A stretch of 64,000 nt of DNA, from NCBI RefSeq assembly GCF_964213995.1, contig NC_135830.1, positions 19,344,001 to 19,408,000 on the forward strand, given 5' to 3'. Made by a program: the position numbers and the translations under genes. This document shows, piece after piece, positions 1-64,000 of the stretch (within the stretch, counting starts at the first letter, position 1; every line of letters begins with the position of its first letter). The notes under the pieces are model-generated. The model had not been told where the DNA came from and searched no databases. It saw only the letters and a list, made by a program, of their open reading frames with translations. The stretch comes from Mustelus asterias. Taxonomy: Eukaryota.

Positions 1-173
1 ATGAATCTGTATGGCTTCCTGAGTTTGTATTGGAAATGGGCTTTATGCTGCAGCTTGTGAGTTGTTGTACAAACACTTGTATTTATGCTGTGACCCAGAC
101 TAAGTTTCGAGAGGAATTCAGGAATGTGGTGACATATCCTATTACCGTGTTTGTAAAATTAATTAAACGATAA
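1..173 (+). CDS. 3' end (TM7 and C-tail) of a class A GPCR, GPR139/GPR142-like; truncated by the window edge
   Basis: The frame from nt 3 reads ESVWLPEFVLEMGFMLQLVSCCTNTCIYAVTQTKFREEFRNVVTYPITVFVKLIKR*, stop TAA at 171-173. NTCIY is an NPxxY variant followed by helix-8 KFREE. AATAAA at 410-415. Family assignment is from recalled similarity to shark GPR139-like genes. Confidence 0.75.
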   Translation, partial: ESVWLPEFVLEMGFMLQLVSCCTNTCIYAVTQTKFREEFRNVVTYPITVFVKLIKR

Positions 174-719
174 AGATATCATGTTTAAGTTTTTCCAGTG
201 CCACAACTCAATTTTATTATGTCCAGCTCACTCTCCCCTGAAGTGCCAGTGATGTAGGTTAATGTTAAGTCAATAGAGACATGTGGTGAACTGTACAGCA
301 CGCCCACCAAACTTTGCACCATGCGCACTGTAAAGGAAAACACGGGTTAACAAGAGTAAAATTTCACAGTCTATCCATTGTATTGTAATGGCAAGGACTA
401 ATAGCAATGAATAAAACACTTTTCAAAGACTTCACTTTTATATATAATACAGTGATACGAACCACGTGTAAATATCTAGTTTGCTCCGTGTACAATTTAC
501 TGAGGAGCAGAACCACTTGAGCGCCCTTTATCAGTGCCAGGAACAGTATTCAAGAAAATAGCGTTTTCCTACAAATACAGCTGACTAAAAGAATTGCAGA
601 GAGGCGCAATTTTCATCACAACACCATGCCTTAGGATTTGCCTTATTTCATCATTGGTCATAAACCTCCAGGTTGACTCGTTTCTACATCCATTTCAGCA
701 CACGCTCTAACCAGATTCC

Positions 720-1383
720 AAAATGTCCTTCAGAGGCGCTAACTAGCTTTCAGTGCAGGCATGTTTTGGGGAGTACCCACTCATCCGTACACTTCTCAGA
801 TCTTTCGCAGTGGGAATGGAGGGATACAAAAGAGTGGTCTAGTTTGGACCAGGGAGCGGCGCGGGCTAATTGTTCTTTGTTTCTCGTTTCAAGGCTTCAT
901 TCTATGATCATCTTGCTGGTGCCAGTACAGAGCGAGACTGCGGATAGTTGGGAACCTGTCTCGGGGGCAGGGAATTCATATGGTGTTCGTGGAAGTGGAA
1001 ATGAATAGGGTTGGGAAGCATTTTCCGATCAGGGCCAGTGTGATCTCCTGGACTCGTTTCGATCGCCTCAGGGGGTCGGAGAGGAATTTCCCAGATTTTC
1101 TTTTCCCCATATTGGCCCTGGGGTTTTCACTCTGGGTTTTCGCCTCTCCCTGGAGATCACATGGTCTGGAATGGGGGGGTAGGGGTGAGTTAATAGGTTG
1201 TGATGAACAAGGCGTCATAGCTGTGAGGGACAGCTCGGGGATAGGATATTAGTATGTAGATAGGCTGAAAAATTGGGCGGGGATCCTGGATTCAGGATTC
1301 GATCCTGGACCGGGGAGCGGCGCGGGCTTGGAGGGCCGAAGGGCCTGTTCCTGTGCTGTATTGTTCTTTGTTCTTTGTTCTTT
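720..1383 (+). mobile_element. Composite non-autonomous retroposon with CR1-type 3' end and (TGTTCTT)n tail
   Basis: Ends in GAGGGCCGAAGGGCCTGTTCCTGTGCTGTA(TTGTTCT)n. A second CR1 3'-end copy lies at about 811-880. The 5' boundary is uncertain. Confidence 0.55.
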
Positions 1384-2341
1384 GGAAGGGTGTCAGCAGA
1401 ACCCAGGACAGTTTCCAATTCGGATAATCACTTGAACAGCGGCATTCAAACGAGACAACATCTCCGCAATTGACATCGCGAAAGTAGCGCAGAGATTGGA
1501 GACTTCCGTTCGTTACTCTGCAGTGCGATGGTACAAAGTCACACAATGGGAAATGTCCAATACAGAAACCTCACACCGGGCCAATTTAGGCACCCTCCAA
1601 ATATTCTGGTAGATCAGCACCAAGACACAAATGTATCCTCTGTTAGATTCCGGTAGAGAACTAATTATCTCAACCCAAATTAGCAATCATTAAGTATTTG
1701 ATCTAACCGGGACGCTGTTAAAATGAAAGAATGATTTCCCGCTGATACGTTACACCCTCGCTGGACAGGTTCTGAAGCAAATGGAGTATATATATATATT
1801 ATTGAGAAATAATGAGGAGATGTTTCATCAGAATAACCGTGTTCTCTCAATTCGATATGAAATTAATTGCATAAATATATAATATTTATGTCAAAAACTA
1901 TATCGGGAAGCTGAATCCAATATTTCATGCCATTGGGTCAGGGAAACGTTGTTAATTTTAGCAAACTGCGCATGGATTCCGCACAAACTCTTTCTTCAAA
2001 TGGGGAGTGGACAATGACGTGAAACTGAGAAGAATGGAATGAGCGGAGGAAATTTAGATTGGAACAGAGAACAGTGCAGCACATGAACAGGCCCTTCGGT
2101 CCACCAAACCCGCACCGGCACATTAATTGGTTAGCTCTCTATAAAATAATTGAAAAAGACATGATGGGTCGTAGGGCCTCTTATTGTTGTCTGACATTTT
2201 CAACCATTGTTGAATCAGTCTGTCTGCCGCATTCCTAATTACAGCAGCCGAGTTGTCCGAAACAAACATCCAAAGTGCGACTGAATGACGGCACATTTGT
2301 CGCAATTTATGAGAGTCCCTTTAGGTTTCTAGTAGCCAGTC

Positions 2342-3032
2342 ATTTCTGTAGTGTAGTGATCATCATAAAATCCCGACAGTGCAAATGGACACCATTCAGC
2401 CCATTGAGCCTGCACTGACAGCCGACCTACCCAGGCCCTATCCCCCTAACCCCACGTATTTACCCTATTAATCCCCCTGACATTAAAGGGCAACTTGTCG
2501 TGGCCAAACCACCGGACCCGCACAGCTTTGGACTGTAAGAGCTTCACAGCTCCAGGGCCTGGGTTCGATTCCCGGCTCGGGTCACTGTCTGTGCGCAGTT
2601 TGCACATTCTCCCCGTGTCTGCGTGGGTTTCCTCCGGGTGCTCCGGTTTCCTCCCACAGTCCAAAAATGTGCGGGTTAGGTTGATTGGCTAAGCTAAATT
2701 GCCACTTAGTGTCCAGGATCCGTAGGTTAGAGGGATTAGCGGGTAAATATGTAGGGATACTGGGATAGGGCGTGAGTGGGATTGTTGTCGGTGCAAACTC
2801 GATGGGCCGAATGGCCTCTTTCTGCACAGTAGGGTTTCTATGGTTTCTATGGTTTATACCAGAGCACCCGGAGAAAACCCACGCAGACACGGGGAAAACT
2901 TGCAAATTCTACCAGTAACCTGAGGCCGGAGTTTAACCCACGTCCCAGGCGCAGTGCGGCAGCAGTTCAACCACTGTGCCACCGTGCCGCCTTATACGAC
3001 AAAAGTCATTGGTTTGAAACCGATTGGAAACA
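2342..3032 (+). pseudogene. tRNA-Val pseudogene split by nested SINEs
   Basis: 5' half TTTCTGTAGTGTAGTGATCATCA (2343-2365) and 3' half CGCCTTATACGACAAAAGTCATTGGTTTGAAACCGATTGGAAACA (about 2988-3032) align to vertebrate tRNA-Val on either side of the SINE block. Confidence 0.55.
2366..2991 (-). mobile_element. V-SINE (HE1-like) on minus strand with a second, plus-strand V-SINE nested at about 2540-2855
   Basis: Reverse tRNA-like head ...CCACTGTGCCACCGTGCCGCC at 2971-2991 and reverse CR1-like tail at about 2366-2420. The internal plus copy has B box GGTTCGATTCCC and the V-domain TTTGCACATTCTCCCCGTGTCTGCGTGGGTTTCC. Confidence 0.8.
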
Positions 3033-3134
3033 TTAGTAAAACTTTCACATTAAGGATGAGCGACTTTTGCAGGATTTAAGTTTGTTGCTGAACATTATCA
3101 GAATCTCGATATTGCATCCATTTTATTTATATTC

Positions 3135-3707
3135 CATAGAACCATAGAAAATTACAGCTCAGAAACAGGCCTTTTGGCCCTTCTTGTCTCTGCCGAACCA
3201 TTTTATGCCTAGTCCCACTGACCTGCACTTGGACCATATCCCTCCACACCCCTCTCATCCATGAACCCGTCCAAGTTTTTCTTAAATGTAAAAAGTGACC
3301 CCGCATTTACCACTTTATCCGGCACCTCATTCCACAGTCCCACCACACTCTGCGTGAAGAAGCCCCCCCCCCCCCCCCTAATATTCCCTTTAAACTTTTC
3401 TCCTTTCACCCTTAACCCATGCCCTCTGGTTTTTTTCTCCCCTAGCCTCAGCGGAAAAAGCCTGCTTGCATTCACTCTATCTATACCCATCAAAATCTTA
3501 TACACCTCTATCAAATCTCCCCTCAATCTTCTACGCTCCAGGGAATAAAGTCCCAACCTATTCAATCTCTCTCTGTAACTCAGCTTCTCAAGTCCCGGCA
3601 ACATCTTTGTGAACCTTCTCTGCACTCTTTCAATCTTATTTACATCCATCCTGTAACTAGGTGACCAAAACTGTACGCAATACTCCAAATTCGGCCTCAC
3701 CAATGCC
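3135..3707 (-). mobile_element. CR1-type LINE 3' fragment (RT C-terminus and 3' UTR)
   Basis: ORF 3209-3739 contains LVRPNLEYCVQFWSP...LERRRLRGDLIEVYKI...FFTQSVV; short-repeat tail at about 3135-3150. Confidence 0.9.
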
Positions 3708-4344
3708 TGGTTACCAATTCGTTTTGACCCCGGCCTCAAATGCTTTCAGGAAAATCGGAAATGCTGTATTTTAGGACGCAATGACAGGAAACAATGTTCA
3801 CAATTTGACACCGCGCACATATTCGCAATTCATTCAGTCTACAACAGAACTTAATGGCTTTATAGATGCAGGCTAACATAGTTAATCACCATCTGAAACA
3901 TGTCTAACAGTAGTGTGTGCTCATAAAGACAGGCTCAAGTGAAACTGTAACTGGACGAGAGGAAATGGCACACATTGACCAGAACCATTTTTCAAAACCA
4001 TTCATCATAATAGAGAAATAGGAAAAACTACTCAGACAGGTGAGGAAATAGAGACTCAGTGCGGACCTGAATGAATGAATGAGATTTAGGCGCCAGAATG
4101 TTTCACACCATAAATAAAGAGGGATCAAGTATAATCATTCTTAAATCTCTTTCCTTTAAAGATATTTGACTTTGTTTAAAAACTGGCTGTGGTCAATCTC
4201 AAATAAGCACCACAGCATGTGTATTACCCAGAATCTCGATTTCTTCTGTTGGTCAGTCATGTATGCAATTCAATGTTGTGTATTCCAGCGGTATTAAATT
4301 CAATACATATTAAATACATGTATTGGTATTAAATGTTGAATGAA

Positions 4345-4535
4345 GATGCGCAGTTTAGGTGGATTGGCCATCATGAATTGCCCCATAGGTGACATAGATC
4401 AGCTATAGGAAAAGTGTGGTGTAACGGGGATAGGGCGGGGGAAAGGGCCTGGTTAAGATACTCTGTCAGAGGGTCGGTGCAGACTCGTTGGGCCGAATGG
4501 CGTTTTCTGCACTGTATCGATTCTGTGGTTCTATG
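4345..4535 (+). mobile_element. V-SINE 3' fragment
   Basis: GTTTAGGTGGATTGGCCAT...GTCGGTGCAGACTCGTTGGGCCGAATGGC...CTGCACTGTA tail. Confidence 0.7.
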
Positions 4536-4807
4536 GAACAGATACTGACTAGAATTGTTAGAAATTATTCGATGGAAGATGAGAATGATGCATTGATGAT
4601 TGAACATAAATCATTGCTCCCTCAGACATTTGCTGGAGGAACTCTTCTAATTTCAAGTTCATGATAAATTGAGACATCGGGTTGAAAGTAACAGTGGTCT
4701 TCTTGTATTCGTTGACATGGGCTTTCAGTCTAAACATGAGCACCTGCAGCAACACAGCGGAGTTGAACATTGCAGACAGGTTGATTTGGTGGGCTCTGCA
4801 ATCGGTT

Positions 4808-4869
4808 GTTTCTGTAGTGTAGTGGTTATCACATTGACCTAACAGGCGAAAGGTCTCTGGGCAGAAGCA
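4808..4869 (+). pseudogene. tRNA-Val(AAC) pseudogene lacking the T-loop
   Basis: GTTTCTGTAGTGTAGTGGTTATCACATTGACCTAACAGGCGAAAGGTCTCTGGGCAGAAGCA matches tRNA-Val(AAC) with the TTCGAAACC segment (B box) deleted. Confidence 0.75.
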
Positions 4870-5394
4870 TCAAATGTTTCTCGTTCGGTTTGAGGGACGG
4901 ATGTTAAATTTAAGTCCTTTCGCCCAACCTTGACTGAATCTGGTACGTCCCCGGGATATTTACTTGCTCTCTCCTTGGCCTCAAAAAGCATTCATCACCA
5001 TCAGAAGTGCTGAATATTCATGACACAATGAGAAGAAAAAGATGTTCCTGTTTTGACACCGTGCACATGTTCGTTGCCCTTTCATTCCACAACATAATTT
5101 AATGGATTTACAGACGCAGATAACATAGTTAATCACCACCGGAAACATGTCTAATAGTATTCTGTAGTCATAAAGACAGACACAAGTGATCATGCAACTG
5201 AAATTAAGGAAAAGACACGAGATTTAGCAGAATCACCTTCGATAAAAAAATCTGCCTTCGTCATGGAGAAATAGGAAAATAACATTCAGGGAGATGACGA
5301 AATCAAGACTCAGTGTGGATTGGCTGGCACCTCACTTTGCAAATATATTCCTTTGATCTCTGATCAAATTTTCAACTCAGCAAAGATTCTGGCA

Positions 5395-6350
5395 CTTTGA
5401 TACTATATTAGCATGGATAGACGATTGGTTAACTAACAGAAAACAAAGAGTGGGGTAAATGGGTTTTTTCTGGTTCGCGATCAGTGACTTGTGGTGTGCC
5501 TCGGGAATCAGTGCTGGGACCGCAATTGTTTTTAATTTACTGAGATGATTTGCAGTTGGGGACCAAGTGCAGTGTGTCAAAATTCGCAGATGACGTGAAG
5601 ATGAGTGGCAGAGCAAAGCGTGCAGAGGACACTGAAAGCCTGCAACGGGATATACATACAGTCTAAGTGAGTGGGCAAGGGTCTGGCAGATGGAGTACAA
5701 TGTTGATAAGTGTGAGGTTATCTAATTTGTTAGAAATAACAGCAAAATGGACTATTGTTTAAATGGAAAATAAAATGAAGCCTGCTGTTGTGCAGAGGGA
5801 TCTGGGTGTCCTTGTGCATGAATCACAAAACAATTATTTGCAGGTGCAGCAGGTAATTATGAAGGTAAATGGAATTTTGTCCTTCATTGCGAGAGGGATG
5901 GGATTTAAAACGGGAAGGTTATGTTGCAGCTGTATAAGATGCTGGTGAGGCCACACCTGGAATAGTGTGTATAGTCTTAGGCTCCTTACTTGAGAAAGGA
6001 TATACTGGCACTGGAGGGGATGCAGAGGAGATTCACTAGGTTGATTCCGGAGTTGACAGGGTTGGCTTTTGAGGAGCGACTGAGTAGACTGGGACTATAC
6101 CCATTGGAATTAGGAAAATGAGGGGAGATCTTATGGAAACATATAAGATTATGAAGGGGATAGATAAGATAGAAGCAGGGAGGTTGTTTCCACTGGCGGG
6201 TGAAACTAGAACTAGGGGGGCATAGCCTCAAAATAAGAGGGAGCAGATTTAGGACTACTTCATCCAAAGGGTTATGAATCTGTGGAGTTCCCTGCCCAGT
6301 GAAACAGCTGAGGCTACCTCATTGATTTTTTTTAAGGGAAAGATAGATAG
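5395..6350 (+). mobile_element. Degenerate CR1-type LINE RT fragment
   Basis: Frameshifted motifs VTCGVPRESVLGP, KFADD, LVRPHLE, VMNLWSSLP. Confidence 0.85.
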
Positions 6351-6726
6351 ATCGACAAGAGCAGGTCAGCGGCTGGAAATCCTGCAGCGAGTAACTCACC
6401 TTCTGACTCCCCAAAACCTATTCACCATCTACAAGACACAAGCCAGGAGTGTGCAGGAACTCACCAAAGGCAATTTCAACAGCACCTTCCAAACCCAAGA
6501 CTTCTACCATCTGAATGTTCTCTTCCAAGTCACTCGCCATACTTACTTTGATTCCCTACAGTGTAGAAGAAAGTTATTTAGCCAATTGGGTCTGCACCGA
6601 CTCTCTAAAAGAAAATCTGACTCAGCCCAATCGACCTGACCTGCACATCGTTGGACTGTGGGAGGAACACAGAGGACCTGGAAGAAACCAAGCAGACACG
6701 ACAAGAACGCTAGAACTCCCATGGCC

Positions 6727-8320
6727 GGTATCACGGTAGCACAGTGGTTAGCACTGCTGCTTCACAGCTCCAGGGACCTGGGTTCGATTCTCGGCTTGGG
6801 TCACTGTCTGTGTGGAGTTTGCACATTCTCCTCGTGTCTGCGTGGGTTTCCTCCGGGTGCTCCGGTTTCCTCCCACAGTCCAAAGATGTGCGGGTTAGAT
6901 TGATCAGTCATGCTAAAATTGCCCTTAGTGTCCTGGGATGCGTAGGTTAGAGGGATTAGTGGGTAAATATGTAGGGATATGGGGGTAGGGTTTGGGTGGG
7001 ATTAGAACATAGAACATAGAACATTACAGCGCAGAACAGGCCCTTCGGCCCACGATGTTGCACCGACCAGTTAAAAAAAAAAAACTGTGACCCTCCAACC
7101 TAAACCAATTTCTTTTCGTCCATGAACCTATCTACGGATCTCTTAAACGCCCCCAAACTAGGCGCATTTACTACTGATGCTGGCAGGGCATTCCAATCCC
7201 TCACCACCCTCTGGGTAAAGAACCTACCCCTGACATCGGTTCTATAACTACCCCCCCTCAATTTAAAGCCATGCCCCCTCGTGCTGGATTTCTCCATCAG
7301 AGGAAAAAGGCTATCACTATCCACCCTATCTAAACCTCTAATCATCTTATATGTTTCAATAAGATCCCCTCTTAGCCGCCGCCTTTCCAGCGAAAACAAT
7401 CCCAAATCCCTCAGCCTCTCCTCATAGGATCTCCCCTCCATACCAGGCAACATCCTGGTAAACCTCCTCTGCACCCTCTCCAAAGCCTCCACATCCTTCC
7501 TGTAATGTGGGGACCAGAACTGCACACAGTACTCCAAGTGCGGCCGCACCAGAGTTGTGTACAGTTGCAACATAACGCTACGACTCCTAAATTCAATCCC
7601 CCTACCAATAAACGCCAAGACACCATATGCCTTCTTAACAACCTTATCTACTTGATTCCCAACTTTCAGGGATCTATGCACACATACACCTAGATCCCTC
7701 TGCTCCTCCACACTATTCAAAGTCCTCCCGTTAGCCCTATACTCAACACATCTGTTATTCCTACCAAAGTGAATTACCTCACACTTCTCCGCATTAAACT
7801 CCATCCGCCACCTCTCGGCCCAACTTTGCAACCTGTCTAAGTCTTCCTGCAAACTACGACACCCTTCCTCACTGTCTACCACACCACCGACTTTGGTGTC
7901 ATCAGCAAATTTGCTAATCCACCCAACTATACCCTCATCCAGATCATTAATAAATATTACAAACAGCAGTGGCCCCAAAACAGATCCCTGAGGTACACCA
8001 CTTGTAACCGCACTCCATGATGAATATTTACTATCAACCACCACCCTCTGTTTCCTATCCGCTAGCCAATTCCTGATCCAATTTCCTAGATCACCCCCAA
8101 TCCCATACATCTGCATTTTCTGCAGAAGCCTACCATGGTGAACCTTATCAAACGCCTTACTAAAATCCATATATACCACGTCCACTGCCTTGCCCCCATC
8201 CACCTCCTTGGTCACTTTCTCAAAAAACTCTATAAGGTTAGTAAGGCACGACTGTGGTCGGTGCAGCCTTGATGGGCCGAATGGCCTCTTTCTGTGCTGT
8301 AGGGTTTCTAAGATTTCTTT
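6727..8320 (+). mobile_element. V-SINE (HE1-like), interrupted by the CR1 insertion at 7004-8252
   Basis: Head CACGGTAGCACAGTGGTTAGCAC. The consensus GGGTGGGATT|GTGGTCGGTGCAG is split at 7003/8253. Confidence 0.85.
7004..8252 (-). mobile_element. 5'-truncated young CR1 LINE with uninterrupted RT ORF (7100-8215)
   Basis: 371-aa ORF with DFSKAFDKV, GVPQGSVLGP, KFADDTK; (AGAACAT)n tail; nearly identical to 37851-39100. Confidence 0.95.
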
Positions 8321-8954
8321 CTAAGATCGAAACCAGGTCCCTGGCTCTGTTGCCACCATGCCGCAGATCGGAATATATCTTGAAAATGCCTCACGTTTCC
8401 TTCACTGTCACTGGGACAAAATCCTGGAATTCAATCTCTCACGGCATTGTTGCTGTACCTAAACCAGTGGACTACAGCGGTTCAAGAAGGCAGCTCATCA
8501 CCACATTCTCAGATACAATTAGTGATGAAAAGTAAATGCTGGCCTAGCCACCGGCATCCACATCCGTGAGCGAATTAAAATAAATATCCAGTCAGTTGTC
8601 TGAACCTGCAATCATGGGCTCCATTTATATCGCCAACCCTTATGAAAATGTTTTCATTTTCTCGCGAGAGTTGTGTTGATAAATTCCCAGCAGTTTGCGC
8701 TCGCGTCTTCAAACCAAACCGCATGTGAACAAATCCCGGACCCTGCAACACAAATAAATGAACAAAACCTGTGACTTAACCAATAAAAAACAACATCAAA
8801 GGATGTATGCGGATTCTGAATCCGGGATGCCTCACACATTTGTTGCTTGAAACATCCAAAGCACGAATCATGCCCCCAGACCAACGAGCCGACGCAAAGC
8901 CAGCAATTGAATCAAAAGATACTTTTGGGCTGCACGGAATCAAAAGATACAGCA

Positions 8955-9306
8955 GGGCGGCACGGTAGCGCAGTGGTAGGGCGGCACGGTAGCACAGTGG
9001 TTAGCAGTGCTGCTTCAAAGCTCCAGGGTCCTGGGTTCGATTCCCGGCTCGGGTCACTGTCTGTGTGGAGTTTGCACATTCTCCTCGTGTCTGCGTGGGT
9101 TTCCTCCGGGTGCTCCGGTTTCCTCCCACAGTCCAAAGATGTGCGGGTTAGGTTGATTGGCCAGGTGAAAAATTGCCCCTTCGAGTCCTGATGCGTAGGT
9201 TAGAGGGATTAGTGGGTAAATATATGGGGGTAGGGCCTGGGTGGGATTGTGGTCGGTGCAGACTCGATGGGCCGAATGGCCTCCTTCTGCACTGTAGAGT
9301 TTCTAT
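8955..9306 (+). mobile_element. Full-length V-SINE (HE1-like) with duplicated head
   Basis: GGGCGGCACGGTAGC occurs twice at the 5' end; A/B boxes, V-domain and CR1-like tail present. Confidence 0.9.
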
Positions 9307-9884
9307 ATAAAAAAATACTCTTACTGCTATCCAAAGCCTGTCAGATCTGCTGTGCAGCTGGAAAATGACTGAAAAAAACAGGAAGTCAGGCAGCATACAT
9401 GGGCAGGAAACAAAGCTCATCTTTTACCTCCATGACCTTTCATTTACACCGGGAAAGGTTAGAAATGTGGGAATATTTAAACAAGCGAAATCCAGGAGGG
9501 TGACGGCTCTGATAGGATGGAAACCAAGAGAGATTATATGAGGAAAGACTTCGCTGTTCATGACCTCAGGTTGAGGTGAACATTGAATCAGAGAATATGG
9601 CCATTCGGGCCGTCGTGACTGTGCTAGCTCACTGTAAGAGCAACAGAAGCAAAAAAGAAGCAAACCATATACGTGGAGAAACTGTCAGTACAGATTGATG
9701 AACAACTGTTGTCGGAAAACAAAGAACAAATGTAAACAAGATTCAAACCCAAATCTGTAATGTAAAGGAAAACAAAATGAGGGGAGCATTTCCAGTGTGA
9801 AATTGTTGAACTCAGTGTGGGTGTGAAAGATTTAGAGCCTCGTGGAAAGATGAGGTTCTGTTCCTCGAATAAGTGTTGAACTTA

Positions 9885-10137
9885 GAGTCATAGAGGTTTA
9901 CAGTATGGAGACAGGCCCTTTGGCCCAGCTTGTCCATGCCGCCCTTTTTTTTAAACCCCGATGCCAGTCCCAATTGCCTGCAGCAGTAGTGGACTCGTCA
10001 ACATTAAGAGCATTTAAATGGTTATTGGATAAACATATGGATGATATTGGAATCGTGTAGATTAGAGGGGCTTTAGATTGGTTCCACTATTCGGCGCAAC
10101 ATCGAGGGCCGAAGGGCCTGTACTGTTCTATGTTCTA
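9885..10137. mobile_element. Two abutting CR1 3'-end fragments in opposite orientation
   Basis: About 9885-9980 is a reverse tail. About 9977-10137 is nearly identical to 11878-12050. Confidence 0.7.
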
Positions 10138-10362
10138 TTGCTGAAGTATTTCAATAAGTCTGGCAGTACCTGTGGAAAGAGAAATAGAGTTAAACTTTCG
10201 AGTCCTGAGGGCTGATAGTCGGCGGCCGAAGGGCTGATGGGCCTCTTTCCTTGCTGTAAAATTCTTTGACTGTTTTTCGAAGCTGGCCAGCAGAAATTAA
10301 TCCCGCCGTTTGCCCCATAAACAAATCACAATAACTTACATGGACAAGAGGAAGCAATCACA

Positions 10363-10452
10363 GGGTTCGTGCGGGACTTAAACCCAGGACCTGTCGCACG
10401 TTGGTCGATTGAAATACCCGAAGCAAGAATCATACCCCTAAACCAACTAGCC
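10363..10452 (-). tRNA. tRNA-Pro(CGG) with an 18-nt intron at position 37/38; probably a pseudogene
   Basis: Reverse complement: GGCTAGTTGGTTTAGGGGTATGATTCTTGCTT-CGG-G[TATTTCAATCGACCAACG]TGCGACAGGTCCTGGGTTTAAGTCCCGCACGAACCC (72+18 nt). The T-loop is TTTAAGT instead of TTCAAAT, and there are stem mismatches. Confidence 0.8.
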
Positions 10453-10964
10453 CACACTTGTGTGTGCTCAACCAAAATGTAACTCATCAGTTTTCCCCAA
10501 AGCAGCTCAGACATCTCAGGCGAAAACGTAAATTGTTTGAACAACTCGGCACATCGGCGTTTGTGTATTTAATGTTCCAGGATAATATTCGCCCAATGTT
10601 GCTAACTCGACTGTTTGGGACTGGGCACTTTTCTATATAAAGTACACTTTACCCGCTACACTGCACAAAGAATGCAGAGAGCCAAGCGGCATGATGTTAG
10701 AATGTTAGAATGTATAAAATGATATATATAAAATAAAATATATAAAATAAAATGATCGAGAATATTTGCACCACAGCAAAAGTAATAGCAACTTTGACAA
10801 TTCATCATAATATGTTTCGTTAAACAATACAAGTTTACTATCAGTGCTAAAATAATAATTCTGTTGCGGCATTTGCTCTTTTAAGTACATTTTCTCGAAA
10901 TTGTTAGTGGCCCCAGTTGTCAGTCTGGAATTCGGCCCGACACTGAATCCAACCCGGTATCTCA

Positions 10965-10978
10965 CTGCCCTCTGGCGG
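10965..10978 (-). promoter_or_regulatory. Candidate CTCF site
   Basis: Reverse complement CCGCCAGAGGGCAG, close to core CCASYAGRKGGCRS; TGTAGTTC upstream resembles the ZF9-11 module. Confidence 0.55.
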
Positions 10979-11156
10979 TGGCAGTATCGAACTACAACGT
11001 GCAGCTTTCTATCACCTAATAGTTCGCTTTCAACAATTTGCAATTATGAATTCTACTGCGCTTTACTTATGATTTGTTTTTCAAATTTAGACTGCATCTT
11101 GGGTGGAGAATGTAATTTGTTTACTCCACCTCCTCCAGACAAAGACAACCCTTTTC

Positions 11157-12056
11157 CAGATGACACTAAAGTCGGTGGAGTTGTAGACAGTCCGGAGGGA
11201 AGTGGCAGGTTACAGAGAGACATAGATCAGCTGCAGAGCTGGGCTGAGAGGTGGCAAATGGAGTTTAATGTGGAAAAGTGTGAGGTGATTCACTTTGGAA
11301 GGAGTAACAGGAGTACAGAGTACTGGGCTAATGGTAAGATACTTGGTAGTGTGGATGAACAGAGGGATCTGGGTGTCCACGTGCATAGATCCCTGAAAAG
11401 TTGGCACTCAGGTTGATAGGGTTGTTAAGAAGGCGTACGGTGTGTTAGATTTTATTGGTAGAGGGATTGAGTTTCGGAGCCAAGAGGTCATGCTGCAACT
11501 GTACAAAACTCTGATGCGGCCGCACTTGGAGTATTGCGTACAGTTCTGGTCGCCGCATTATAGGAAAGATGTGGAAGCATTGGAAAGGGTGCAGAGGAGA
11601 TTTACCAGGATGTTGCCTGGTATGGTGGGAAGATCGTATGAGGAAAGGCTGAGGGACTTGAGGTTGTTTTCATTAGAGAGAAGAAGGTTAAGAGGTGACT
11701 TAAGAGAGGCATACAAGATGATCAGAGGATTAGATAGGGTGGATGGTGAGAGCCTTTTTCCTCGGATGTGATGGCTAACACGAGGAGACATAGCTTTAAA
11801 TTGAGGGGTAAGAGACATAGGACAGATGTTAGAGGTAGTTTCTTTACTCAGAGAGTTGTAAGGGTGTGGAATGCCCTGCCTGCAGCAGTAGTAGACTCGT
11901 CAACATTAAGAGCATTCAAATGGTTATTGGATAAACATATGGATGATATTGAAATAGTGTAGATTAGAGGGGCTTTAGATGGGTTTCACTGGTCGGCGCA
12001 ACATCGAGGGTCGAAGGGCCTGTACTGCACTATAATGTTCTATGTTCTATGTTCTA
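11157..12056 (+). mobile_element. 5'-truncated CR1 LINE with frameshifts
   Basis: DDTKVGG...RPHLEYCVQFWSP...FFTQRVV split across ORFs 10901, 11442 and 11768; (ATGTTCT)n tail. Confidence 0.92.
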
Positions 12057-12221
12057 GACCTGGGCCCTGGAAGTTCTGTCACAGAGCTGTTGTCCTCAGC
12101 ATTTCAGACAGAAGGAGAAGAGGTGACTTTAAAATGTATCTATAATACTATATTTTACTCTCTGAAAAGGACAAAATTCTGAACACATCAATTGTGTCGA
12201 TTTTCTACCTTCTCGGAATGC

Positions 12222-12235
12222 CCACCAGATGGCGG
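12222..12235 (+). promoter_or_regulatory. Candidate CTCF site
   Basis: CCACCAGATGGCGG fully matches CCASYAGRKGGCRS. Confidence 0.6.
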
Positions 12236-13313
12236 CGAGTCACAGTATTCGTTGTGGATCAGGCTCCGGGCAGCGAGTTGGTTGCTTTCTCGGCAAAACA
12301 AAACTGGCAAATTTAGGAACAAATAGAATTTTAAACGTTAGAACCAACATACCTGCTTCAGATACGTCGGGCAATAAATATCAGAATAAAGCATGAAGCT
12401 GCCTAAGGAATTACTCCAGGCACGAAGAAACGGGTAGGGGAGGTGAGGCAACACGTGGACGATGACGAGAGGAATATTAAAAACGTGAATGAAAGACGGA
12501 ATCTGGCATCTGAACCAGATACAAACCATTGATTGTAGAGATCAATGAAGAAGCTAAAGACGAACTGAAACATCTTACAGCTGGTTTCTTTATGTGATCC
12601 ATATCCTGTGGTGATCCCATTGTGTGGACGGAGTTTCATTTTCCGATGCTGTTGAGTTCTTGTGAATGAGAATCCACACTACACCTCCCACTGGAGGCTG
12701 TGGACCCTCTTGGTGCCCTCTTTGCCTCCCTCTGTCTCTCGAGGCAAATCCAAAACATGAAGATTCGATAAGGTTCGATAAATAATTATAAACACAATGA
12801 AACATGGAATTAACAACTTAAAACGTGAAGAGTCCAAACAAGAGAGCACGAAATGGTGTCTAATCTAAAAGGAACAGTTATTTTTAATACCTGTCCAATC
12901 GCTTCTATCAGAACAAAGGACATCATTGCTCTCATGTCATGAATCCATAAAGAATTCCCGCAACATAGAATTCCATTGATAGTTTACTTGTTGAGTGATC
13001 AATGTGCTAAATGACGAAATTAACAAGTTTCCGAGCTTCCTAATGGTAACGATAAAAGAATTGTATAATATTAAGTCATCAAAACCTAAATACAAGAATG
13101 ATTCTGTCCATGCCGGTTACAACAAGTCACAGCGGAAACACCGCCCCTCCCCCTGTACAGAAATTTTCTGCAGCCCATCCAGGGCGTATCCGTTCGCTCT
13201 CAGTCGTCTCACCAGAGGGACAGAAAGAGGTGAGATGAGAGCATCCTGAGATAAAGCAGCAAAACGGGTACCTTCAAATATCCAAGTCCCCCTTGAGACA
13301 GCAGACAGCGACA

Positions 13314-13770
13314 ATGCAGCTATTCAGCATCTGGGTCGTATGGGGACCTTTTCTGACAGGTAATAATGGACTGGACACATTTCATATTTCTTTCCATTAC
13401 AAATGAGGTTTCAGTTTAAAATTAAAACGCATCTAGTTTTATCTTTCCTGATTTGAACGTGTTTATTTTTCTTCAGTTAGGGGTAGTAGCGTATCGCTTT
13501 CTCTGATGTGAGGACAGAAGGAGAAGCTGTAACCCTAACCTGCACCTACAATGCTGCATGGACAGTGCGCACCTTATGCTGGTACCGGCAACACGCAGCC
13601 TGAATTTATACTGTGGACGGATACTTATGGTGACGATGGCAAAGCAGACTTTGCTAAAACACGTTTCTCATGCTGAGGTGCAGTCAGCGACTAAATACAC
13701 AAACCTCAACATCTCGAGTCTGCAGCTGACTGATGCTGCCGTGTATTATTGTGCTACTCGGGTGGGGAAG
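13314..13770 (+). pseudogene. TCR alpha/delta V pseudogene (leader exon 13314-13359, V exon from about 13477)
   Basis: Leader MQLFSIWVVWGPFLT-G|GTAATA. V pieces EGEAVTLTCTY..LCWYRQ / QPEFILWTDTYGDDGKADFAKTRFS / AEVQSATKYTNLNISSLQLTDAAVYYCATRVGK are separated by frameshifts. Confidence 0.88.
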
Positions 13771-13809
13771 CACAGTGACGGAAAACACTCTCACACCCGT
13801 ACAAAAAGA
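13771..13809 (+). promoter_or_regulatory. 23-RSS
   Basis: CACAGTG + 23 nt + ACAAAAAGA. Confidence 0.9.
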
Positions 13810-15879
13810 CTTTGTGTTGTAGGTCGGAGTTGCAACTTTTTCTAGGTTGTGCAAAGTACAAACAGATGTAGCCTCAATGTGTGGTGCTCCTCCACATGCT
13901 CTCAAACACACTCTGAGAGGAAAACAAATTGCATTCCAGAAACACCATCGAACTGTTTCCACAAAGAATTGTGTAAAAATTGAGTTTAAAAAAATCATCC
14001 GAACACTAAAACTGATCTTCTTGTTTCTGATCGGCATGAATGAATAATTATTGTCTAAAAATCATGGAACAAGGTGCACATCTCCTCTGAGAGGTTATGT
14101 GCCTGGATGACTTACTCTACCGCCCATGAAACACAAGACTAGTACCATTTTTCCCTTGAGACAGTCTGGTAGAAACCTGTAAGGGACCGTACAAGAAAAT
14201 GTCAGCAATCCTCCAGGATATTGTTAAACCATACAATTGTCCTAGCGCGGGGAATATTACAGCACTCACCCTGGAACACTGATCTTCATCGCTCAATACG
14301 TCAAGCCTGATTTGGGCGACTAGTCGTCATTCGGCAAGAAATGTCAAGATATATTAAAATAGTTTTCAATTGAAAAGTTTATTTCCTATTGTTGTACAAA
14401 CCTGTGTGTATTAACCGTTGCAGCGAATTGAGACAAAAGGTCGACTTTCAATACTTAAGCACAATTTCCTTTATTCTGTGACTCCTTAAACAGTAAATAC
14501 TTGCGATGCATAAACCAAATACTCACCATCTGCTACTTAACTGAAGGTTGATTTCCACTTGCACATTAAAATCTGGCAAGGACTTTATGGTCACATGGAA
14601 TAAATCCTTTGTTCTCTTCTTCCAGAGGTTGTCTCTCCTTGTGAGCTTGGTCCCTGGGTTCTTCACACTGCCTTTTGAATAAGCTCGTTGTGTTGGCATA
14701 GTTAAACTCCAAAAGTTCCTTCGCAACCAGCCAATGAATTGATCAGAAACCCCAATTGCATCATTCGATTAGACCAATCAAGTTCAGCCAGGACAGAAGT
14801 ATTGGTCACTCCAGACTCCATCTTGTTTCGGCCTTTAAGTGCATACAGTTTACATTCCAATGCCCATAAAGGAACACTGGCTCCAAACGTTTGTAAACAA
14901 CTCCTCCCCTTTTATGTCTGACACCTTGCGTCCTTTGATATGTTCCAGGCCCAATTGGCCACAAGAAATCCCAGCACAGTGAAAAAATAACTTTAACCAA
15001 AAATCAGGTTTGCTTGATTGAAGATCTTTAAGCATATCCAAAGTTAAAGTCTGAAGACCATTCAGCCACAATCCCTCCTCTTGATCCTTGAAGCCACAGG
15101 CAAAATGGATGACTTACCCATTACCAAATCCATATGCAAGTGAAACGCCAACCCCAAGTCAATCAACTAAATTAATTTAAAATTACACAATATCAACGTT
15201 ATATCACGTACATCGCTTCATATATCACAGACGACATTTTTTCATGCACCACCCACATTTCCTCATTCAACTGTTTGGTTGTCTCTTTCTTCCATTTGAT
15301 AAATTTTATTGTTAACACAATTCTATGGAAGTCTAAACAAGACACCATGTGCCCACCATTGAGTTGTCTGATCGGAATAGTCGTGTTATTCAGGGAATAT
15401 CTATTGAAATTGCTGTGGTGCATTTCATCTGTTACACGCAACAGCAAACTTTGACGCATTCTGTGATTTGTGACCGTAATTGGTGGCTGACACTCAGTAT
15501 CTTCTGGTACGCCCGAATTAATGGTTCTGGAATAACAGTCTGTCAGTTGATATATTAATAGTGACTCCACATCCCATAGCTGCTATTATCTCTGCCGGCA
15601 CATCATTATTCTGGGCTACATTTACCAAAACATTGCGTCATGGTGATAAGATTTCTCTGAACTGCTGTTCCATTGTCCTGAACATGAGCAAAGATAGCAC
15701 TATATTTGTGTGATCACAGACCTGTCCGTTTCCGCTGGAGTAGACCCTGGATCAAAGCATTTCTGCACAACGGCATGAAATAAAACTGATCCGAGCTGTA
15801 ATTGCTCACTGAGGGTTTTGTACTGCGTTTGAACTGTTGCCTGACACTCTTCTTCACTGTACAGTCCTCCACCCTGAGG

Positions 15880-16330
15880 ATGCAACTGTTCTTTTTAGAC
15901 GTGTGACCCTGAACTCAACTCCTCAGTGTGTGTTTCATGGGTTATATTTAGTGCCAGATTTCTCACATTCTGTATGTTGTTACAGGAACCAATTGCCAAG
16001 ATTCAGTTTCCCGGGAGCGACCTGAATTAACCTGAGGTTCAGGAAGGACAGACCGGAATATTGAATTGTAGTTACACAAATAAAAAGCACTGTATTAACT
16101 CTTTTCTGGTACATCTACTATACCGGGAAAAGTCCGAGATATTTACTGAAGAAATATAACACGGGATTGGGGGAAAGACCTGGCAATTTTCCTGGCTGCT
16201 TTTCTGCTGATTTGGACAAAGACAAGAAATCAGTTCCTTTAAATATCACCAGGGTCCGTGTCTCTGACTCTGCCGTGTATGCGCTGAGCCCCAGACTGTT
16301 ACAAAGGCACAGCCAGTCCGTACGAAAACC
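15880..16330 (+). pseudogene. TCR alpha/delta V pseudogene with degenerate 23-RSS
   Basis: Acceptor TTACAG at 15985. Reads GTNCQDSVS..VQEGQTGILNCSY..TLFWYIYYTGKSPRYLL..FSADLDKDKKSVPLNITRVRVSDSAVY(YC missing)ALSP with frameshifts. RSS CAGACTG-23-ACGAAAACC at 16292-16330. The leader at 15880 is decayed and uncertain. Confidence 0.85.
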
Positions 16331-16942
16331 ATCAAAGGCACTCTTGTCTCCTCCCACAGAATCAGATCTGTGACCTGGATTGTGAATTGTTAATACAAAC
16401 AAAACAATATTACAAAGAGCAACTAACCCGGATAATCACTTTCCGTGGTGCTAAATTAGATGTAAAATCGTTTTAGCAATTGTCATGGTTTGGGAGCAGC
16501 TCTATCAATGTGAGACTCTGGTGCTGTTATCCCAACATTACATAGTAGCCTCAGAGTCAAATCTCAAAGATTAACAGCGTGAAAGGACCAACAATCGTTT
16601 TAATGCTCTATCTGTGTCACAGAGAGCGATAGTTATTCATTCGTTTAGTTTCTTCCAAGCAGTTGATATATTTGTGGATATTCAGAGAAAAAGCGGATAT
16701 GGAGGTAGTACGAGAAGGTTGATGTGGTGGATCAACCATGACCTCATAAAATTGTGGAGCAGGCCCTAAAGAAGGAGCAAATGTGTCACTGAGAGGATTT
16801 CAGGTTTATTAATTTACGTACCAAAGCACGAATATCAAGTACCTTCTTTCGAGAAGTTTAAATTGGAATTGGTCAAACTGAATTACTTTGTTCGTTGATG
16901 TTCAGGCGATGCCTAAGAAATGTTACACGTATATAAATTTGT

Positions 16943-17300
16943 GGGCGGCACGGTAGCAGTGGGCGGCACGGTAGCACAGTGGTTAGCACTGCTGCTTCAC
17001 AGCTCCAGGGACCTGGGTTCGATTCCCGGCTTGGGTCACTGTCTGTGTGGAGTTTGCACATTCTCCTTGTGTCTGCGTGGGTTTCCTCCGGGTGCTCCGG
17101 TTTCCTCCCACAGTCCAAAGATGTGCGGGTTAGGTTGATTGGCCATGCTAAAATTGCCCCTTAGTGTCCTGAGATGCAAAGGTTAGAGGGATTAGTGGGT
17201 AAAATGTGCGGGGATATGGGGGTGGGGCCTGGGTGGGATTGTGGTCGGTGCAGACTCGATGGGCCGAATGGCCTCGTTCTGTACTGTAGGGTTTCTATGA
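16943..17300 (+). mobile_element. Full-length V-SINE (HE1-like) with duplicated head
   Basis: GGGCGGCACGGTAGCA occurs twice; B box, V-domain and CR1-like tail present. Confidence 0.9.
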
Positions 17301-18170
17301 TAAATCAATGTTTAGGGATCACGGAATCGTCATTTGGTTAGACATTTGTTTCGAGATATTTGAAAAAGTACACTGGAATAGTCCTAGGGGTGATGGCATT
17401 CAATGATCAAATGTCTTATGAAACATATTGTTCTTCCTTTGTCAAATAATGAATGAAAACTGTTAATTTAGCACTAACAATTTATAAAGGTTTGATGCAA
17501 TAGATCACGCAAAACTTTTTCAACCGCCAGGACCATCGACGATCCATGTATGCCAGTTTAAGAGAAAGAAAGGCAGAGAGAGATCATACTCATTTATTAC
17601 ACTGCACTTTGTTCAAAGCTGCAAACAAACTGCCTCAAATAATGTCAGGATATTGAACGGAAACGTTCAGAAGGAAATTGTATCTATCTTCAGCAAAGCA
17701 AATCCTGCCTATGTGGAAAATGCTGAATGATGAAATGTTGAAAGATGAATTGGAGAACTCCTCCAAGGAGGCATAGAAAGGCCGATTGGCCTCATTAGGC
17801 GCTCAGAGCTTCAATGATTGTCGTTGCTTCATGTCCTTCCCGCCCTGTTTATTGTTAGACACCTGAACAGCGAGCAGGTGCAGGATGTTTAGAGGCTTCT
17901 GTAGATTCAACCGGCGCTATTTCCGCTCCATCAGTTCCGAGAGCAGCTGAGAGTCACTGCACGCCGCACTCAATATTGATTCTGCAGTATTCCTGGCCAC
18001 AACTTCCGTTTGCTGCTCTCACTCTGAACCGATTGTGTGGTTGGACAGATTGCTGCCGCTACTCCACTCCTGTCATTGGTTGGATCAGCAGTGCAGTGGG
18101 ACGGGCATCTGCATTTCCGTCTCTGACAGAGGATGTCTCTCACTGCAGAGTTACAAACTCAGGGAGGGTC

Positions 18171-18816
18171 ATGGTGAACTATCTCACTCCGAACCTCATC
18201 TTTATCTCACTTCTCAGTAAGTAGCTCCTGGGGCGAAGGGGATCAAAGGATATGGGGGAACCGGGATCAGGTTCTTGAGTGTATGATCAGCCATGATCAC
18301 AGTGAATAGCAGGGCAGGTTCCAAGGGCCGAACGGCCTACTCTTGCTCCTATCTTCCATGTGTTTATGTATTTCCTTTCCTGTAAAGCCAGATTTTATTG
18401 CTGACAAATGATAATGATCGTTTTAATGACAATTTGTTTTTGAAATATTTGGCTGATACTGATTGTTTTCATTTTTAACATTATTTCATGTCATAATGAA
18501 GTCACCTAGATACAGTGGAGCAGCCAGTTGCTGACACGACAGCTGAAGGGGAAAGTAATGTCACAATAACCTGCAACTTGAAGACAAACGATTCCAATCC
18601 TAATGTCTGCTGGTACAATCAGAGTCCCAGGCAGACTCCACACTACATGCTTCGTATTCTGGGAGGGAAGCTGTACAGACACACCGACATCAGCGACCGC
18701 TATTCAGCTACATTAAATAAAACTGCCGAGATATCCCAGCTAATGATCGGCAACACGCTGATGGCGGTATATTTATGTGTCTTAGGCACAGATATAGCTG
18801 GTCCCAGACAAAAATC
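18171..18816 (+). pseudogene. TCR V pseudogene (leader 18171-18216, V about 18500-18786, defective RSS)
   Basis: Leader MVNYLTPNLIFISLL-|GTAAGT. V reads DTVEQP..NVTITCNL..VCWYNQSPRQTPHYML..DRYSATLN..LM(xDS missing)AVYLCVL. No clear splice acceptor. RSS remnant CACAGAT-14-ACAAAAATC. A CR1 tail fragment lies in the intron (about 18228-18372). Confidence 0.82.
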
Positions 18817-18841
18817 CCACAGTATGTGTTCCAGTTAGTGC

Positions 18842-18855
18842 TCAGCAGAGGGCGC
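18842..18855 (+). promoter_or_regulatory. Candidate CTCF site just 3' of a V RSS remnant
   Basis: TCAGCAGAGGGCGC, one mismatch to the core. Confidence 0.45.
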
Positions 18856-19319
18856 CCTCACGCCGTGAGACAGAAACAATAAAGGTAAAGTCACCACAGC
18901 CGCAGAGGCTGGATGCGATTTAACCTGAGGCTCACACCGCACCTCAGGAGAGGGGTCAAGGTTGAGATGACGGCGACTTCATGCAGGTCCTCATCGGGTA
19001 CAGGAATTGAACCTGTACTGTAAGTGCCGCTTTAACGTCAAAAACCAGACATCCACCAAGTGAGCTGAACGACAATATTCTCATTACTTGCTGAACCTGT
19101 ATAAGAGCATTTATGATTCGCACACTAGGACACGCAGATCCCTCTGAATCTATGACCTCTGCAATCCCTCTCCATTTAGTTAACAAGTGTTTCTTCCTGC
19201 CAAAATGCATCACATCACATTCGCTATTTTTGACTTTTTCCTCTTTTTGCGTTGTTTCCGAATTTTCTGTGCTCTTTACGTATTCTTACTGCACTCTTTC
19301 TCTTTCTTAAAGTTAATTT

Positions 19320-19580
19320 CTTAGTCACAAGTAAGGCCTACATTAACAGTGCAATGAAGTTACTGTGAAATTCCCCTAGTCGCCAAAGTCCGGCGTCTGT
19401 TGGGCGTCAATGCACCCTAACCAGCACGTCTTTCAGAATGCGGAAGGAAACCGGAGCACCCGGAGAAATCCCACGCAGACACGGGGAGAACGTGCAAACT
19501 CAGTGACCCAAGCAGGGAATCAAACCCGCGTCCCTGGTTTTGTGAGGCAGCAGTAGTAACTACTGTGCTACGTGCCGCCC
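19320..19580 (-). mobile_element. V-SINE containing the left breakpoint of the tandem array
   Basis: Reverse V-domain GGAAACCGGAGCACCCGGAG...CACGCAGACACGGGGAGAACGTGCAAACT and head ...CGTGCCGCCC. Confidence 0.8.
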
Positions 19581-19771
19581 ACTCATTCTGACTTACATGT
19601 AATCACTTCCATTTCTTCAAATGCAGTTCCAGCTCTCTTCGTTTTAATCTTTTTAAAATTTTCTGATGCAAGATATGTTTTCCTCTTTCCCCTCACCCTG
19701 GGGATTTAATACCGCGCTTCTTAAACTGCTGATAATTCAGGCATGGCGGAGCGTGTTTTGAAAACGGTGCA

Positions 19772-19810
19772 GGTTTTTGTACGAGATCTCCCTGTGTTTG
19801 CAACACTGTG
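19772..19810 (-). promoter_or_regulatory. 23-RSS of array V1
   Basis: CACAGTG-23-ACAAAAACC, perfect consensus. Confidence 0.95.
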
Positions 19811-20143
19811 CCTCACGGCGCAAAGATAGGTGGCAGCGTCTGAAACCTGTACGCCTCTCACAGTCAGGATGCTGAGTTTGTTGCTTTCAACGATCGAAGC
19901 AGTGATCCTCCCATGTTGATCCGTTCCTCTTGTGGCCATCACCAGATGCTGGGGTGACTGATTCGGGAGCTGTTTGTACCAACGCAGGATCTCAAACGTA
20001 ATGGAGATGGTGCAGTTCATGGATACATTTCTCGCTTCACTGACAACCATCCGTGGAGGGAGCTGCAGCAACTCAGCTTCTCCGGTCACCCCCGTACAGA
20101 TCAGAGTGAAAAACAACAAAACGTCGATGCAAATCTTGAGCAT
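19811..20143 (-). CDS. Intronless TCR alpha-like V segment, copy 1 (leader and V in one exon)
   Basis: MLKICIDVLLFFTLICTGVTG-EAELLQ..MNC TISITFEILR WYKQ..DAATYLCAVR; conserved Cys/Trp/Cys; abuts a 23-RSS. Confidence 0.92.
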
Positions 20144-22210
20144 TCTCCGTTAACACGCAACACCGAGATCAGCTTAGAATCAGGAGATGAAAGTTAACTG
20201 GGAGGTAAATGCTTTCTTCGTGTCCAGTTTAGTGCCGTGTTTCTGTTGAACTAACAACAGTAGGCGGGTTCTCCTTTAACCATCTACACTGAGCGCTTAA
20301 CACTGATACCAGCTCACACAGCATTTAAGCACTCACCTGACCCGCCCAGATTAAATATTTCTCATGCCTCACACTGCTCTCTGCTGGTGCATGCTGGTAG
20401 TTGCAGGGTGCACTTCTTCACTTGGACTGTCGACAAGTTGCAATTCACAAGATAGTTGCAAATGAGAACAGTTGTTTACTCTTTCCTGTTATAGACCTTT
20501 TATTGCGGGAGAGCTTACAACTCTCGTTTATTCTACTATCCAACGATTGCAATGTATTTTCCCCTCTCATTCTTGCTGAAGTTTTATTCCACACTGTGAC
20601 CAGTCCTGGTGTGACAAGAAGAAGGCCCAGATGTTAGTCCTAAAATATCGTTCGATAATTTAGGAACTTGTGTAATGGGAACTGGTCTATCTATCGAATA
20701 TTTGTTACATAACAACAGGAATGGCAACATTGAAAATTCATAAGAATATTTTTTTAAATAACAAGTTTGATATCAGTGTTATAATTATGTTTCCGTTTCC
20801 TCATTTGTTCCTCCAAACAGATTTTCTTCAACAAAGACACTCGCTCCGATATTGAACTTAATTCAGTGTCCTGCCCTCTCCTGGGGGCAAAAAGCACTAC
20901 AATATACAACTTTAAAACAACCTGCAGCACTTTTGGAACCAAGATTGTTTCCAGCAATTGCCGATGATACACTTTCCCCAGTATGAAGTATATTTTTCAT
21001 TTTTCTTCTTTTTAAATGCGCCTGGTGGTACCGAACCTGACCTTCATTATTGCAACTCATTGATCATCCGGTGTTGCAACATTTTCTTCAGAGCGGAGTC
21101 ATGGAAATTGTGTCACTCCGCCCCTTTCCTCAGGAGTTCAGATAAATAGAAAATAGATTACTTTAAAATCTCCTTCTAATACAAGATGCGAGTTGGGGGG
21201 ATACTGCTTGAAATACAGCAGTGTTCATTCTGACAAAATACACGATTGATTGTGATGATTTAGCAGTTTGCCAAAACCGACTTCTTCGCAACCCGACATT
21301 TTGAAAAAACACCATTATGTTAGCCAACTCTGGGCTGCAGCTGAGCAAAGATGCCGTTGAATCCTGCGTCCAAACTCTCACAGCGTTGGAAACCAGTTGA
21401 ACCCTGGTACAGGTACTTCCCCAGCTTTGTAGATCAAATCCCCAGCCTCCTGCGGCCAATTATAAGGGCGAGAAGATGTGAAGGCTATCTGGACTAACCA
21501 ATCCGTTACCGTGAACAGGATGTTTTGAATAAGAATGCTGCGAAAATTGCAAGTGATCAAGATTCTAAAATCAGGGACTACATGCGGAGTCCACCCACTC
21601 TCATTCTGCGTAAATCTATTAAACAGTCAGTTCCGTCCCTCCATTTATCCGATTTTAAGGATGATGTTTGGCTATTTACCGCATTGTTATAGTCAATTCC
21701 CTCAGGACTCAGTGACCTCTTGCATCAGCTACGGGGAGCTTTCACAGTCAGAGAGCAGCTCTTTTAATTTGGGTTCCGGTCATGATCCAGGAACAACATT
21801 GCCTGATTTAAAAATAAAAGCAAATCACTGCTGATGCTGGAATCTGAAGCCGAAAGAGAAAATGCTGGAAAATCTCAACAGGTCTGGAAGCATCTGTGAG
21901 GAGAGAAAAGAGCGGACGTTTCGAGTCCAGATGACCCTTTGCCAAAGCTAAAAGGCATAGAAAGTGGGAGATATTGCTGTGAGGCAGCAGTAGTAACTGC
22001 TGTGCTACCGTGCCGCCCACTCATTCTGACTTACATGTAACCGCTTCCATTTTCTTCAAAAGCAGTTCCAGCTCTCTTCGTTTTAACCTTTTAAAAATTT
22101 TCTGATTCAAGATATGTTTTGCTCTTTCCCCTTACCCTGGGGGTTTAATACCGCGCTTCTTAAATTGTTGGTGTTTCAGGCATGGCGGAGCGTGTTTTGA
22201 AAACGGTGCA

Positions 22211-22249
22211 GGTTTTTGTACGAGATCTCCCTGTGTTTGCAACACTGTG
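22211..22249 (-). promoter_or_regulatory. 23-RSS of array V2
   Basis: CACAGTG-23-ACAAAAACC. Confidence 0.95.
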
Positions 22250-22582
22250 CCTCATGGCGCAAAGATAGGTGGCAGCGTCTGAAACCTGTACGTCTCTCAC
22301 GGTCAGGATGCTGAGTTTGTTGCTTTCAACGATCGAAGCAGTGATCCTCCCATGTTGATCGGTTCCTCTTGTGGCCATCACCAGATGCTGGGGTGACTGA
22401 TTCGGGAGCTGTTTGTACCAACGCAGGGTCTGTAACGTACTGGAGATGGTACAGTTCATGGATACATTTCCCGCTTCACTGACAACCATCCGTCGAGGGA
22501 GCTGCAGCAACTCAGCTTCTCCGGTCACCCCCGTACAGATCAGAGTGAAAAACAACAAAAAGTCGATGCAAATCTTGAGCAT
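22250..22582 (-). CDS. Intronless TRAV-like segment, copy 2
   Basis: CDR1 ISSTLQTLR; ends YLCAMR. Confidence 0.92.
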
Positions 22583-24669
22583 TCTCAGTTAACACGCAAC
22601 ACCGAGATCAGCTTAGAATCAGGAGATGAAAGTTCACCGGGAGGCAAATGTTTTCTTCGTGTCCAGTTTAGTGCCGTGTTTCTGTTGAACTAACAACAGT
22701 AGGCGGGTTCTCCTTTAACCATCCACACTGAGCGCTGAACACTGATACCAGCTCACATGGCCTTTAAACACTCACCTGACCCGCCCAGATTAAAGATTTC
22801 TCATGCCTCACACTGCTCTCTGCCGGTGCATACTGGTAATTGCAGGGTGCAATTCTTCACTTGGACTGTCGACAAGTTGCAATTCACAAGATAGTTGCAA
22901 ATGAGAACAGTTGTTTACTCTTTCCTGTTATAGACCGTTTATTGCGGGAGAGCTTAAACTCTCGTTTATTCTACTATCCAACGATTGCAATGTATTTTCC
23001 CCTCTCATTCTTGCTGAAATTTTATTCCACACTGTGACCATTCCTGGTGTGACAAGAAGAAGGCCCAGATGTTAGTCCTAAAATATCGTTCGATAATTTC
23101 GGAACTTGTGTAACGGGAACTTGTCTGTCTATCGAATATTTGTTGCATAACCACCGGAATAGCAACATTGAAAACTCATAAGAATATTTTTTTTAAATAC
23201 TAAGTTTGATATCAGTGTTGAATTATGTTTCCGTTTCCTCATTTGTTCCTCCAAACAAATTTTCTTCAATAAAGACACTCGCTCCGATATTGAACTTAAT
23301 ACAGTGTCCTTCTCCCCTCTACTGGGGGCAAAAAGCACTACAATATACAACTTTAAAACAACCTGCTGCACTTTTGGAACCAAGATTGTTTCCAACAATT
23401 GCCGATCATACACTTTCCCTAGGATGAAGTATATTTTTCATTTTTCTTCTTTTGGAATGCGCCTGGTGGTATCGAACCCGACTTGCATCATTGCAACTCA
23501 TTGATCATCCGGTGTTCCAACATTTTCTTCAGAGCGGAGTCATCGATATTGTGTCACTCCGCCCCTTTCCTCAGGAGTTCAGGTAAATGGAAAATAGATG
23601 ACTTTAAAATCTCCTTGTAATACAAGATGCGAGTTGGGGGGGATATTGGTAACTGGGTCTAACAGCTGGAAATACAGCAGTGTTCATTCTGACAAAATAC
23701 ACGATTGATTGTGATGATCAAGCAGTTTGCCAAAACCGACTTCTTCGCAACCCGACATTTTGAAAAAACACCATTATGTTAGCCAACTCTGGGCTGCAGC
23801 TGAGAAAAGATGCCGTTGAATCCTGCGTCCAAACTCTCACAGCGTTGGAAACCAGTTGAACCCTGGTACAGGTACTTCCCCACCTTTGTCGATCAAATCC
23901 CCAGCCGACTGCCGTCAATTATAAGGGCGAGCAGATGTGAAGGTTGTCTGGGCTAACCAATCCGTTACCGTGAACACGATGTTTTGAATAAGAATGCTGC
24001 GAAAATAGCAAGTGATCAAGACCCTAAAATCAGGGACTACATGCGGAATCCACCCACTCTCATTCTGCGTAAATCTATTAAACAGCCAGTTCCATCCCTC
24101 CATTTATCCGATTTAAAGGATGATGTTTGGCTATTTACCGCATTGTTATAGTCAATTCCCTCAGGACTCAGTGACCTCTTGCATCAGCTACGGGGAGCTT
24201 TCACAGTCAGAGAGCAGCTCTTTTAATTTGGGTTCCGGTTATGATCCAGGAACAACATTGCCTGATTTAAAAATAAAAGCAAATCACTGTTGATGCTGGA
24301 ATCTGAAGCCGAAAGAGAAAATGCTGGAAAATCCCAACAGGTCTGGAAGCATCTGTGAGGAGAGAAAAGAGCTGACGTTTCGAGTCCAGATGACCCTTTG
24401 CCAAAGATAGAAGGCATAGAAAGTGGGAGATATTGCTGTGAGGCAGCAGTAGTAACTGCTGTGCTGCCGTGCCGCCCACTCATTCTGACTTACATGTAAC
24501 CGCTTCCATTTTCTTCAAAAGCAGTTCCAGCTCTCTTCGTTTTAACCTTTTAAAAATTTTCTGATTCAAGATATGTTTTGCTCTTTCCCCTTACCCTGGG
24601 GATTTAATACCGCGCTTCTTAAATTGTTGGTGTTTCAGGCATGGCGGAGCGTGTTTTGAAAACGGTGCA

Positions 24670-24708
24670 GGTTTTTGTACGAGATCTCCCTGTGTTTGCA
24701 ACACTGTG
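24670..24708 (-). promoter_or_regulatory. 23-RSS of array V3
   Basis: CACAGTG-23-ACAAAAACC. Confidence 0.95.
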
Positions 24709-25041
24709 CCTCATGGCGCAAAGATAGGTGGCAGCGTCTGAAACCTGTACGTCTCTCACGGTCAGGATGCTGAGTTTGTTGCTTTCAACGATCGAAGCAG
24801 TGATCCTCCCATGTTGATCGGTTCCTCTTGTGGCCATCACCAGATGCTGGGGTGACTGATTCGGGAGCTGTTTGTACCAACGCAGGGTCTGTAACGTACT
24901 GGAGATGGTACAGTTCATGGATACATTTCCCGCTTCACTGACAACCATCCGTGGGGGGAGCTGCAGCAACTCAGCTTCTCCGGTCACCCCCGTACAGATC
25001 AGAGTGAAAAACAACAAAAAGTCGATGCAAATCTTGAGCAT
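24709..25041 (-). CDS. Intronless TRAV-like segment, copy 3
   Basis: CDR1 ISSTLQTLR; ends YLCAMR. Confidence 0.92.
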
Positions 25042-27129
25042 TCTCAGTTAACACGCAACACCGAGATCAGCTTAGAAGCAGGAGATGAAAGTTCACCTGG
25101 AGGCAAATGCTTTCTTCGTGTCCAGATTAGTGCCGTGTTTCTGTTGAACTAACAACAGTAGGCGGGTTCTCCTTTAACCATCCACACTGAGCGCTGAACA
25201 CTGATACCAGCTCACACAGCATTTAAGCACGCACCTGACCCGCCCAGATTAAATATTTCTCATGCCTCACACTGCTCTCTGCCGGTGCATACTGGTAATT
25301 GCAGGGTGCAATTCTTCACTTGGACTGTCGACAAGTTGCAATTCACAAGATAGTTGCAAATGAGAACAGTTGTTTACTCTTTCCTGTTATAGACCTTTTA
25401 TTGCGGGAGAGCTTACAACTCTCGTTTATTCTACTATCCAACGATTGCAATGTATTTTCCCCTCTCATTCTTGCTGAAATTTTATTCCACACTGTGACCA
25501 TTCCTGGTGTGACAAGAAGAAGGCCCAGATGTTAGTCCTAAAATATCGTTCGATAATTTCGGAACTTGTGTAACGGGAACTTGTCTGTCTATCGAATATT
25601 TGTTGCATAACCACCGGAATAGCAACATTGAAAACTCATAAGAATATTTTTTTTAAATAATAAGTTTGATATCAGTGTTGAATTATGTTTCCGTTTCCTC
25701 ATTTGTTCCTCCAAACAAATTTTCTTCAATAAAGACACTCGCTCCGATATTGAACTTAATACAGTGTCCTTCTCCTCTCTACTGGGGGCAAAAAGCACTA
25801 CAATATACAACTTTAAAACAACCTGCTGCACTTTTGGAACCAAGATTGTTTCCAACAATTGCCGATCATACACTTTCCCTAGTATGAAGTATATTTTTCA
25901 TTTTTCTTCTTTTGGAATGCGCCTGGTGGTATCGAACCTGACTTTCATCATTGCAACTCATTGATCATCCGGTGTTCCAACATTTTCTTCAGAGCGGAGT
26001 CATCGATATTGTGTCACTCCGCCCCTTTCCTCAGGAGTTCAGGTAAATGGAAAATAGATGACTTTAAAATCTCCTTGTAATACAAGATGCGAGTTGGGGG
26101 GGATATTGGTAACTGGGTCTAACAGCTGGAAATACAGCAGTGTTAATTCTGACAAAATGCGCGATTGATTGTGATGATCAAGCAGTTTGCCAAAACCGAC
26201 TTCTTCGCAATCCGACATTTTGAAAAAACACCATTATGTTAGCCAACTCTGGGCTGCAGCTGAGCAAAGCTGCCGCTTAATCCTGCGTCCAAACTCTCAC
26301 AGCGTTGGAAACCAGTTGAACCCTGGTACAGGTACTTCCCCAGCTTTGTAGATCAAATCCCCAGCCTACTGCGGTCAATTATAAGGGCGAGCAGATGTGA
26401 AGGCTATCCGGACTAACCAATCCGTTACCGTGAACACGATGTTTTGAATAAGAATGCTGCGAAAATTGCAAGTGATCAAGATCCTAAAATCAGGGACTAC
26501 ATGCGGAGTCCACACACTCTCATTCTGCGTAAATCTATGAAACAGCCAGTTCCATCCCTCCATTTATCCGATATAAAGGATGAAGCTTGGCTATTTACCG
26601 CATTGTTATAGTCAATTCCCTCAGGACTCAGTGACCTCTTGCATCAGCTACGGGGAGCTTTCACAGTCAGAGAGCAGCTCTTTTAATTTGGGTTCCGGTT
26701 ATGATCCAGGAACAACATTGCCTGATTTAAAAATAAAAGCAAATCACTGCGGATGCTGGAATCTGAAGCCGAAAGAGAAAATGCTGGAAAATCTCAACAG
26801 GTCTGGAAGCATCTGTGAGGAGAGAAAAGAGCTGACGTTTCGAGTCCAGATGACCCTTTGCCAAAGCGAAAAGGCATAGAAAGTGGGAGATATTGCTGTG
26901 AGGCAGCAGTAGTAATTGTTGTGCTACCGGGCCGCCCACGCATTCTGACTTACATGTAACCGCTTCCATTTTCTTCAAAAGCAGTTTCAGCCCTATTCGT
27001 ATTAATCTTTCTAAATTTTTATGATTCAAGATATGTTTTGCTCTTTCCCCTTACCCTGGGGATTTAATACCACGCTTCTTAAAATGCTGATATTTTAGGC
27101 ATGACGGAGCGTGTTTTGAAAACGGTGCA

Positions 27130-27168
27130 GGTTTTTGTACGAGATCTCCCTGTGTTTGCAACACTGTG
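27130..27168 (-). promoter_or_regulatory. 23-RSS of array V4
   Basis: CACAGTG-23-ACAAAAACC. Confidence 0.95.
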
Positions 27169-27501
27169 CCTCACGGCGCAAAGATAGGTGGCAGCGTCTG
27201 AAACCTGTACGTCTCTCACGGTCAGGATGCTGAGTTTGTTGCTTTCAACGATCGAAGCAGTGATCCTCCCATGTTGATCGGTTCCTCTTGTGGCCATCAC
27301 CAGATGCTGGGGTGACTGATTCGGGAGCTGTTTGTACCAACGCAGGGTGTTAAACGTAATGGAGATGGTACAGTTCATGGATACATTTCCCGCTTCACTG
27401 ACAACCATCCGTGGAGGGAGCTGCAGCAACTCAGCTTCTCCGGTCACCCCCGTACAGATCAGAGTGAAAAACAACAAAACGTCGATGCAAATCTTGAGCA
27501 T
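27169..27501 (-). CDS. Intronless TRAV-like segment, copy 4
   Basis: CDR1 ISITFNTLR; ends YLCAVR. Confidence 0.92.
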
Positions 27502-29579
27502 TCTCAGTTAATATGCAACACCGAGATCAGCTTAGAACCAGGAGATGAAAGTTAACCGGGAGGCAAATGCTTTCTTCGTGTCCAGTTTAGTGCCGTGTTT
27601 CTGTTGAACTAACAACAGTAGGCAGGTTCTCCTTTAACCATCCACACTGAGCGCTGAACACTGATACCAGCTCACAAAGCCTTTAAAGACTCACCTGACC
27701 CGCCCAGATTAAAGATTTCTCATGCCTCACACTGCTCTCTGCTGGTGCACGCTGGTAGTTGCAGGGTGCAATTCCTCACTTGGAGTGGCAACAAGTTGCA
27801 GTTCACAAGATAGTTGCAAATGAGAACAGTTGTTTACTCTTTCCTGTTAGAGACCTTTTATTGCGGGAGAGCTTACAACTCTCGTTTATTCGACTATCCA
27901 ACGATTGCAATGTATTTTCCCCTCTCATTCTTGCTGAAGTTTTATTCCACACTGTGACTAGTCCTGGTGTGACAAGAAGAAGGCCCAGATGTTAGTCCTA
28001 AAATATCGATCGATAATTTGGGAACTTGTGTAATGGGAACTGGTCCATCTATCGAATATTTGTTACATAACCACAGGAATGGCAACACTGAATATTTTTT
28101 AAAATAACAAGTTTGATATCAGTGTTATAATTATGTTTCCGTTTCCTCATTTGTTCCTTCAAACAAATTTTCTTCAATAAAGACACTCGGTCCAACATTG
28201 AACTTAATTCAGTGTCATTCTGCCCTCTTCTGGGGGCAAAAAGCAGTACGACATACAACTATAAAACAACCTGCTCCACTTCTGGAACCAAGATTGATTC
28301 CAACAATTGCCGATCATACACGTTCCCCAGTATGAAGTATATTTTTCATTTTTCTTCTTTTGGATTGCGCCTGGTGGTATGGAACCTGACTTTCATTATT
28401 GCAACTCATTGATCATCCGGTGTTCCAACATTTTCCTCAGTGCGGAGTCGTGGATATTGTGTCACTCCGCCCCTTTCCTCAGGAGTTCAGATAAATGGAA
28501 AATAGATGACTTTAAAATCTCCTTCTATTACAAGATGCGAGTTGAGGGGGGATATTGGGAACTGGGTCTAACAGCTTGAAATACAGCAGTGTTAATTCTG
28601 ACAAAATACACGATTGATTGTGATGATCAAGCAGTTTTACCAAAACCGACTTCTTCGCAACCCTACGTTTTGAAAAAGCACCATCATGTGATCCAACTCT
28701 GGGCTGCAGCTGAGCAAAGCTGCCGCTTCATCCTGCGTCCAAACTCTCACAGCGTTGGAAACCAGTTGAACCCTGGTACAGGTACTTCCCCAGCTTTGTA
28801 GATCAAATCCCCAGCCTACTGCGGCCAATTATAAGGGCGAGCAGATGTGAAGGCTATCTGGACTAACCAATCCGTTACCGTGAACATGATGTTTTGAATA
28901 AGAATGCTGCGAAAATTGCAAGTGATCAAGATTCTAAAATCAGGGACGACATGCGGAGTCCACCCACTCTCATTCTGCGTCAATCTATTAAACAGCCAGT
29001 TCCATCCCTCCATTTATCCGATTTAAAGGATGATGCTTGGCTATTTACCGCATTGTTATAGTCAATTCCCTCAGGACTCAGTGACCTCTTGCATCAGCTA
29101 CGGGGAGCTTTCACAGTCAGAGAGCAGCTCTTTTAATTTGGGTTCCGGTTATGATCCAGGAACAACATTGCCTGATTTAAAAATAAAAGCAAATCACTGC
29201 TGATGCTGGAATCTGAAGCCGAAAGAGAAAATGCTGGAAAATCTCAACAGGTCTGGAAGCATCTGTGAGCAGAGAAAAGAGCTGACGTTTCGAGTCCAGA
29301 TGCCCCTTTGCCAAAGCTAAAAGGCATAGAAAGTGGGAGATATTGCTGTGAGGCAGCAGTAGTAACTGCTGTGCTACCGTGCCGCCTACTCATTCTGACT
29401 TACATGTAACCGCTTCCATTTTCTTCAAATGCAGTTCCAGCTCTCTGCGTTTTAACCTTTCTAAAATTTTCTGATTCAAGATATGTTTTGCTCTTTCCCC
29501 TTACCCTGGGGATTTAATACCCCGCTTCTTAAACTGCTGATATTTCAGGCATGGCGGAGCGTGTTTTGAAAACGGTGCA

Positions 29580-29618
29580 GGTTTTTGTACGAGATCTCCC
29601 TGTGTTTGCAACAGTGTG
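29580..29618 (-). promoter_or_regulatory. 23-RSS of array V5 (variant heptamer)
   Basis: CACACTG-23-ACAAAAACC. Confidence 0.9.
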
Positions 29619-29951
29619 CCTCTCGGCGCAAAGATAGGTGGCAGCGTCTGAAACCTGTACGTCTCTCACGGTCAGGATGCTGAGTTTGTTGCTTTCAACG
29701 ATCGAAGCAGTGATCCTCCCGTGTTGATCGGTTCCTCTTGTGGCCATCACCAGATGCTGGGGTGACTGATTCGGGAGCTGTTTGTACCAACGCAGGGTGT
29801 TAAACGTAATGGAGCCGGTGCAGTTCATGGATACATTTCCCGCTTCACTGACAACCATCCGTGGAGGGAGCTGCAGCAACTCAGCTTCTCCGGTCACCCC
29901 CGTACAGATCAGAGTGAAAAACAACAAAAAGTCGATGCAAACCTTGAGCAT
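29619..29951 (-). CDS. Intronless TRAV-like segment, copy 5
   Basis: CDR1 GSITFNTLR; ends YLCAER. Confidence 0.92.
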
Positions 29952-30524
29952 TCTCAGTTAACACGCAACACCGAGATCAGCTTAGAACCAGGAGATGAAA
30001 GTTAACCGGGAGGCAAATGCTTTCTTCGTGTCCAGTTTAGTGCCGTGTTTCTGTTGAACTAGCAACAGTAGGCAGGTTCTCCTTTAACCATCCACACTGA
30101 GCGCTTAACACTGATACCAGCTCACAAAGCCTTTGAAGACTCACCTGACCCGCCCAGATTAAAGATTTCTCATGCCTCACACTGCTCTCTGCTGGTGCAC
30201 GCTGGTAGTTGCAGGGTGCAATTCTTTACTTGGGCTGTCGACAAGTTGCAGTTCACAAGATGGTTGCAAATGAGAACAATTGTTTACTCTTTCCTGTTAT
30301 GGAACTTTTATTGCGGGCCAGCTTATACCTCTCGTTTATTCTACTATCCAACGATTGCAATGTATTTTCCCCTCTCATTCTTGCGGAAGTTTTATTCCAC
30401 ACTGTGACCAGTCCCAGTGTGACAAGAAGAAGGCCCAGATGTTAGTCCTAAAATAGCGTTCGATAATTTAGGAACTTGTGTCATGGGAACTGGTCTATCT
30501 ATCGAATATTAGTCACATAACAAC

Positions 30525-30857
30525 TCTCGGCCTTTTGGCTAAGATCAAGTGTATGGACGGCAGCCCATGGTCGGCCGCACTTGGTCGAGGTCATTAGATT
30601 ACGCTGAGGCTTCATATGTTTCATATGAAGCAATTTTTAAAAGCGGCATCTCGGCCTTTTGGCTAAGATGCAAATGAGCTCAAGTCTTGGAGGAGGAACC
30701 TCCCCCTTCTCCAATCAGCTTGGCTCATGTAGATCAGGCCCAGGACAGGGTGGTTTGGTCGCTCGCCCTGTCTTGTCAGCCTGGATCTGAAATGTCTCAA
30801 CTTGTTGAGACTCTGAATTGGATTTGATTTGATTGAATTGGAAAAGTATTTTAAAAA
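30525..30857 (+). mobile_element. U2 snRNA-headed SINE-like retroposon with target-site duplication
   Basis: Starts with U2 nt 7-35 (TCTCGGCCTTTTGGCTAAGATCAAGTGTA). A second U2 nt 7-27 copy is at 30649-30669. Short A tail. TSD (A)TTAGTCACATAACAAC at 30508-30524 and 30858-30874. Absent from the 11 sibling units. Confidence 0.9.
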
Positions 30858-31200
30858 ATTAGTCACATAACAACAGGAATGGCAACATTGAAAATTCACA
30901 AGAATATTTTTTAAAATAACAAGTTTGATATCAGTGTTATAACTATGTTTCCGTTTCCTCATTTGTTGCACCAAACAAATTTTCTTCAATAAAGACAGTG
31001 GCTCCGATATTGAACTTAATTCAGTGTCCTTCTGCCCTCTCCTGGGGTCAAAAGGCACTACAATATACAACTTTAAAACAACCTGCTGCACTTTTGGAAC
31101 CAAGATTGATTCCAACAATTGCCGAACATACACTTTCCCCAGTATGAAGTATATTTTTCATTTATCTTCTTTTGGAATGCGCCTGGTAGTATCGAACCTG

Positions 31201-33350
31201 AACAAAGAACAAAGAACAAAGAACAGTACAGCACAGGAAACAGGCCCTTCGGCCCTCCAAGCCTGTGCCGCCCCTTGGTCCAACTAGACCAATCGTTTGT
31301 ATCCCTCCATTCCCAGGCTGCTCATGTGACTATCCAGGTAAGTCTTAAACGATGTCAGCGTGCCTGCCTCCACCACCCTACTTGGCAGCGCATTCCAGGC
31401 CCCCACCACCCTCTGTGTAAAAAACGTCCCTCTGATGTCTGAGTTATACTTCGCCCCTCTCAGCTTGAGCCCGTGACCCCTCGTGATCGTCACCTCCGAC
31501 CTGGGAAAAAGCTTCCCACTGTTCACCCTATCTATACCCTTCATAATCTTGTACACCTCTATTAGATCTCCCCTCATTCTCCGTCTTTCCAAGGAGAACA
31601 ACCCCAGTCTACCCAATCTCTCCTCATAGCTAAGACCCTCCATACCAGGCAACATCCTGGTAAACCTTCTCTGCACTCTCTCCAATGCCTCCACGTCCTT
31701 CTGGTAGTGCGGCGACCAGAACTGGACGTAGTACTCCAAATGTTGCCTAACCAGCGTTCTATACAGCTGCATCATCAGACTCCAGCTTTTATACTCTATA
31801 CCCCGTCCTATAAAGGCAAGCATACCATATGCCTTCTTCACCACCTTCTCCACCTGTGTTGCCACCTTCAAGGATTTGTGGACTTGCACACCGAGGTCCC
31901 TCTGTGTTTCTATACTCCTGATGACTCTGCCATTTATTGTATAACTCCTCCCTACATTATTTCTTCCAAAATGCATCACTTCGCATTTATCCGGATTAAA
32001 CTCCATCTGCCACCTCTCCGCCCAATTTTCCAGCCTATCTATATCCTGCAGTATTGCCCGACAATGCTCGTCGCTATCCGCAATTCCAGCCATCTTCGTG
32101 TCATCCGCAAACTTGCTGATTACACCAGTTACACCTTCTTCCAAATCATTTATATATATCACAAATAGCAGAGGTCCCAGTACAGAGCCCTGCGGAACAC
32201 CACTGGTCACAGACCTCCAGCCGGAAAAAGACCCTTCGACCACTACCCTCTGTCTCCTATGGCCAAGCCAGTTCTCCACCCATCTAGCCACTTCTCCTTG
32301 TATCCCATGAGCCTTAACCTTCTTAACCAACCTGCCATGTGGGACTTTGTCAAATGCCTTACTGAAATCCATATAGACGACATCCACGGCCCTTCCTTCA
32401 TCAACCGTTTTTGTTACTTCCTCAAAAAACTCCACCAAATTTGTAAGGCACCACCTCCCTCTTACAAAACCATGCTGTCTGTCACTAATGAGATTGTTCC
32501 GTTCTAAATGCACATACATCCTGTCTCTAAGAATCCTCTCCAACAACTTCCCTACCACGGACGTCAAGCTCACCGGCCTATAATTTCCTGGGTTATCCCT
32601 GCTACCCTTCTTAAACAACGGGACCACATTCGCTATCCTCCAATCCTCAGCGACCTCACCCATGTCCAAAGAAGCGACAAAGATTTCCGTCAGAGGCCCA
32701 GCAATTTCACCTCTCGTCTCCCTGAGCAGTCGAGGATAGATGCCATCAGGCCCTGGGGCTTTGTCAGTTTTAATGTTCCCTAAAAAACCTAACACTTCCT
32801 CTCTTGTAATGGAGATTTTCTCTAACGGGTCAACACCTCCCTCCGAGACACTCCCGGTTAACACGCCCCTCTCCTTCGTGAATACCGATGCAAAGTATTC
32901 ATTTAGGATCTCCCCTATTCCCTTGGGTTCTAAGCATAATTCCCCTCCTTTGTCCCTGAGAGGTCCGATTTTCTCCCTGACAACTCGTTTGTTCCGAACG
33001 TATGAAAAGAATGCCTTAGGATTCTCCTTAATCCTGCCTGCCAAGAACATCTCGTGACCTCTTTTTGCCCTTCGAACTCCCCGTTTGAGATCTTTCCTAC
33101 TCTCTCTGTATTCCTCCAGAGCTCCATCTGTTTTCAGTTGCCTGGACTTCACGTACGCCTCCCTTTTCAATTTAATCAGATCCTCAATTTCCCTGGTTAT
33201 CCACGGCGCTCGAAATCTACCGTTCCTATCTTTCCTTTTTACAGGCACATGCCTATCCTGCAGCCTTATCAATAGTTCCTTAAAAGACTCCCACAGGCCA
33301 GACGCGGACTTACCCACGAACATCCTCTCCCAATCAACATCCACCAATTC
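31201..33350 (-). mobile_element. 5'-truncated young CR1 LINE inserted in array unit 5; open RT frame from about 33350 to 31284
   Basis: About 690 aa uninterrupted, with PGPDG, NYRPVSLTS, QHGF, DFSKAFD, GVPQGSVLGP, KFADDTK. (AACAAAG)n tail. Flanked by CCTGA on both sides; sibling units read GAACCTGACTTTC. Confidence 0.95.
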
Positions 33351-34542
33351 CTGACTTTCATTATTGCAACTCATTGATCATCCGGTGCTGCAACATTTTC
33401 TTCAGAGCGGAGTCATGGAAATTGTGTCACTCCGCCCCTTTCCTCAGGACTTCAGATAAATGGAAAATAGATGACTTTAAAATTTCCTTCTAATACAAGA
33501 TGCGAGTTGGGGGGGATATTGGTAATTGGGTCTAACAGCTTGAAATACAGCAGTGTTAATTCTGACGAAATACACGATTGATTGTGATGATCAAGCAGTT
33601 TGCCAAAACCGACTTCTTCGCAACCCGACATTTTGAAAAAACACCATTATGTTAGCCAACTCTGGGCTGCAGCTGAGCAAAGCTGCCGCTTAAACCTGCG
33701 TCCAAACTCTCACAGCGTTGGAAACCAGTTGAACCCTGGTACAGGTACTTCCCCAGCTTTGTAGATCAAATCCCCAGCCTACTGCGGTCAATTATAAGGG
33801 CGAGCAGATGTGAAGGTTGTCTGGGCTAACCAATCCGTTACTGTGAACACGATGTTTTGAATAAGAATGCTGCGAAAATTGCAAGTGATCAAGATCCTAA
33901 AATCAGGGACTACATGCGGAGTCCACCCACTCTCATTCTCCGTAAATCTATGAAACAGCCAGTTCCATCCCTCCATTTATCCGATTTAAAGGATGATGCT
34001 TGGCTATTTACCGCATTGTTATAGTCAATTCCCTCAGGACTCTGTGACCTCTTGCATCAGCTACGGGGAGCTTTCACAGTCAGAGAGCAGCTCTTTTAAT
34101 TTGGGTTCCGGTTATGATCCAGGAACAACATTGCCTGATTTAAAAATAAAAGCAAATCACTGCGGATGCTGGAATCTGAAGCAGAAAGAGAAAATGCCGG
34201 AAAATCTCAACAGGTCTGGAAGCATCTGTGAGGAGAGAAAAGAGCTGACGTTTCGAGTCCAGATGCCCCTTTGCCAAAGCTAAAAGGCATAGAAAGTGGG
34301 AGATATTGCTGTGAGGCAGCAGTAGTAACTGCTGTGCTACCGTGCCGCCCACTCATTCTGACTTACATGTAACCGCTTCCATTTTCTTCAAAAGCAGTTC
34401 CAGCTCTCTTCGTTTTAACCTTTTAAAAATTTTCTGATTCAAGATATGTTTTGCTCTTTCCCCTTACCCTGGGGATTTAATACCGCGCTTCTTAAATTGT
34501 TGGTGTTTCAGGCATGGCGGAGCGTGTTTTGAAAACGGTGCA

Positions 34543-34581
34543 GGTTTTTGTACGAGATCTCCCTGTGTTTGCAACAGTGTG
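34543..34581 (-). promoter_or_regulatory. 23-RSS of array V6 (variant heptamer)
   Basis: CACACTG-23-ACAAAAACC. Confidence 0.9.
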
Positions 34582-34914
34582 CCTCACGGCGCAAAGATAG
34601 GTGGCAGCGTCTGAAACCTGTACGTCTCTCACGGTCAGGATGCTGAGTTTGTTGCTTTCAACGATCGAAGCAGTGATCCTCCCATGTTGATCGGTTCCTC
34701 TTGTGGCCATCACCAGATGCTGGGGTGACTGATTCGGGAGCTGTTTGTACCAACGCAGGGTCTGTAACGTACTGGAGATGGTACAGTTCATGGATACATT
34801 TCCCGCTTCACTGACAACCATCCGTGGAGGGAGCTGCAGCAACTCAGCTCCTCCGGTCACCCCCGTACAGATCAGAGTGAAAAACAACAAAAAGTCGATG
34901 CAAATCTTGAGCAT
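34582..34914 (-). CDS. Intronless TRAV-like segment, copy 6
   Basis: CDR1 ISSTLQTLR; ends YLCAVR. Confidence 0.92.
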
Positions 34915-37003
34915 TCTCAGTTAACACGCAACACCGAGATCAGCTTAGAATCAGGAGATGAAAGTTCACCGGGAGGCAAATGTTTTCTTCGTGTCCAGTT
35001 TAGTGCCGTGTTTCTGTTGAACTAACAACAGTAGGCGGGTTCTCCTTTAACCATCCACACTGAGCGCTGAACACTGATACCAGCTCACATGGCCTTTAAG
35101 CACTCACCTGACCCGCCCAGATTAAAGATTTCTCATGCCTCACACTGCTCTCTGCCGGTGCATACTGGTAATTGCAGGGTGCAATTCTTCACTTGGACTG
35201 TCGACAAGTTGCAATTCACAAGATAGTTGCAAATGAGAACAGTTGTTTACTCTTTCCTGTTATAGACCTTTTATTGCGGGAGAGCTTAAACTCTCGTTTA
35301 TTCTACTATCCAACGATTGCAATGTATTTTCCCCTCTCATTCTTGCTGAAATTTTATTCCACACTGTGACCATTCCTGGTGTGACAAGAAGAAGGCCCAG
35401 ATGTTAGTCCTAAAATATCGTTCGATAATTTCGGAACTTGTGTAACGGGAACTTGTCTGTCTATCGAATATTTGTTGCATAACCACCGGAATAGCAACAT
35501 TGAAAACTCATAAGAATATTTTTTTTAAATACTAAGTTTGATATCAGTGTTGAATTATGTTTCCGTTTCCTCATTTGTTCCTCCAAACAACTTTTCTTCA
35601 ATAAAGACACTCGCTCCGATATTGAACTTAATACAGTGTCCTTCTCCCCTCTATTGGGGGCAAAAAGCACTACAATATACAACTTTAAAACAACCTGCTG
35701 CACTTTTGGAACCAAGATTGTTTCCAACAATTGCCGATCATACACTTTCCCTAGTATGAAGTATATTTTTCATTTTTCTTCTTTTGGAATGCGCCTGGTG
35801 GTATCGAACCTGACTTTCATCATTGCAACTCATTGATCATCCGGTGTTCCAACATTTTCTTCAGAGCGGAGTCATCGATATTGTGTCACTCTGCCCCTTT
35901 CCTCAGGAGTTCAGGTAAATGGAAAATCGATGACTTTAAAATCTCCTTGTAATACAAGATGCGAGTTGGGGGGGATATTGGTAACTGGGTCTAACAGCTG
36001 GAAATACAGCAGTGTTAATTCTGACAAAATACACGATTGATTGTGATGATCAAGCAGTTTGCCAAAACCGACTTCTTCGCAACCCGACATTTTGAAAAAA
36101 CACCATTATGTTAGCCAACTCTGGGCTGCAGCTGAGAAAAGATGCCGTTGAATCCGGCGTCCAAACTCTCACAGCGTTGGATACCAGTTGAACCCTGGTA
36201 CAGGTACTTCCCCAGCTTTGTAGATCAAATCCCCAGCCTACTGCAGCCAATTATAAGGGCGAGCAGATGTGAAGGCTATCTGGGCTAACCAATCCGTTAC
36301 CGCGAACACGATGTGTTGAATAAGAATGCTGTTAAAATTGCAAGTGACCAAGATTCAAAAGTCAGGGACTACATGCGGAGGCCACCCACTCTCATTCTGC
36401 GTAAATCTATTAAACAGCCAGTTCCATCCATCCATTTATCCGATTTAAAGGATGAAGCTTGGCTATTTACCGCATTGTTATAGTCAATTCCCTCAGGACT
36501 CAGTGGCCTCTTGCATCAGCTACGGGGAGCTTTCACAGTCAGAGAGCAGCTCTTTTAATTTGGGTTCCGGTTATGATCCAGGAACAACATTGCCTGATTT
36601 CAAAATAAAAGCAAATCACTGCGGATGCTGGAATCTGAAGCCGAAAGAGAAAATGCTGGAAAATCGCAACAGGTCTGGAAGCATCTGTGAGGAGAGAAAA
36701 GAGCTGACGTTTCGAGTCCAGATGACCCTTTGCCAAAGCTAAAAGGCATAGAAAGTGGGAGATATTGCTGTGAGGCAGCAGTAGTAACTGCTGTGCTACC
36801 GTGCCGCCCACTCATTCTGACTTACATGTCACCGCTTCCATTTTCTTCAAATGCAGTTCCAGCTCTCTGCGTTTTAACCTTTCTCAAATTTTCTGATTCA
36901 AAATATGTTTTGCTCTCTTTCCCCTTACCCTGGGGATTTAATACCGCGCTTCTTAAAATGCTGATATTTCAGGCATGGCGGAGCGTGTTTTGAAAACGGT
37001 GCA

Positions 37004-37042
37004 GGTTTTTGTACGAGATCTCCCTGTGTTTGCAACAGTGTG
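37004..37042 (-). promoter_or_regulatory. 23-RSS of array V7 (variant heptamer)
   Basis: CACACTG-23-ACAAAAACC. Confidence 0.9.
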
Positions 37043-37375
37043 CCTCTCGGCGCAAAGATAGGTGGCAGCGTCTGAAACCTGTACGCCTCTCACAGTCAGG
37101 ATGCTGAGTTTGTTGCTTTCAGCGATCGAAGCAGTGATCCTCCCGTGTTGATCGGTTCCTCTTGTGGCCATCACCAGATGCTGGGGTGACTGATTCGGGA
37201 GCTGTTTGTACCAACGCAGGGTGTTAAACGTAATGGAGCTGGTACAGTTCATGGATACATTTCCCGCTTCACTGACAACCATCCGTGGAGGGAGCTGCAG
37301 CAACTCAGCTTCTCCGGTCACCCCCGTACAGATCAGAGTGAAAAACAACAAAAAGTCGATGCAAATCTTGAGCAT
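37043..37375 (-). CDS. Intronless TRAV-like segment, copy 7
   Basis: CDR1 SSITFNTLR; ends YLCAER. Confidence 0.92.
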
Positions 37376-37950
37376 TCTCAGTTAACACGCAACACCGAGA
37401 TCAGCTTCGAACCAGGAGATGAAAGTTAACGGGGAGCCAAATGCTTTCTTCGTGTCAAGTTTAGGGCCGTGTTTCTGTTGAACTAACAACAGTAGGCGCG
37501 TTCTCCTTTAACCATCCACATTGAGCGCTTAACACTGATACCAGCTCACATCGCCTTTGAGCACTCACCTGACCCGCCCAGAGTAAATATTTCTCATGCC
37601 TCACACTGCTCTCTGCCGGTGCACACTGGTAATTGCAGGGGGCAATTCTTCACTTGGACTGTCGACAAGTTGCAATTCACAAGATAGTTGCAAATGAGAA
37701 CAGTTGTTTACTCTTTCCTGTTATAGACCTTTTATTGCGGGAGAGCTTACAGCTCTCGTTTATTCTACTATCCAACGATTGCAATGTATTTTCCCCTCTC
37801 ATTCTTGCTGAAGTTTTATTCCACACTGTGACCAGTCCTGGTGTGACAAGAACATAGAACATAGAACATAGAACATTACAGCGCAGAACAGGCCCTTCGG
37901 CCCACGATGTTGCACCGACCAGTTAAAAAAAAAAACTGTGACCCTCCAAC

Positions 37951-40770
37951 CTAAACCAATTTCTTTTCGTCCATGAACCTATCTACGGATCTCTTAAACG
38001 CCCCCAAACTAGGCGCATTTACGACTGATGTTGGCAGGGCATTCCAATCCCTCACCACCCTCTGGGTAAAGAACCTACCCCTGACATCGGTTCTATAACT
38101 ACCCCCCCTCAATTTAAAGCCATGCCCCCTCGTGCTGGATTTCTCCATCAGAGGAAAAAGGCTATCACTATCCACCCTATCTAAACCTCTAATCATCTTA
38201 TATATTTCAATAAGATCCCCTCTTAGCCGCCGCCTTTCCAGCGAAAACAATCCCAAATCCCTCAGCCTCTCCTCATAGGATCTCCCCTCCATACCAGGCA
38301 ACATCCTGGTAAACCTCCTCTGCACCCTCTCCAAAGCCTCCACATCCTTCCTGTAATGTGGGGACCAGAACTGCACACAGTACTCCAAGTGCGGCCGCAC
38401 CAGAGTTGTGTACAGTTGCAACATAACGCTACGACTCCTAAATTCAACCCCCCTACCAATAAACGCCAAGACACCATATGCCTTCTTAACAACCTTATCT
38501 ACTTGATTCCCAACTTTCAGGGATCTATGCACACATACACCTAGATCCCTCTGCTCCTCCACACTATTCAAAGTCCTCCCGTTAGCCCTATACTCAACAC
38601 ATCTGTTATTCCTACCAAAGTGAATTACCTCACACTTCTCCGCATTAAACTCCATCCGCCACCTCTCGGCCCAACTTTGCAACCTGTCTAAGTCTTCCTG
38701 CAAACTACGACACCCTTCCTCACTGTCTACCACACCACCGACTTTGGTGTCATCAGCAAATTTGCTAATCCACCCAACTATACCCTCATCCAGATCATTA
38801 ATAAATATTACAAACAGCAGTGGCCCCAGAACAGATCCCTGAGGTACACCACTTGTAACCGCACTCCATGATGAATATTTACTATCAACCACCACCCTCT
38901 GTTTCCTATCCGCTAGCCAATTCCTGATCCAATTTCCTAGATCACCCCCAATCCCATACATCTGCATTTTCTGCAGAAGCCTACCATGGTGAACCTTATC
39001 AAACGCCTTACTAAAATCCATATATACCACGTCCACTGCCTTGCCCCCATCCACCTCCTTGGTCACTTTCTCAAAAAACTCAATAAGGTTAGTAAGGCAC
39101 GACCTACCTGCCACAAAACCATGCTGACTATCACCTATCAATTCATTACTCTCCAAATAACTATAAATCCTATCCCTTATAATTTTTTCCAACATCTTGC
39201 CGACAACAGAAGTGAGACTCACCGGTCTATAATTCCCGGGGAAGTCTCTGTTCCCCTTCTTAAACAATGGGACAACATTCGCTAACCTCCAATCTTCTGG
39301 TACTATACCAGAGGCCAACGACGACCTGAAGATCAGAGCCAGAGGCTCTGCAATCACTTCTCTTGCCTCCCAGAGAATCCTTGGATAAATCCCATCCGGA
39401 CCAGGGGATTTATCTATTTTCAGACCCTCCAGAATATCCTGCACATCCTCCTTATCAACTGTAATACTGTCTATTCTACTCCCCTGCAACCCAGTGTCCT
39501 CCTCAGCTATATTCATGTCCCCTTGCGTGAACACCGAAGAGAAATATTGGTTCAATGCTTCACCAATCTCCTCCGGTTCCACACATAACTTCCCTCTGCC
39601 ATCTATAACTGGCCCTAAACTTGCCCTAACCAACCTTCTGTTCTTGACATACCTATAGAACGCCTTAGGATTCTCTTTAACCCTATCCGCCAAAGTCTTC
39701 TCATGTCCCCTTTTAGCCCTTCTAAGCTCGCTCTTCAACTCCCTCTTAGCCAATCTAAAGCTTTCTAGTGCACTACCCGAGTGCTCACGTCTCATCCGAA
39801 CATAAGCCTCCTTTTTCTTTTTAACCAACAAAGAAACTTTTTTGGTGCACCACGGTTCCCTAGCCCTACCAATTCCTCCTTGCCTGACAGGGACATACCT
39901 ATCACAGACTCGCAGTAGCTGCTCCTTGAAAAAACTCCACATGTCGGACGTTCCCAGTCCCTGTAATCTCCTAGTCCAACCTATGTTTCCTAATTCTCTC
40001 CTAATAGCCTCATAATTACCCTTCCCCCAGCTAAAACCACTGGCCCGAGGTTCATGCCTATCCCTTTCCATCACTAAGGTGAACGTAACCGAATTGTGGT
40101 CACTATCACCAAAATGCACACCAACTTCCAAGTCTAGCACCTGGTCTGGCTCATTTCCCAGCACCAGATCCAATATAGCCTCACCTCTAGTTGGCCTGTC
40201 TACATACTGAGTCAAAAAACCTTCCTGCACGCTTTGAACAAAAACTGACCCCTCTAACGAGCTAGAGCTATAACAATTCCAGTCAATATTAGTCAAGTTA
40301 AAATCCCCCATAACAATTGCCCTATTACTTTCACTCCTAAGCAGGATTGACTCCGCAATCCTTTCCTCAACCTCTCTAGAACTTTTAGGAGGTCTATAAA
40401 AGACTCCCAACAGGGTGACCTCTCCTCTCCTATTTCTAATCTCCGCCCATACTACCTCAACAGATAAGTCCTCATCAAACCTCCTCTCTGACACTGTGAT
40501 ACAATCTCTGACCAATAATGCTACCCCTCCCCCTCTTCTACCTCCTTCCCTACTTCGACTAAAACATTTGAACCCCGGGACCTGCAGCATCCATTCCTGC
40601 CCCTGCTCTATCCATGTCTCTGAAATAGCCACAACATCGAAGTCCCAGGTACTGATCCACGCTGCAAGTTCACCCACTTTATTGCGAATACTCCTGGCAT
40701 TGAAGTATACACATTTCAAACCCTGCTCCACCCCACCTCTGCAATGCCGTGCATTGCAGTCCCCATCCAT
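37951..40770 (-). CDS. CR1 LINE ORF2: APE endonuclease plus reverse transcriptase (939 aa, intact)
   Basis: YFNARSI, ISETW, GGGVAL, YRPP, MGDFN, ILDLVL, GDSDH (APE); QHGF, DFSKAFD, PQGSVLGP, FADD (RT). Confidence 0.95.
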   Translation of the reverse strand: MDGDCNARHCRGGVEQGLKCVYFNARSIRNKVGELAAWISTWDFDVVAISETWIEQGQEWMLQVPGFKCFSRSREGGRRGGGVALLVRDCITVSERRFDEDLSVEVVWAEIRNRRGEVTLLGVFYRPPKSSREVEERIAESILLRSESNRAIVMGDFNLTNIDWNCYSSSSLEGSVFVQSVQEGFLTQYVDRPTRGEAILDLVLGNEPDQVLDLEVGVHFGDSDHNSVTFTLVMERDRHEPRASGFSWGKGNYEAIRRELGNIGWTRRLQGLGTSDMWSFFKEQLLRVCDRYVPVRQGGIGRAREPWCTKKVSLLVKKKKEAYVRMRREHSGSALESFRLAKRELKSELRRAKRGHEKTLADRVKENPKAFYRYVKNRRLVRASLGPVIDGRGKLCVEPEEIGEALNQYFSSVFTQGDMNIAEEDTGLQGSRIDSITVDKEDVQDILEGLKIDKSPGPDGIYPRILWEAREVIAEPLALIFRSSLASGIVPEDWRLANVVPLFKKGNRDFPGNYRPVSLTSVVGKMLEKIIRDRIYSYLESNELIGDSQHGFVAGRSCLTNLIEFFEKVTKEVDGGKAVDVVYMDFSKAFDKVHHGRLLQKMQMYGIGGDLGNWIRNWLADRKQRVVVDSKYSSWSAVTSGVPQGSVLGPLLFVIFINDLDEGIVGWISKFADDTKVGGVVDSEEGCRSLQEDLDRLQSWAERWRMEFNAEKCEVIHFGRNNRCVEYRANGRTLNSVEEQRDLGVCVHRSLKVGNQVDKVVKKAYGVLAFIGRGVEFRSRSVMLQLYTTLVRPHLEYCVQFWSPHYRKDVEALERVQRRFTRMLPGMEGRSYEERLRDLGLFSLERRRLRGDLIEIYKMIRGLDRVDSDSLFPLMEKSSTRGHGFKLRGGSYRTDVRGRFFTQRVVRDWNALPTSVVNAPSLGAFKRSVDRFMDEKKLV

Positions 40771-40822
40771 GCATCCCTCACTTTCAGCCCCACTACTCAG
40801 GATCCCTCCCCCCCCCCCCGAA

Positions 40823-41434
40823 TCAGTTTAAACCTCCCTGCATGGCCTTAGCAAATTTACCCCCCAGGATATTGGTCCCCTTCTGATTAAGGTGTAGACC
40901 ATCCTTCTCATAGAGGTCACACCTTCCCCAGTACGAGCCCCAATTGCTTAAGTACCTGAACCCCTCCCTCCTGCACCATCCCCTCAGCCATGAATTCAAA
41001 CCTTCCCTCTCCCTATTGCTCTCTAAACTATCCCGTGGTACAGGCAAGAGTCCAGAGATAACCACTCTGTCAGTCTTGGCCTTTAGTTTCCACCCCAACT
41101 CCATAAATCCCTGCCTAATATCCCCTTCCCCTATCCTCCCTATGTCGTGTGTCCCCACATGTACAATAACTTGTGGTTTATCTCCCTCCCCCCTAAGAGT
41201 CCTGAATACCCTGTCAGACACATCCCGGACCCCAGCCCCTGGTAGGCAACACACCAACCCTGAGTCCCTACCTTTAGTTCCGACCCTCCTATCTGTCCCC
41301 TTAATTGTGGAGTCCCCAATCACAAGGCCCAGTCTTTTACAGCCCCTAACCACCTGAGCTTTCTCACTCGGCTCACCCCCAGAGATCTGCTCTCTATGCT
41401 CAGTTGATTCCTCCTCAACTGTAGCCTCCAGCAC
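40823..41434 (-). CDS. CR1 LINE ORF1 C-terminal part, SGNH/GDSL esterase-like domain (5'-truncated)
   Basis: LVIGDS, CLPGA, VHVGTHD, DGLHLN blocks. Confidence 0.88.
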   Translation of the reverse strand: MLEATVEEESTEHREQISGGEPSEKAQVVRGCKRLGLVIGDSTIKGTDRRVGTKGRDSGLVCCLPGAGVRDVSDRVFRTLRGEGDKPQVIVHVGTHDIGRIGEGDIRQGFMELGWKLKAKTDRVVISGLLPVPRDSLESNREREGLNSWLRGWCRREGFRYLSNWGSYWGRCDLYEKDGLHLNQKGTNILGGKFAKAMQGGLN

Positions 41435-43067
41435 CGAAAACCTATTATGGAGGCCCAGATGTTAGTCCTAAAATAGCGTTCGATAATTTGGGAAGTTGTG
41501 TGATGGGAACTGGTCTATCTATCGAATATTTGTTACATAACCACAGGAATGGCAAACATTGAAAACGCATAAGAATATTTTTTTTAAATAATAAGTTTGA
41601 TATCAGTGTTGTAATTATGTTTCTGTTTCCTCACATGTTCCTTCAATCAAATTTTCTTCAATAAAGACACTCGCTCTGATATTGAACTTAATTCAGTGTC
41701 CTTCTGCCCTCTTTGAAACAACCTGCTCCGCTTCTGGAACCAAGATTGTTTCCAACAATTGCCGATCATGCACTTTCCCCAGCATGAAGTATATTTTTCA
41801 TTTTTCTTCTTTTGGAATGCGCCTGGTGGTATCGAACCTGACTTTAATTATTGCAACTCATTGATCATCCGGTGTTCCAACATTTTCTTCAGATCGGAGT
41901 CATGGATATTGTGTCACTCCGCCCCTTTCCTCAGGAACTCAGATGAATGGAAAATAGATGACTTTAAAATCTCTTTCAAATACAAGATGCGAGTTGGGGG
42001 CGGATATTGGTAACTGGGTCTAACAGCTTGAAATACAGCAGTGTTAATTCTGACAAAATACACGATTCATTCTGATGATCAAGCAGTTTGCCAAAACCGA
42101 CTTCTTCGCAACCCGACGTTTTGAAAAAACACCATTATGTTAGCCAACTCTGGGCTGCAGCTGAGCAAAGCTGCCGCTTAAACCTGCGTCCAAACTCTCA
42201 CAGCGTTGGAAACCAGTTGAACCCTGGTACAGGTACTTCCCCAGCTTTGTAGATCAAATCCCCAGCCTACTGCCGTCAATTATAAGGGCGAGCAGATGTG
42301 AAGGTTGTCTGGGCTAACCAATCCGTTACCGTGAACAGGATGTTTTGAATAAGAATGCTGCGAAAATTGCAAGTGATCAAGATTCTAAAATCAGGGACTA
42401 CATGCGGAGTCCACCCACTCTCATTCTGCGTAAATCTATTAAACAGCCAGTTCCATCCCTCCATTTATCCGATTTAAAGGATGAAGCTTGGCTATTTACC
42501 GCATTGTTATAGTCAATTCCCTCAGGACTCAGTGACCTCTTGCATCAGCTACGGGGAGCTTTCACAGTCAGAGAGCAGCTCTTTTAATTTGGGTTCCGGT
42601 TATGATCCAGGAACAACATTGCCTGATTTAAAAATAAAAGCAAATCACTGCGGATGCTGGAATCTGAAGCCGAAAGAGAAAATGCTGGAAAATCTCAACA
42701 GGTCTGGAAGCATCTGTGAGGAGAGAAAAGAGCTGACGTTTCGAGTCCAGATGACCCTTTGCCAAAGCTAAAAGGCATAGAAAGTGGGAGATATTGCTGT
42801 GAGGCAGCAGTAGTAACTGCTGTGCTACCGTGCCGCCCACTGATTCTGACTTACATGTAACCGCTTCCATTTTCTTCGCAAGCAGTTCCAGCTCTCTTCG
42901 CTTTAACCTTTTAAAAATTTTCTGATTCAAGATATGTTTTGCTCTTTCCCCTTACCCTGGGAATTAATACCGCGCTTCTTAAAATGCTGATATTTCAGGC
43001 ATGGCGGAGCGTGTTTTGAAAACGGTGCAGGTTTTTGTACGAGATCTCCCTGTGTTTGCAACAGGGA

Positions 43068-43400
43068 GATCTCGGCGCAAAGATAGGTGGCAGCGTCTGA
43101 AACCTGTACGTCTCTCACGGTCAGGATGCTGAGTTTGTTGCTTTCAACGATCGAAGCAGTGATCCTCCCATGTTGATCCGTCCCTCTTGTGGCCATCACC
43201 AGATGCTGGGGTGACTGATTCGGGAGCTGTTTGTACCAACGCAGGGCCTGTAACGTAATGGAGCTGGTACAGTTCATGGATACATTTCCCGCTTCACTGA
43301 CAACCATCCGTGGAGGGAGCTGCAGCAACTCTGCTTCTCCGGTCACCCCCGTACAGATCAGAGTGAAAAACAACAAAAAGTCGATGCAAATCCGGAGCAT
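43068..43400 (-). pseudogene. Intronless TRAV-like segment, copy 8; open frame but RSS heptamer destroyed
   Basis: CDR1 SSITLQALR. The nonamer (43030-43038) and spacer are intact, but the heptamer position reads ACAGGGAGATCTCG on the plus strand, leaving no CAC on the coding strand. Confidence 0.88.
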
Positions 43401-45492
43401 TCTCAGTTAACACGCAACACCGAGATCAGCTTAGAATCAGGAGATGAAAGTTCACCTGGAGGCAAATGCTTTCTTCGTGTCCAGATTAGTGCCGTGTTTC
43501 TGTTGAACTAACAACAGTAGGCGGGTTCTCCTTTAACCATCCACACTGAGCGCTGAACACTGATACCAGCTCACACTGCCTTTAAGCACTCACCTGACCC
43601 GCCCAGATTAAATATTTCTCATGCCTCACACTGCTCTCTGCCGGTGCATACTGGTAATTGCAGGGTGCAATTCTTCACTTGGACTGTCGACAAGTTGCAA
43701 TTCACAAGATAGTTGCAAATGAGAACAGTTGTTTACTCTTTCCTGTTATAGACCTTTTATTGCGGGAGAGCTTACAACTCTCGTTTATTGTACTATCCAA
43801 CGATTGCAATGTATTTTCCCCTCTCATTCTTGCTGAAGTTTTATTCCACACTGTGACCAGTCCCGGTGTGACAAGAAGAAGGCCCAGATGTTAGTCCTAA
43901 AATAGCGTTCGATAATTTGGGAAGTTGTGTAATGGGAACTGGTCTATCTATCGTATATTTGTTACATAACCACAGGAATGGCAACATTGAAAACTCATAA
44001 GAATTTTTTAAAAAATACTAAGTTTGATATCAGTGTTGTAATTATGTTTCCGTTTCCTCATTTGTTCCTCCAAACAAATTTTCTTCAATAAAGACATTCG
44101 CTCCGATATTGAACTTAATTCAGTGTCCTTCTGCCCTCTCCTGGGGGCAAAAAGCACTACAATATACAACTTTAAAACAACCTGCTGCACTTTTGGAACC
44201 AAGATTGTTTCCAACAATTGCCGATCATACACTTTCCCTAGTATGAAGTATATTTTTCATTTTTCTTCTTTTGGAATGCGCCTGGTGGTATCGAACCTGA
44301 CTTTCATTATTGCAACTCATTGATCATCCGGTGTTGCAACATTTTCTTCAGAGCGGAGTCATGGATATTGTGTCACTCCGCCCCTTTCCTCAGGTGTTCA
44401 GGTAAATGGAAAATAGATTACTTTAAAATCTCCTTCTAATACAAGATGCGAGTTGGGAGGGGGATATTGGTAACTGGGTCTAACAGCTGGAAATACAGCA
44501 GTGTTAATTCTGACAAAATACATGATTGATTGTGATGATCAAGCAGTTTGCCAAAACCGACTTCTTCGCAATCCGATATTTTGAAAAAACACCATTATGT
44601 TAGCCAACTCTGGGCTGCAGCTGAGCAAAGCTGCCGCTTAATCCTGCGCCCAAACTCTCACAGCGTTGGAAACCAGTTGAACCCTGGTACAGGTACTTCC
44701 CCAGCTTTGAAGATCAAATCCCGAGCCGACTGCGGTCAAATGTAAGGGCGAGCAGATGTGAAGGCTATCTGGACTAACCAATCCGTTACCGTGAACACGA
44801 TGTTTTGAATAAGAACGCTGCGAAAATTGCAAGTGATCAAGATTCTAAAATCAGGGACTACAGGCGGAGTCCACCCACTCTCATTCTGCGTAAATCTATG
44901 AAACAGCCAGTTCCATCCCTCCATTTATCCGATTTAAAGGATGATGTTTGGCTATTTACCGCATTGTTATAGTCAATTCCCTCAGGACTCAGTGGCCTCT
45001 TGCATCAGCTACGGGGAGCTTTCACAGTCAGAGAGCAGCTCTTTTAATTTGGGTTCCGGTTATGATCCAGGAACAACATTGCCTGATTTAAAAATAAAAG
45101 CAAATCACTGCGGATGCTGGAATCTGAAGCCGAAAGAGAAAATGCTGGAAAATCTCAACAGGTCTGGAAGCATCTGTGAGGAGAGAAAAGAGCTGACGTT
45201 TCGAGTCCAGATGCCCCTTTGCCAAAGCTAAAAGGCATAGAAAGTGGGAGATATTGCTGTGAGGCAGCAGTAGTAACTGCTGTGCTACCGTGCCGCCCAC
45301 TCATTCTGACTTACATGTAACCGCTTCCATTTTCTTCAAATGCAGTTCCAGCTCTCTGCGTTTTAACCTTTCTAAAATTTTCTGAATCAAGATATGTTTT
45401 GCTCTCTTTCCCCTTACCCTGGGGATTTAATACCCCGCATCTTAAACTGCTGATATTTCAGGCAAGGCGGAGCGTGTTTTGAAAACGGTGCA

Positions 45493-45531
45493 GGTTTTTG
45501 TACGAGATCTCCCTGTGTTTGCAACAGTGTG
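45493..45531 (-). promoter_or_regulatory. 23-RSS of array V9 (variant heptamer)
   Basis: CACACTG-23-ACAAAAACC. Confidence 0.9.
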
Positions 45532-45864
45532 CCTCTCGGCGCAAAGATAGGTGGCAGCGTCTGAAACCTGTACGTCTCTCACGGTCAGGATGCTGAGTTT
45601 GTTGCTTTCAACGATCGAAGCAGTGATCCTCCTGTGTTGATCCGTTCCTCTTGTGGCCATCACCAGATGCTGGGGTGACTGATTCGGGAGCTGTTTGTAC
45701 CAATGCAGGATCTGAAACGTAATGGAGCCGGTGCAGTTCATGGATACATTTCCTGCTTCACTGACAATCATCAGTGGAGGGAGCTGCAGCAACTCAGCTT
45801 CTCCGGTCACCCCCGTACAGATCAGAGTGAAAAACAACAAAAAGTCAATGCAAATCTTGAGCAT
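45532..45864 (-). CDS. Intronless TRAV-like segment, copy 9
   Basis: ATG at 45864; CDR1 GSITFQILH; ends YLCAER. Confidence 0.92.
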
Positions 45865-47954
45865 TTTCAGTTGACACGCAACACCGAGATCAGCTTCGAA
45901 CCAGGAGATGAAAGTCAACCGGGAGCCAAATGCTTTCTTCGTGTCCAGTTTAGTGCCGTGTTTCTGTTGAACTGACAACAGTAGGCGGGTTCTCCTTTAA
46001 CCATCCACACTGAGCGCTGAACACTGATACCAGCTCACACAGCCTTTAAGCACTCACCTGACCCGCCCAGATTCAATATTTCTCATACCCCACACTGCTC
46101 TCTGCCGGTGCATACTGGTAATTGCAGGGTGCAATTCTTCACTTGGACTGTCGACAAGTTGCAATTCACAAGATAGTTGCAAATGAGAACAGTTCTTTAC
46201 TCTTTCCTGTTATAGACCTTTTATTGCGGGAGAACTTACAACTCTCGTTTATTCTACTATCCAACGATTGCAATGTATTTTCCCCTCTCATTCTTGCTGG
46301 AGTTTTATTCCACACTGTGACCAATCCTGGTGTGACAAGAAGAAGGCCCAGATGTTCGTCCTAAAATATCGTTCGATAATTTGGGAACTTGTGTAATGGG
46401 AACTGGTCTATCTATCGAATATTTGTTGCATAACCACAGGAATAGCAACATTGAAAACTCAGAAGAATATTTTTTTAAAATACTAAGTTTGATATCAGTG
46501 TTGTAATTATGTTTCTGTTTCCTCATATGTTCCTTTAATCAAATTTTCTTCAATAAAGACACTCGCTCCGATATTGAACTTAATTCAGTGTCCTTCTGCC
46601 CTCTACCGGGAGCAAAAAGCACTACAATATACAACTTTGAAACAACCTGCTCCGCTTCTGGAACCAAGATTGATTCCAACAATTGCCGATCATACACTTT
46701 CCCCAGTATGAAGTATATTTTTCATTTTTCTTCTTTTTGAATGCGCCTGGTGGTATCGAACATGACTTTCATTATTGCAACTCATTGATCATCCGGTGTT
46801 CCAACATTTTCTTATGAGCGGAGTCATGGATATTGTGTCACTCCGCCCCTTTCCTCAGGAGTTCAGATAAATGGAAAATAGATGACTTGAAAATCTCCTT
46901 CTAATACAAGATGCGAGTTGGGGGCGGATATTGGGAACTGGGTCTAACAGCTTGAAATACAGCAGTGTTAATTCTGACAAAATACACGATTGATTGTGAT
47001 GATCAAGCAGTTTGCCAAAACCGACTTCTTCGCAACCCTACATTTTGAAAAAGCACCATCATGTGAGCCAACTCTGGGCTGCAGCTGAGCAAAGATGGCG
47101 TTGAATCCTGCGTCCAAATTCTCACAGTATTGGAAACCAGTTGAACCCTGGTACAGGTACTTCCCCAGCTTTGTAGATCAAATCCCCAGCCTACTGCGGT
47201 CAATTATAAAGGCGAGCAGATGTGAAGGCTATCCGGACTAACCAATCCGTTACCGTGAACAGGATGTTTTGAATAAGAATGCTGCGAAAATTGCAAGTGA
47301 TCAAGATCCTAAAATCAGGGACTACATGCGGAGTCCACCCACTCTCATTCTGCGTAAATCTATTAAACAGCCAGTTCCATCCATCCATTTATCCGATTTA
47401 AAGGATGATGTTTGGCTATTTACCGCATTGTTATAGTCAATTCCCTCAGGACTCAGTGACCTCTTGCATCAGCTACGGGGAGCTTTCACAGTCAGAGAGC
47501 AGCTCTTTTAATTTGGGTTCCGGTTATGATCCAGGAACAACATTGCCTGATTTAAAAATGAAAGCAAATCACTGCGGATGCTGGAATCTGAAGCCGAAAG
47601 AGAAAATGCTGGAAAATCTCAGCAGGTCTGGAAGCATCTGTGAGGAGAGAAAAGAGCTGACGTTTCGAGTCCAGATGACCCTTTGCCAAAGATAAAAGGC
47701 ATAGAAAATGGGAGATATTGCTGTGAGGCAGCAGTAGTAACTGCTCTGCTTCCCTCCCGCCCACTCATTCTGACTTACATGTAACCGCTTCCATTTTCTT
47801 CAAATGCAGTTCCAGCTCTCTGCGTTTTAACCTTTCTAAAATTTTCTGATTCAAGATATGTTTTGCTCTTTCCCCTTACCCTGGGGGTTTAATACCGCGC
47901 TTCTTAAACTGCTGATATTTCAGGCATGGCGGAGCGTGTTTTGAAAACGGTGCA

Positions 47955-47993
47955 GGTTTTTGTACGAGATCTCCCTGTGTTTGCAACAGTGTG
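47955..47993 (-). promoter_or_regulatory. 23-RSS of array V10 (variant heptamer)
   Basis: CACACTG-23-ACAAAAACC. Confidence 0.9.
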
Positions 47994-48326
47994 CCTCTCG
48001 GCGCAAAGATAGGTGGCAGCGTCTGAAACTTGTACGTCTCTCACGGTCAGGATGCTGAGTTTGTTGCTTTCAGCGATCGAAGCAGTGATCCTCCCGTGTT
48101 GATCGGTTCCTCTTGTGGCCATCACCAGATGCTGGGGTGACTGATTCGGGAGCTGTTTGTACCAACGCAGGGTCTGAAACGTAATGGAGCTGGTACAGTT
48201 CATGGATACATTTCCCGCTTCACTGACAACCATCCGTGGAGGGAGCTGCAGCAACTCAGCTTCTCCGGTCACCCCCGTACAGATCAGAGTGAAAAACAAC
48301 AAAAAGTCGATGCAAACCTTGAGCAT
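47994..48326 (-). CDS. Intronless TRAV-like segment, copy 10
   Basis: CDR1 SSITFQTLR; ends YLCAER. Confidence 0.92.
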
Positions 48327-50415
48327 TCTCAGTTAACACGCAACACCGAGATCAGCTTAGAATCAGGAGATTAATGTTAAGCGGGAGGCAAATGCTTTCT
48401 TCGTGTCCAGTTTAGTGCCGTGTTTCTGTTGAACTAACAACAGTAGGCGGGTTCTCCTTTAACCATCCACACTGAGCGCTGAACACTGGTACCAGCTCAC
48501 ACAGCATTTAAGCACTCACCTGACCCGCCCAGATTAAATATTTCTCATGCCTCACACTGCTCTCTGCCGGTGCATACTGGTAATTGCAGGGTGCAATTCT
48601 TCACTTGGACTGTCGACAAGTTGCAATTCACAAGATAGTTGCAAATGAGAACAGTTGTTTACTCTTTCCTGTTATAGACCTTTTATTGCGGGAGAGCTTA
48701 CAACTCTCGTTTATTCTACTATCCAACGATTGCAATGTATTTTCCCCTCTCATTCTTGCTGAAGTTTTATTCCACACTGTGACCAGTCCTGGTCTGACAA
48801 GAAGAAGGCCCAGATGTTAGTCCTAAAATAGCGTTCGATAATTTGGGAACTTGTGGAATGGGAACTGGTCTATCTATCGAATATGTGTTGCATAACCACA
48901 GGAATAGCAACATTGAAAACCCATAGGACAATTTTTTTAAATAATAAGTTTGATATCAGTGTTGTAATTATGTTTCTGTTTCCTCATTTGTTCCTTCAAT
49001 CAAATTTTCTTCAATAAGGACACTCGCTCCGATATTGAACTTAATTCAGTGTCCTTCTGCCCTCTACTGGGGGCAAAAAGCACTACAATATACAACTTTG
49101 AAACAACCTGCTCCGCTTCTGGGACCAAGATTGATTGCAACAATTGCCGATCATACATTTTCCCCAGTATAAAGTATACTTTTCATTTTTCTTCTTTTGG
49201 AATGCGCCTGGTGGTATCGAAACGGACTTTAATTATTGCAACTCATTGATCATCCGGTGTTCCCACATTTTCCTCAGTGCGGAGTCATGGATATTGTGTC
49301 ACTCCGCCCCTTTCCTCAGGTGTTCAGGTAAATGGAAAATAGATGACTTTAAAATCTCCTTCTAATACAAGATGCGAGTTGGGGGGGGATATTGGTAACT
49401 GGGTCTAACAGCTTGAAATACAGCAGTGTTAATTCTGACAAAATACATGATTGATTGTGATGATCGAGCAGTTTGCGAAAACCGACTTCTTCGCAATCCG
49501 ACATTTTGAAAAAACACCATTATGTTAGCCAACTCTGGGCTGCAGCTGAGCAAAGCTGCCGCTTAATCCTGCGTCCAAACACTCGCAGCGTTGGAAACCA
49601 GTTGAACCCTGGTACAGGTACTTCCCCAGCTTTGTAGATCAAATCCCCAGCCTACTGCGGTCAATTATTAGGGCGAGCAGATGTGAAGGCTATCCGGACT
49701 AACCAATCCGAAACCATGAACACGATGTTTTGAATAAGAATGCTGCGAAAATTGCAAGTGATCAAGATCCTAAAATCAGGGACTACATGCGGAGTCCACA
49801 CACTCTCATTCTGCGTAAATCTATTAAACAGACAGTTCCATCCCTCCATTTATCCGATTTAAAGGATGAAGCTTGGCTATTTACCGCATTGTTATACTCA
49901 ATTCCCTCAGGACTCAGTGGCCTCTTGCATCAGCTACGGGGGGCTTTCACAGTCAGAGAGCAGCTCTTTTAATTTGTGTTCTGGTTATGATCCAGGAACA
50001 ACATTGCCTGATTTAAAAATAAAAGCAAATCACTGCGGATGCTGGAATCTGAAGCCGAAAGAGAAAATGCTCTAAAACCTCAACAGGTCTGGAAGCATCT
50101 GTGAGGAGAGAAAAGAGCTGACGTTTCGAGTCCAGATGACCCTTTGCCAAAGCTAAAAGGCATAGAAAGTGGGAGATATTGCTGTGAGGCAGCAGTCGTA
50201 ACTGCTGTGCTACGGTGCCGCCCACTCATTCTGACTTACATGTAACCGCTTCCATTTTCTTCAAAAGCAGTTCCAGCTCTCTTCGTTTTAACCATTCTAA
50301 AATTTTCTGATTCAAGATATGTTTTGCTCTTTCCCCTTACCCTGGGGGTTTAATACCGCGCTTCTTAAAATGCTGATATTTCAGGCATGGCGGAGCGTGT
50401 TTTGAAAACGGTGCA

Positions 50416-50454
50416 GGTTTTTGTACGAGATCTCCCTGTGTTTGCAACAGTGTG
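50416..50454 (-). promoter_or_regulatory. 23-RSS of array V11 (variant heptamer)
   Basis: CACACTG-23-ACAAAAACC. Confidence 0.9.
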
Positions 50455-50787
50455 CCTCTCGGCGCAAAGATAGGTGGCAGCGTCTGAAACCTGTACGTCT
50501 CTCACGGTCAGGATGCTGAGTTTGTTGCTTTCAACGATCGAAGCAGTGATCCTCCCATGTTGATCCGTTCCTCTTGTGGCCATCACCAGATGCTGGGGTG
50601 ACTGATTCGGGAGCTGTTTGTACCAATGCAGGGCCTGTAACGTAATGGAGCTGGTACAGTTCATGGATACATTTCCCGCTTCACTGACAACCATCCGCGG
50701 AGGGAGCTGCAGCAACTCAGCTTCTCCGGTCACCCCCGTACAGATCAGAGTGAAAAACAACAAAAATTCGATGCAAATCTTGAGCAT
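50455..50787 (-). CDS. Intronless TRAV-like segment, copy 11
   Basis: CDR1 SSITLQALH; ends YLCAER. Confidence 0.92.
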
Positions 50788-52876
50788 TCTCAGTTAACAC
50801 GCAACACCGAGATCAGCTTAGAACCAGGAGATGAAAGTTAACCGGGAGGCAAATGCTTTCTTCGTGTCCAGTTTAGTGCCGTGTTTCTGTTCAACTAACA
50901 ACAGTAGGCGGGTTCTCCTTTAACTATCCACACTAAGCGCTTAACACTGATACAAGCTTACATAGCCTTTGAGCACTCACCTGACCTGCCCAGATTAAAT
51001 ATGTCTCATGCCTCACACTGCTATCTGCCGGTGCATACTGGTAATTGCAGGGTGCAATTCTTCACTTGGACTGTCGACAAGTTGCAATTCACAAGATAGT
51101 TGCAAATGAGAACAGTTGTTTCCTCTGTCCTGTATTTGACCTTTTATTGCGGGAGAGCTTACAACTCTCGTTTATTCTACTATCCAACGATTGCAATGCA
51201 TTTTCCCCTCTCAGTCTTGCTGAAGTTTTATTCCACACTGTGACCAGTCCCGGTGTGACAAGAAGAAGGCCCAGATGTTAGTCCTAAAATAGCGTTCGAT
51301 AATTTGGGAAGTTTTGTAATGGGAACTGGTCTATCTATCGAATATTTGTTACATAACCACAGGAATGGCAACATTGAAAACTCATGAGAATATTTTTTTA
51401 ACATAATAAGTTTGATATCAGTGTTGTAATTATGTTTCTGTTTCCTCATATGTTCCTTCAATCAAATTTTCTTCAATAAAGACACTCGCTCCGATATTGA
51501 ACTTAATTCAGCGTCCTTCTGCCCTCTACTGGGGGAAAAAGTCACTACAATATACAACTTTGAAACAACCTGCTCCGCTTCTGGGACCAAGATTGATTGC
51601 AACAATTGTCGATCATACATTTTCCCCAGTATAAAGTATATTTTTCATTTTTCTTCTTTTCCAATGCGCCTGGTGGTATCGAACCTGACTTTCATTATTG
51701 CAACTCATTGATCATCCGGTGTTCCCACATTTTCCTCAGAGCTGAGTCATGGATATTGTGTCACTCCGCCTCTTTCCTCAGGAGTTGAGGTAAATGGAAA
51801 ATAGATCACATTAAAATCTCCTTCCAATACAAGATGCGAGTTGGGGGGGATATTGGTAACTGGGTCTAACAGCTTGCAATACAGCAGTGTTAATTCTGAC
51901 AAAATACACGATTGATTGTGATGATCAAGCAGTTTGCCAAAACCGACTTCTTCGCATCCCAACATTTTGAAAAAACACCATTATGTTCGCCAATTCTGGG
52001 CTGCAGCTGAGCAAAGCTGTCGCTTAATCCTGCGTCCAATCTCTCACAGCGTTGGAAACCAGTTGAACCCTGGTACAGGTACTTCCCCAGCTTTGTAGAT
52101 CAAATCCCCAGCCGACAGCGGTCAAATGTAAGGGCGAGCAGATGTGAAGGCTATCTGGGCTAACCAATCCGTTACCGTGAACACGGTGGTTTGAATAAGA
52201 ATGCTGCGAAAATTGCAAGTGATCAAGATTCTAAAATCAGGGACTACATGCGGAGTCCACCCACTCTCATTCTGCGTAAATCTATTAAACAGCCAGTTCC
52301 ATCCCTCCATTTATCCGATTTAAAGGATGATGTTTGGCTATTTACCGCATTGTTATAGTCAATTCCCTCAGGACTCAGTGGCCTCTTGCATCAGCTACGG
52401 GGAGCTTTCACAGTCAGAGAGCAGCTCTTTTAATTTGGGTTCCGGTTATGATCCAGGAACAACATTGCCTGATTTAAAAATAAAAGCAAATCACTGCGAA
52501 TGCTGGAATCTGAAGCCGAAAGAGAAAATGCTGGAAAATCTCAACAGGTCTGGAAGCATCTGTGAGGAGAGAAAAGAGCTGACGTTTCGAGTCCAGATGA
52601 CCCTTTGCCAAAGATAAAAGGCATAGAAAGTGGGAGATATTGCTGTGAGGCAGCAGTAGTAACTGCTGTGCTACCGTGCCGCCCACTCATTCTGACTTAC
52701 ATGTAACCGCTTCCATTTTCTTCAAAAGCAGTTTCAGCTCTCTTCGTTTTAATCTTTTTAAAATATTCTGATGCAAGTTATGTTTTGCTCTTTCCCCTTA
52801 CCCTGGGGATTTAATACCGCGATTCATAAATTGCTGGTGTTTCAGGCATGGCGGAGCGTGTTTTGAAAACGGTGCA

Positions 52877-52915
52877 GGTTTTTGTACGAGATCTCCCTGT
52901 GTTTGCAACAGTGTG
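52877..52915 (-). promoter_or_regulatory. 23-RSS of array V12 (variant heptamer)
   Basis: CACACTG-23-ACAAAAACC. Confidence 0.9.
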
Positions 52916-53248
52916 CCTCTCGGCGCAAAGATAGGTGGCAGCGTCTGAAACCTGTACGTCTCTCACGGTCAGGATGCTGAGTTTGTTGCTTTCAACGATC
53001 GAAGCAGTGATCCTCCCATGTTGATCCGTTCCTCTTGTGGCCATCACCAGATGCTGGGGTGACTGATTCGGGAGCTGTTTGTACCAATGCAGGGTCTGAA
53101 ACGTAATGGAGCCGGTGCAGTTCATGGATACATTTCCCGCTTCATTGACAACCATCCGTGGAGGGAACTGCAGCAACTCATCTTCTCCGGTCACCCCCGT
53201 ACAGATCAGAGTGAAAAACAACAAAAAGTCGATGCAAATCTTGAGCAT
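52916..53248 (-). CDS. Intronless TRAV-like segment, copy 12
   Basis: CDR1 GSITFQTLH; ends YLCAER. Confidence 0.92.
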
Positions 53249-54295
53249 TCTCAGTTAACACGCAGCACGGAGATCAGCTGAGAACCAGGAGATGAAAGTT
53301 AACCGGGAGGCAAATGCTTTCTTCGTGTCCAGTTTAGTGCCGTGTTTCTGTTGAACTAACAACAGGAGGCGGGTTCTCCTTTAACCATCCACACTGAGCG
53401 CTTAACACTGATACCAGCTCACATCGCCTTTGAGCATTCACCTGACCCGCCCAGATTAAATATTTCTCATGCCTCACACTGCTCTCTGCCGGTGCATACT
53501 GGTAATTGCAGGGTGCAATTCTTCACTTGGACTGTCGACAAGTTGCAATTCACAAGATAGTTGCAAATGAGAACAGTTGTTTACTCTTTCCTGTTATAGA
53601 CCTTTTATTGCGGGAGAGCTTACAACTCTCGTTTATTCTACTATCCAACGATTGCAAGATATTTTCCCCTCTCATTCTTGCTTAAGTTTTATTCCACACT
53701 GTGACCAGTCCCGGTGTGACAAGAAGGAGGCCCAGATGTTAGTCCTAAAATATCGTTCCAATAATTTGGGAACTTGTGTAATGGGAACTGGTCTATCTAT
53801 CGAATATTTGTTACATAACCACAGGAATGGCAACATTGAAAACTCATAAGAATATTTTTTAAAGTAACAAGTTGGATATCAGTGTTATAATTATGTTTCC
53901 GTTTCCTCATTTGTTCCTTCAAACAAATTTTCTTCAATAAAGACACTCACTCCAACATTGAACTTAATTCAGTGTCCTTCTGCCCTCTCCTGGGGTCAAA
54001 AGGCACTGCAATTTACAACTTTCAAACAACCTGCTCCACTTTTGGAAACAAGATTGTTTCCAACAATTGCCGATCATACACTTTCCCCAGTATGAAGTAT
54101 CAGGGACGACATGCGGAGTCCACCCACTCTCACACTGCGTAAATCTATTAAACAGCCAGTTCCATCCATCCATTTATCCGATTTAAAGGATGACTCAGTG
54201 TCCTCTTGCATCAGCGACGGGGAGCTTTCACAGTCAGAGAGCAGCTCTTTTAATTTGGGTTCTGGTTATGATCCAGGAACAACATTGCCTGATTT

Positions 54296-54785
54296 AAAAA
54301 TAAAAGCAAATCACTGCGGATGCTGGAATCTGAAGCCGAAAGAGAAAATATTGGAAAATCTCAACACGTCTGGAAGCATCTGTGAGGAGAGAAAAGAGCT
54401 GACGTTTCGAGTCCAGATGACCCTTTGCCAAAGCTAAAAGGCATAGAAAGTGGGAGATATTTCTGCTCTTCGGTGAGGGAATGAAAAATGAGTCATTGCC
54501 ACGAAAACAAGGGGAAAGGCTGCGACTGGCAGCCCATACAGAGAATAGAAGGTGTGAATAGCCAAACGGCAGACAAGCTGAAATCAGAGGGCAAGTTGTG
54601 ACAGATGAAAACGTGGGGGTGAGGTGGGAGACAGATAAAATTGCGAGAAAGGGGGAAAAGGGAAGCAAAGAGAGAGAAAAGGTAAGAGAAGGATGATAAA
54701 ATGGGGGAAAGAGTGGGGGGTGGTTTAAAGAAAGACAACAAAGAAATAAAAGTTAGAGAACAGTTAAAAATTAAATAAAATTAAC
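54296..54785. mobile_element. Penelope-like element terminal-repeat fragment containing the right breakpoint of the array
   Basis: AAAGCAAATCACTGCGGATGCTGGAATCTGAA...GACGTTTCGAGTCCAGATGACCC (hammerhead-like on minus strand) followed by a purine-rich tract. Only the first ~165 bp is repeated in the internal units. Family assignment is from recall. Confidence 0.55.
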
Positions 54786-54834
54786 CGATTTCCTGTTCTT
54801 TCTTCGCCTTATAAATTGAAGCGATTAAATGGAC

Positions 54835-55103
54835 ATCTGTTTTCATTTGTAACTCTCTTGTGAATTGCAACTTGTCGACAGTCCAAGTGAAAGATTGCAC
54901 CCTGCAATTACCAGTATACACCAGCAGAGGCATGAGAAATATTTAATCTGGGCGGGTCAGGTGAGTGCTCAGAGGTCGTGTGAGCTGGTGTCAGTGTGAA
55001 ACGCTCAGTGTGGGTGGTTAAAGGAGAACCCGCCTCCTGTTGTTAGTTCAAAGGAACACGGCACTGAACTGAACCCGAAGAATGCATTTGGCGCCTGGTT
55101 AAT
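54835..55103 (+). repeat. Inverted copy of the array genes' upstream region
   Basis: CTTGTGAATTGCAACTTGTCGACAGTCCAAGTGA...ATTTAATCTGGGCGGGTCAGGTGAGTGC...GGTTAAAGGAGAACCCGCC is the reverse complement of about 53300-53580. Confidence 0.9.
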
Positions 55104-55184
55104 TTTCCCTGTTTAATCTCTGTCCAGGTCCCCGAGAGGACAAACAACTCATTAAGTTCCTTTCTCCTGGCGCTGACAGCCAAA

Positions 55185-55295
55185 GGAGACGTGCGCTGAT
55201 TGGTTGACTTGAAGACACTGGAATTTTAAGCTTGGATGTGAATGAATGATGCTGTCAACCATGAACCAATCAACTGGGGCCCGGACGTGACTCAA
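55185..55295 (+). promoter_or_regulatory. Putative V promoter
   Basis: GACGTG (twice), ATTGG/CCAAT boxes and TGACTCA, 80-190 bp upstream of the leader ATG at 55373. Confidence 0.45.
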
Positions 55296-55372
55296 CTTCT
55301 TCCCAGCTCTTGACAATTAAAATTTCAGCTTCAACACGCTCTGCTCACATCCCCTTTGACCTCGCTGCAAAC

Positions 55373-56234
55373 ATGTCTCCTGTGACTCTTTGCTTATTCT
55401 TCACAGTGGCAGCTCTATTAACCGGTAGGTTCATAAATTGCAAACTCTGTGTTCACGTTTTTACCATTCACTGCAATCAGTTGAGCAGTTCCATTAACAC
55501 ACTGGTAAAATATATATTAATTCTAAACGAGTAAATCACCCGGATCCATTTTGTCTCAGCAAAGGAGGAGGCACAATTCCCCAGGTGAATGAGAGTGAAG
55601 AGTTAAGATGGGATTGCAGGCCCCGTCGCAGCCAGTGAGGGACCTTGACCAACACGAGATCTCTAAACCCACAGACAGTTTAGTTTCCCCGTCAAATTAC
55701 ATGAAACGAAGGCGAGGATCTGATCTCCTTAGAAGGTGTTCATTTAACGGAGTTTCATGTAACCGCTCCTAATACGTTCCCGTTACAACCTGTGTGTTGT
55801 GGCAAATATATTTCTGCTTCGACCCGGTTGATTTCCCAGATTATTGGCCAGGGTGACGGGCCAAATCCGGCTATTAACCAAAGTGACCTGACATCGTTTA
55901 ATTTAACATGACTCTTGGTTCTTACAGGACATAGTGGAGGCGACTCGGTCTCACAGATACCAGCTGCAGTCACAACGAGTGAAGGAGATGATGTTCAGCT
56001 ATTCTGTAATTATACAGCTATAATCATTGAGAATTATTATCTATTCTGGTACCGTCAGTATCCCAGCGGTTCCATGGAGTATCTGCTGAAGAGAAACAAA
56101 TTCACCGGGAACACAGAGAGATTCCCAGGGGACCGTTTTTCAGCGGAGCTCAATGATACAACGAGCGCCATTCTGCTGAAATTGTCGAGCACAGAACTGT
56201 CAGACTCCGGGGTATATTACTGCGCGCTAAGTCA
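55373..56234 (+). CDS. Intact conventional TCR alpha/delta V segment (leader exon 55373-55424, intron 55425-55927, V exon 55928-56234)
   Basis: MSPVTLCLFFTVAALLT-G|GTAGGT...TTACAG|HSGGDSVSQIP..QLFCNY..LFWYRQYP..DRFSAEL..SDSGVYYCALS; phase-1 intron; open frame. Confidence 0.93.
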
Positions 56235-56273
56235 CACAGAGACACAGAGCTGGGCTGAACCTGTACAAAAACT
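56235..56273 (+). promoter_or_regulatory. 23-RSS
   Basis: CACAGAG-23-ACAAAAACT. Confidence 0.88.
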
Positions 56274-56588
56274 GCCAGAGCCTCACTCAACATAACAGAG
56301 CGTGAGGCAAACATTGTGATCAGGGATGCGTATGAATTGCAATGGTATCTAGTATTTTTAATTCTAATACGTACTTTCAGTTGTTCTAAATATGTCATGA
56401 CAAAACACATCGATGCGAATTGGCCAGTTGTTTAATGAACATAGACAATTTATAGAGCGTTTTTCTTGATGCCCGGAAGTATTTGACTGTCACGGTTATG
56501 ATGTACCAGAGACAGCACAACGTCCAATGTGAGCCCTGTATGACAGACCAATCACGAATTTTATAATGACCTGTCGGTTTATAATGGC

Positions 56589-56725
56589 AGTAAGGAGTCT
56601 AACAACACCAGGTTAAAGTCCAACAGGTTTATTTGGTAGCAAACGCCACTAGCTTCCGGAGAGCTGCTCCTTCGTCAGATGGAGTGGAAATCTGCCCCAG
56701 TCCAACGCCGGCACTTCCACATCAT
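56589..56725 (-). mobile_element. Short Penelope-like terminal-repeat fragment with hammerhead-like motif
   Basis: ACAACACCAGGTTAAAGTCCAACAGGTTT...; the minus strand has CTGACGA-A-GGAG-cagct-CTCC-GGAA-GCTA. Confidence 0.5.
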
Positions 56726-56744
56726 GGTTTATCATGGCCACAGG

Positions 56745-59700
56745 GAGGTGCCGGAGGACTGGAGGACAGTCATGTGGTATCATTATTCCTGACCGGAGGA
56801 AAGGATAAATCAGGAAACGCCAGGCATGTCTGTCCAGCTTCAGTGATGGAAAACAATTGGAAGCAATTCTGATAAAAGGAATTCATCGGCAGTTGGAGAG
56901 GCAGAGATTAATCACGAATAGTCAGCATGGCTTTATTAAGAGGAGTCATCCATTCCTTGCTTGCTCAAAAAAAACAAATTTAAAATAAAATTGAATTCAA
57001 TTCATGGTTTCCACAAGAGAGAAAAGACATATCCAAGCTGACAAGATAAGGCATTGCATCCCATTATAAGAACATAGGAATTAGGAGTAAGAGTAGGCAA
57101 TTCAGCCCTTCCAGACCCCTCCGCCAATCTATATGATCATGGCCTATCTCCATCTCCTCCTAACTTCACTTCCCTGCCTTTTCCCCATAGCCATTTATCC
57201 CGCTTTTGGTCAATCTGTCTCTTTCTTGAATCCATTGATGCATTCTGCATCCACTGCACTCTGGGACAGTGAGTTCCATAGATCCGCAACCCTCTGTGAG
57301 AAGTAGCTTCTCCTAATCTTTGTCTCGAACCTCCCACCCCACCCTCCCATCCCTTATCTACAACTATGACCTCTTGACCTAGACTGTTCTAGAAGGGGAA
57401 ACATTTGACCAACATTTACTTTCCCAATCCCGTTGAGTGTTTTATATATCTCAAGCAAATCTCCCCCTCATTCTTCAGTACGCCAGCGAGTATAAGGCCA
57501 AGCTACTAAACCGCTCCTCATACGGGAGCCCCTTCAAGATACTGATGTGACCACATCTGGAATACCGTCACCAGTTTTGGGCCTCTTAGTTAAGGACATA
57601 GGTTAATACATTGGAGAAAATTCAGGGAAGGTTTACAAGCATGATCCCCAGTATGGAGGGATGGTCTTATGAGGAATGGTTCAACAGGAAGTATTCTACT
57701 CACTGGAATTTAAAAGAATGAGAGGTGATCTCATTGAAATATATAGGATTATTGAGGGGCTTGACAGGGTACATGCTGAGAGGATGTTTCCCTTATTGGG
57801 AGAATCCAGGCCCAGAGGGAACAGTCTCAGAATAAAGGGATGCCAATTGAAAACTGAGATAGAACATAGAAATAAATACAGCACAAACAGGCCCTTCGGC
57901 CCACAAGTTGCGCCGGTCATGTCCCTACCTACCTAGGCTTATATATAGGCTTACCTATACCCCTCAATCCTATTAAGTCCCATGTACTCATCCAGCAGTC
58001 TCTTAAAATACCTTATCGAGTTTCCCTCCACCATCACTGACGGCAGCCGATTCCACGAACACACCACCCTCTGAATGAAAAACCTACGCCTGACATCTCC
58101 TCTGTACCTACTCCCCAGCACCTTAAACCTGTGTCCTCTCGCAGCAGCCATTTCAGCCCTGGGAAAAAGCCTCCGAGAATCCACCCGATCTATACCTCTC
58201 AACATCTTGTACACCTCTATCAGGTCACCTCTCATCTTTCGTCTCTCCAAGGAAAAAAGACCGAGCTCCCTCAACCTATCCTCATAAGGCATGCCAACCA
58301 ATCCAGGCAACATCCTTGTAAATCTTCTCTGCACCCTTTCAATAATTTCCACATCCCTCCTGTAATGAGGCGACCAGAACTGAGCACAGTACTCTAAGTC
58401 GGGTCTGACGAGGGTCTAATCAAGCTGCATCATTATCTCCCTACTCCTAAACTCAATCCCTCGATTGATGAAGGCCAGCACACCATACGTCTTCTTAACC
58501 ACCTCCTCTACCTGCGAGGCCGATTTAAGAGTCCTATGGACCCGGACCCCAAGGTCCGTCTGATCATCTACACTGCTAAGAGTCTTACCCTTGATATTAT
58601 ACTCCTTCATCCCAGTTGACCTGCCAAAATGGACCACTACACATTTATCCAGATTGAAGTCCCCCTGCCACTTCTCCGCCCAGTCTTGCATCCTATCTAT
58701 GTCACGCTGCAGCTTCTGACATTCCTCCAAACTATCCACAACACCACCAACCTTCGTGTCGTCGGCAAACTTACCAACCCATCCCTCCACTTCCTTATCC
58801 AGGTCATTTATGAAAATGACAAACATCAATAGTCCCAGAACAAATCCCTGGGGCACTCCACTGGTGACCGACCTCCATTCAGGAAAAGACCCATCTACAA
58901 CCACTCTCTGCCTTCTGCAGGCAAGCCAGTTCTGGATCCACAAGGCAACAGCCCCTTGGATCCCATGCCCTCTCACTTTCTCGAGAAGTCTTGCATGGGG
59001 GACCTTATCGAACGCCTTGCTGAAGTCTATGTAAACCACATCTACCGCTTTTACATCAACAATGTGTTTAGCCACATTTTCAAAGAACTCCACCAGGCTC
59101 GTAAGGCACGATTTGCCTTTGACAAAGCCGTGCTGACTGCTTTTGAGCATACTAAACTTCACTAAATGTTCATAAATCCTATCCCTCAGGATCTTCTCCA
59201 TCAACTTACCAACCACTGAGGTTAGACTCACCGGTCAATAATGTCCTGGGCTATCTCTATTCCCTTTCTTGAATATAGGAACCACATCCGCAGTCCTCCA
59301 ATCCTCCGGAACCTCTCCCGCCTCCATCGACGACGCAAAGATCATCGCCAGAGGCTCTGCAATCTCTTCCCTCGCCTCCCACAGTACCCTGGGGTACATC
59401 CCAACCGGTCCCGGCGACTTATCTATCTTGATGCTATTCGAAATTTCCAACAGATCCTCTTTCTTAATGTCCACATACTCAATCTTTTCAGTCCACCGCA
59501 ATCCTGTAGTACAACCACCCAGGTCTTTTTCCACCGTGAATACCGAGGTAAAATATTCATTAAGCACCTCTGCTATTTCTTCCGGTTCTGTACAGACTTT
59601 CTCACCTTCACATTTTATAGGTCCTATTCCTTCACATCTCATCCTTTTACTCTTCACATATTTATAGATGAGGAGCAATTTCTTCTTTCTGAGGGTCGTG

Positions 59701-59930
59701 AGTCTTTGGAACTCATTGCTCCAGAGAACTGTGGTGGTAGAGTCATTGTGTATATTTAAGGCTGAGATAGATAGATTTTTGATCAATAAGTGAATCAAGG
59801 GTCACAGGGAAAGGGCAGGAAAGTGAAGGTGAGGAATGTTGGATTAGCCACGATTCCATTATATGACAGAGCAGGCTCGAGAGGCCGAGAGGCTTTATCC
59901 TGATCCTATTTCATAAGGTCTTATGGTTAA
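56745..59930. mobile_element. Nest of CR1 fragments; a minus-strand CR1 (57861-59665) sits inside an older plus-strand CR1
   Basis: ORFs 59235-59798, 58416-59231 and 57951-58352 are consecutive RT pieces. The host sequence AAAACTGAGAT|GAGGAGCAATTTCTTC is split, with AGAT on both sides. Confidence 0.9.
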
Positions 59931-60416
59931 AGCCTGGTTACTTTAAGCCAAAAACACTGGGCTGTCAATTGTGTCAGAAAACATTCAGTCGAAAGGAAAA
60001 TAAACATTGATGTAACTAAAGAGTGTAATCGGTACATTGTGAAACGTATTAATTTTCTACAAACTCTGTCCCATCCAGCAACACGTTCTAATCATATAGA
60101 CACTATGCACTGGCTGTGATAAATGGGACACAGAGAGTAGAGGTTGAGATTCTGTTGCTCCTTAATTCTGATAGACATGAAAAGATCATGAAAATACAAA
60201 ACGTGAGTGAGCGCATAATATATTGTTTTACGAAATTATTTTCCAGCCCAAATGAAAGTCAAAACCTACCTAATACAATTCTTCAGTTGCTGTTCACCTG
60301 TTCTTTTTGAATGTTGTGTTGTGATATATTAGTAACGGTGCTGAACTCTCACAGACGAAGTAATTGTTTCAGCTTATCACTGAGCTGCTGATCACTAACT
60401 GGAACCCCCAGCCTCC

Positions 60417-60456
60417 AGTTTTTGTCCGGGGTTCTCTTTATCTCTGCACCAATGTG
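60417..60456 (-). promoter_or_regulatory. RSS with 24-nt spacer
   Basis: CACATTG-24-ACAAAAACT. Confidence 0.75.
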
Positions 60457-61346
60457 GGCTTCATGGCACAGAAGTACACGGCGCTGTCAGACAGAAGCAT
60501 TCCGACGATATCCGGTGGTGGTATAGTGGTATTGTCACTGGATTAGTAATTGGGAGACCCAGGATAATGCACTGGAGGCCTGGGTTCGAATCCCACCATG
60601 GTAGGGATAAACATTTGGAATTAAGGCTGGAATGTTGGGCGGCACGGTAGCACAGTGGTTAGCACTGCGGCTTCACAGCTCCAGCGACCTGGGTTCGATT
60701 CCCGGCTTGGGTCACTGTCTGTGTGGAGTTTGCACATTCTCCTCGTGTCTCCGTGGGTTTCCTCCGGGTGCTCCGGTTTCCTCCTACAGTCTAAAGATGT
60801 GCGGGTTAGGTTGATTGGCCATGCTAAAATTGCCCCTTAGTGTCCTGGGGTGCGTAGATTAGAGGGATTAGCGGTGGAATATGGGGGTAGGGCCTGGGTG
60901 GGATTGTGGTCGATGCAGACTCGATGGGCCGAATGGCCTCTTTCTGTACTGTAGGGTTTCTATGATTTCTGTGATATTTAAAAGGACCGTTTTGTTTCCT
61001 TTGTGCAAAGCAGCAGAAAATCTATCCGAAGAATTTTCAGACGTGTCTCCCGTGCCATATATATTCAATAAATATTTCGGAGCTTCCCTGGGAGATTGGA
61101 TGTACCAGAACAGAGTCGGAGCACCAGCTGTCGAGTAACTGCAGTCCAGTGTTATGGTCTGTCCTTCCTGAACCGTCAATTCAGGGGGATCTTGGGACAC
61201 TTCATCTTTGCCATTGGTTCCTGCAACAAATTACAGAATTTATTAAAACTCTGGTCGTGAACGCTGGGAACAGACAGTGGCTATTTAAACACAGGCTCAC
61301 CGGGCAGAAAAACCAACAGTATTAGCAAAGAAAATTGGGAGAACAT
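60457..61346 (-). pseudogene. TCR alpha/delta V gene disrupted in FR3 by SINE insertions (leader 61346-61301, V exon from 61220)
   Basis: MFSQFSLLILLVFLP-G|GTGAGC..TTGCAG|TNGKDEVSQDPP..TLDCSY..LFWYIQSP..DRFSAAL..LLNITE, then SINEs at about 60513-60968, then DIVGMLLSDSAVYFCAMKP. Confidence 0.88.
60513..60968 (+). mobile_element. tRNA-derived SINE head (about 60513-60605) followed by a full V-SINE (60637-60968)
   Basis: GGTATAGTGGT...GGGTTCGAATCCCACC, then GGGCGGCACGGTAGCACAGTGG...GGTTTCTATGATTT. Confidence 0.85.
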
Positions 61347-62459
61347 GCTTTCTGCTTAAGGGTTCCACAAAATCAGCAGAATTGTAAAAATATGCCAACT
61401 CTTGTACTCTGATGTGAAGAAGTAATTTTATATCATGGGCAGGCCTCATTTATTGGGAAACCAAGGAGCGTTGTCCAATTACAGGGTTGGCTTGTTTCTC
61501 AGCGTTGTCAAGACTTGGCCACCGAACAACGTTGGCTGTAGCCCAATGACTTTATCTGACTGTTTCTCTGTCTGCTCCTGTCCGCCTTTCTCTGCGCTTC
61601 CGGTTCTCTGTTCGAATCGGTTCATCCTGCACTCTCAATCGTTTGGCCACTACTGTCTGTCTCCTCTCTCTGTGTCTCAGAGCACCTCTCTCCCTCAACC
61701 CTGTTCCAAGAAAGTGCAGAATGTAGAACATGCAATCTCTCCCAGTCTCCCATTTCAATAAATTCCCCAAGACCCATTAGGGGATAGCTGATATATTGGA
61801 CAAAATATAATAACGACAACTCTGAGAAAAGTTTAAAATTGAAGCAGGTATACTGAAATCTGACATTCTATCAGACAAATGTGAGTTCGGTGTCACATTT
61901 ACATCCTCTGGGCGTGTGGACAGAACTTTATTAAGAGTTTGAATCGTATCTGTATTGCTCTGGTTTCAAATTGTGTAACACGAGTATAGTTTAACAGAAA
62001 AGCCTGGGACATTCAAAGCAGACAAAGCAATTGATGAGGATTCAAACTGAAGTTCGCATTAGTTCCGCGCATGGGTCCACCTGAATTTAAGTATAAATAG
62101 GAACAATAGGAACAAGAAAAAGTACAGCCGCATAATCGTGGAACAAGATCTTTCAGTAATCTGAGAATTCACTAATCTCCCGAGAAGAGGCCATTTACCT
62201 CACATCACCACCAGACGGAGCCTCTTCACCGTGTTGTTGTGTTCCCTGTATCGGGAGCGGGTTTCATCACATACCGATATGATCGGGAGCCATAATCCAG
62301 GAGTATTGGATGAATTGTTGGATTACACAGTAAAATGATAAAGAACAGTAATGGAGGATACCTGATTTAATTGTTGGATTACACAATGATATGTTAAGGC
62401 GCAGAAATCCAGGAGAACTGGATTAGTTCCTGGATTACACAGTGATATTTAACAGAGCA

Positions 62460-63490
62460 GATATGGGTGCTAAGTTTACTGACGACACAAAGATAGATAG
62501 GAAAATAAATGGTGAAGAGGATGTAAGGAGGCGATAAAGGGACATAAATAGGTTAAATGAATTGGCAAAGCTCCGCCAAATTGATTATAAATGCGGAAAT
62601 GTCCATTTTGGCATGATGAATATAAAATACACTTAATCTCTAAATAGTGAGACATCACAAATTTCTGAGGTACTGAGGGATTTGGCTATCCTCGGGCGTG
62701 AACCAAGAGGGGCTACTGTGCAGGTATAGCAATTAATTAGAAATGTCATAAAATGTTACCATTTATTACGAGGGAATGTATTATTAAATAGGAAGGTAAA
62801 GATTCATAAGATATAGGAGCAGAATTAGGCCATTCGATCATTGAGTCCGCTCCGCCATTCGATCATGGCTGATATGCCTCTCATCCCCATTTTCCTGCTT
62901 TCTCCCCATAACCCTCCAATTACCAATTAAAAATCTGCCTAACTGCTCCTTAAATTTACTCACTGTTCCACCATCCACCGCACTTTGGAGTAGCGAATTC
63001 CACAGATTTACAACACTTTGGGAGAAGTAGTTTCTCCTCAACTCTTTTAAATTTGCTATCCTTATCCTAAGACTATGACCTCTCGAACTAGAATGCCCCA
63101 CAAGAGGAAGCACCGGCTTCACGTCTACTTTATTCATATCTTTCATCATCTTGTCTACCTCAATTTGATCTCTCCCCCCCCCCCCCCCCCCCATTCTTCT
63201 AAATTCCGGTATCTTTCCGTTGTACAGGGCATTGGTGAGACCACATCTGGAGCATTTTGCACAATACTTTTTCCTTATCGATAGAAAGATGATAATGCGT
63301 TAGAAAACGTTCAGAGAAGGTTTGCAATAGTATTACCAGGTATGAGCGGGTTACCTGTATCAGCGGAAAGGATACTGATGCTGGCTTTGTATCCAATGGA
63401 GTTTCGAAGATTCAGAGATAACTTTATTGAAACCTTTAAAACCCTAAAGGATATTAACGGTGAGGATGTGGAGCGGATGGTTACTCGTGC
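62460..63490. mobile_element. Old plus-strand CR1 RT fragment with a nested minus-strand CR1 3' end (about 62808-63205)
   Basis: Decayed KFTDDTK and LVRPHLEH motifs; reverse RRNYFSQSVVNLWNSL. Confidence 0.75.
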
Positions 63491-63806
63491 CGTGTTGTAG
63501 CTGTACTGGATATTTCTGGGGCTTTGTATTTCTCGGCGTGTATATATCTCGGCGCTTGGTTCTGCATCTGTTTACAATGCGGTTGTACTGTCCACGGGAG
63601 GGCTCTCTCTGGTCGCTTACCAAACATCACAGTCGCCTTCTGCAGAGAGTGACTATTTGCAGATATAAAAATGGGCGGGGGAAATAAATCCCAGCCAGTC
63701 GCATCACGCCTTGTTGATTCTTTCAATTTCTCACATTCCAGGTCCGGTACAGGCGGAAATCATTGTTTCTGTTTCTGGAGCTCAGACTGGAAGGCTCGCA
63801 GTGAAA

Positions 63807-64000
63807 ATGTTCCTGACTCTGGTTATTGTTCTGATCACAGGTCAGTGATTCTGATCACATATTGCAAAGTATGTTGCAAACCTTGTGCTATTTCCCTTTC
63901 CCATCTCTCTGTGACTACTGTCTTCTTCTGCCTCCTAACCCACTGTGTGTCCGCTGTTTATTTCCAGAGATGAGTAACGGAGACTCAGTCTCCCAGTCAG
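63807..64000 (+). CDS. Start of another TCR V segment (leader 63807-63840, intron 63841-63967, V exon from 63968; runs off the window)
   Basis: MFLTLVIVLIT-G|GTCAGT...TTTCCAG|AG ATG AGT AAC GGA GAC TCA GTC TCC CAG, giving EMSNGDSVSQ. Confidence 0.72.

What the first reader, a model, noticed from the sequence alone, without database searches (positions are those of the whole stretch)
19539..54461. Amplified family of intronless, RSS-bearing TCR V genes (12 tandem copies)
Seen: every array gene runs from ATG through leader and V to the RSS in one 333-nt frame. The junction ...TGT ACG G|GG GTG ACC GGA is exactly a 52-nt L-part1 plus an 11-nt L-part2, with no GT/AG remnant. The neighbouring V genes with a readable leader have a 34-52 nt leader exon and a phase-1 intron. 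The array genes show no poly(A), no TSD and no pre-joined D/J, and keep a germline 23-RSS. Known: the split leader is near-universal in Ig/TCR V genes. The marsupial TCR-mu Vj is intronless but pre-joined; I also recall single-exon V-alpha families in some tetrapods, unverified. Inference: precise intron loss, for example by recombination with cDNA of a sterile germline V transcript, or an ancient intronless V-alpha lineage, followed by a recent 12-fold expansion. CR1 RT is abundant in this window as a possible source.
Basis: partly seen in the sequence, partly recalled or inferred. Interest (0 to 1): 0.85.

Follow-up and report, generated by a model that had tools for sequence, protein, structure and literature searches.

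The report
Shark TCR V genes without leader intron
A cartilaginous-fish genome carries twelve tandem copies of a T-cell-receptor variable gene whose signal peptide and V domain sit in one exon instead of the usual two, a rare exception previously documented for one chicken V-alpha family.

Summary
Window 19541-54465 is a head-to-tail array of about 2.46-kb units on the minus strand. It holds 12 V genes. In 12 of 12, one open 333-nt frame runs from ATG through a 21-residue signal peptide and a V-set domain. In 11 of 12 a 23-spacer RSS follows; copy 43400 has lost its heptamer.

Three plus-strand neighbour V genes have canonical split leaders of 46, 46 and 52 nt in phase 1. The 52-nt one splits at the same Thr-Gly codon that is continuous in the array genes.

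Two public cDNAs of the same V family, apparently from nurse shark, carry the homologous leader without gaps. One is V-J-C-alpha, the other V-D-J-C-beta. So this leader is the one used in mRNA, and the family rearranges.

The V is TRAV-like. Framework regions are under purifying selection and CDR1 is diversified.

The intronless state is shared with other elasmobranch sequences, so it is far older than the amplification (units 94-97% identical).

Single-exon leader+V genes are known for chicken TRAV1 (PMC10972964). This is a second, apparently independent case. The scan noted similar families on other pieces of this genome. I found no RNA data for this species.

The parts
19541..54465 (-). Tandem array. 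It has 11 full units of about 2.46 kb plus partial units at both ends, and holds 12 V genes.
   Evidence: blastn of unit 22583-25041 against the window gives 93.6-97.2% identity for the unit-length matches and the large piece behind the CR1 insertion, and 85-97% for the shorter pieces beside insertions and at the array's upper end. The junction motif occurs 12 times.
52877..53248 (-). V gene 1: ATG, leader and V (333 nt) plus 23-RSS with heptamer CACACTG
50416..50787 (-). V gene 2: single-exon L-V plus 23-RSS (CACACTG)
47955..48326 (-). V gene 3: single-exon L-V plus 23-RSS (CACACTG)
45493..45864 (-). V gene 4: single-exon L-V plus 23-RSS (CACACTG)
43030..43400 (-). V gene 5: the L-V frame is open, but the heptamer is destroyed. 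It is replaced by the reverse complement of part of the spacer and is 1 nt shorter. The gene is probably unable to rearrange.
37004..37375 (-). V gene 6: single-exon L-V plus 23-RSS (CACACTG)
34543..34914 (-). V gene 7: single-exon L-V plus 23-RSS (CACACTG)
29580..29951 (-). V gene 8: single-exon L-V plus 23-RSS (CACACTG)
27130..27501 (-). V gene 9: single-exon L-V plus 23-RSS (CACAGTG)
24670..25041 (-). V gene 10, the reference copy. Leader 24979-25041, V region 24709-24978, heptamer 24702-24708, spacer 24679-24701, nonamer 24670-24678.
   Evidence: Pfam V-set E 3.1e-12
22211..22582 (-). V gene 11: single-exon L-V plus 23-RSS (CACAGTG)
19772..20143 (-). V gene 12: single-exon L-V plus 23-RSS (CACAGTG); last unit, truncated about 230 nt beyond the RSS
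37853..41448 (-). CR1-type LINE inserted in one unit only. ORF1 has a GDSL/esterase-like domain. ORF2 is 939 aa with endonuclease and RT domains.
31202..33354 (-). 5'-truncated CR1 copy (696-aa RT ORF) inserted in one unit only
30525..30874 (.). 350-nt SINE-like insertion present in one unit only
55373..56273 (+). Neighbour V with canonical split leader. L-part1 55373-55424 (52 nt), intron 55425-55926, V exon 55927-56234, 23-RSS 56235-56273.
13314..13809 (+). Neighbour V pseudogene with split leader. L-part1 13314-13359 (46 nt), GT..AG intron to 13476, V exon with a frameshift and stops, 23-RSS 13771-13809.
18171..18786 (+). Neighbour V, decayed. Candidate L-part1 18171-18216 (46 nt), V exon 18510-18786, no canonical 23-RSS.
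60418..61200 (-). Minus-strand V interrupted by an insertion; 24-spacer RSS-like site at 60456

Best explanation
The array is a recently amplified subfamily of functional germline TCR V gene segments of the V-alpha/delta type, in an elasmobranch. Each gene is a compact single exon: its own upstream region, ATG, a 21-residue signal peptide, the V domain, then a 23-RSS. I infer that it works like any other V segment. It is transcribed from its own promoter, and RAG joins it through the 23-RSS to a 12-RSS partner (J-alpha, or a D). The only difference is that no leader splice is needed. The leader intron was lost precisely at the canonical phase-1 position. The loss happened long before the amplification, in an ancestor shared with other sharks, and apparently after the split from the chimaera lineage. 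The most plausible route is recombination with a spliced, reverse-transcribed V transcript; this step is inference. Unequal crossing-over then built the 12-copy array. Selection kept the frameworks and diversified CDR1 and the V end. Shown here: the anatomy, the copy number in this assembly, the RSS state, the selection pattern, and the homology of the leader to cDNA leaders. Inferred: expression and rearrangement in this species, chain type, and the mechanism and date of intron loss.
For: Anatomy. 12 of 12 frames are open over 333 nt, and 11 of 12 RSSs are intact with a perfect nonamer and an identical 23-nt spacer. The domain is V-set.

Intron position. The neighbour V at 55373 has a 52-nt L-part1 ending Thr-G|ly, the same codon that is continuous in the array genes. 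The same scan finds 0 candidate L-part1 exons in the 2.1 kb upstream of an array gene, against 1 for each of 3 neighbours.

Leader use and rearrangement. cDNA P0156 is V-J-C. Its C region holds the peptide SKGLLSTN, which is the translation of the nurse-shark C-alpha primer in PMC5931798, and among TCR chains its listed PDB matches are alpha chains; antibody chains rank highest overall. P0156 aligns to the window gene from Met1 to Cys-Ala at 64 of 109 identical residues with 0 gaps. cDNA P0022 (V-D-J-C-beta) has the same leader type.

Selection. pN/pS is 0.36 in FR1 and 0.26 in FR3. In CDR1 pN is 0.21 with pS 0, and in the V end pN is 0.17 with pS 0. The exon is more conserved than the flanks: 96.7% mean pairwise identity, against about 95% over whole units.

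TRAV type. Almost all of the 60 best PDB matches are TCR alpha chains; about five are antibody constructs. The nearest Atlas clusters are TRAV41, TRAV18 and TRAV9D-3. The nearest non-chondrichthyan in the tree is a paddlefish protein named TVA2.

Age of the intron loss. P0002 comes from JGI/IMG. It is one frame from Met through V and through the RSS-encoded residues, and aligns 1-111 to 1-111. It falls on the other side of the family's deepest split. A contig of coded organism C is collinear over window 24842-25066, which includes the leader and ATG, with 0 gaps. In 10 of 17 Callorhinchus gene models of the sister family, homology upstream breaks exactly at the G of GVSG (or DVSG, GVGG) with acceptor-like read-through. 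Two further models have a proper spliced leader. This is what a split leader with an 11-nt L-part2 would give.
Against: There is no RNA evidence from this species. No listed run is on record as RNA, and the contigs laid cover the intergenic DNA as well, so they behave as DNA. The cDNAs come from another species and are 53-59% identical, so they show the family's behaviour and not that of these 12 genes. Seven of the 11 intact heptamers are CACACTG rather than the consensus, and I did not measure their efficiency. The array points the opposite way from three neighbouring V genes, so these genes or those neighbours must rearrange by inversion. The chain type is unsettled: the closest relatives of the nurse-shark C-beta cDNA are three tandem bamboo-shark genes of this same family. 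That the window lies in the TCR alpha/delta region rests on unverified scan notes plus the published IgH-TCR-alpha/delta linkage (PMC12227049). The unspliced nature of P0002 rests on my recollection that JGI/IMG metagenome genes are called without splicing. The Callorhinchus argument is read from protein models only.
Confidence: 0.78

Rival explanations
1. The array genes are V-beta (TRBV) segments, not V-alpha/delta. The family, or this branch of it, sits in the TCR beta locus and joins to D-beta.
For: P0022 belongs to this V family and is joined through a D-like insert and a J (FGAGTKLTVLE) to a C region. The first 28 residues of that C region are identical to those of ADW95893.1, 'T-cell receptor beta chain [Ginglymostoma cirratum]'. 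The C region also aligns to mouse C-beta. A 23-RSS fits V-beta as well as V-alpha.
Against: The window genes are closer to the C-alpha cDNA P0156 (59%) than to P0022 (53%). In the tree the beta-linked branch is nested inside the orectolobiform clade, and the window genes are sister to that whole clade. The V is TRAV-like by PDB and Atlas. Unverified scan notes place IgM relics and NAR-TCR/TCR-delta on the same sequence piece, as published for the elasmobranch TCR alpha/delta region.
Confidence: 0.15
2. The in-frame ATG and leader are not used. A separate upstream leader exon is spliced into the V, so the genes only look intronless.
For: A T-rich leader resembles a polypyrimidine tract, and AG dinucleotides follow it. 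There is no RNA from this species.
Against: Two cDNAs of the family start with the homologous Met-leader and align without gaps. The ATG is kept in 12 of 12 copies, with an A at -3 and an in-frame stop three codons upstream in the copy I read. Codons 17-21 never vary. A scan that recovers the neighbours' L-part1 exons finds none in the 2.1 kb upstream of an array gene.
Confidence: 0.04
3. The array is a dead or non-rearranging amplification: V relics carried along by segmental duplication.
For: One copy has lost its heptamer. Seven have a non-consensus heptamer. Several neighbouring V genes are pseudogenes. CR1 and SINE elements have landed inside the array.
Against: 12 of 12 frames are open despite about 5% divergence in the flanks. 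Frameworks have pN/pS of 0.26-0.36, and all CDR1 changes are replacements. The nonamer and spacer are invariant.
Confidence: 0.08
4. The copy number is an assembly artefact, either mis-expanded or collapsed.
For: No read or contig laid spans more than a few hundred bases.
Against: The units differ from one another by 3-6% and carry unit-specific insertions. Identical-repeat misassembly would not produce that.
Confidence: 0.05

Closest known systems
Chicken TRAV1 (V-alpha-1) gene segments
   Same: They are germline V segments of the alpha type in which the leader peptide and V are encoded in a single exon. They keep an RSS and form a multi-copy family: 48 TRAV1 genes, all but three of them single-exon (PMC10972964, passages; that paper cites Gobel et al. 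1994 and Parra & Miller 2012, which I could not open).
   Different: A different lineage with no detectable special relationship. The TRAV1-like (QVQQ) domain of a bird-like protein, P0138, is 26% identical to the window V. P0138's species was not looked up, and 'bird-like' rests on that motif. In a 189-row tree P0138 entered only by its other V domain, which does not group with the shark family. An independent loss is therefore likelier. That paper describes the chicken feature as 'uniquely' encoded.
Canonical split-leader V gene segments of Ig and TCR
   Same: V-set domain, signal peptide of normal length, 23-RSS, and presumably their own promoter. Three neighbours in this window are of this kind.
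   Different: There is no L-part1/L-part2 intron. A 2025 paper on shark antigen receptors calls the split leader 'canonical' and 'found in all AgR genes' (PMC12227049, passage).
Marsupial TCR-mu Vj
   Same: It lacks the leader intron, and this is attributed to retrotransposition (PMC2275272, passage).
   Different: TCR-mu Vj is already joined to D and J in the germline and has no RSS. The shark genes are unjoined and keep the RSS.
Nurse-shark germline alpha/delta V segments (Ott et al. 2018)
   Same: Highly similar tandem V genes. Twelve germline segments share more than 93% nucleotide identity (PMC5931798, passage), like the 94-97% between units here.
   Different: The passages I read say nothing about the leader structure of those genes. 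I could not compare the sequences.

Membership tests
Rearranging antigen-receptor V gene segment | V-set Ig domain with the conserved Cys, Trp and Y-x-C | tested here: met
   Pfam V-set E 3.1e-12, 47.1 bits against a cut-off of 26. C44, W55 and Y106-L-C108 are invariant in the alignments.
Rearranging antigen-receptor V gene segment | RSS (heptamer, 12- or 23-nt spacer, nonamer) abutting the V end | tested here: met
   11 of 12 copies have CAC-heptamer, 23 nt, then ACAAAAACC. One copy has lost its heptamer.
Rearranging antigen-receptor V gene segment | Split leader (L-part1, phase-1 intron, L-part2 of about 11 nt) | tested here: not met
   One uninterrupted 333-nt frame in 12 of 12 copies. Three neighbours in the window do have the intron. 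This is the point of the finding. It does not remove the genes from the class, as chicken TRAV1 shows.
Rearranging antigen-receptor V gene segment | Found rearranged to (D)J-C in transcripts | tested here: inconclusive
   Shown only for relatives in another species, P0156 and P0022. No RNA run was found for this species.
TRAV/TRDV (TCR alpha/delta V) | Sequence groups with TRAV rather than TRBV, TRGV or Ig V | tested here: met
   The best PDB matches are almost all TCR alpha. Atlas gives TRAV41 and TRAV18. In the tree the family is nested among TRAV-like rows and is far from the nurse-shark V-beta of P0153.
TRAV/TRDV (TCR alpha/delta V) | Used with J-alpha/C-alpha (or D/J/C-delta) | tested here: inconclusive
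   Relative P0156 is V-J-C-alpha, but relative P0022 is V-D-J-C-beta.
TRAV/TRDV (TCR alpha/delta V) | Lies in the TRA/TRD locus upstream of TRAJ-TRAC | not testable with these tools
   The window holds only V genes and repeats. The only evidence is unverified scan notes of IgM relics 90 kb away and NAR-TCR 12.2 Mb away on the same piece.
Single-exon leader+V TCR V genes (chicken TRAV1 kind) | Leader and V in one exon, with the RSS retained | tested here: met
Single-exon leader+V TCR V genes (chicken TRAV1 kind) | Common descent with chicken TRAV1 | tested here: inconclusive
   26% identity to a bird-like TRAV1-type domain. In the FastTree run that protein entered only by its other V domain, which does not group with the shark family. 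Deep V trees are poorly resolved, and no authenticated chicken TRAV1 sequence was at hand.
Retro-processed germline-joined V (TCR-mu Vj kind) | V already joined to D/J in the germline, with no RSS | tested here: not met
   The RSS is present directly after the V end.

The most novel reading that the evidence does not exclude
One and the same single-exon V family feeds both TCR alpha and TCR beta chains in sharks. Two apparently nurse-shark cDNAs have V regions that are roughly 60% identical by my count from a 53% whole-length alignment. Their V regions form an exclusive clade among 186 V-domain hits. One is joined to C-alpha and the other, through a D, to C-beta. That would mean a V segment moved between the alpha/delta and beta loci within the shark lineage, or that trans-locus joining occurs. 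The compact, intron-free, self-contained V unit may be what made the family easy to copy. That would fit the 12-fold array here and the further intronless arrays noted on other pieces of this genome.
Probability: 0.2. Interest if true: 0.7.

Novelty: new member of a known kind. Interest (0 to 1): 0.4.

Why it matters
The split leader is treated as a signature shared by all antigen-receptor V genes, and it is used as an argument in models of their origin (PMC12227049). This family is apparently functional, expressed in relatives and under selection, and it lacks the split leader in the oldest living lineage that has RAG-based immunity. So the intron is dispensable for V-gene transcription, rearrangement and secretion signals, and it was lost at least twice (birds and sharks).

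There is a practical consequence. V-gene finders that require a leader splice would miss or mis-model these genes, which matters for annotating shark TCR loci and for repertoire sequencing. The chicken study had to modify its finder for this reason.

The alpha/beta sharing of the family, if real, would be the more interesting lead.

Tried and rejected
Tandem Repeats Finder gave 0 rows. Its longest period is 500, so it cannot see a 2.46-kb unit, and this is not evidence against the array.

The first word-index protein search found nothing. The exhaustive HMMER search did find relatives.

RNA evidence. The look-up of sequencing runs listed no run on record as RNA. The four runs I laid (X3, X4, X5, X7) behave as DNA, with contigs over the intergenic parts too, so they say nothing on expression.

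Two metagenome scans meant to fetch the DNA of P0002 found no relative.

Rfam found no family in the window.

The promoter/terminator scan is for bacterial signals and is irrelevant here.

The conservation profile around the ATG showed no sharply delimited promoter block. Identity is 0.95-0.99 from about -550 to +400.

Ancient common origin with chicken TRAV1 was considered and not supported.

The retrogene or pre-joined origin is rejected because the RSS is present.

Literature. Six full-text searches found no paper describing single-exon TCR V genes in cartilaginous fish. The library lacks most subscription journals, and Criscitiello et al. 2010, Gobel et al. 1994 and Parra & Miller 2012 are not held. 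A prior description therefore cannot be excluded. I opened no supplementary files. Fig. S1 and table S1 of PMC12227049 and the supplementary gene tables of PMC10972964 may bear on the leader claims.

What I saw of each paper:
- PMC10972964: passages.
- PMC5931798: passages.
- PMC12227049: passages, plus the start of the abstract in a listing.
- PMC2275272: passages.
- PMC5278385: passages.
- PMC8456604: one reference-list passage only.

Recalled, from no call: the RSS consensus motifs, the GTAAGT donor consensus, the -3/-1 signal-peptide rule, and that JGI/IMG metagenome genes are called without splicing.

Full report
WHAT IS THERE. The expected count is 0.02, and 0 of 100 shuffles reach 12. 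The spacing is about 2460 nt, except for two intervals of 4963 and 6025 nt. blastn of one unit against the window delimits the array at 19541-54465. Unit-to-unit identity is 93.6-97.2% for the unit-length matches and the large piece behind the CR1 insertion. The two long intervals are explained by insertions each present in a single unit. These are a 5'-truncated CR1 (31202-33354), a 350-nt SINE-like element (30525-30874), and a 3.6-kb CR1 (37853-41448). The last has an ORF1 with a GDSL/esterase-like domain and a 939-aa endonuclease/RT ORF2. Tandem Repeats Finder reported nothing, but its longest period is 500.

In 12 of 12 units an ATG opens a frame of exactly 111 codons. The frame encodes a 21-residue hydrophobic leader, MLKICIDFLLFFTLICTGVTG, with small residues at -3 and -1. 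It then encodes a V-set domain (Pfam E 3.1e-12) ending ...DAATYLCA-x-R. In 11 of 12 units a heptamer follows directly (4 CACAGTG, 7 CACACTG), then an identical 23-nt spacer and a perfect nonamer ACAAAAACC. In copy 43400 the heptamer has been replaced by the reverse complement of part of the spacer, which gives a perfect inverted repeat and a 1-nt shorter sequence. That copy has probably lost the ability to rearrange.

IS THE LEADER REALLY UNSPLIT? There are three lines of evidence.

(1) Three plus-strand V genes flanking the array have ordinary split leaders. Their L-part1 exons are 46 nt (13314), 46 nt (18171) and 52 nt (55373), each followed by a GT donor in phase 1. The 52-nt one ends ...TTA ACC G|GTAGGT and resumes after ...TTACAG|GA. 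Its intron therefore splits a Gly codon that follows Thr17. The array genes read ...TGT ACG G|GG GTG ACC GGA, with Thr17-Gly18 continuous. The array gene is what a spliced transcript of a 52 + 11 nt leader would look like.

(2) The scan that recovers those three L-part1 exons finds 0 candidates in the 2.1 kb between an array gene and the RSS of the preceding copy.

(3) An exhaustive HMMER search gave 917 hits at E<=0.001, followed by a profile search. They recovered a tight family: P0002 (JGI/IMG), four bamboo-shark gene models (P0005, P0152, P0154, P0155) and two cDNAs (P0022, P0156). P0156 is V-J-C. Its C region contains SKGLLSTN, the translation given for the nurse-shark C-alpha primer in PMC5931798, and among TCR chains its listed PDB matches are alpha chains. 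It aligns with the window gene from Met1 to Cys-Ala at 64 of 109 identical residues with no gap. P0022 is V-D-J-C. The start of its C region is identical to ADW95893.1, 'T-cell receptor beta chain [Ginglymostoma cirratum]'. Its leader, MSQIYRFLLLLATLIYTEVTG, is of the same type.

So in relatives the mRNA begins with this very leader, and the V is rearranged. No part of the genomic frame is removed as an intron, and no other leader is spliced in.

What is missing is RNA from this species. No listed run is on record as RNA, and the four runs laid cover intergenic DNA as well.

ARE THE GENES ALIVE? The flanks differ by about 5%, yet all 12 frames are open. By Nei-Gojobori counts over 66 pairs:
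- FR1: pN/pS 0.36.
- FR3: pN/pS 0.26.
- CDR1: pN 0.21 with pS 0.
- The three codons at the V end: pN 0.17 with pS 0.
- Leader codons 17-21: never vary.

This is the pattern of working V genes whose antigen-contact loops are being diversified.

WHICH CHAIN? The V is TRAV-like. Nearly all of the 60 best PDB matches are TCR alpha chains. The nearest Atlas clusters are TRAV41, TRAV18 and TRAV9D-3. In an ML tree the shark family forms a clade with 100/99 support. It is joined to Callorhinchus V genes, although the tree tool warns that this is a join of long branches and may be false. The next row out is a paddlefish protein named TVA2. The nurse-shark V-beta of P0153 is the most distant row. The window genes are sister to a clade made of P0002 plus all the orectolobiform sequences. 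Within that clade the C-alpha cDNA branches first, and the C-beta cDNA groups with three tandem bamboo-shark genes. By parsimony the ancestral use is alpha, and the window array is most likely TRAV (or TRAV/DV). Unverified scan notes place an IgM relic 90 kb away and a NAR-TCR/TCR-delta region 12.2 Mb away on the same sequence piece. This fits the published linkage of IgH genes with TCR alpha/delta in elasmobranchs (PMC12227049). I give about 0.15 to the alternative that the array is V-beta.

WHEN AND HOW WAS THE INTRON LOST? P0002 is a single frame from Met through V and through the residues encoded by the heptamer, spacer and nonamer. HSV...TETC corresponds to HSV...TKTC here, with the same length. 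It is therefore a straight translation of germline DNA, and it lies on the other side of the family's deepest split. A contig of a second coded organism is collinear over the leader and ATG with 0 gaps (record 31). In contrast, 17 Callorhinchus models of the sister family were examined:
- 2 carry a proper signal peptide joined to GVSG.
- 10 diverge upstream of GVSG (or DVSG, GVGG) into acceptor-like read-through such as ...QIVLYLP.
- 5 have a different N-terminus.

This is what a phase-1 intron before an 11-nt L-part2 would give. The loss is therefore old within elasmobranchs, probably after the split from chimaeras, and much older than the amplification.

The exact preservation of leader length and phase favours recombination with a reverse-transcribed spliced V transcript. 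That is an inference, nothing in the sequence records the event, and CR1 as the source of reverse transcriptase is speculation. The CR1 copies inside the array arrived after the amplification, since each is in one unit only.

COMPARISON WITH WHAT IS KNOWN. Chicken V-alpha-1 (TRAV1) genes encode leader and V in one exon. All but 3 of 48 do so, and the authors call this unique and had to adapt their V-gene finder (PMC10972964). Marsupial TCR-mu Vj lacks the intron too but is germline-joined (PMC2275272). [quoted passage not shown] The shark family shows no special relationship to a bird-like TRAV1-type domain. Identity is 26%. In the 189-row tree that protein entered by its other V domain, which does not group with the family. 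I therefore read this as a second, independent loss. Six searches found no description of it in cartilaginous fish, but key papers are not in the library. The scan itself noted intronless leader-V families on three other pieces of this genome. I did not check these.

VERDICT. The timing should be revised: an old loss and a recent amplification. The mechanism is untested. It is a new member of a known, rare kind, of moderate interest. The more unusual lead is that this V family appears with both C-alpha and C-beta in nurse shark.

Noticed in passing
proteins P0022 and P0156 (public cDNAs, apparently nurse shark): Two members of this one V family are 53% identical over the whole alignment (about 60% over V by my count) and form an exclusive clade. 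One is joined to C-beta through a D, the other to C-alpha. The beta-linked one groups with three tandem bamboo-shark genes, chiPu_0019058-60.
   Followed up: partly
window 43040-43074 (minus strand): In copy 43400 the RSS heptamer is replaced by the exact reverse complement of 13 nt of the spacer. This makes a perfect hairpin-capable palindrome and looks like a templated mutation.
   Followed up: partly
window 37853-41448, and 7100-8215: A CR1 element with an intact 939-aa EN/RT ORF and a 203-aa ORF1 that has a GDSL/esterase-like domain. A 371-aa ORF at 7100-8215 is almost identical to its C-terminal part. The family looks recently active.
   Followed up: no
window 24277-24507, repeated in every unit: A short element downstream of each V reaches summed word depths of 10^5-10^6 in public runs, against 10^1-10^3 for the rest of the unit. 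It is a very abundant SINE-like repeat. Rfam gave no match.
   Followed up: no
window 13314-13809, 18171-18786, 55373-56273 (+) versus 19541-54465 and 60418-61200 (-): V genes of both orientations are interleaved. The whole array is inverted relative to the V genes on both sides of it, so some of these V genes must rearrange by inversion.
   Followed up: no
window 18787-18820 (+): The decayed V at 18510-18786 is followed by a heptamer-like CACAGAT. An A-rich nonamer-like stretch follows after about 12-14 nt, not 23 nt.
   Followed up: no
window, e.g. 26580-26879, 42481-42771 (+), one per unit: A 96-99-aa plus-strand ORF recurs in most units downstream of the V. It has no Pfam match and is probably only carried along by the repeat.
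   Followed up: partly
window 60418-61200 (-): A further V gene is split by an insertion of about 350 nt between FR3 and its end, and has a 24-spacer RSS-like site.
   Followed up: no

Follow-up and report, generated by a model that had tools for sequence, protein, structure and literature searches.

Does the short U2-headed insert found in one unit of a shark T-cell receptor array represent a single accident of reverse transcription, or a copy of a retroposon family with its own history? We addressed this question in a 64,000-nucleotide stretch of the Mustelus asterias genome (contig NC_135830.1, positions 19,344,001 to 19,408,000, hereafter the window), in which positions are counted from the first letter. 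The host locus is a tandem array of units of about 2.46 kb, each with a minus-strand V gene that resembles those of T-cell receptor alpha. The array units are about 94% identical to one another, and the ATG of the host V gene is about 570 bp away from the insert, which sits upstream of it in the opposite orientation. The features used below are the following.

29618..29951, minus strand: T-cell receptor V gene of the host unit, leader and V, with a 23-bp RSS
30508..30524, plus strand: 5' copy of the target-site duplication (TSD), single in the 11 sibling units
30525..30553, plus strand: outer head, U2 snRNA nt 7-35, exact (RF00004 alignment)
30554..30608, plus strand: small hairpin followed by an arm (30575-30608) that can pair with the U2 head (helix probabilities 0.80-1.0)
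30609..30631, plus strand: perfect 10-bp hairpin (fold)
30632..30642, plus strand: end of the left unit, a T5-A4 run, Sm-like without the closing G (alignment, fold)
30646..30676, plus strand: inner head, a modified copy of U2 nt 4 to about 33 that retains stem I with 3 additional bp, ATGCAAAT at 30668-30675 (21-nt repeat, gapped extension, fold, Rfam consensus)
30674..30728, plus strand: long hairpin S2, 21 bp, with CCAAT at 30711 (fold)
30730..30789, plus strand: long hairpin S3, 24 bp (fold)
30794..30811, plus strand: perfect short hairpin ahead of the tail (fold)
30812..30857, plus strand: tail, degenerate GAATT/GATTT repeats leading into TATTTT and a run of 5 A (6 if the first base of the TSD is included)
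30858..30874, plus strand: 3' copy of the TSD, identical to 30508-30524 at 17/17 positions
56979..57052, minus strand: decayed sequence related to the 3' end of the insert and truncated at its own 5' end, also ending in TATTTTAAA, directly behind a CR1 tail

The insertion and its target site

The 333-bp insertion at 30525-30857 (plus strand) was confirmed. All 17 bases of the duplication at 30508-30524 and 30858-30874 are alike, or 16 if the first A is counted as tail, and the site is empty in each of the 11 aligned sibling units. The initial annotation, made from the letters alone, had described just such an insert, with a 16-17 bp TSD, a short A tail and no counterpart in the 11 siblings. 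Both TSD copies carry the private variants of the host unit, so that the insertion is younger than the split of this unit from its siblings. The same annotation had set the long TSD apart from the CR1 inserts nearby, and rightly so: the junctions of the two CR1 inserts of the array, judged from BLAST ends, have only an overlap of about 5 bp and a 2-bp gap, and the 17-bp TSD thus distinguishes the U2-headed insert from them.

The insertion site differs from TT/AAAA, the mammalian L1 target consensus (PMC5322556), and the A tail can pair with the primer over one base at most. Recognition of a 3' structure therefore fits better than annealing of a poly(A) tail.

U2 pieces, layout and predicted fold

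The Rfam U2 model (RF00004) matches consensus nt 7-35 only, with an E-value of 7.4e-5 and 32.5 bits, below the gathering score of 46; no Rfam match anywhere in the 64-kb window reaches its gathering score. Over 30525-30553 the alignment is exact, which bears out the first description of the head. A second, inner U2 copy is exact across 21 nt (30649-30669), extends to about nt 33 once one inserted base is allowed, and starts at nt 4 of the Rfam consensus, with one change. It had been annotated as a copy of nt 7-27 running into the octamer ATGCAAAT; the exact copy stands, but there is no simple stop at nt 27. Since the inner copy can be aligned to about nt 33, the octamer consists of altered U2 letters, and we rejected its reading as a captured DSE octamer. 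The changes in the inner head comprise a stem I longer by 3 bp and the creation of ATGCAAAT; of the other occurrences of this octamer in the window, 10 sit in V-gene leaders.

Past about nt 35, nothing in the insert is clearly U2 according to Rfam, and the two non-U2 parts give matches at chance level only. The element looks dimeric in layout, with two U2-started units: a left one (30525-30642) and a right one (30646-30857), each opening with a U2 5' piece and closing with TTTTAAAA. The 3' end of the right unit is made of a perfect hairpin, degenerate GAATT/GATTT repeats and TATTTT, followed by 5-6 A. This hairpin and pentamer-repeat tail also resembles the tails of L2, CR1 and RTE elements. 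In a motif search, the insert contains no A or B box, no AATAAA and no 3' box; no tRNA was found in it, and it holds four T-runs of 4 or more. A canonical Pol III SINE (SINE1/2/3) was rejected on the lack of A/B boxes and tRNA and on the four internal T-runs, and a DNA transposon on the absence of a terminal inverted repeat.

The predicted fold of the insert is very stable, with a minimum free energy of -147.1 kcal/mol (z -9.74, 0/100 shuffles equally stable) and 246 of the 333 nt paired. The most stable of 192 window tiles of the same size reached -135.1 kcal/mol. When both strands were folded as RNA, the plus strand gave -147.1 (z -9.2) and the minus strand -110.5 (z -5.3); folded as DNA, the plus strand led by much less (-60.9 and -55.8). 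Among transition mismatches in six stems, counted on a strand-neutral alignment, 17 were G·U and 3 A·C (p 0.001), a count somewhat inflated by the choice of stems from the plus-strand fold; the three long stems alone gave 12 and 2. The insert is thus predicted to fold as an RNA of the plus strand. The three hairpins and stems named in the initial annotation are all present in this fold, with pair probabilities of 0.84-1.0. A closing helix between 30634-42 and 30849-57 was dropped as evidence because TTTTAAAA is palindromic.

Within this predicted fold, the outer U2 head is paired over about 25 bp with the arm at 30575-30608, and its native stem-loop I has a pair probability of 0.000. The head/arm duplex has an energy of -31.1 kcal/mol, and none of 2228 window tiles paired as strongly (mean -13.6, best -28.7). 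Among its mismatches, 6 are G·U and none is A·C. An arm complementary to the head, with this bias, suggests that head and body evolved together, most likely in a master element and before the insertion. The masking arm is a concrete feature, not described for SINEU in the available text of PMC4494074.

Relatives and candidate origins

The insert probably represents a young member of a SINEU-like retroposon family, non-autonomous and U2-headed, one that would have arisen independently of the crocodilian SINEU and been mobilised by Tx1/L1-clade machinery. The defining traits of SINEU are heads from U1 or U2, added recurrently, together with A tails, runs of oligo-T and mobilisation by Tx1-Mar; no promoter was found in them (Kojima 2015, PMC4494074). 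The insert combines a U2 head, a non-coding length below 500 bp with an A tail, and a TSD with empty siblings. Three observations speak indirectly for a multi-copy family amplified as a unit rather than for a sum of chimeras, namely the co-folded head, an old relative in the window and the distribution of its words in an index of sequencing runs. Against the family stands the fact that no second full-length copy was seen. The proposal of a young, U2-derived, SINE-like retroposon with L1/Tx1-type integration is supported by the anatomy, the in-window relative and, indirectly, the run index.

The relative at 56979-57052 was detected by BLASTN with 74% identity over 70 nt (E 2.7e-6), and its local score of 79 exceeds the background (mean 31, maximum 53.5). 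It matches the last 80-90 nt of the insert only and no longer folds (z +1.8). It may be an old member of the family or the terminal part of a partner LINE. Two window matches of a degenerate pattern were left uncounted, the pattern having been built from both places.

The run index was queried with 34 sampled 31-letter words of the insert; it lists 24 sequencing runs and gives word shares only, with the part of the element unspecified. Shares of 0.23-0.85 were found in 17 of the 24 listed runs, from 9 studies with 8 organism labels and 2 metagenome labels, the latter unused as evidence of habitat. Once P1, a study that may be the source, is removed, 13 rows (three of them from one sample) from 8 studies remain, with 7 further organism labels. 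Three runs with shares of 0.09-0.12 were left out as too small, and four of the 24 held next to none of the words. The no-word runs include three with a share of 0.00, one of 1335 million letters that shares its sample with a holder run, and two that share organism and study with another holder, which argues against a very high copy number. No RNA run is among the holders listed. U2 genes alone cannot yield these matches, since the U2 match of 29 nt is shorter than a 31-letter word. Assemblies of 1-380 million letters make up eight of the 17 holders. Even the genome of the elephant shark, a compact one (0.77-1 Gb, PMC5381603), is much larger than these, so that a repeated sequence is a likelier source of the words than one locus; this argument is tempered by the fact that the holders were selected out of many runs. 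The matches could also be explained by close species sharing one locus. Shares of 0.35-0.65 correspond to about 96.7-98.6% identity if differences are evenly spread, or to an exact match to one unit, the share expected for the right unit alone being 0.60. Exact-pattern scans of JGI metagenomes, IMG/VR and GTDB gave 0 matches and are uninformative, shark DNA being unexpected in these collections.

How such a family might have moved can be sketched. Pol II would produce a plus-strand transcript of a master copy, either from a U2-type promoter upstream or by read-through, the choice of Pol II resting on the lack of A/B boxes and the four T-runs of 4 or more. Folding of the element RNA would hide the U2 piece and prevent it from acting as a U2 decoy. 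An ORF2 protein of the Tx1/L1 clade would recognise the 3' hairpin and tail, and insertion would use target-primed reverse transcription, the two nicks lying 16-17 bp apart. The family may have grown stepwise, each step adding a U2 5' piece that ends near nt 33-35, on the right unit first and then with the left. Recurrent head addition was described by Kojima for SINEU-1 and -2 (PMC4494074). No Tx1/L1 element was recognised among the long ORFs of the 64-kb window, and judged from the hairpin-plus-repeat tail, the partner LINE could be of L2/CR1/RTE type.

Among known systems, SINEU-1 and SINEU-2 share with the insert a non-coding length below 500 bp, a U2 head that does not start at nt 1, multiple snRNA pieces, internal oligo-T runs, no Pol III promoter, an A tail and a TSD; the shark insert differs in its lineage, in having no U1 piece, a tail of 5-6 A and no Mariner-N4 target, and in its masking arm and strong fold, features that the available description of SINEU does not include (PMC4494074). 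SINEU-3 likewise opens with some 30 nt from the 5' end of U2 and has a 16-bp TSD, but it retains an 83-bp middle U2 fragment, whereas the insert has no clear U2 beyond about nt 35 (PMC4494074). Set against SINEU by description, the insert works like these elements, and membership by descent is unlikely. HE1, SacSINE1 and SINE2-1_CM are also short retroposons of cartilaginous-fish genomes, but they are all tRNA-headed and have CR1-type partners (PMC3747384).

Crocodilian SINEU was correctly named in the initial annotation as the known case of snRNA-headed SINEs, and PMC4494074 states in its available text that crocodilians were the only group in which SINEU was found. PMC5786205, PMC4758252, PMC12054243 and PMC5381603, in the parts available, cite SINEU for crocodilians only or without another lineage, and a term search of the available text of PMC5499810 returned no mention of snRNA or SINEU. 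Among the matches listed, there was no paper on a shark U2-headed SINE, in a search whose scope excluded subscription journals, Repbase and Dfam; the suggestion that the element is undescribed holds within that scope.

An unlikely alternative is a one-off composite, in which a common LINE/SINE tail was joined to the left unit or to the U2 head by template jumping during a single insertion, the index matches reflecting either the common part or the orthologous locus of close species. Both units end with TTTTAAAA, as end-to-end template jumping would give, the relative at 56979-57052 is limited to the last 80-90 nt, and the shares of 0.35-0.65 in other organisms would fit the right unit alone. 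SINEU-2 moreover shows independent 5' additions of snRNA pieces (PMC4494074). Nevertheless, the arm complementary to the head, with its one-sided mismatches, must predate the insertion; a body shaped against the U2 head before insertion is not expected of a one-off chimera. The inner head is already remodelled, and the words occur in small assemblies under several organism labels. Tailless U2 retropseudogenes and snRNA-L1/Alu chimeras also combine a 3'-truncated U2 piece with a TSD, but they are single events without a co-folded body (PMC5322556, PMC4494074), and of the vertebrates screened, only therians and anole had the tailless forms (PMC5322556).

To about the same small degree, we consider that the insert may derive from a U2-targeting LINE such as Keno or Utopia, or from a U2-headed Tx1 LINE, with a master residing in a U2 gene and carrying the U2 5' end because it is co-transcribed from the U2 promoter. 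This would account for transcription. Keno (Tx1 clade) and Utopia (NeSL) are LINEs that target U2 genes, whose sequence resumes at nt 39 behind the 3' end of the element (PMC4640811, PMC6136364). Their shared site lies 3 nt past the nt-35 end of the head, so that the proximity pointed out in the initial annotation is real; the junction falls in the branch-point recognition region, Utopia 5' junctions vary, reptile Utopia has long TSDs (20 bp; PMC4640811), and crocodilians have U2-headed Tx1 families (PMC4494074). Yet Keno and Utopia are protein-coding and are followed by U2 nt 39 onward (PMC4640811, PMC6136364), whereas the insert is non-coding and lies outside U2. Its head ends at nt 35 rather than 37-38, no U2 from nt 39 follows the tail, and the 3' flank is the TCR-V unit. 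The target, compared by hand with the U2 site, agrees at 6/11 positions in the better register, which is not above chance. No coding remnant was found either: the longest open frame has no credible protein match and gives no sign of coding origin, and a 60-aa antisense frame of the body, compared with 1.84 billion protein representatives, gave 2 weak matches to multi-stretch proteins (36-39% identity), which carry no information on copy number. The specific proposal of a non-autonomous Keno derivative is not supported, given the end of the head at nt 35, the lack of a 3' U2 flank and a target that is not a U2 gene.

A further, unlikely possibility is a currently active shark family with a domesticated U2 head. 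The arm would hide the head in cis and pair with host U2 in trans, recruiting U2 for head renewal or localisation, and the inner-head octamer together with CCAAT would form the element's own Pol II promoter. If true, this would answer in a second lineage how snRNA-headed SINEs get transcribed.

It is very unlikely that the insert was copied from a functional RNA of the host (a variant snRNA, a scaRNA, or a viroid-like or retrozyme RNA) rather than from a selfish element: the fold is very strong and strand-specific, an Sm-like run lies between two hairpins roughly at the place of the U2 Sm site, and there is a weak two-hairpin likeness to SCARNA21, but no Rfam family reaches threshold (SCARNA21, 15.4 bits against 60), the Sm site has no G, there is no box C, the head lacks native U2 stem-loop I, the hammerhead core CUGANGA is absent from both strands, and the circular fold (-142.0) is weaker than the linear one (-147.1). 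Individual candidates were rejected accordingly: a functional U2 or variant snRNA (sub-threshold Rfam score, stem-loop I probability 0.000, Sm site without G), a ribozyme or circular RNA of the retrozyme or viroid-like type (no Rfam ribozyme match, core motifs absent, weaker circular fold), an H/ACA or C/D guide RNA (fold, motifs and Rfam scores) and a miRNA family (mir-26, 17.4 bits against a threshold of 57).

Returning to a young U2-headed family, SINEU copies are mostly old and have no known promoter (PMC4494074). If true, a young, intact and independent family in cartilaginous fish would mean that snRNA-headed retroposons arise repeatedly, and would offer a testable substrate for the mode of transcription and the mobilising LINE. 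The importance would be modest were the element already in Repbase or Dfam, or a one-off chimera. What is new here is the head-masking arm, the dimer-like layout, the octamer made of altered U2, the 3'-end relative and the run-index distribution.

The host array and its other elements

The region 19500-54100 contains 12 T-cell receptor alpha/delta-like V genes in tandem, in which the leader is in frame with the V exon and no intron separates them. Judged from this arrangement, the array possibly stems from a processed V gene that was later amplified. In 11 pattern-matched V genes, the heptamer is CACACTG in 7 and the canonical CACAGTG in 4, with a 23-bp spacer in each. The twelfth V unit (42927-43406, minus strand) diverges in sequence past the conserved Cys, which suggests a small deletion at its RSS. 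The ATGCAAAT octamer of the insert (30668-30675) lies about 720 bp upstream of the ATG of one V gene, and it is possible that it affects the use of this adjoining gene. Two further, unrelated V-type frames lie outside the array (55912-56295 and 60868-61230).

Other mobile elements were also seen. A young CR1 at 37853-41461 (minus strand), located within one array unit, has an ORF2 of 958 aa preceded by a frame of 212 aa, and a 5'-truncated CR1 at 31200-33377, 330 bp from the U2-headed insert, has a 697-aa frame. Copies of a tRNA-headed SINE, which we take to be HE1-like and which, with the CR1 tails and the gene context, point to a cartilaginous fish as host, occur at about 6720-7000 and at 2520-2750; the former is the most stable other 333-nt tile in the window (-135.1 kcal/mol).
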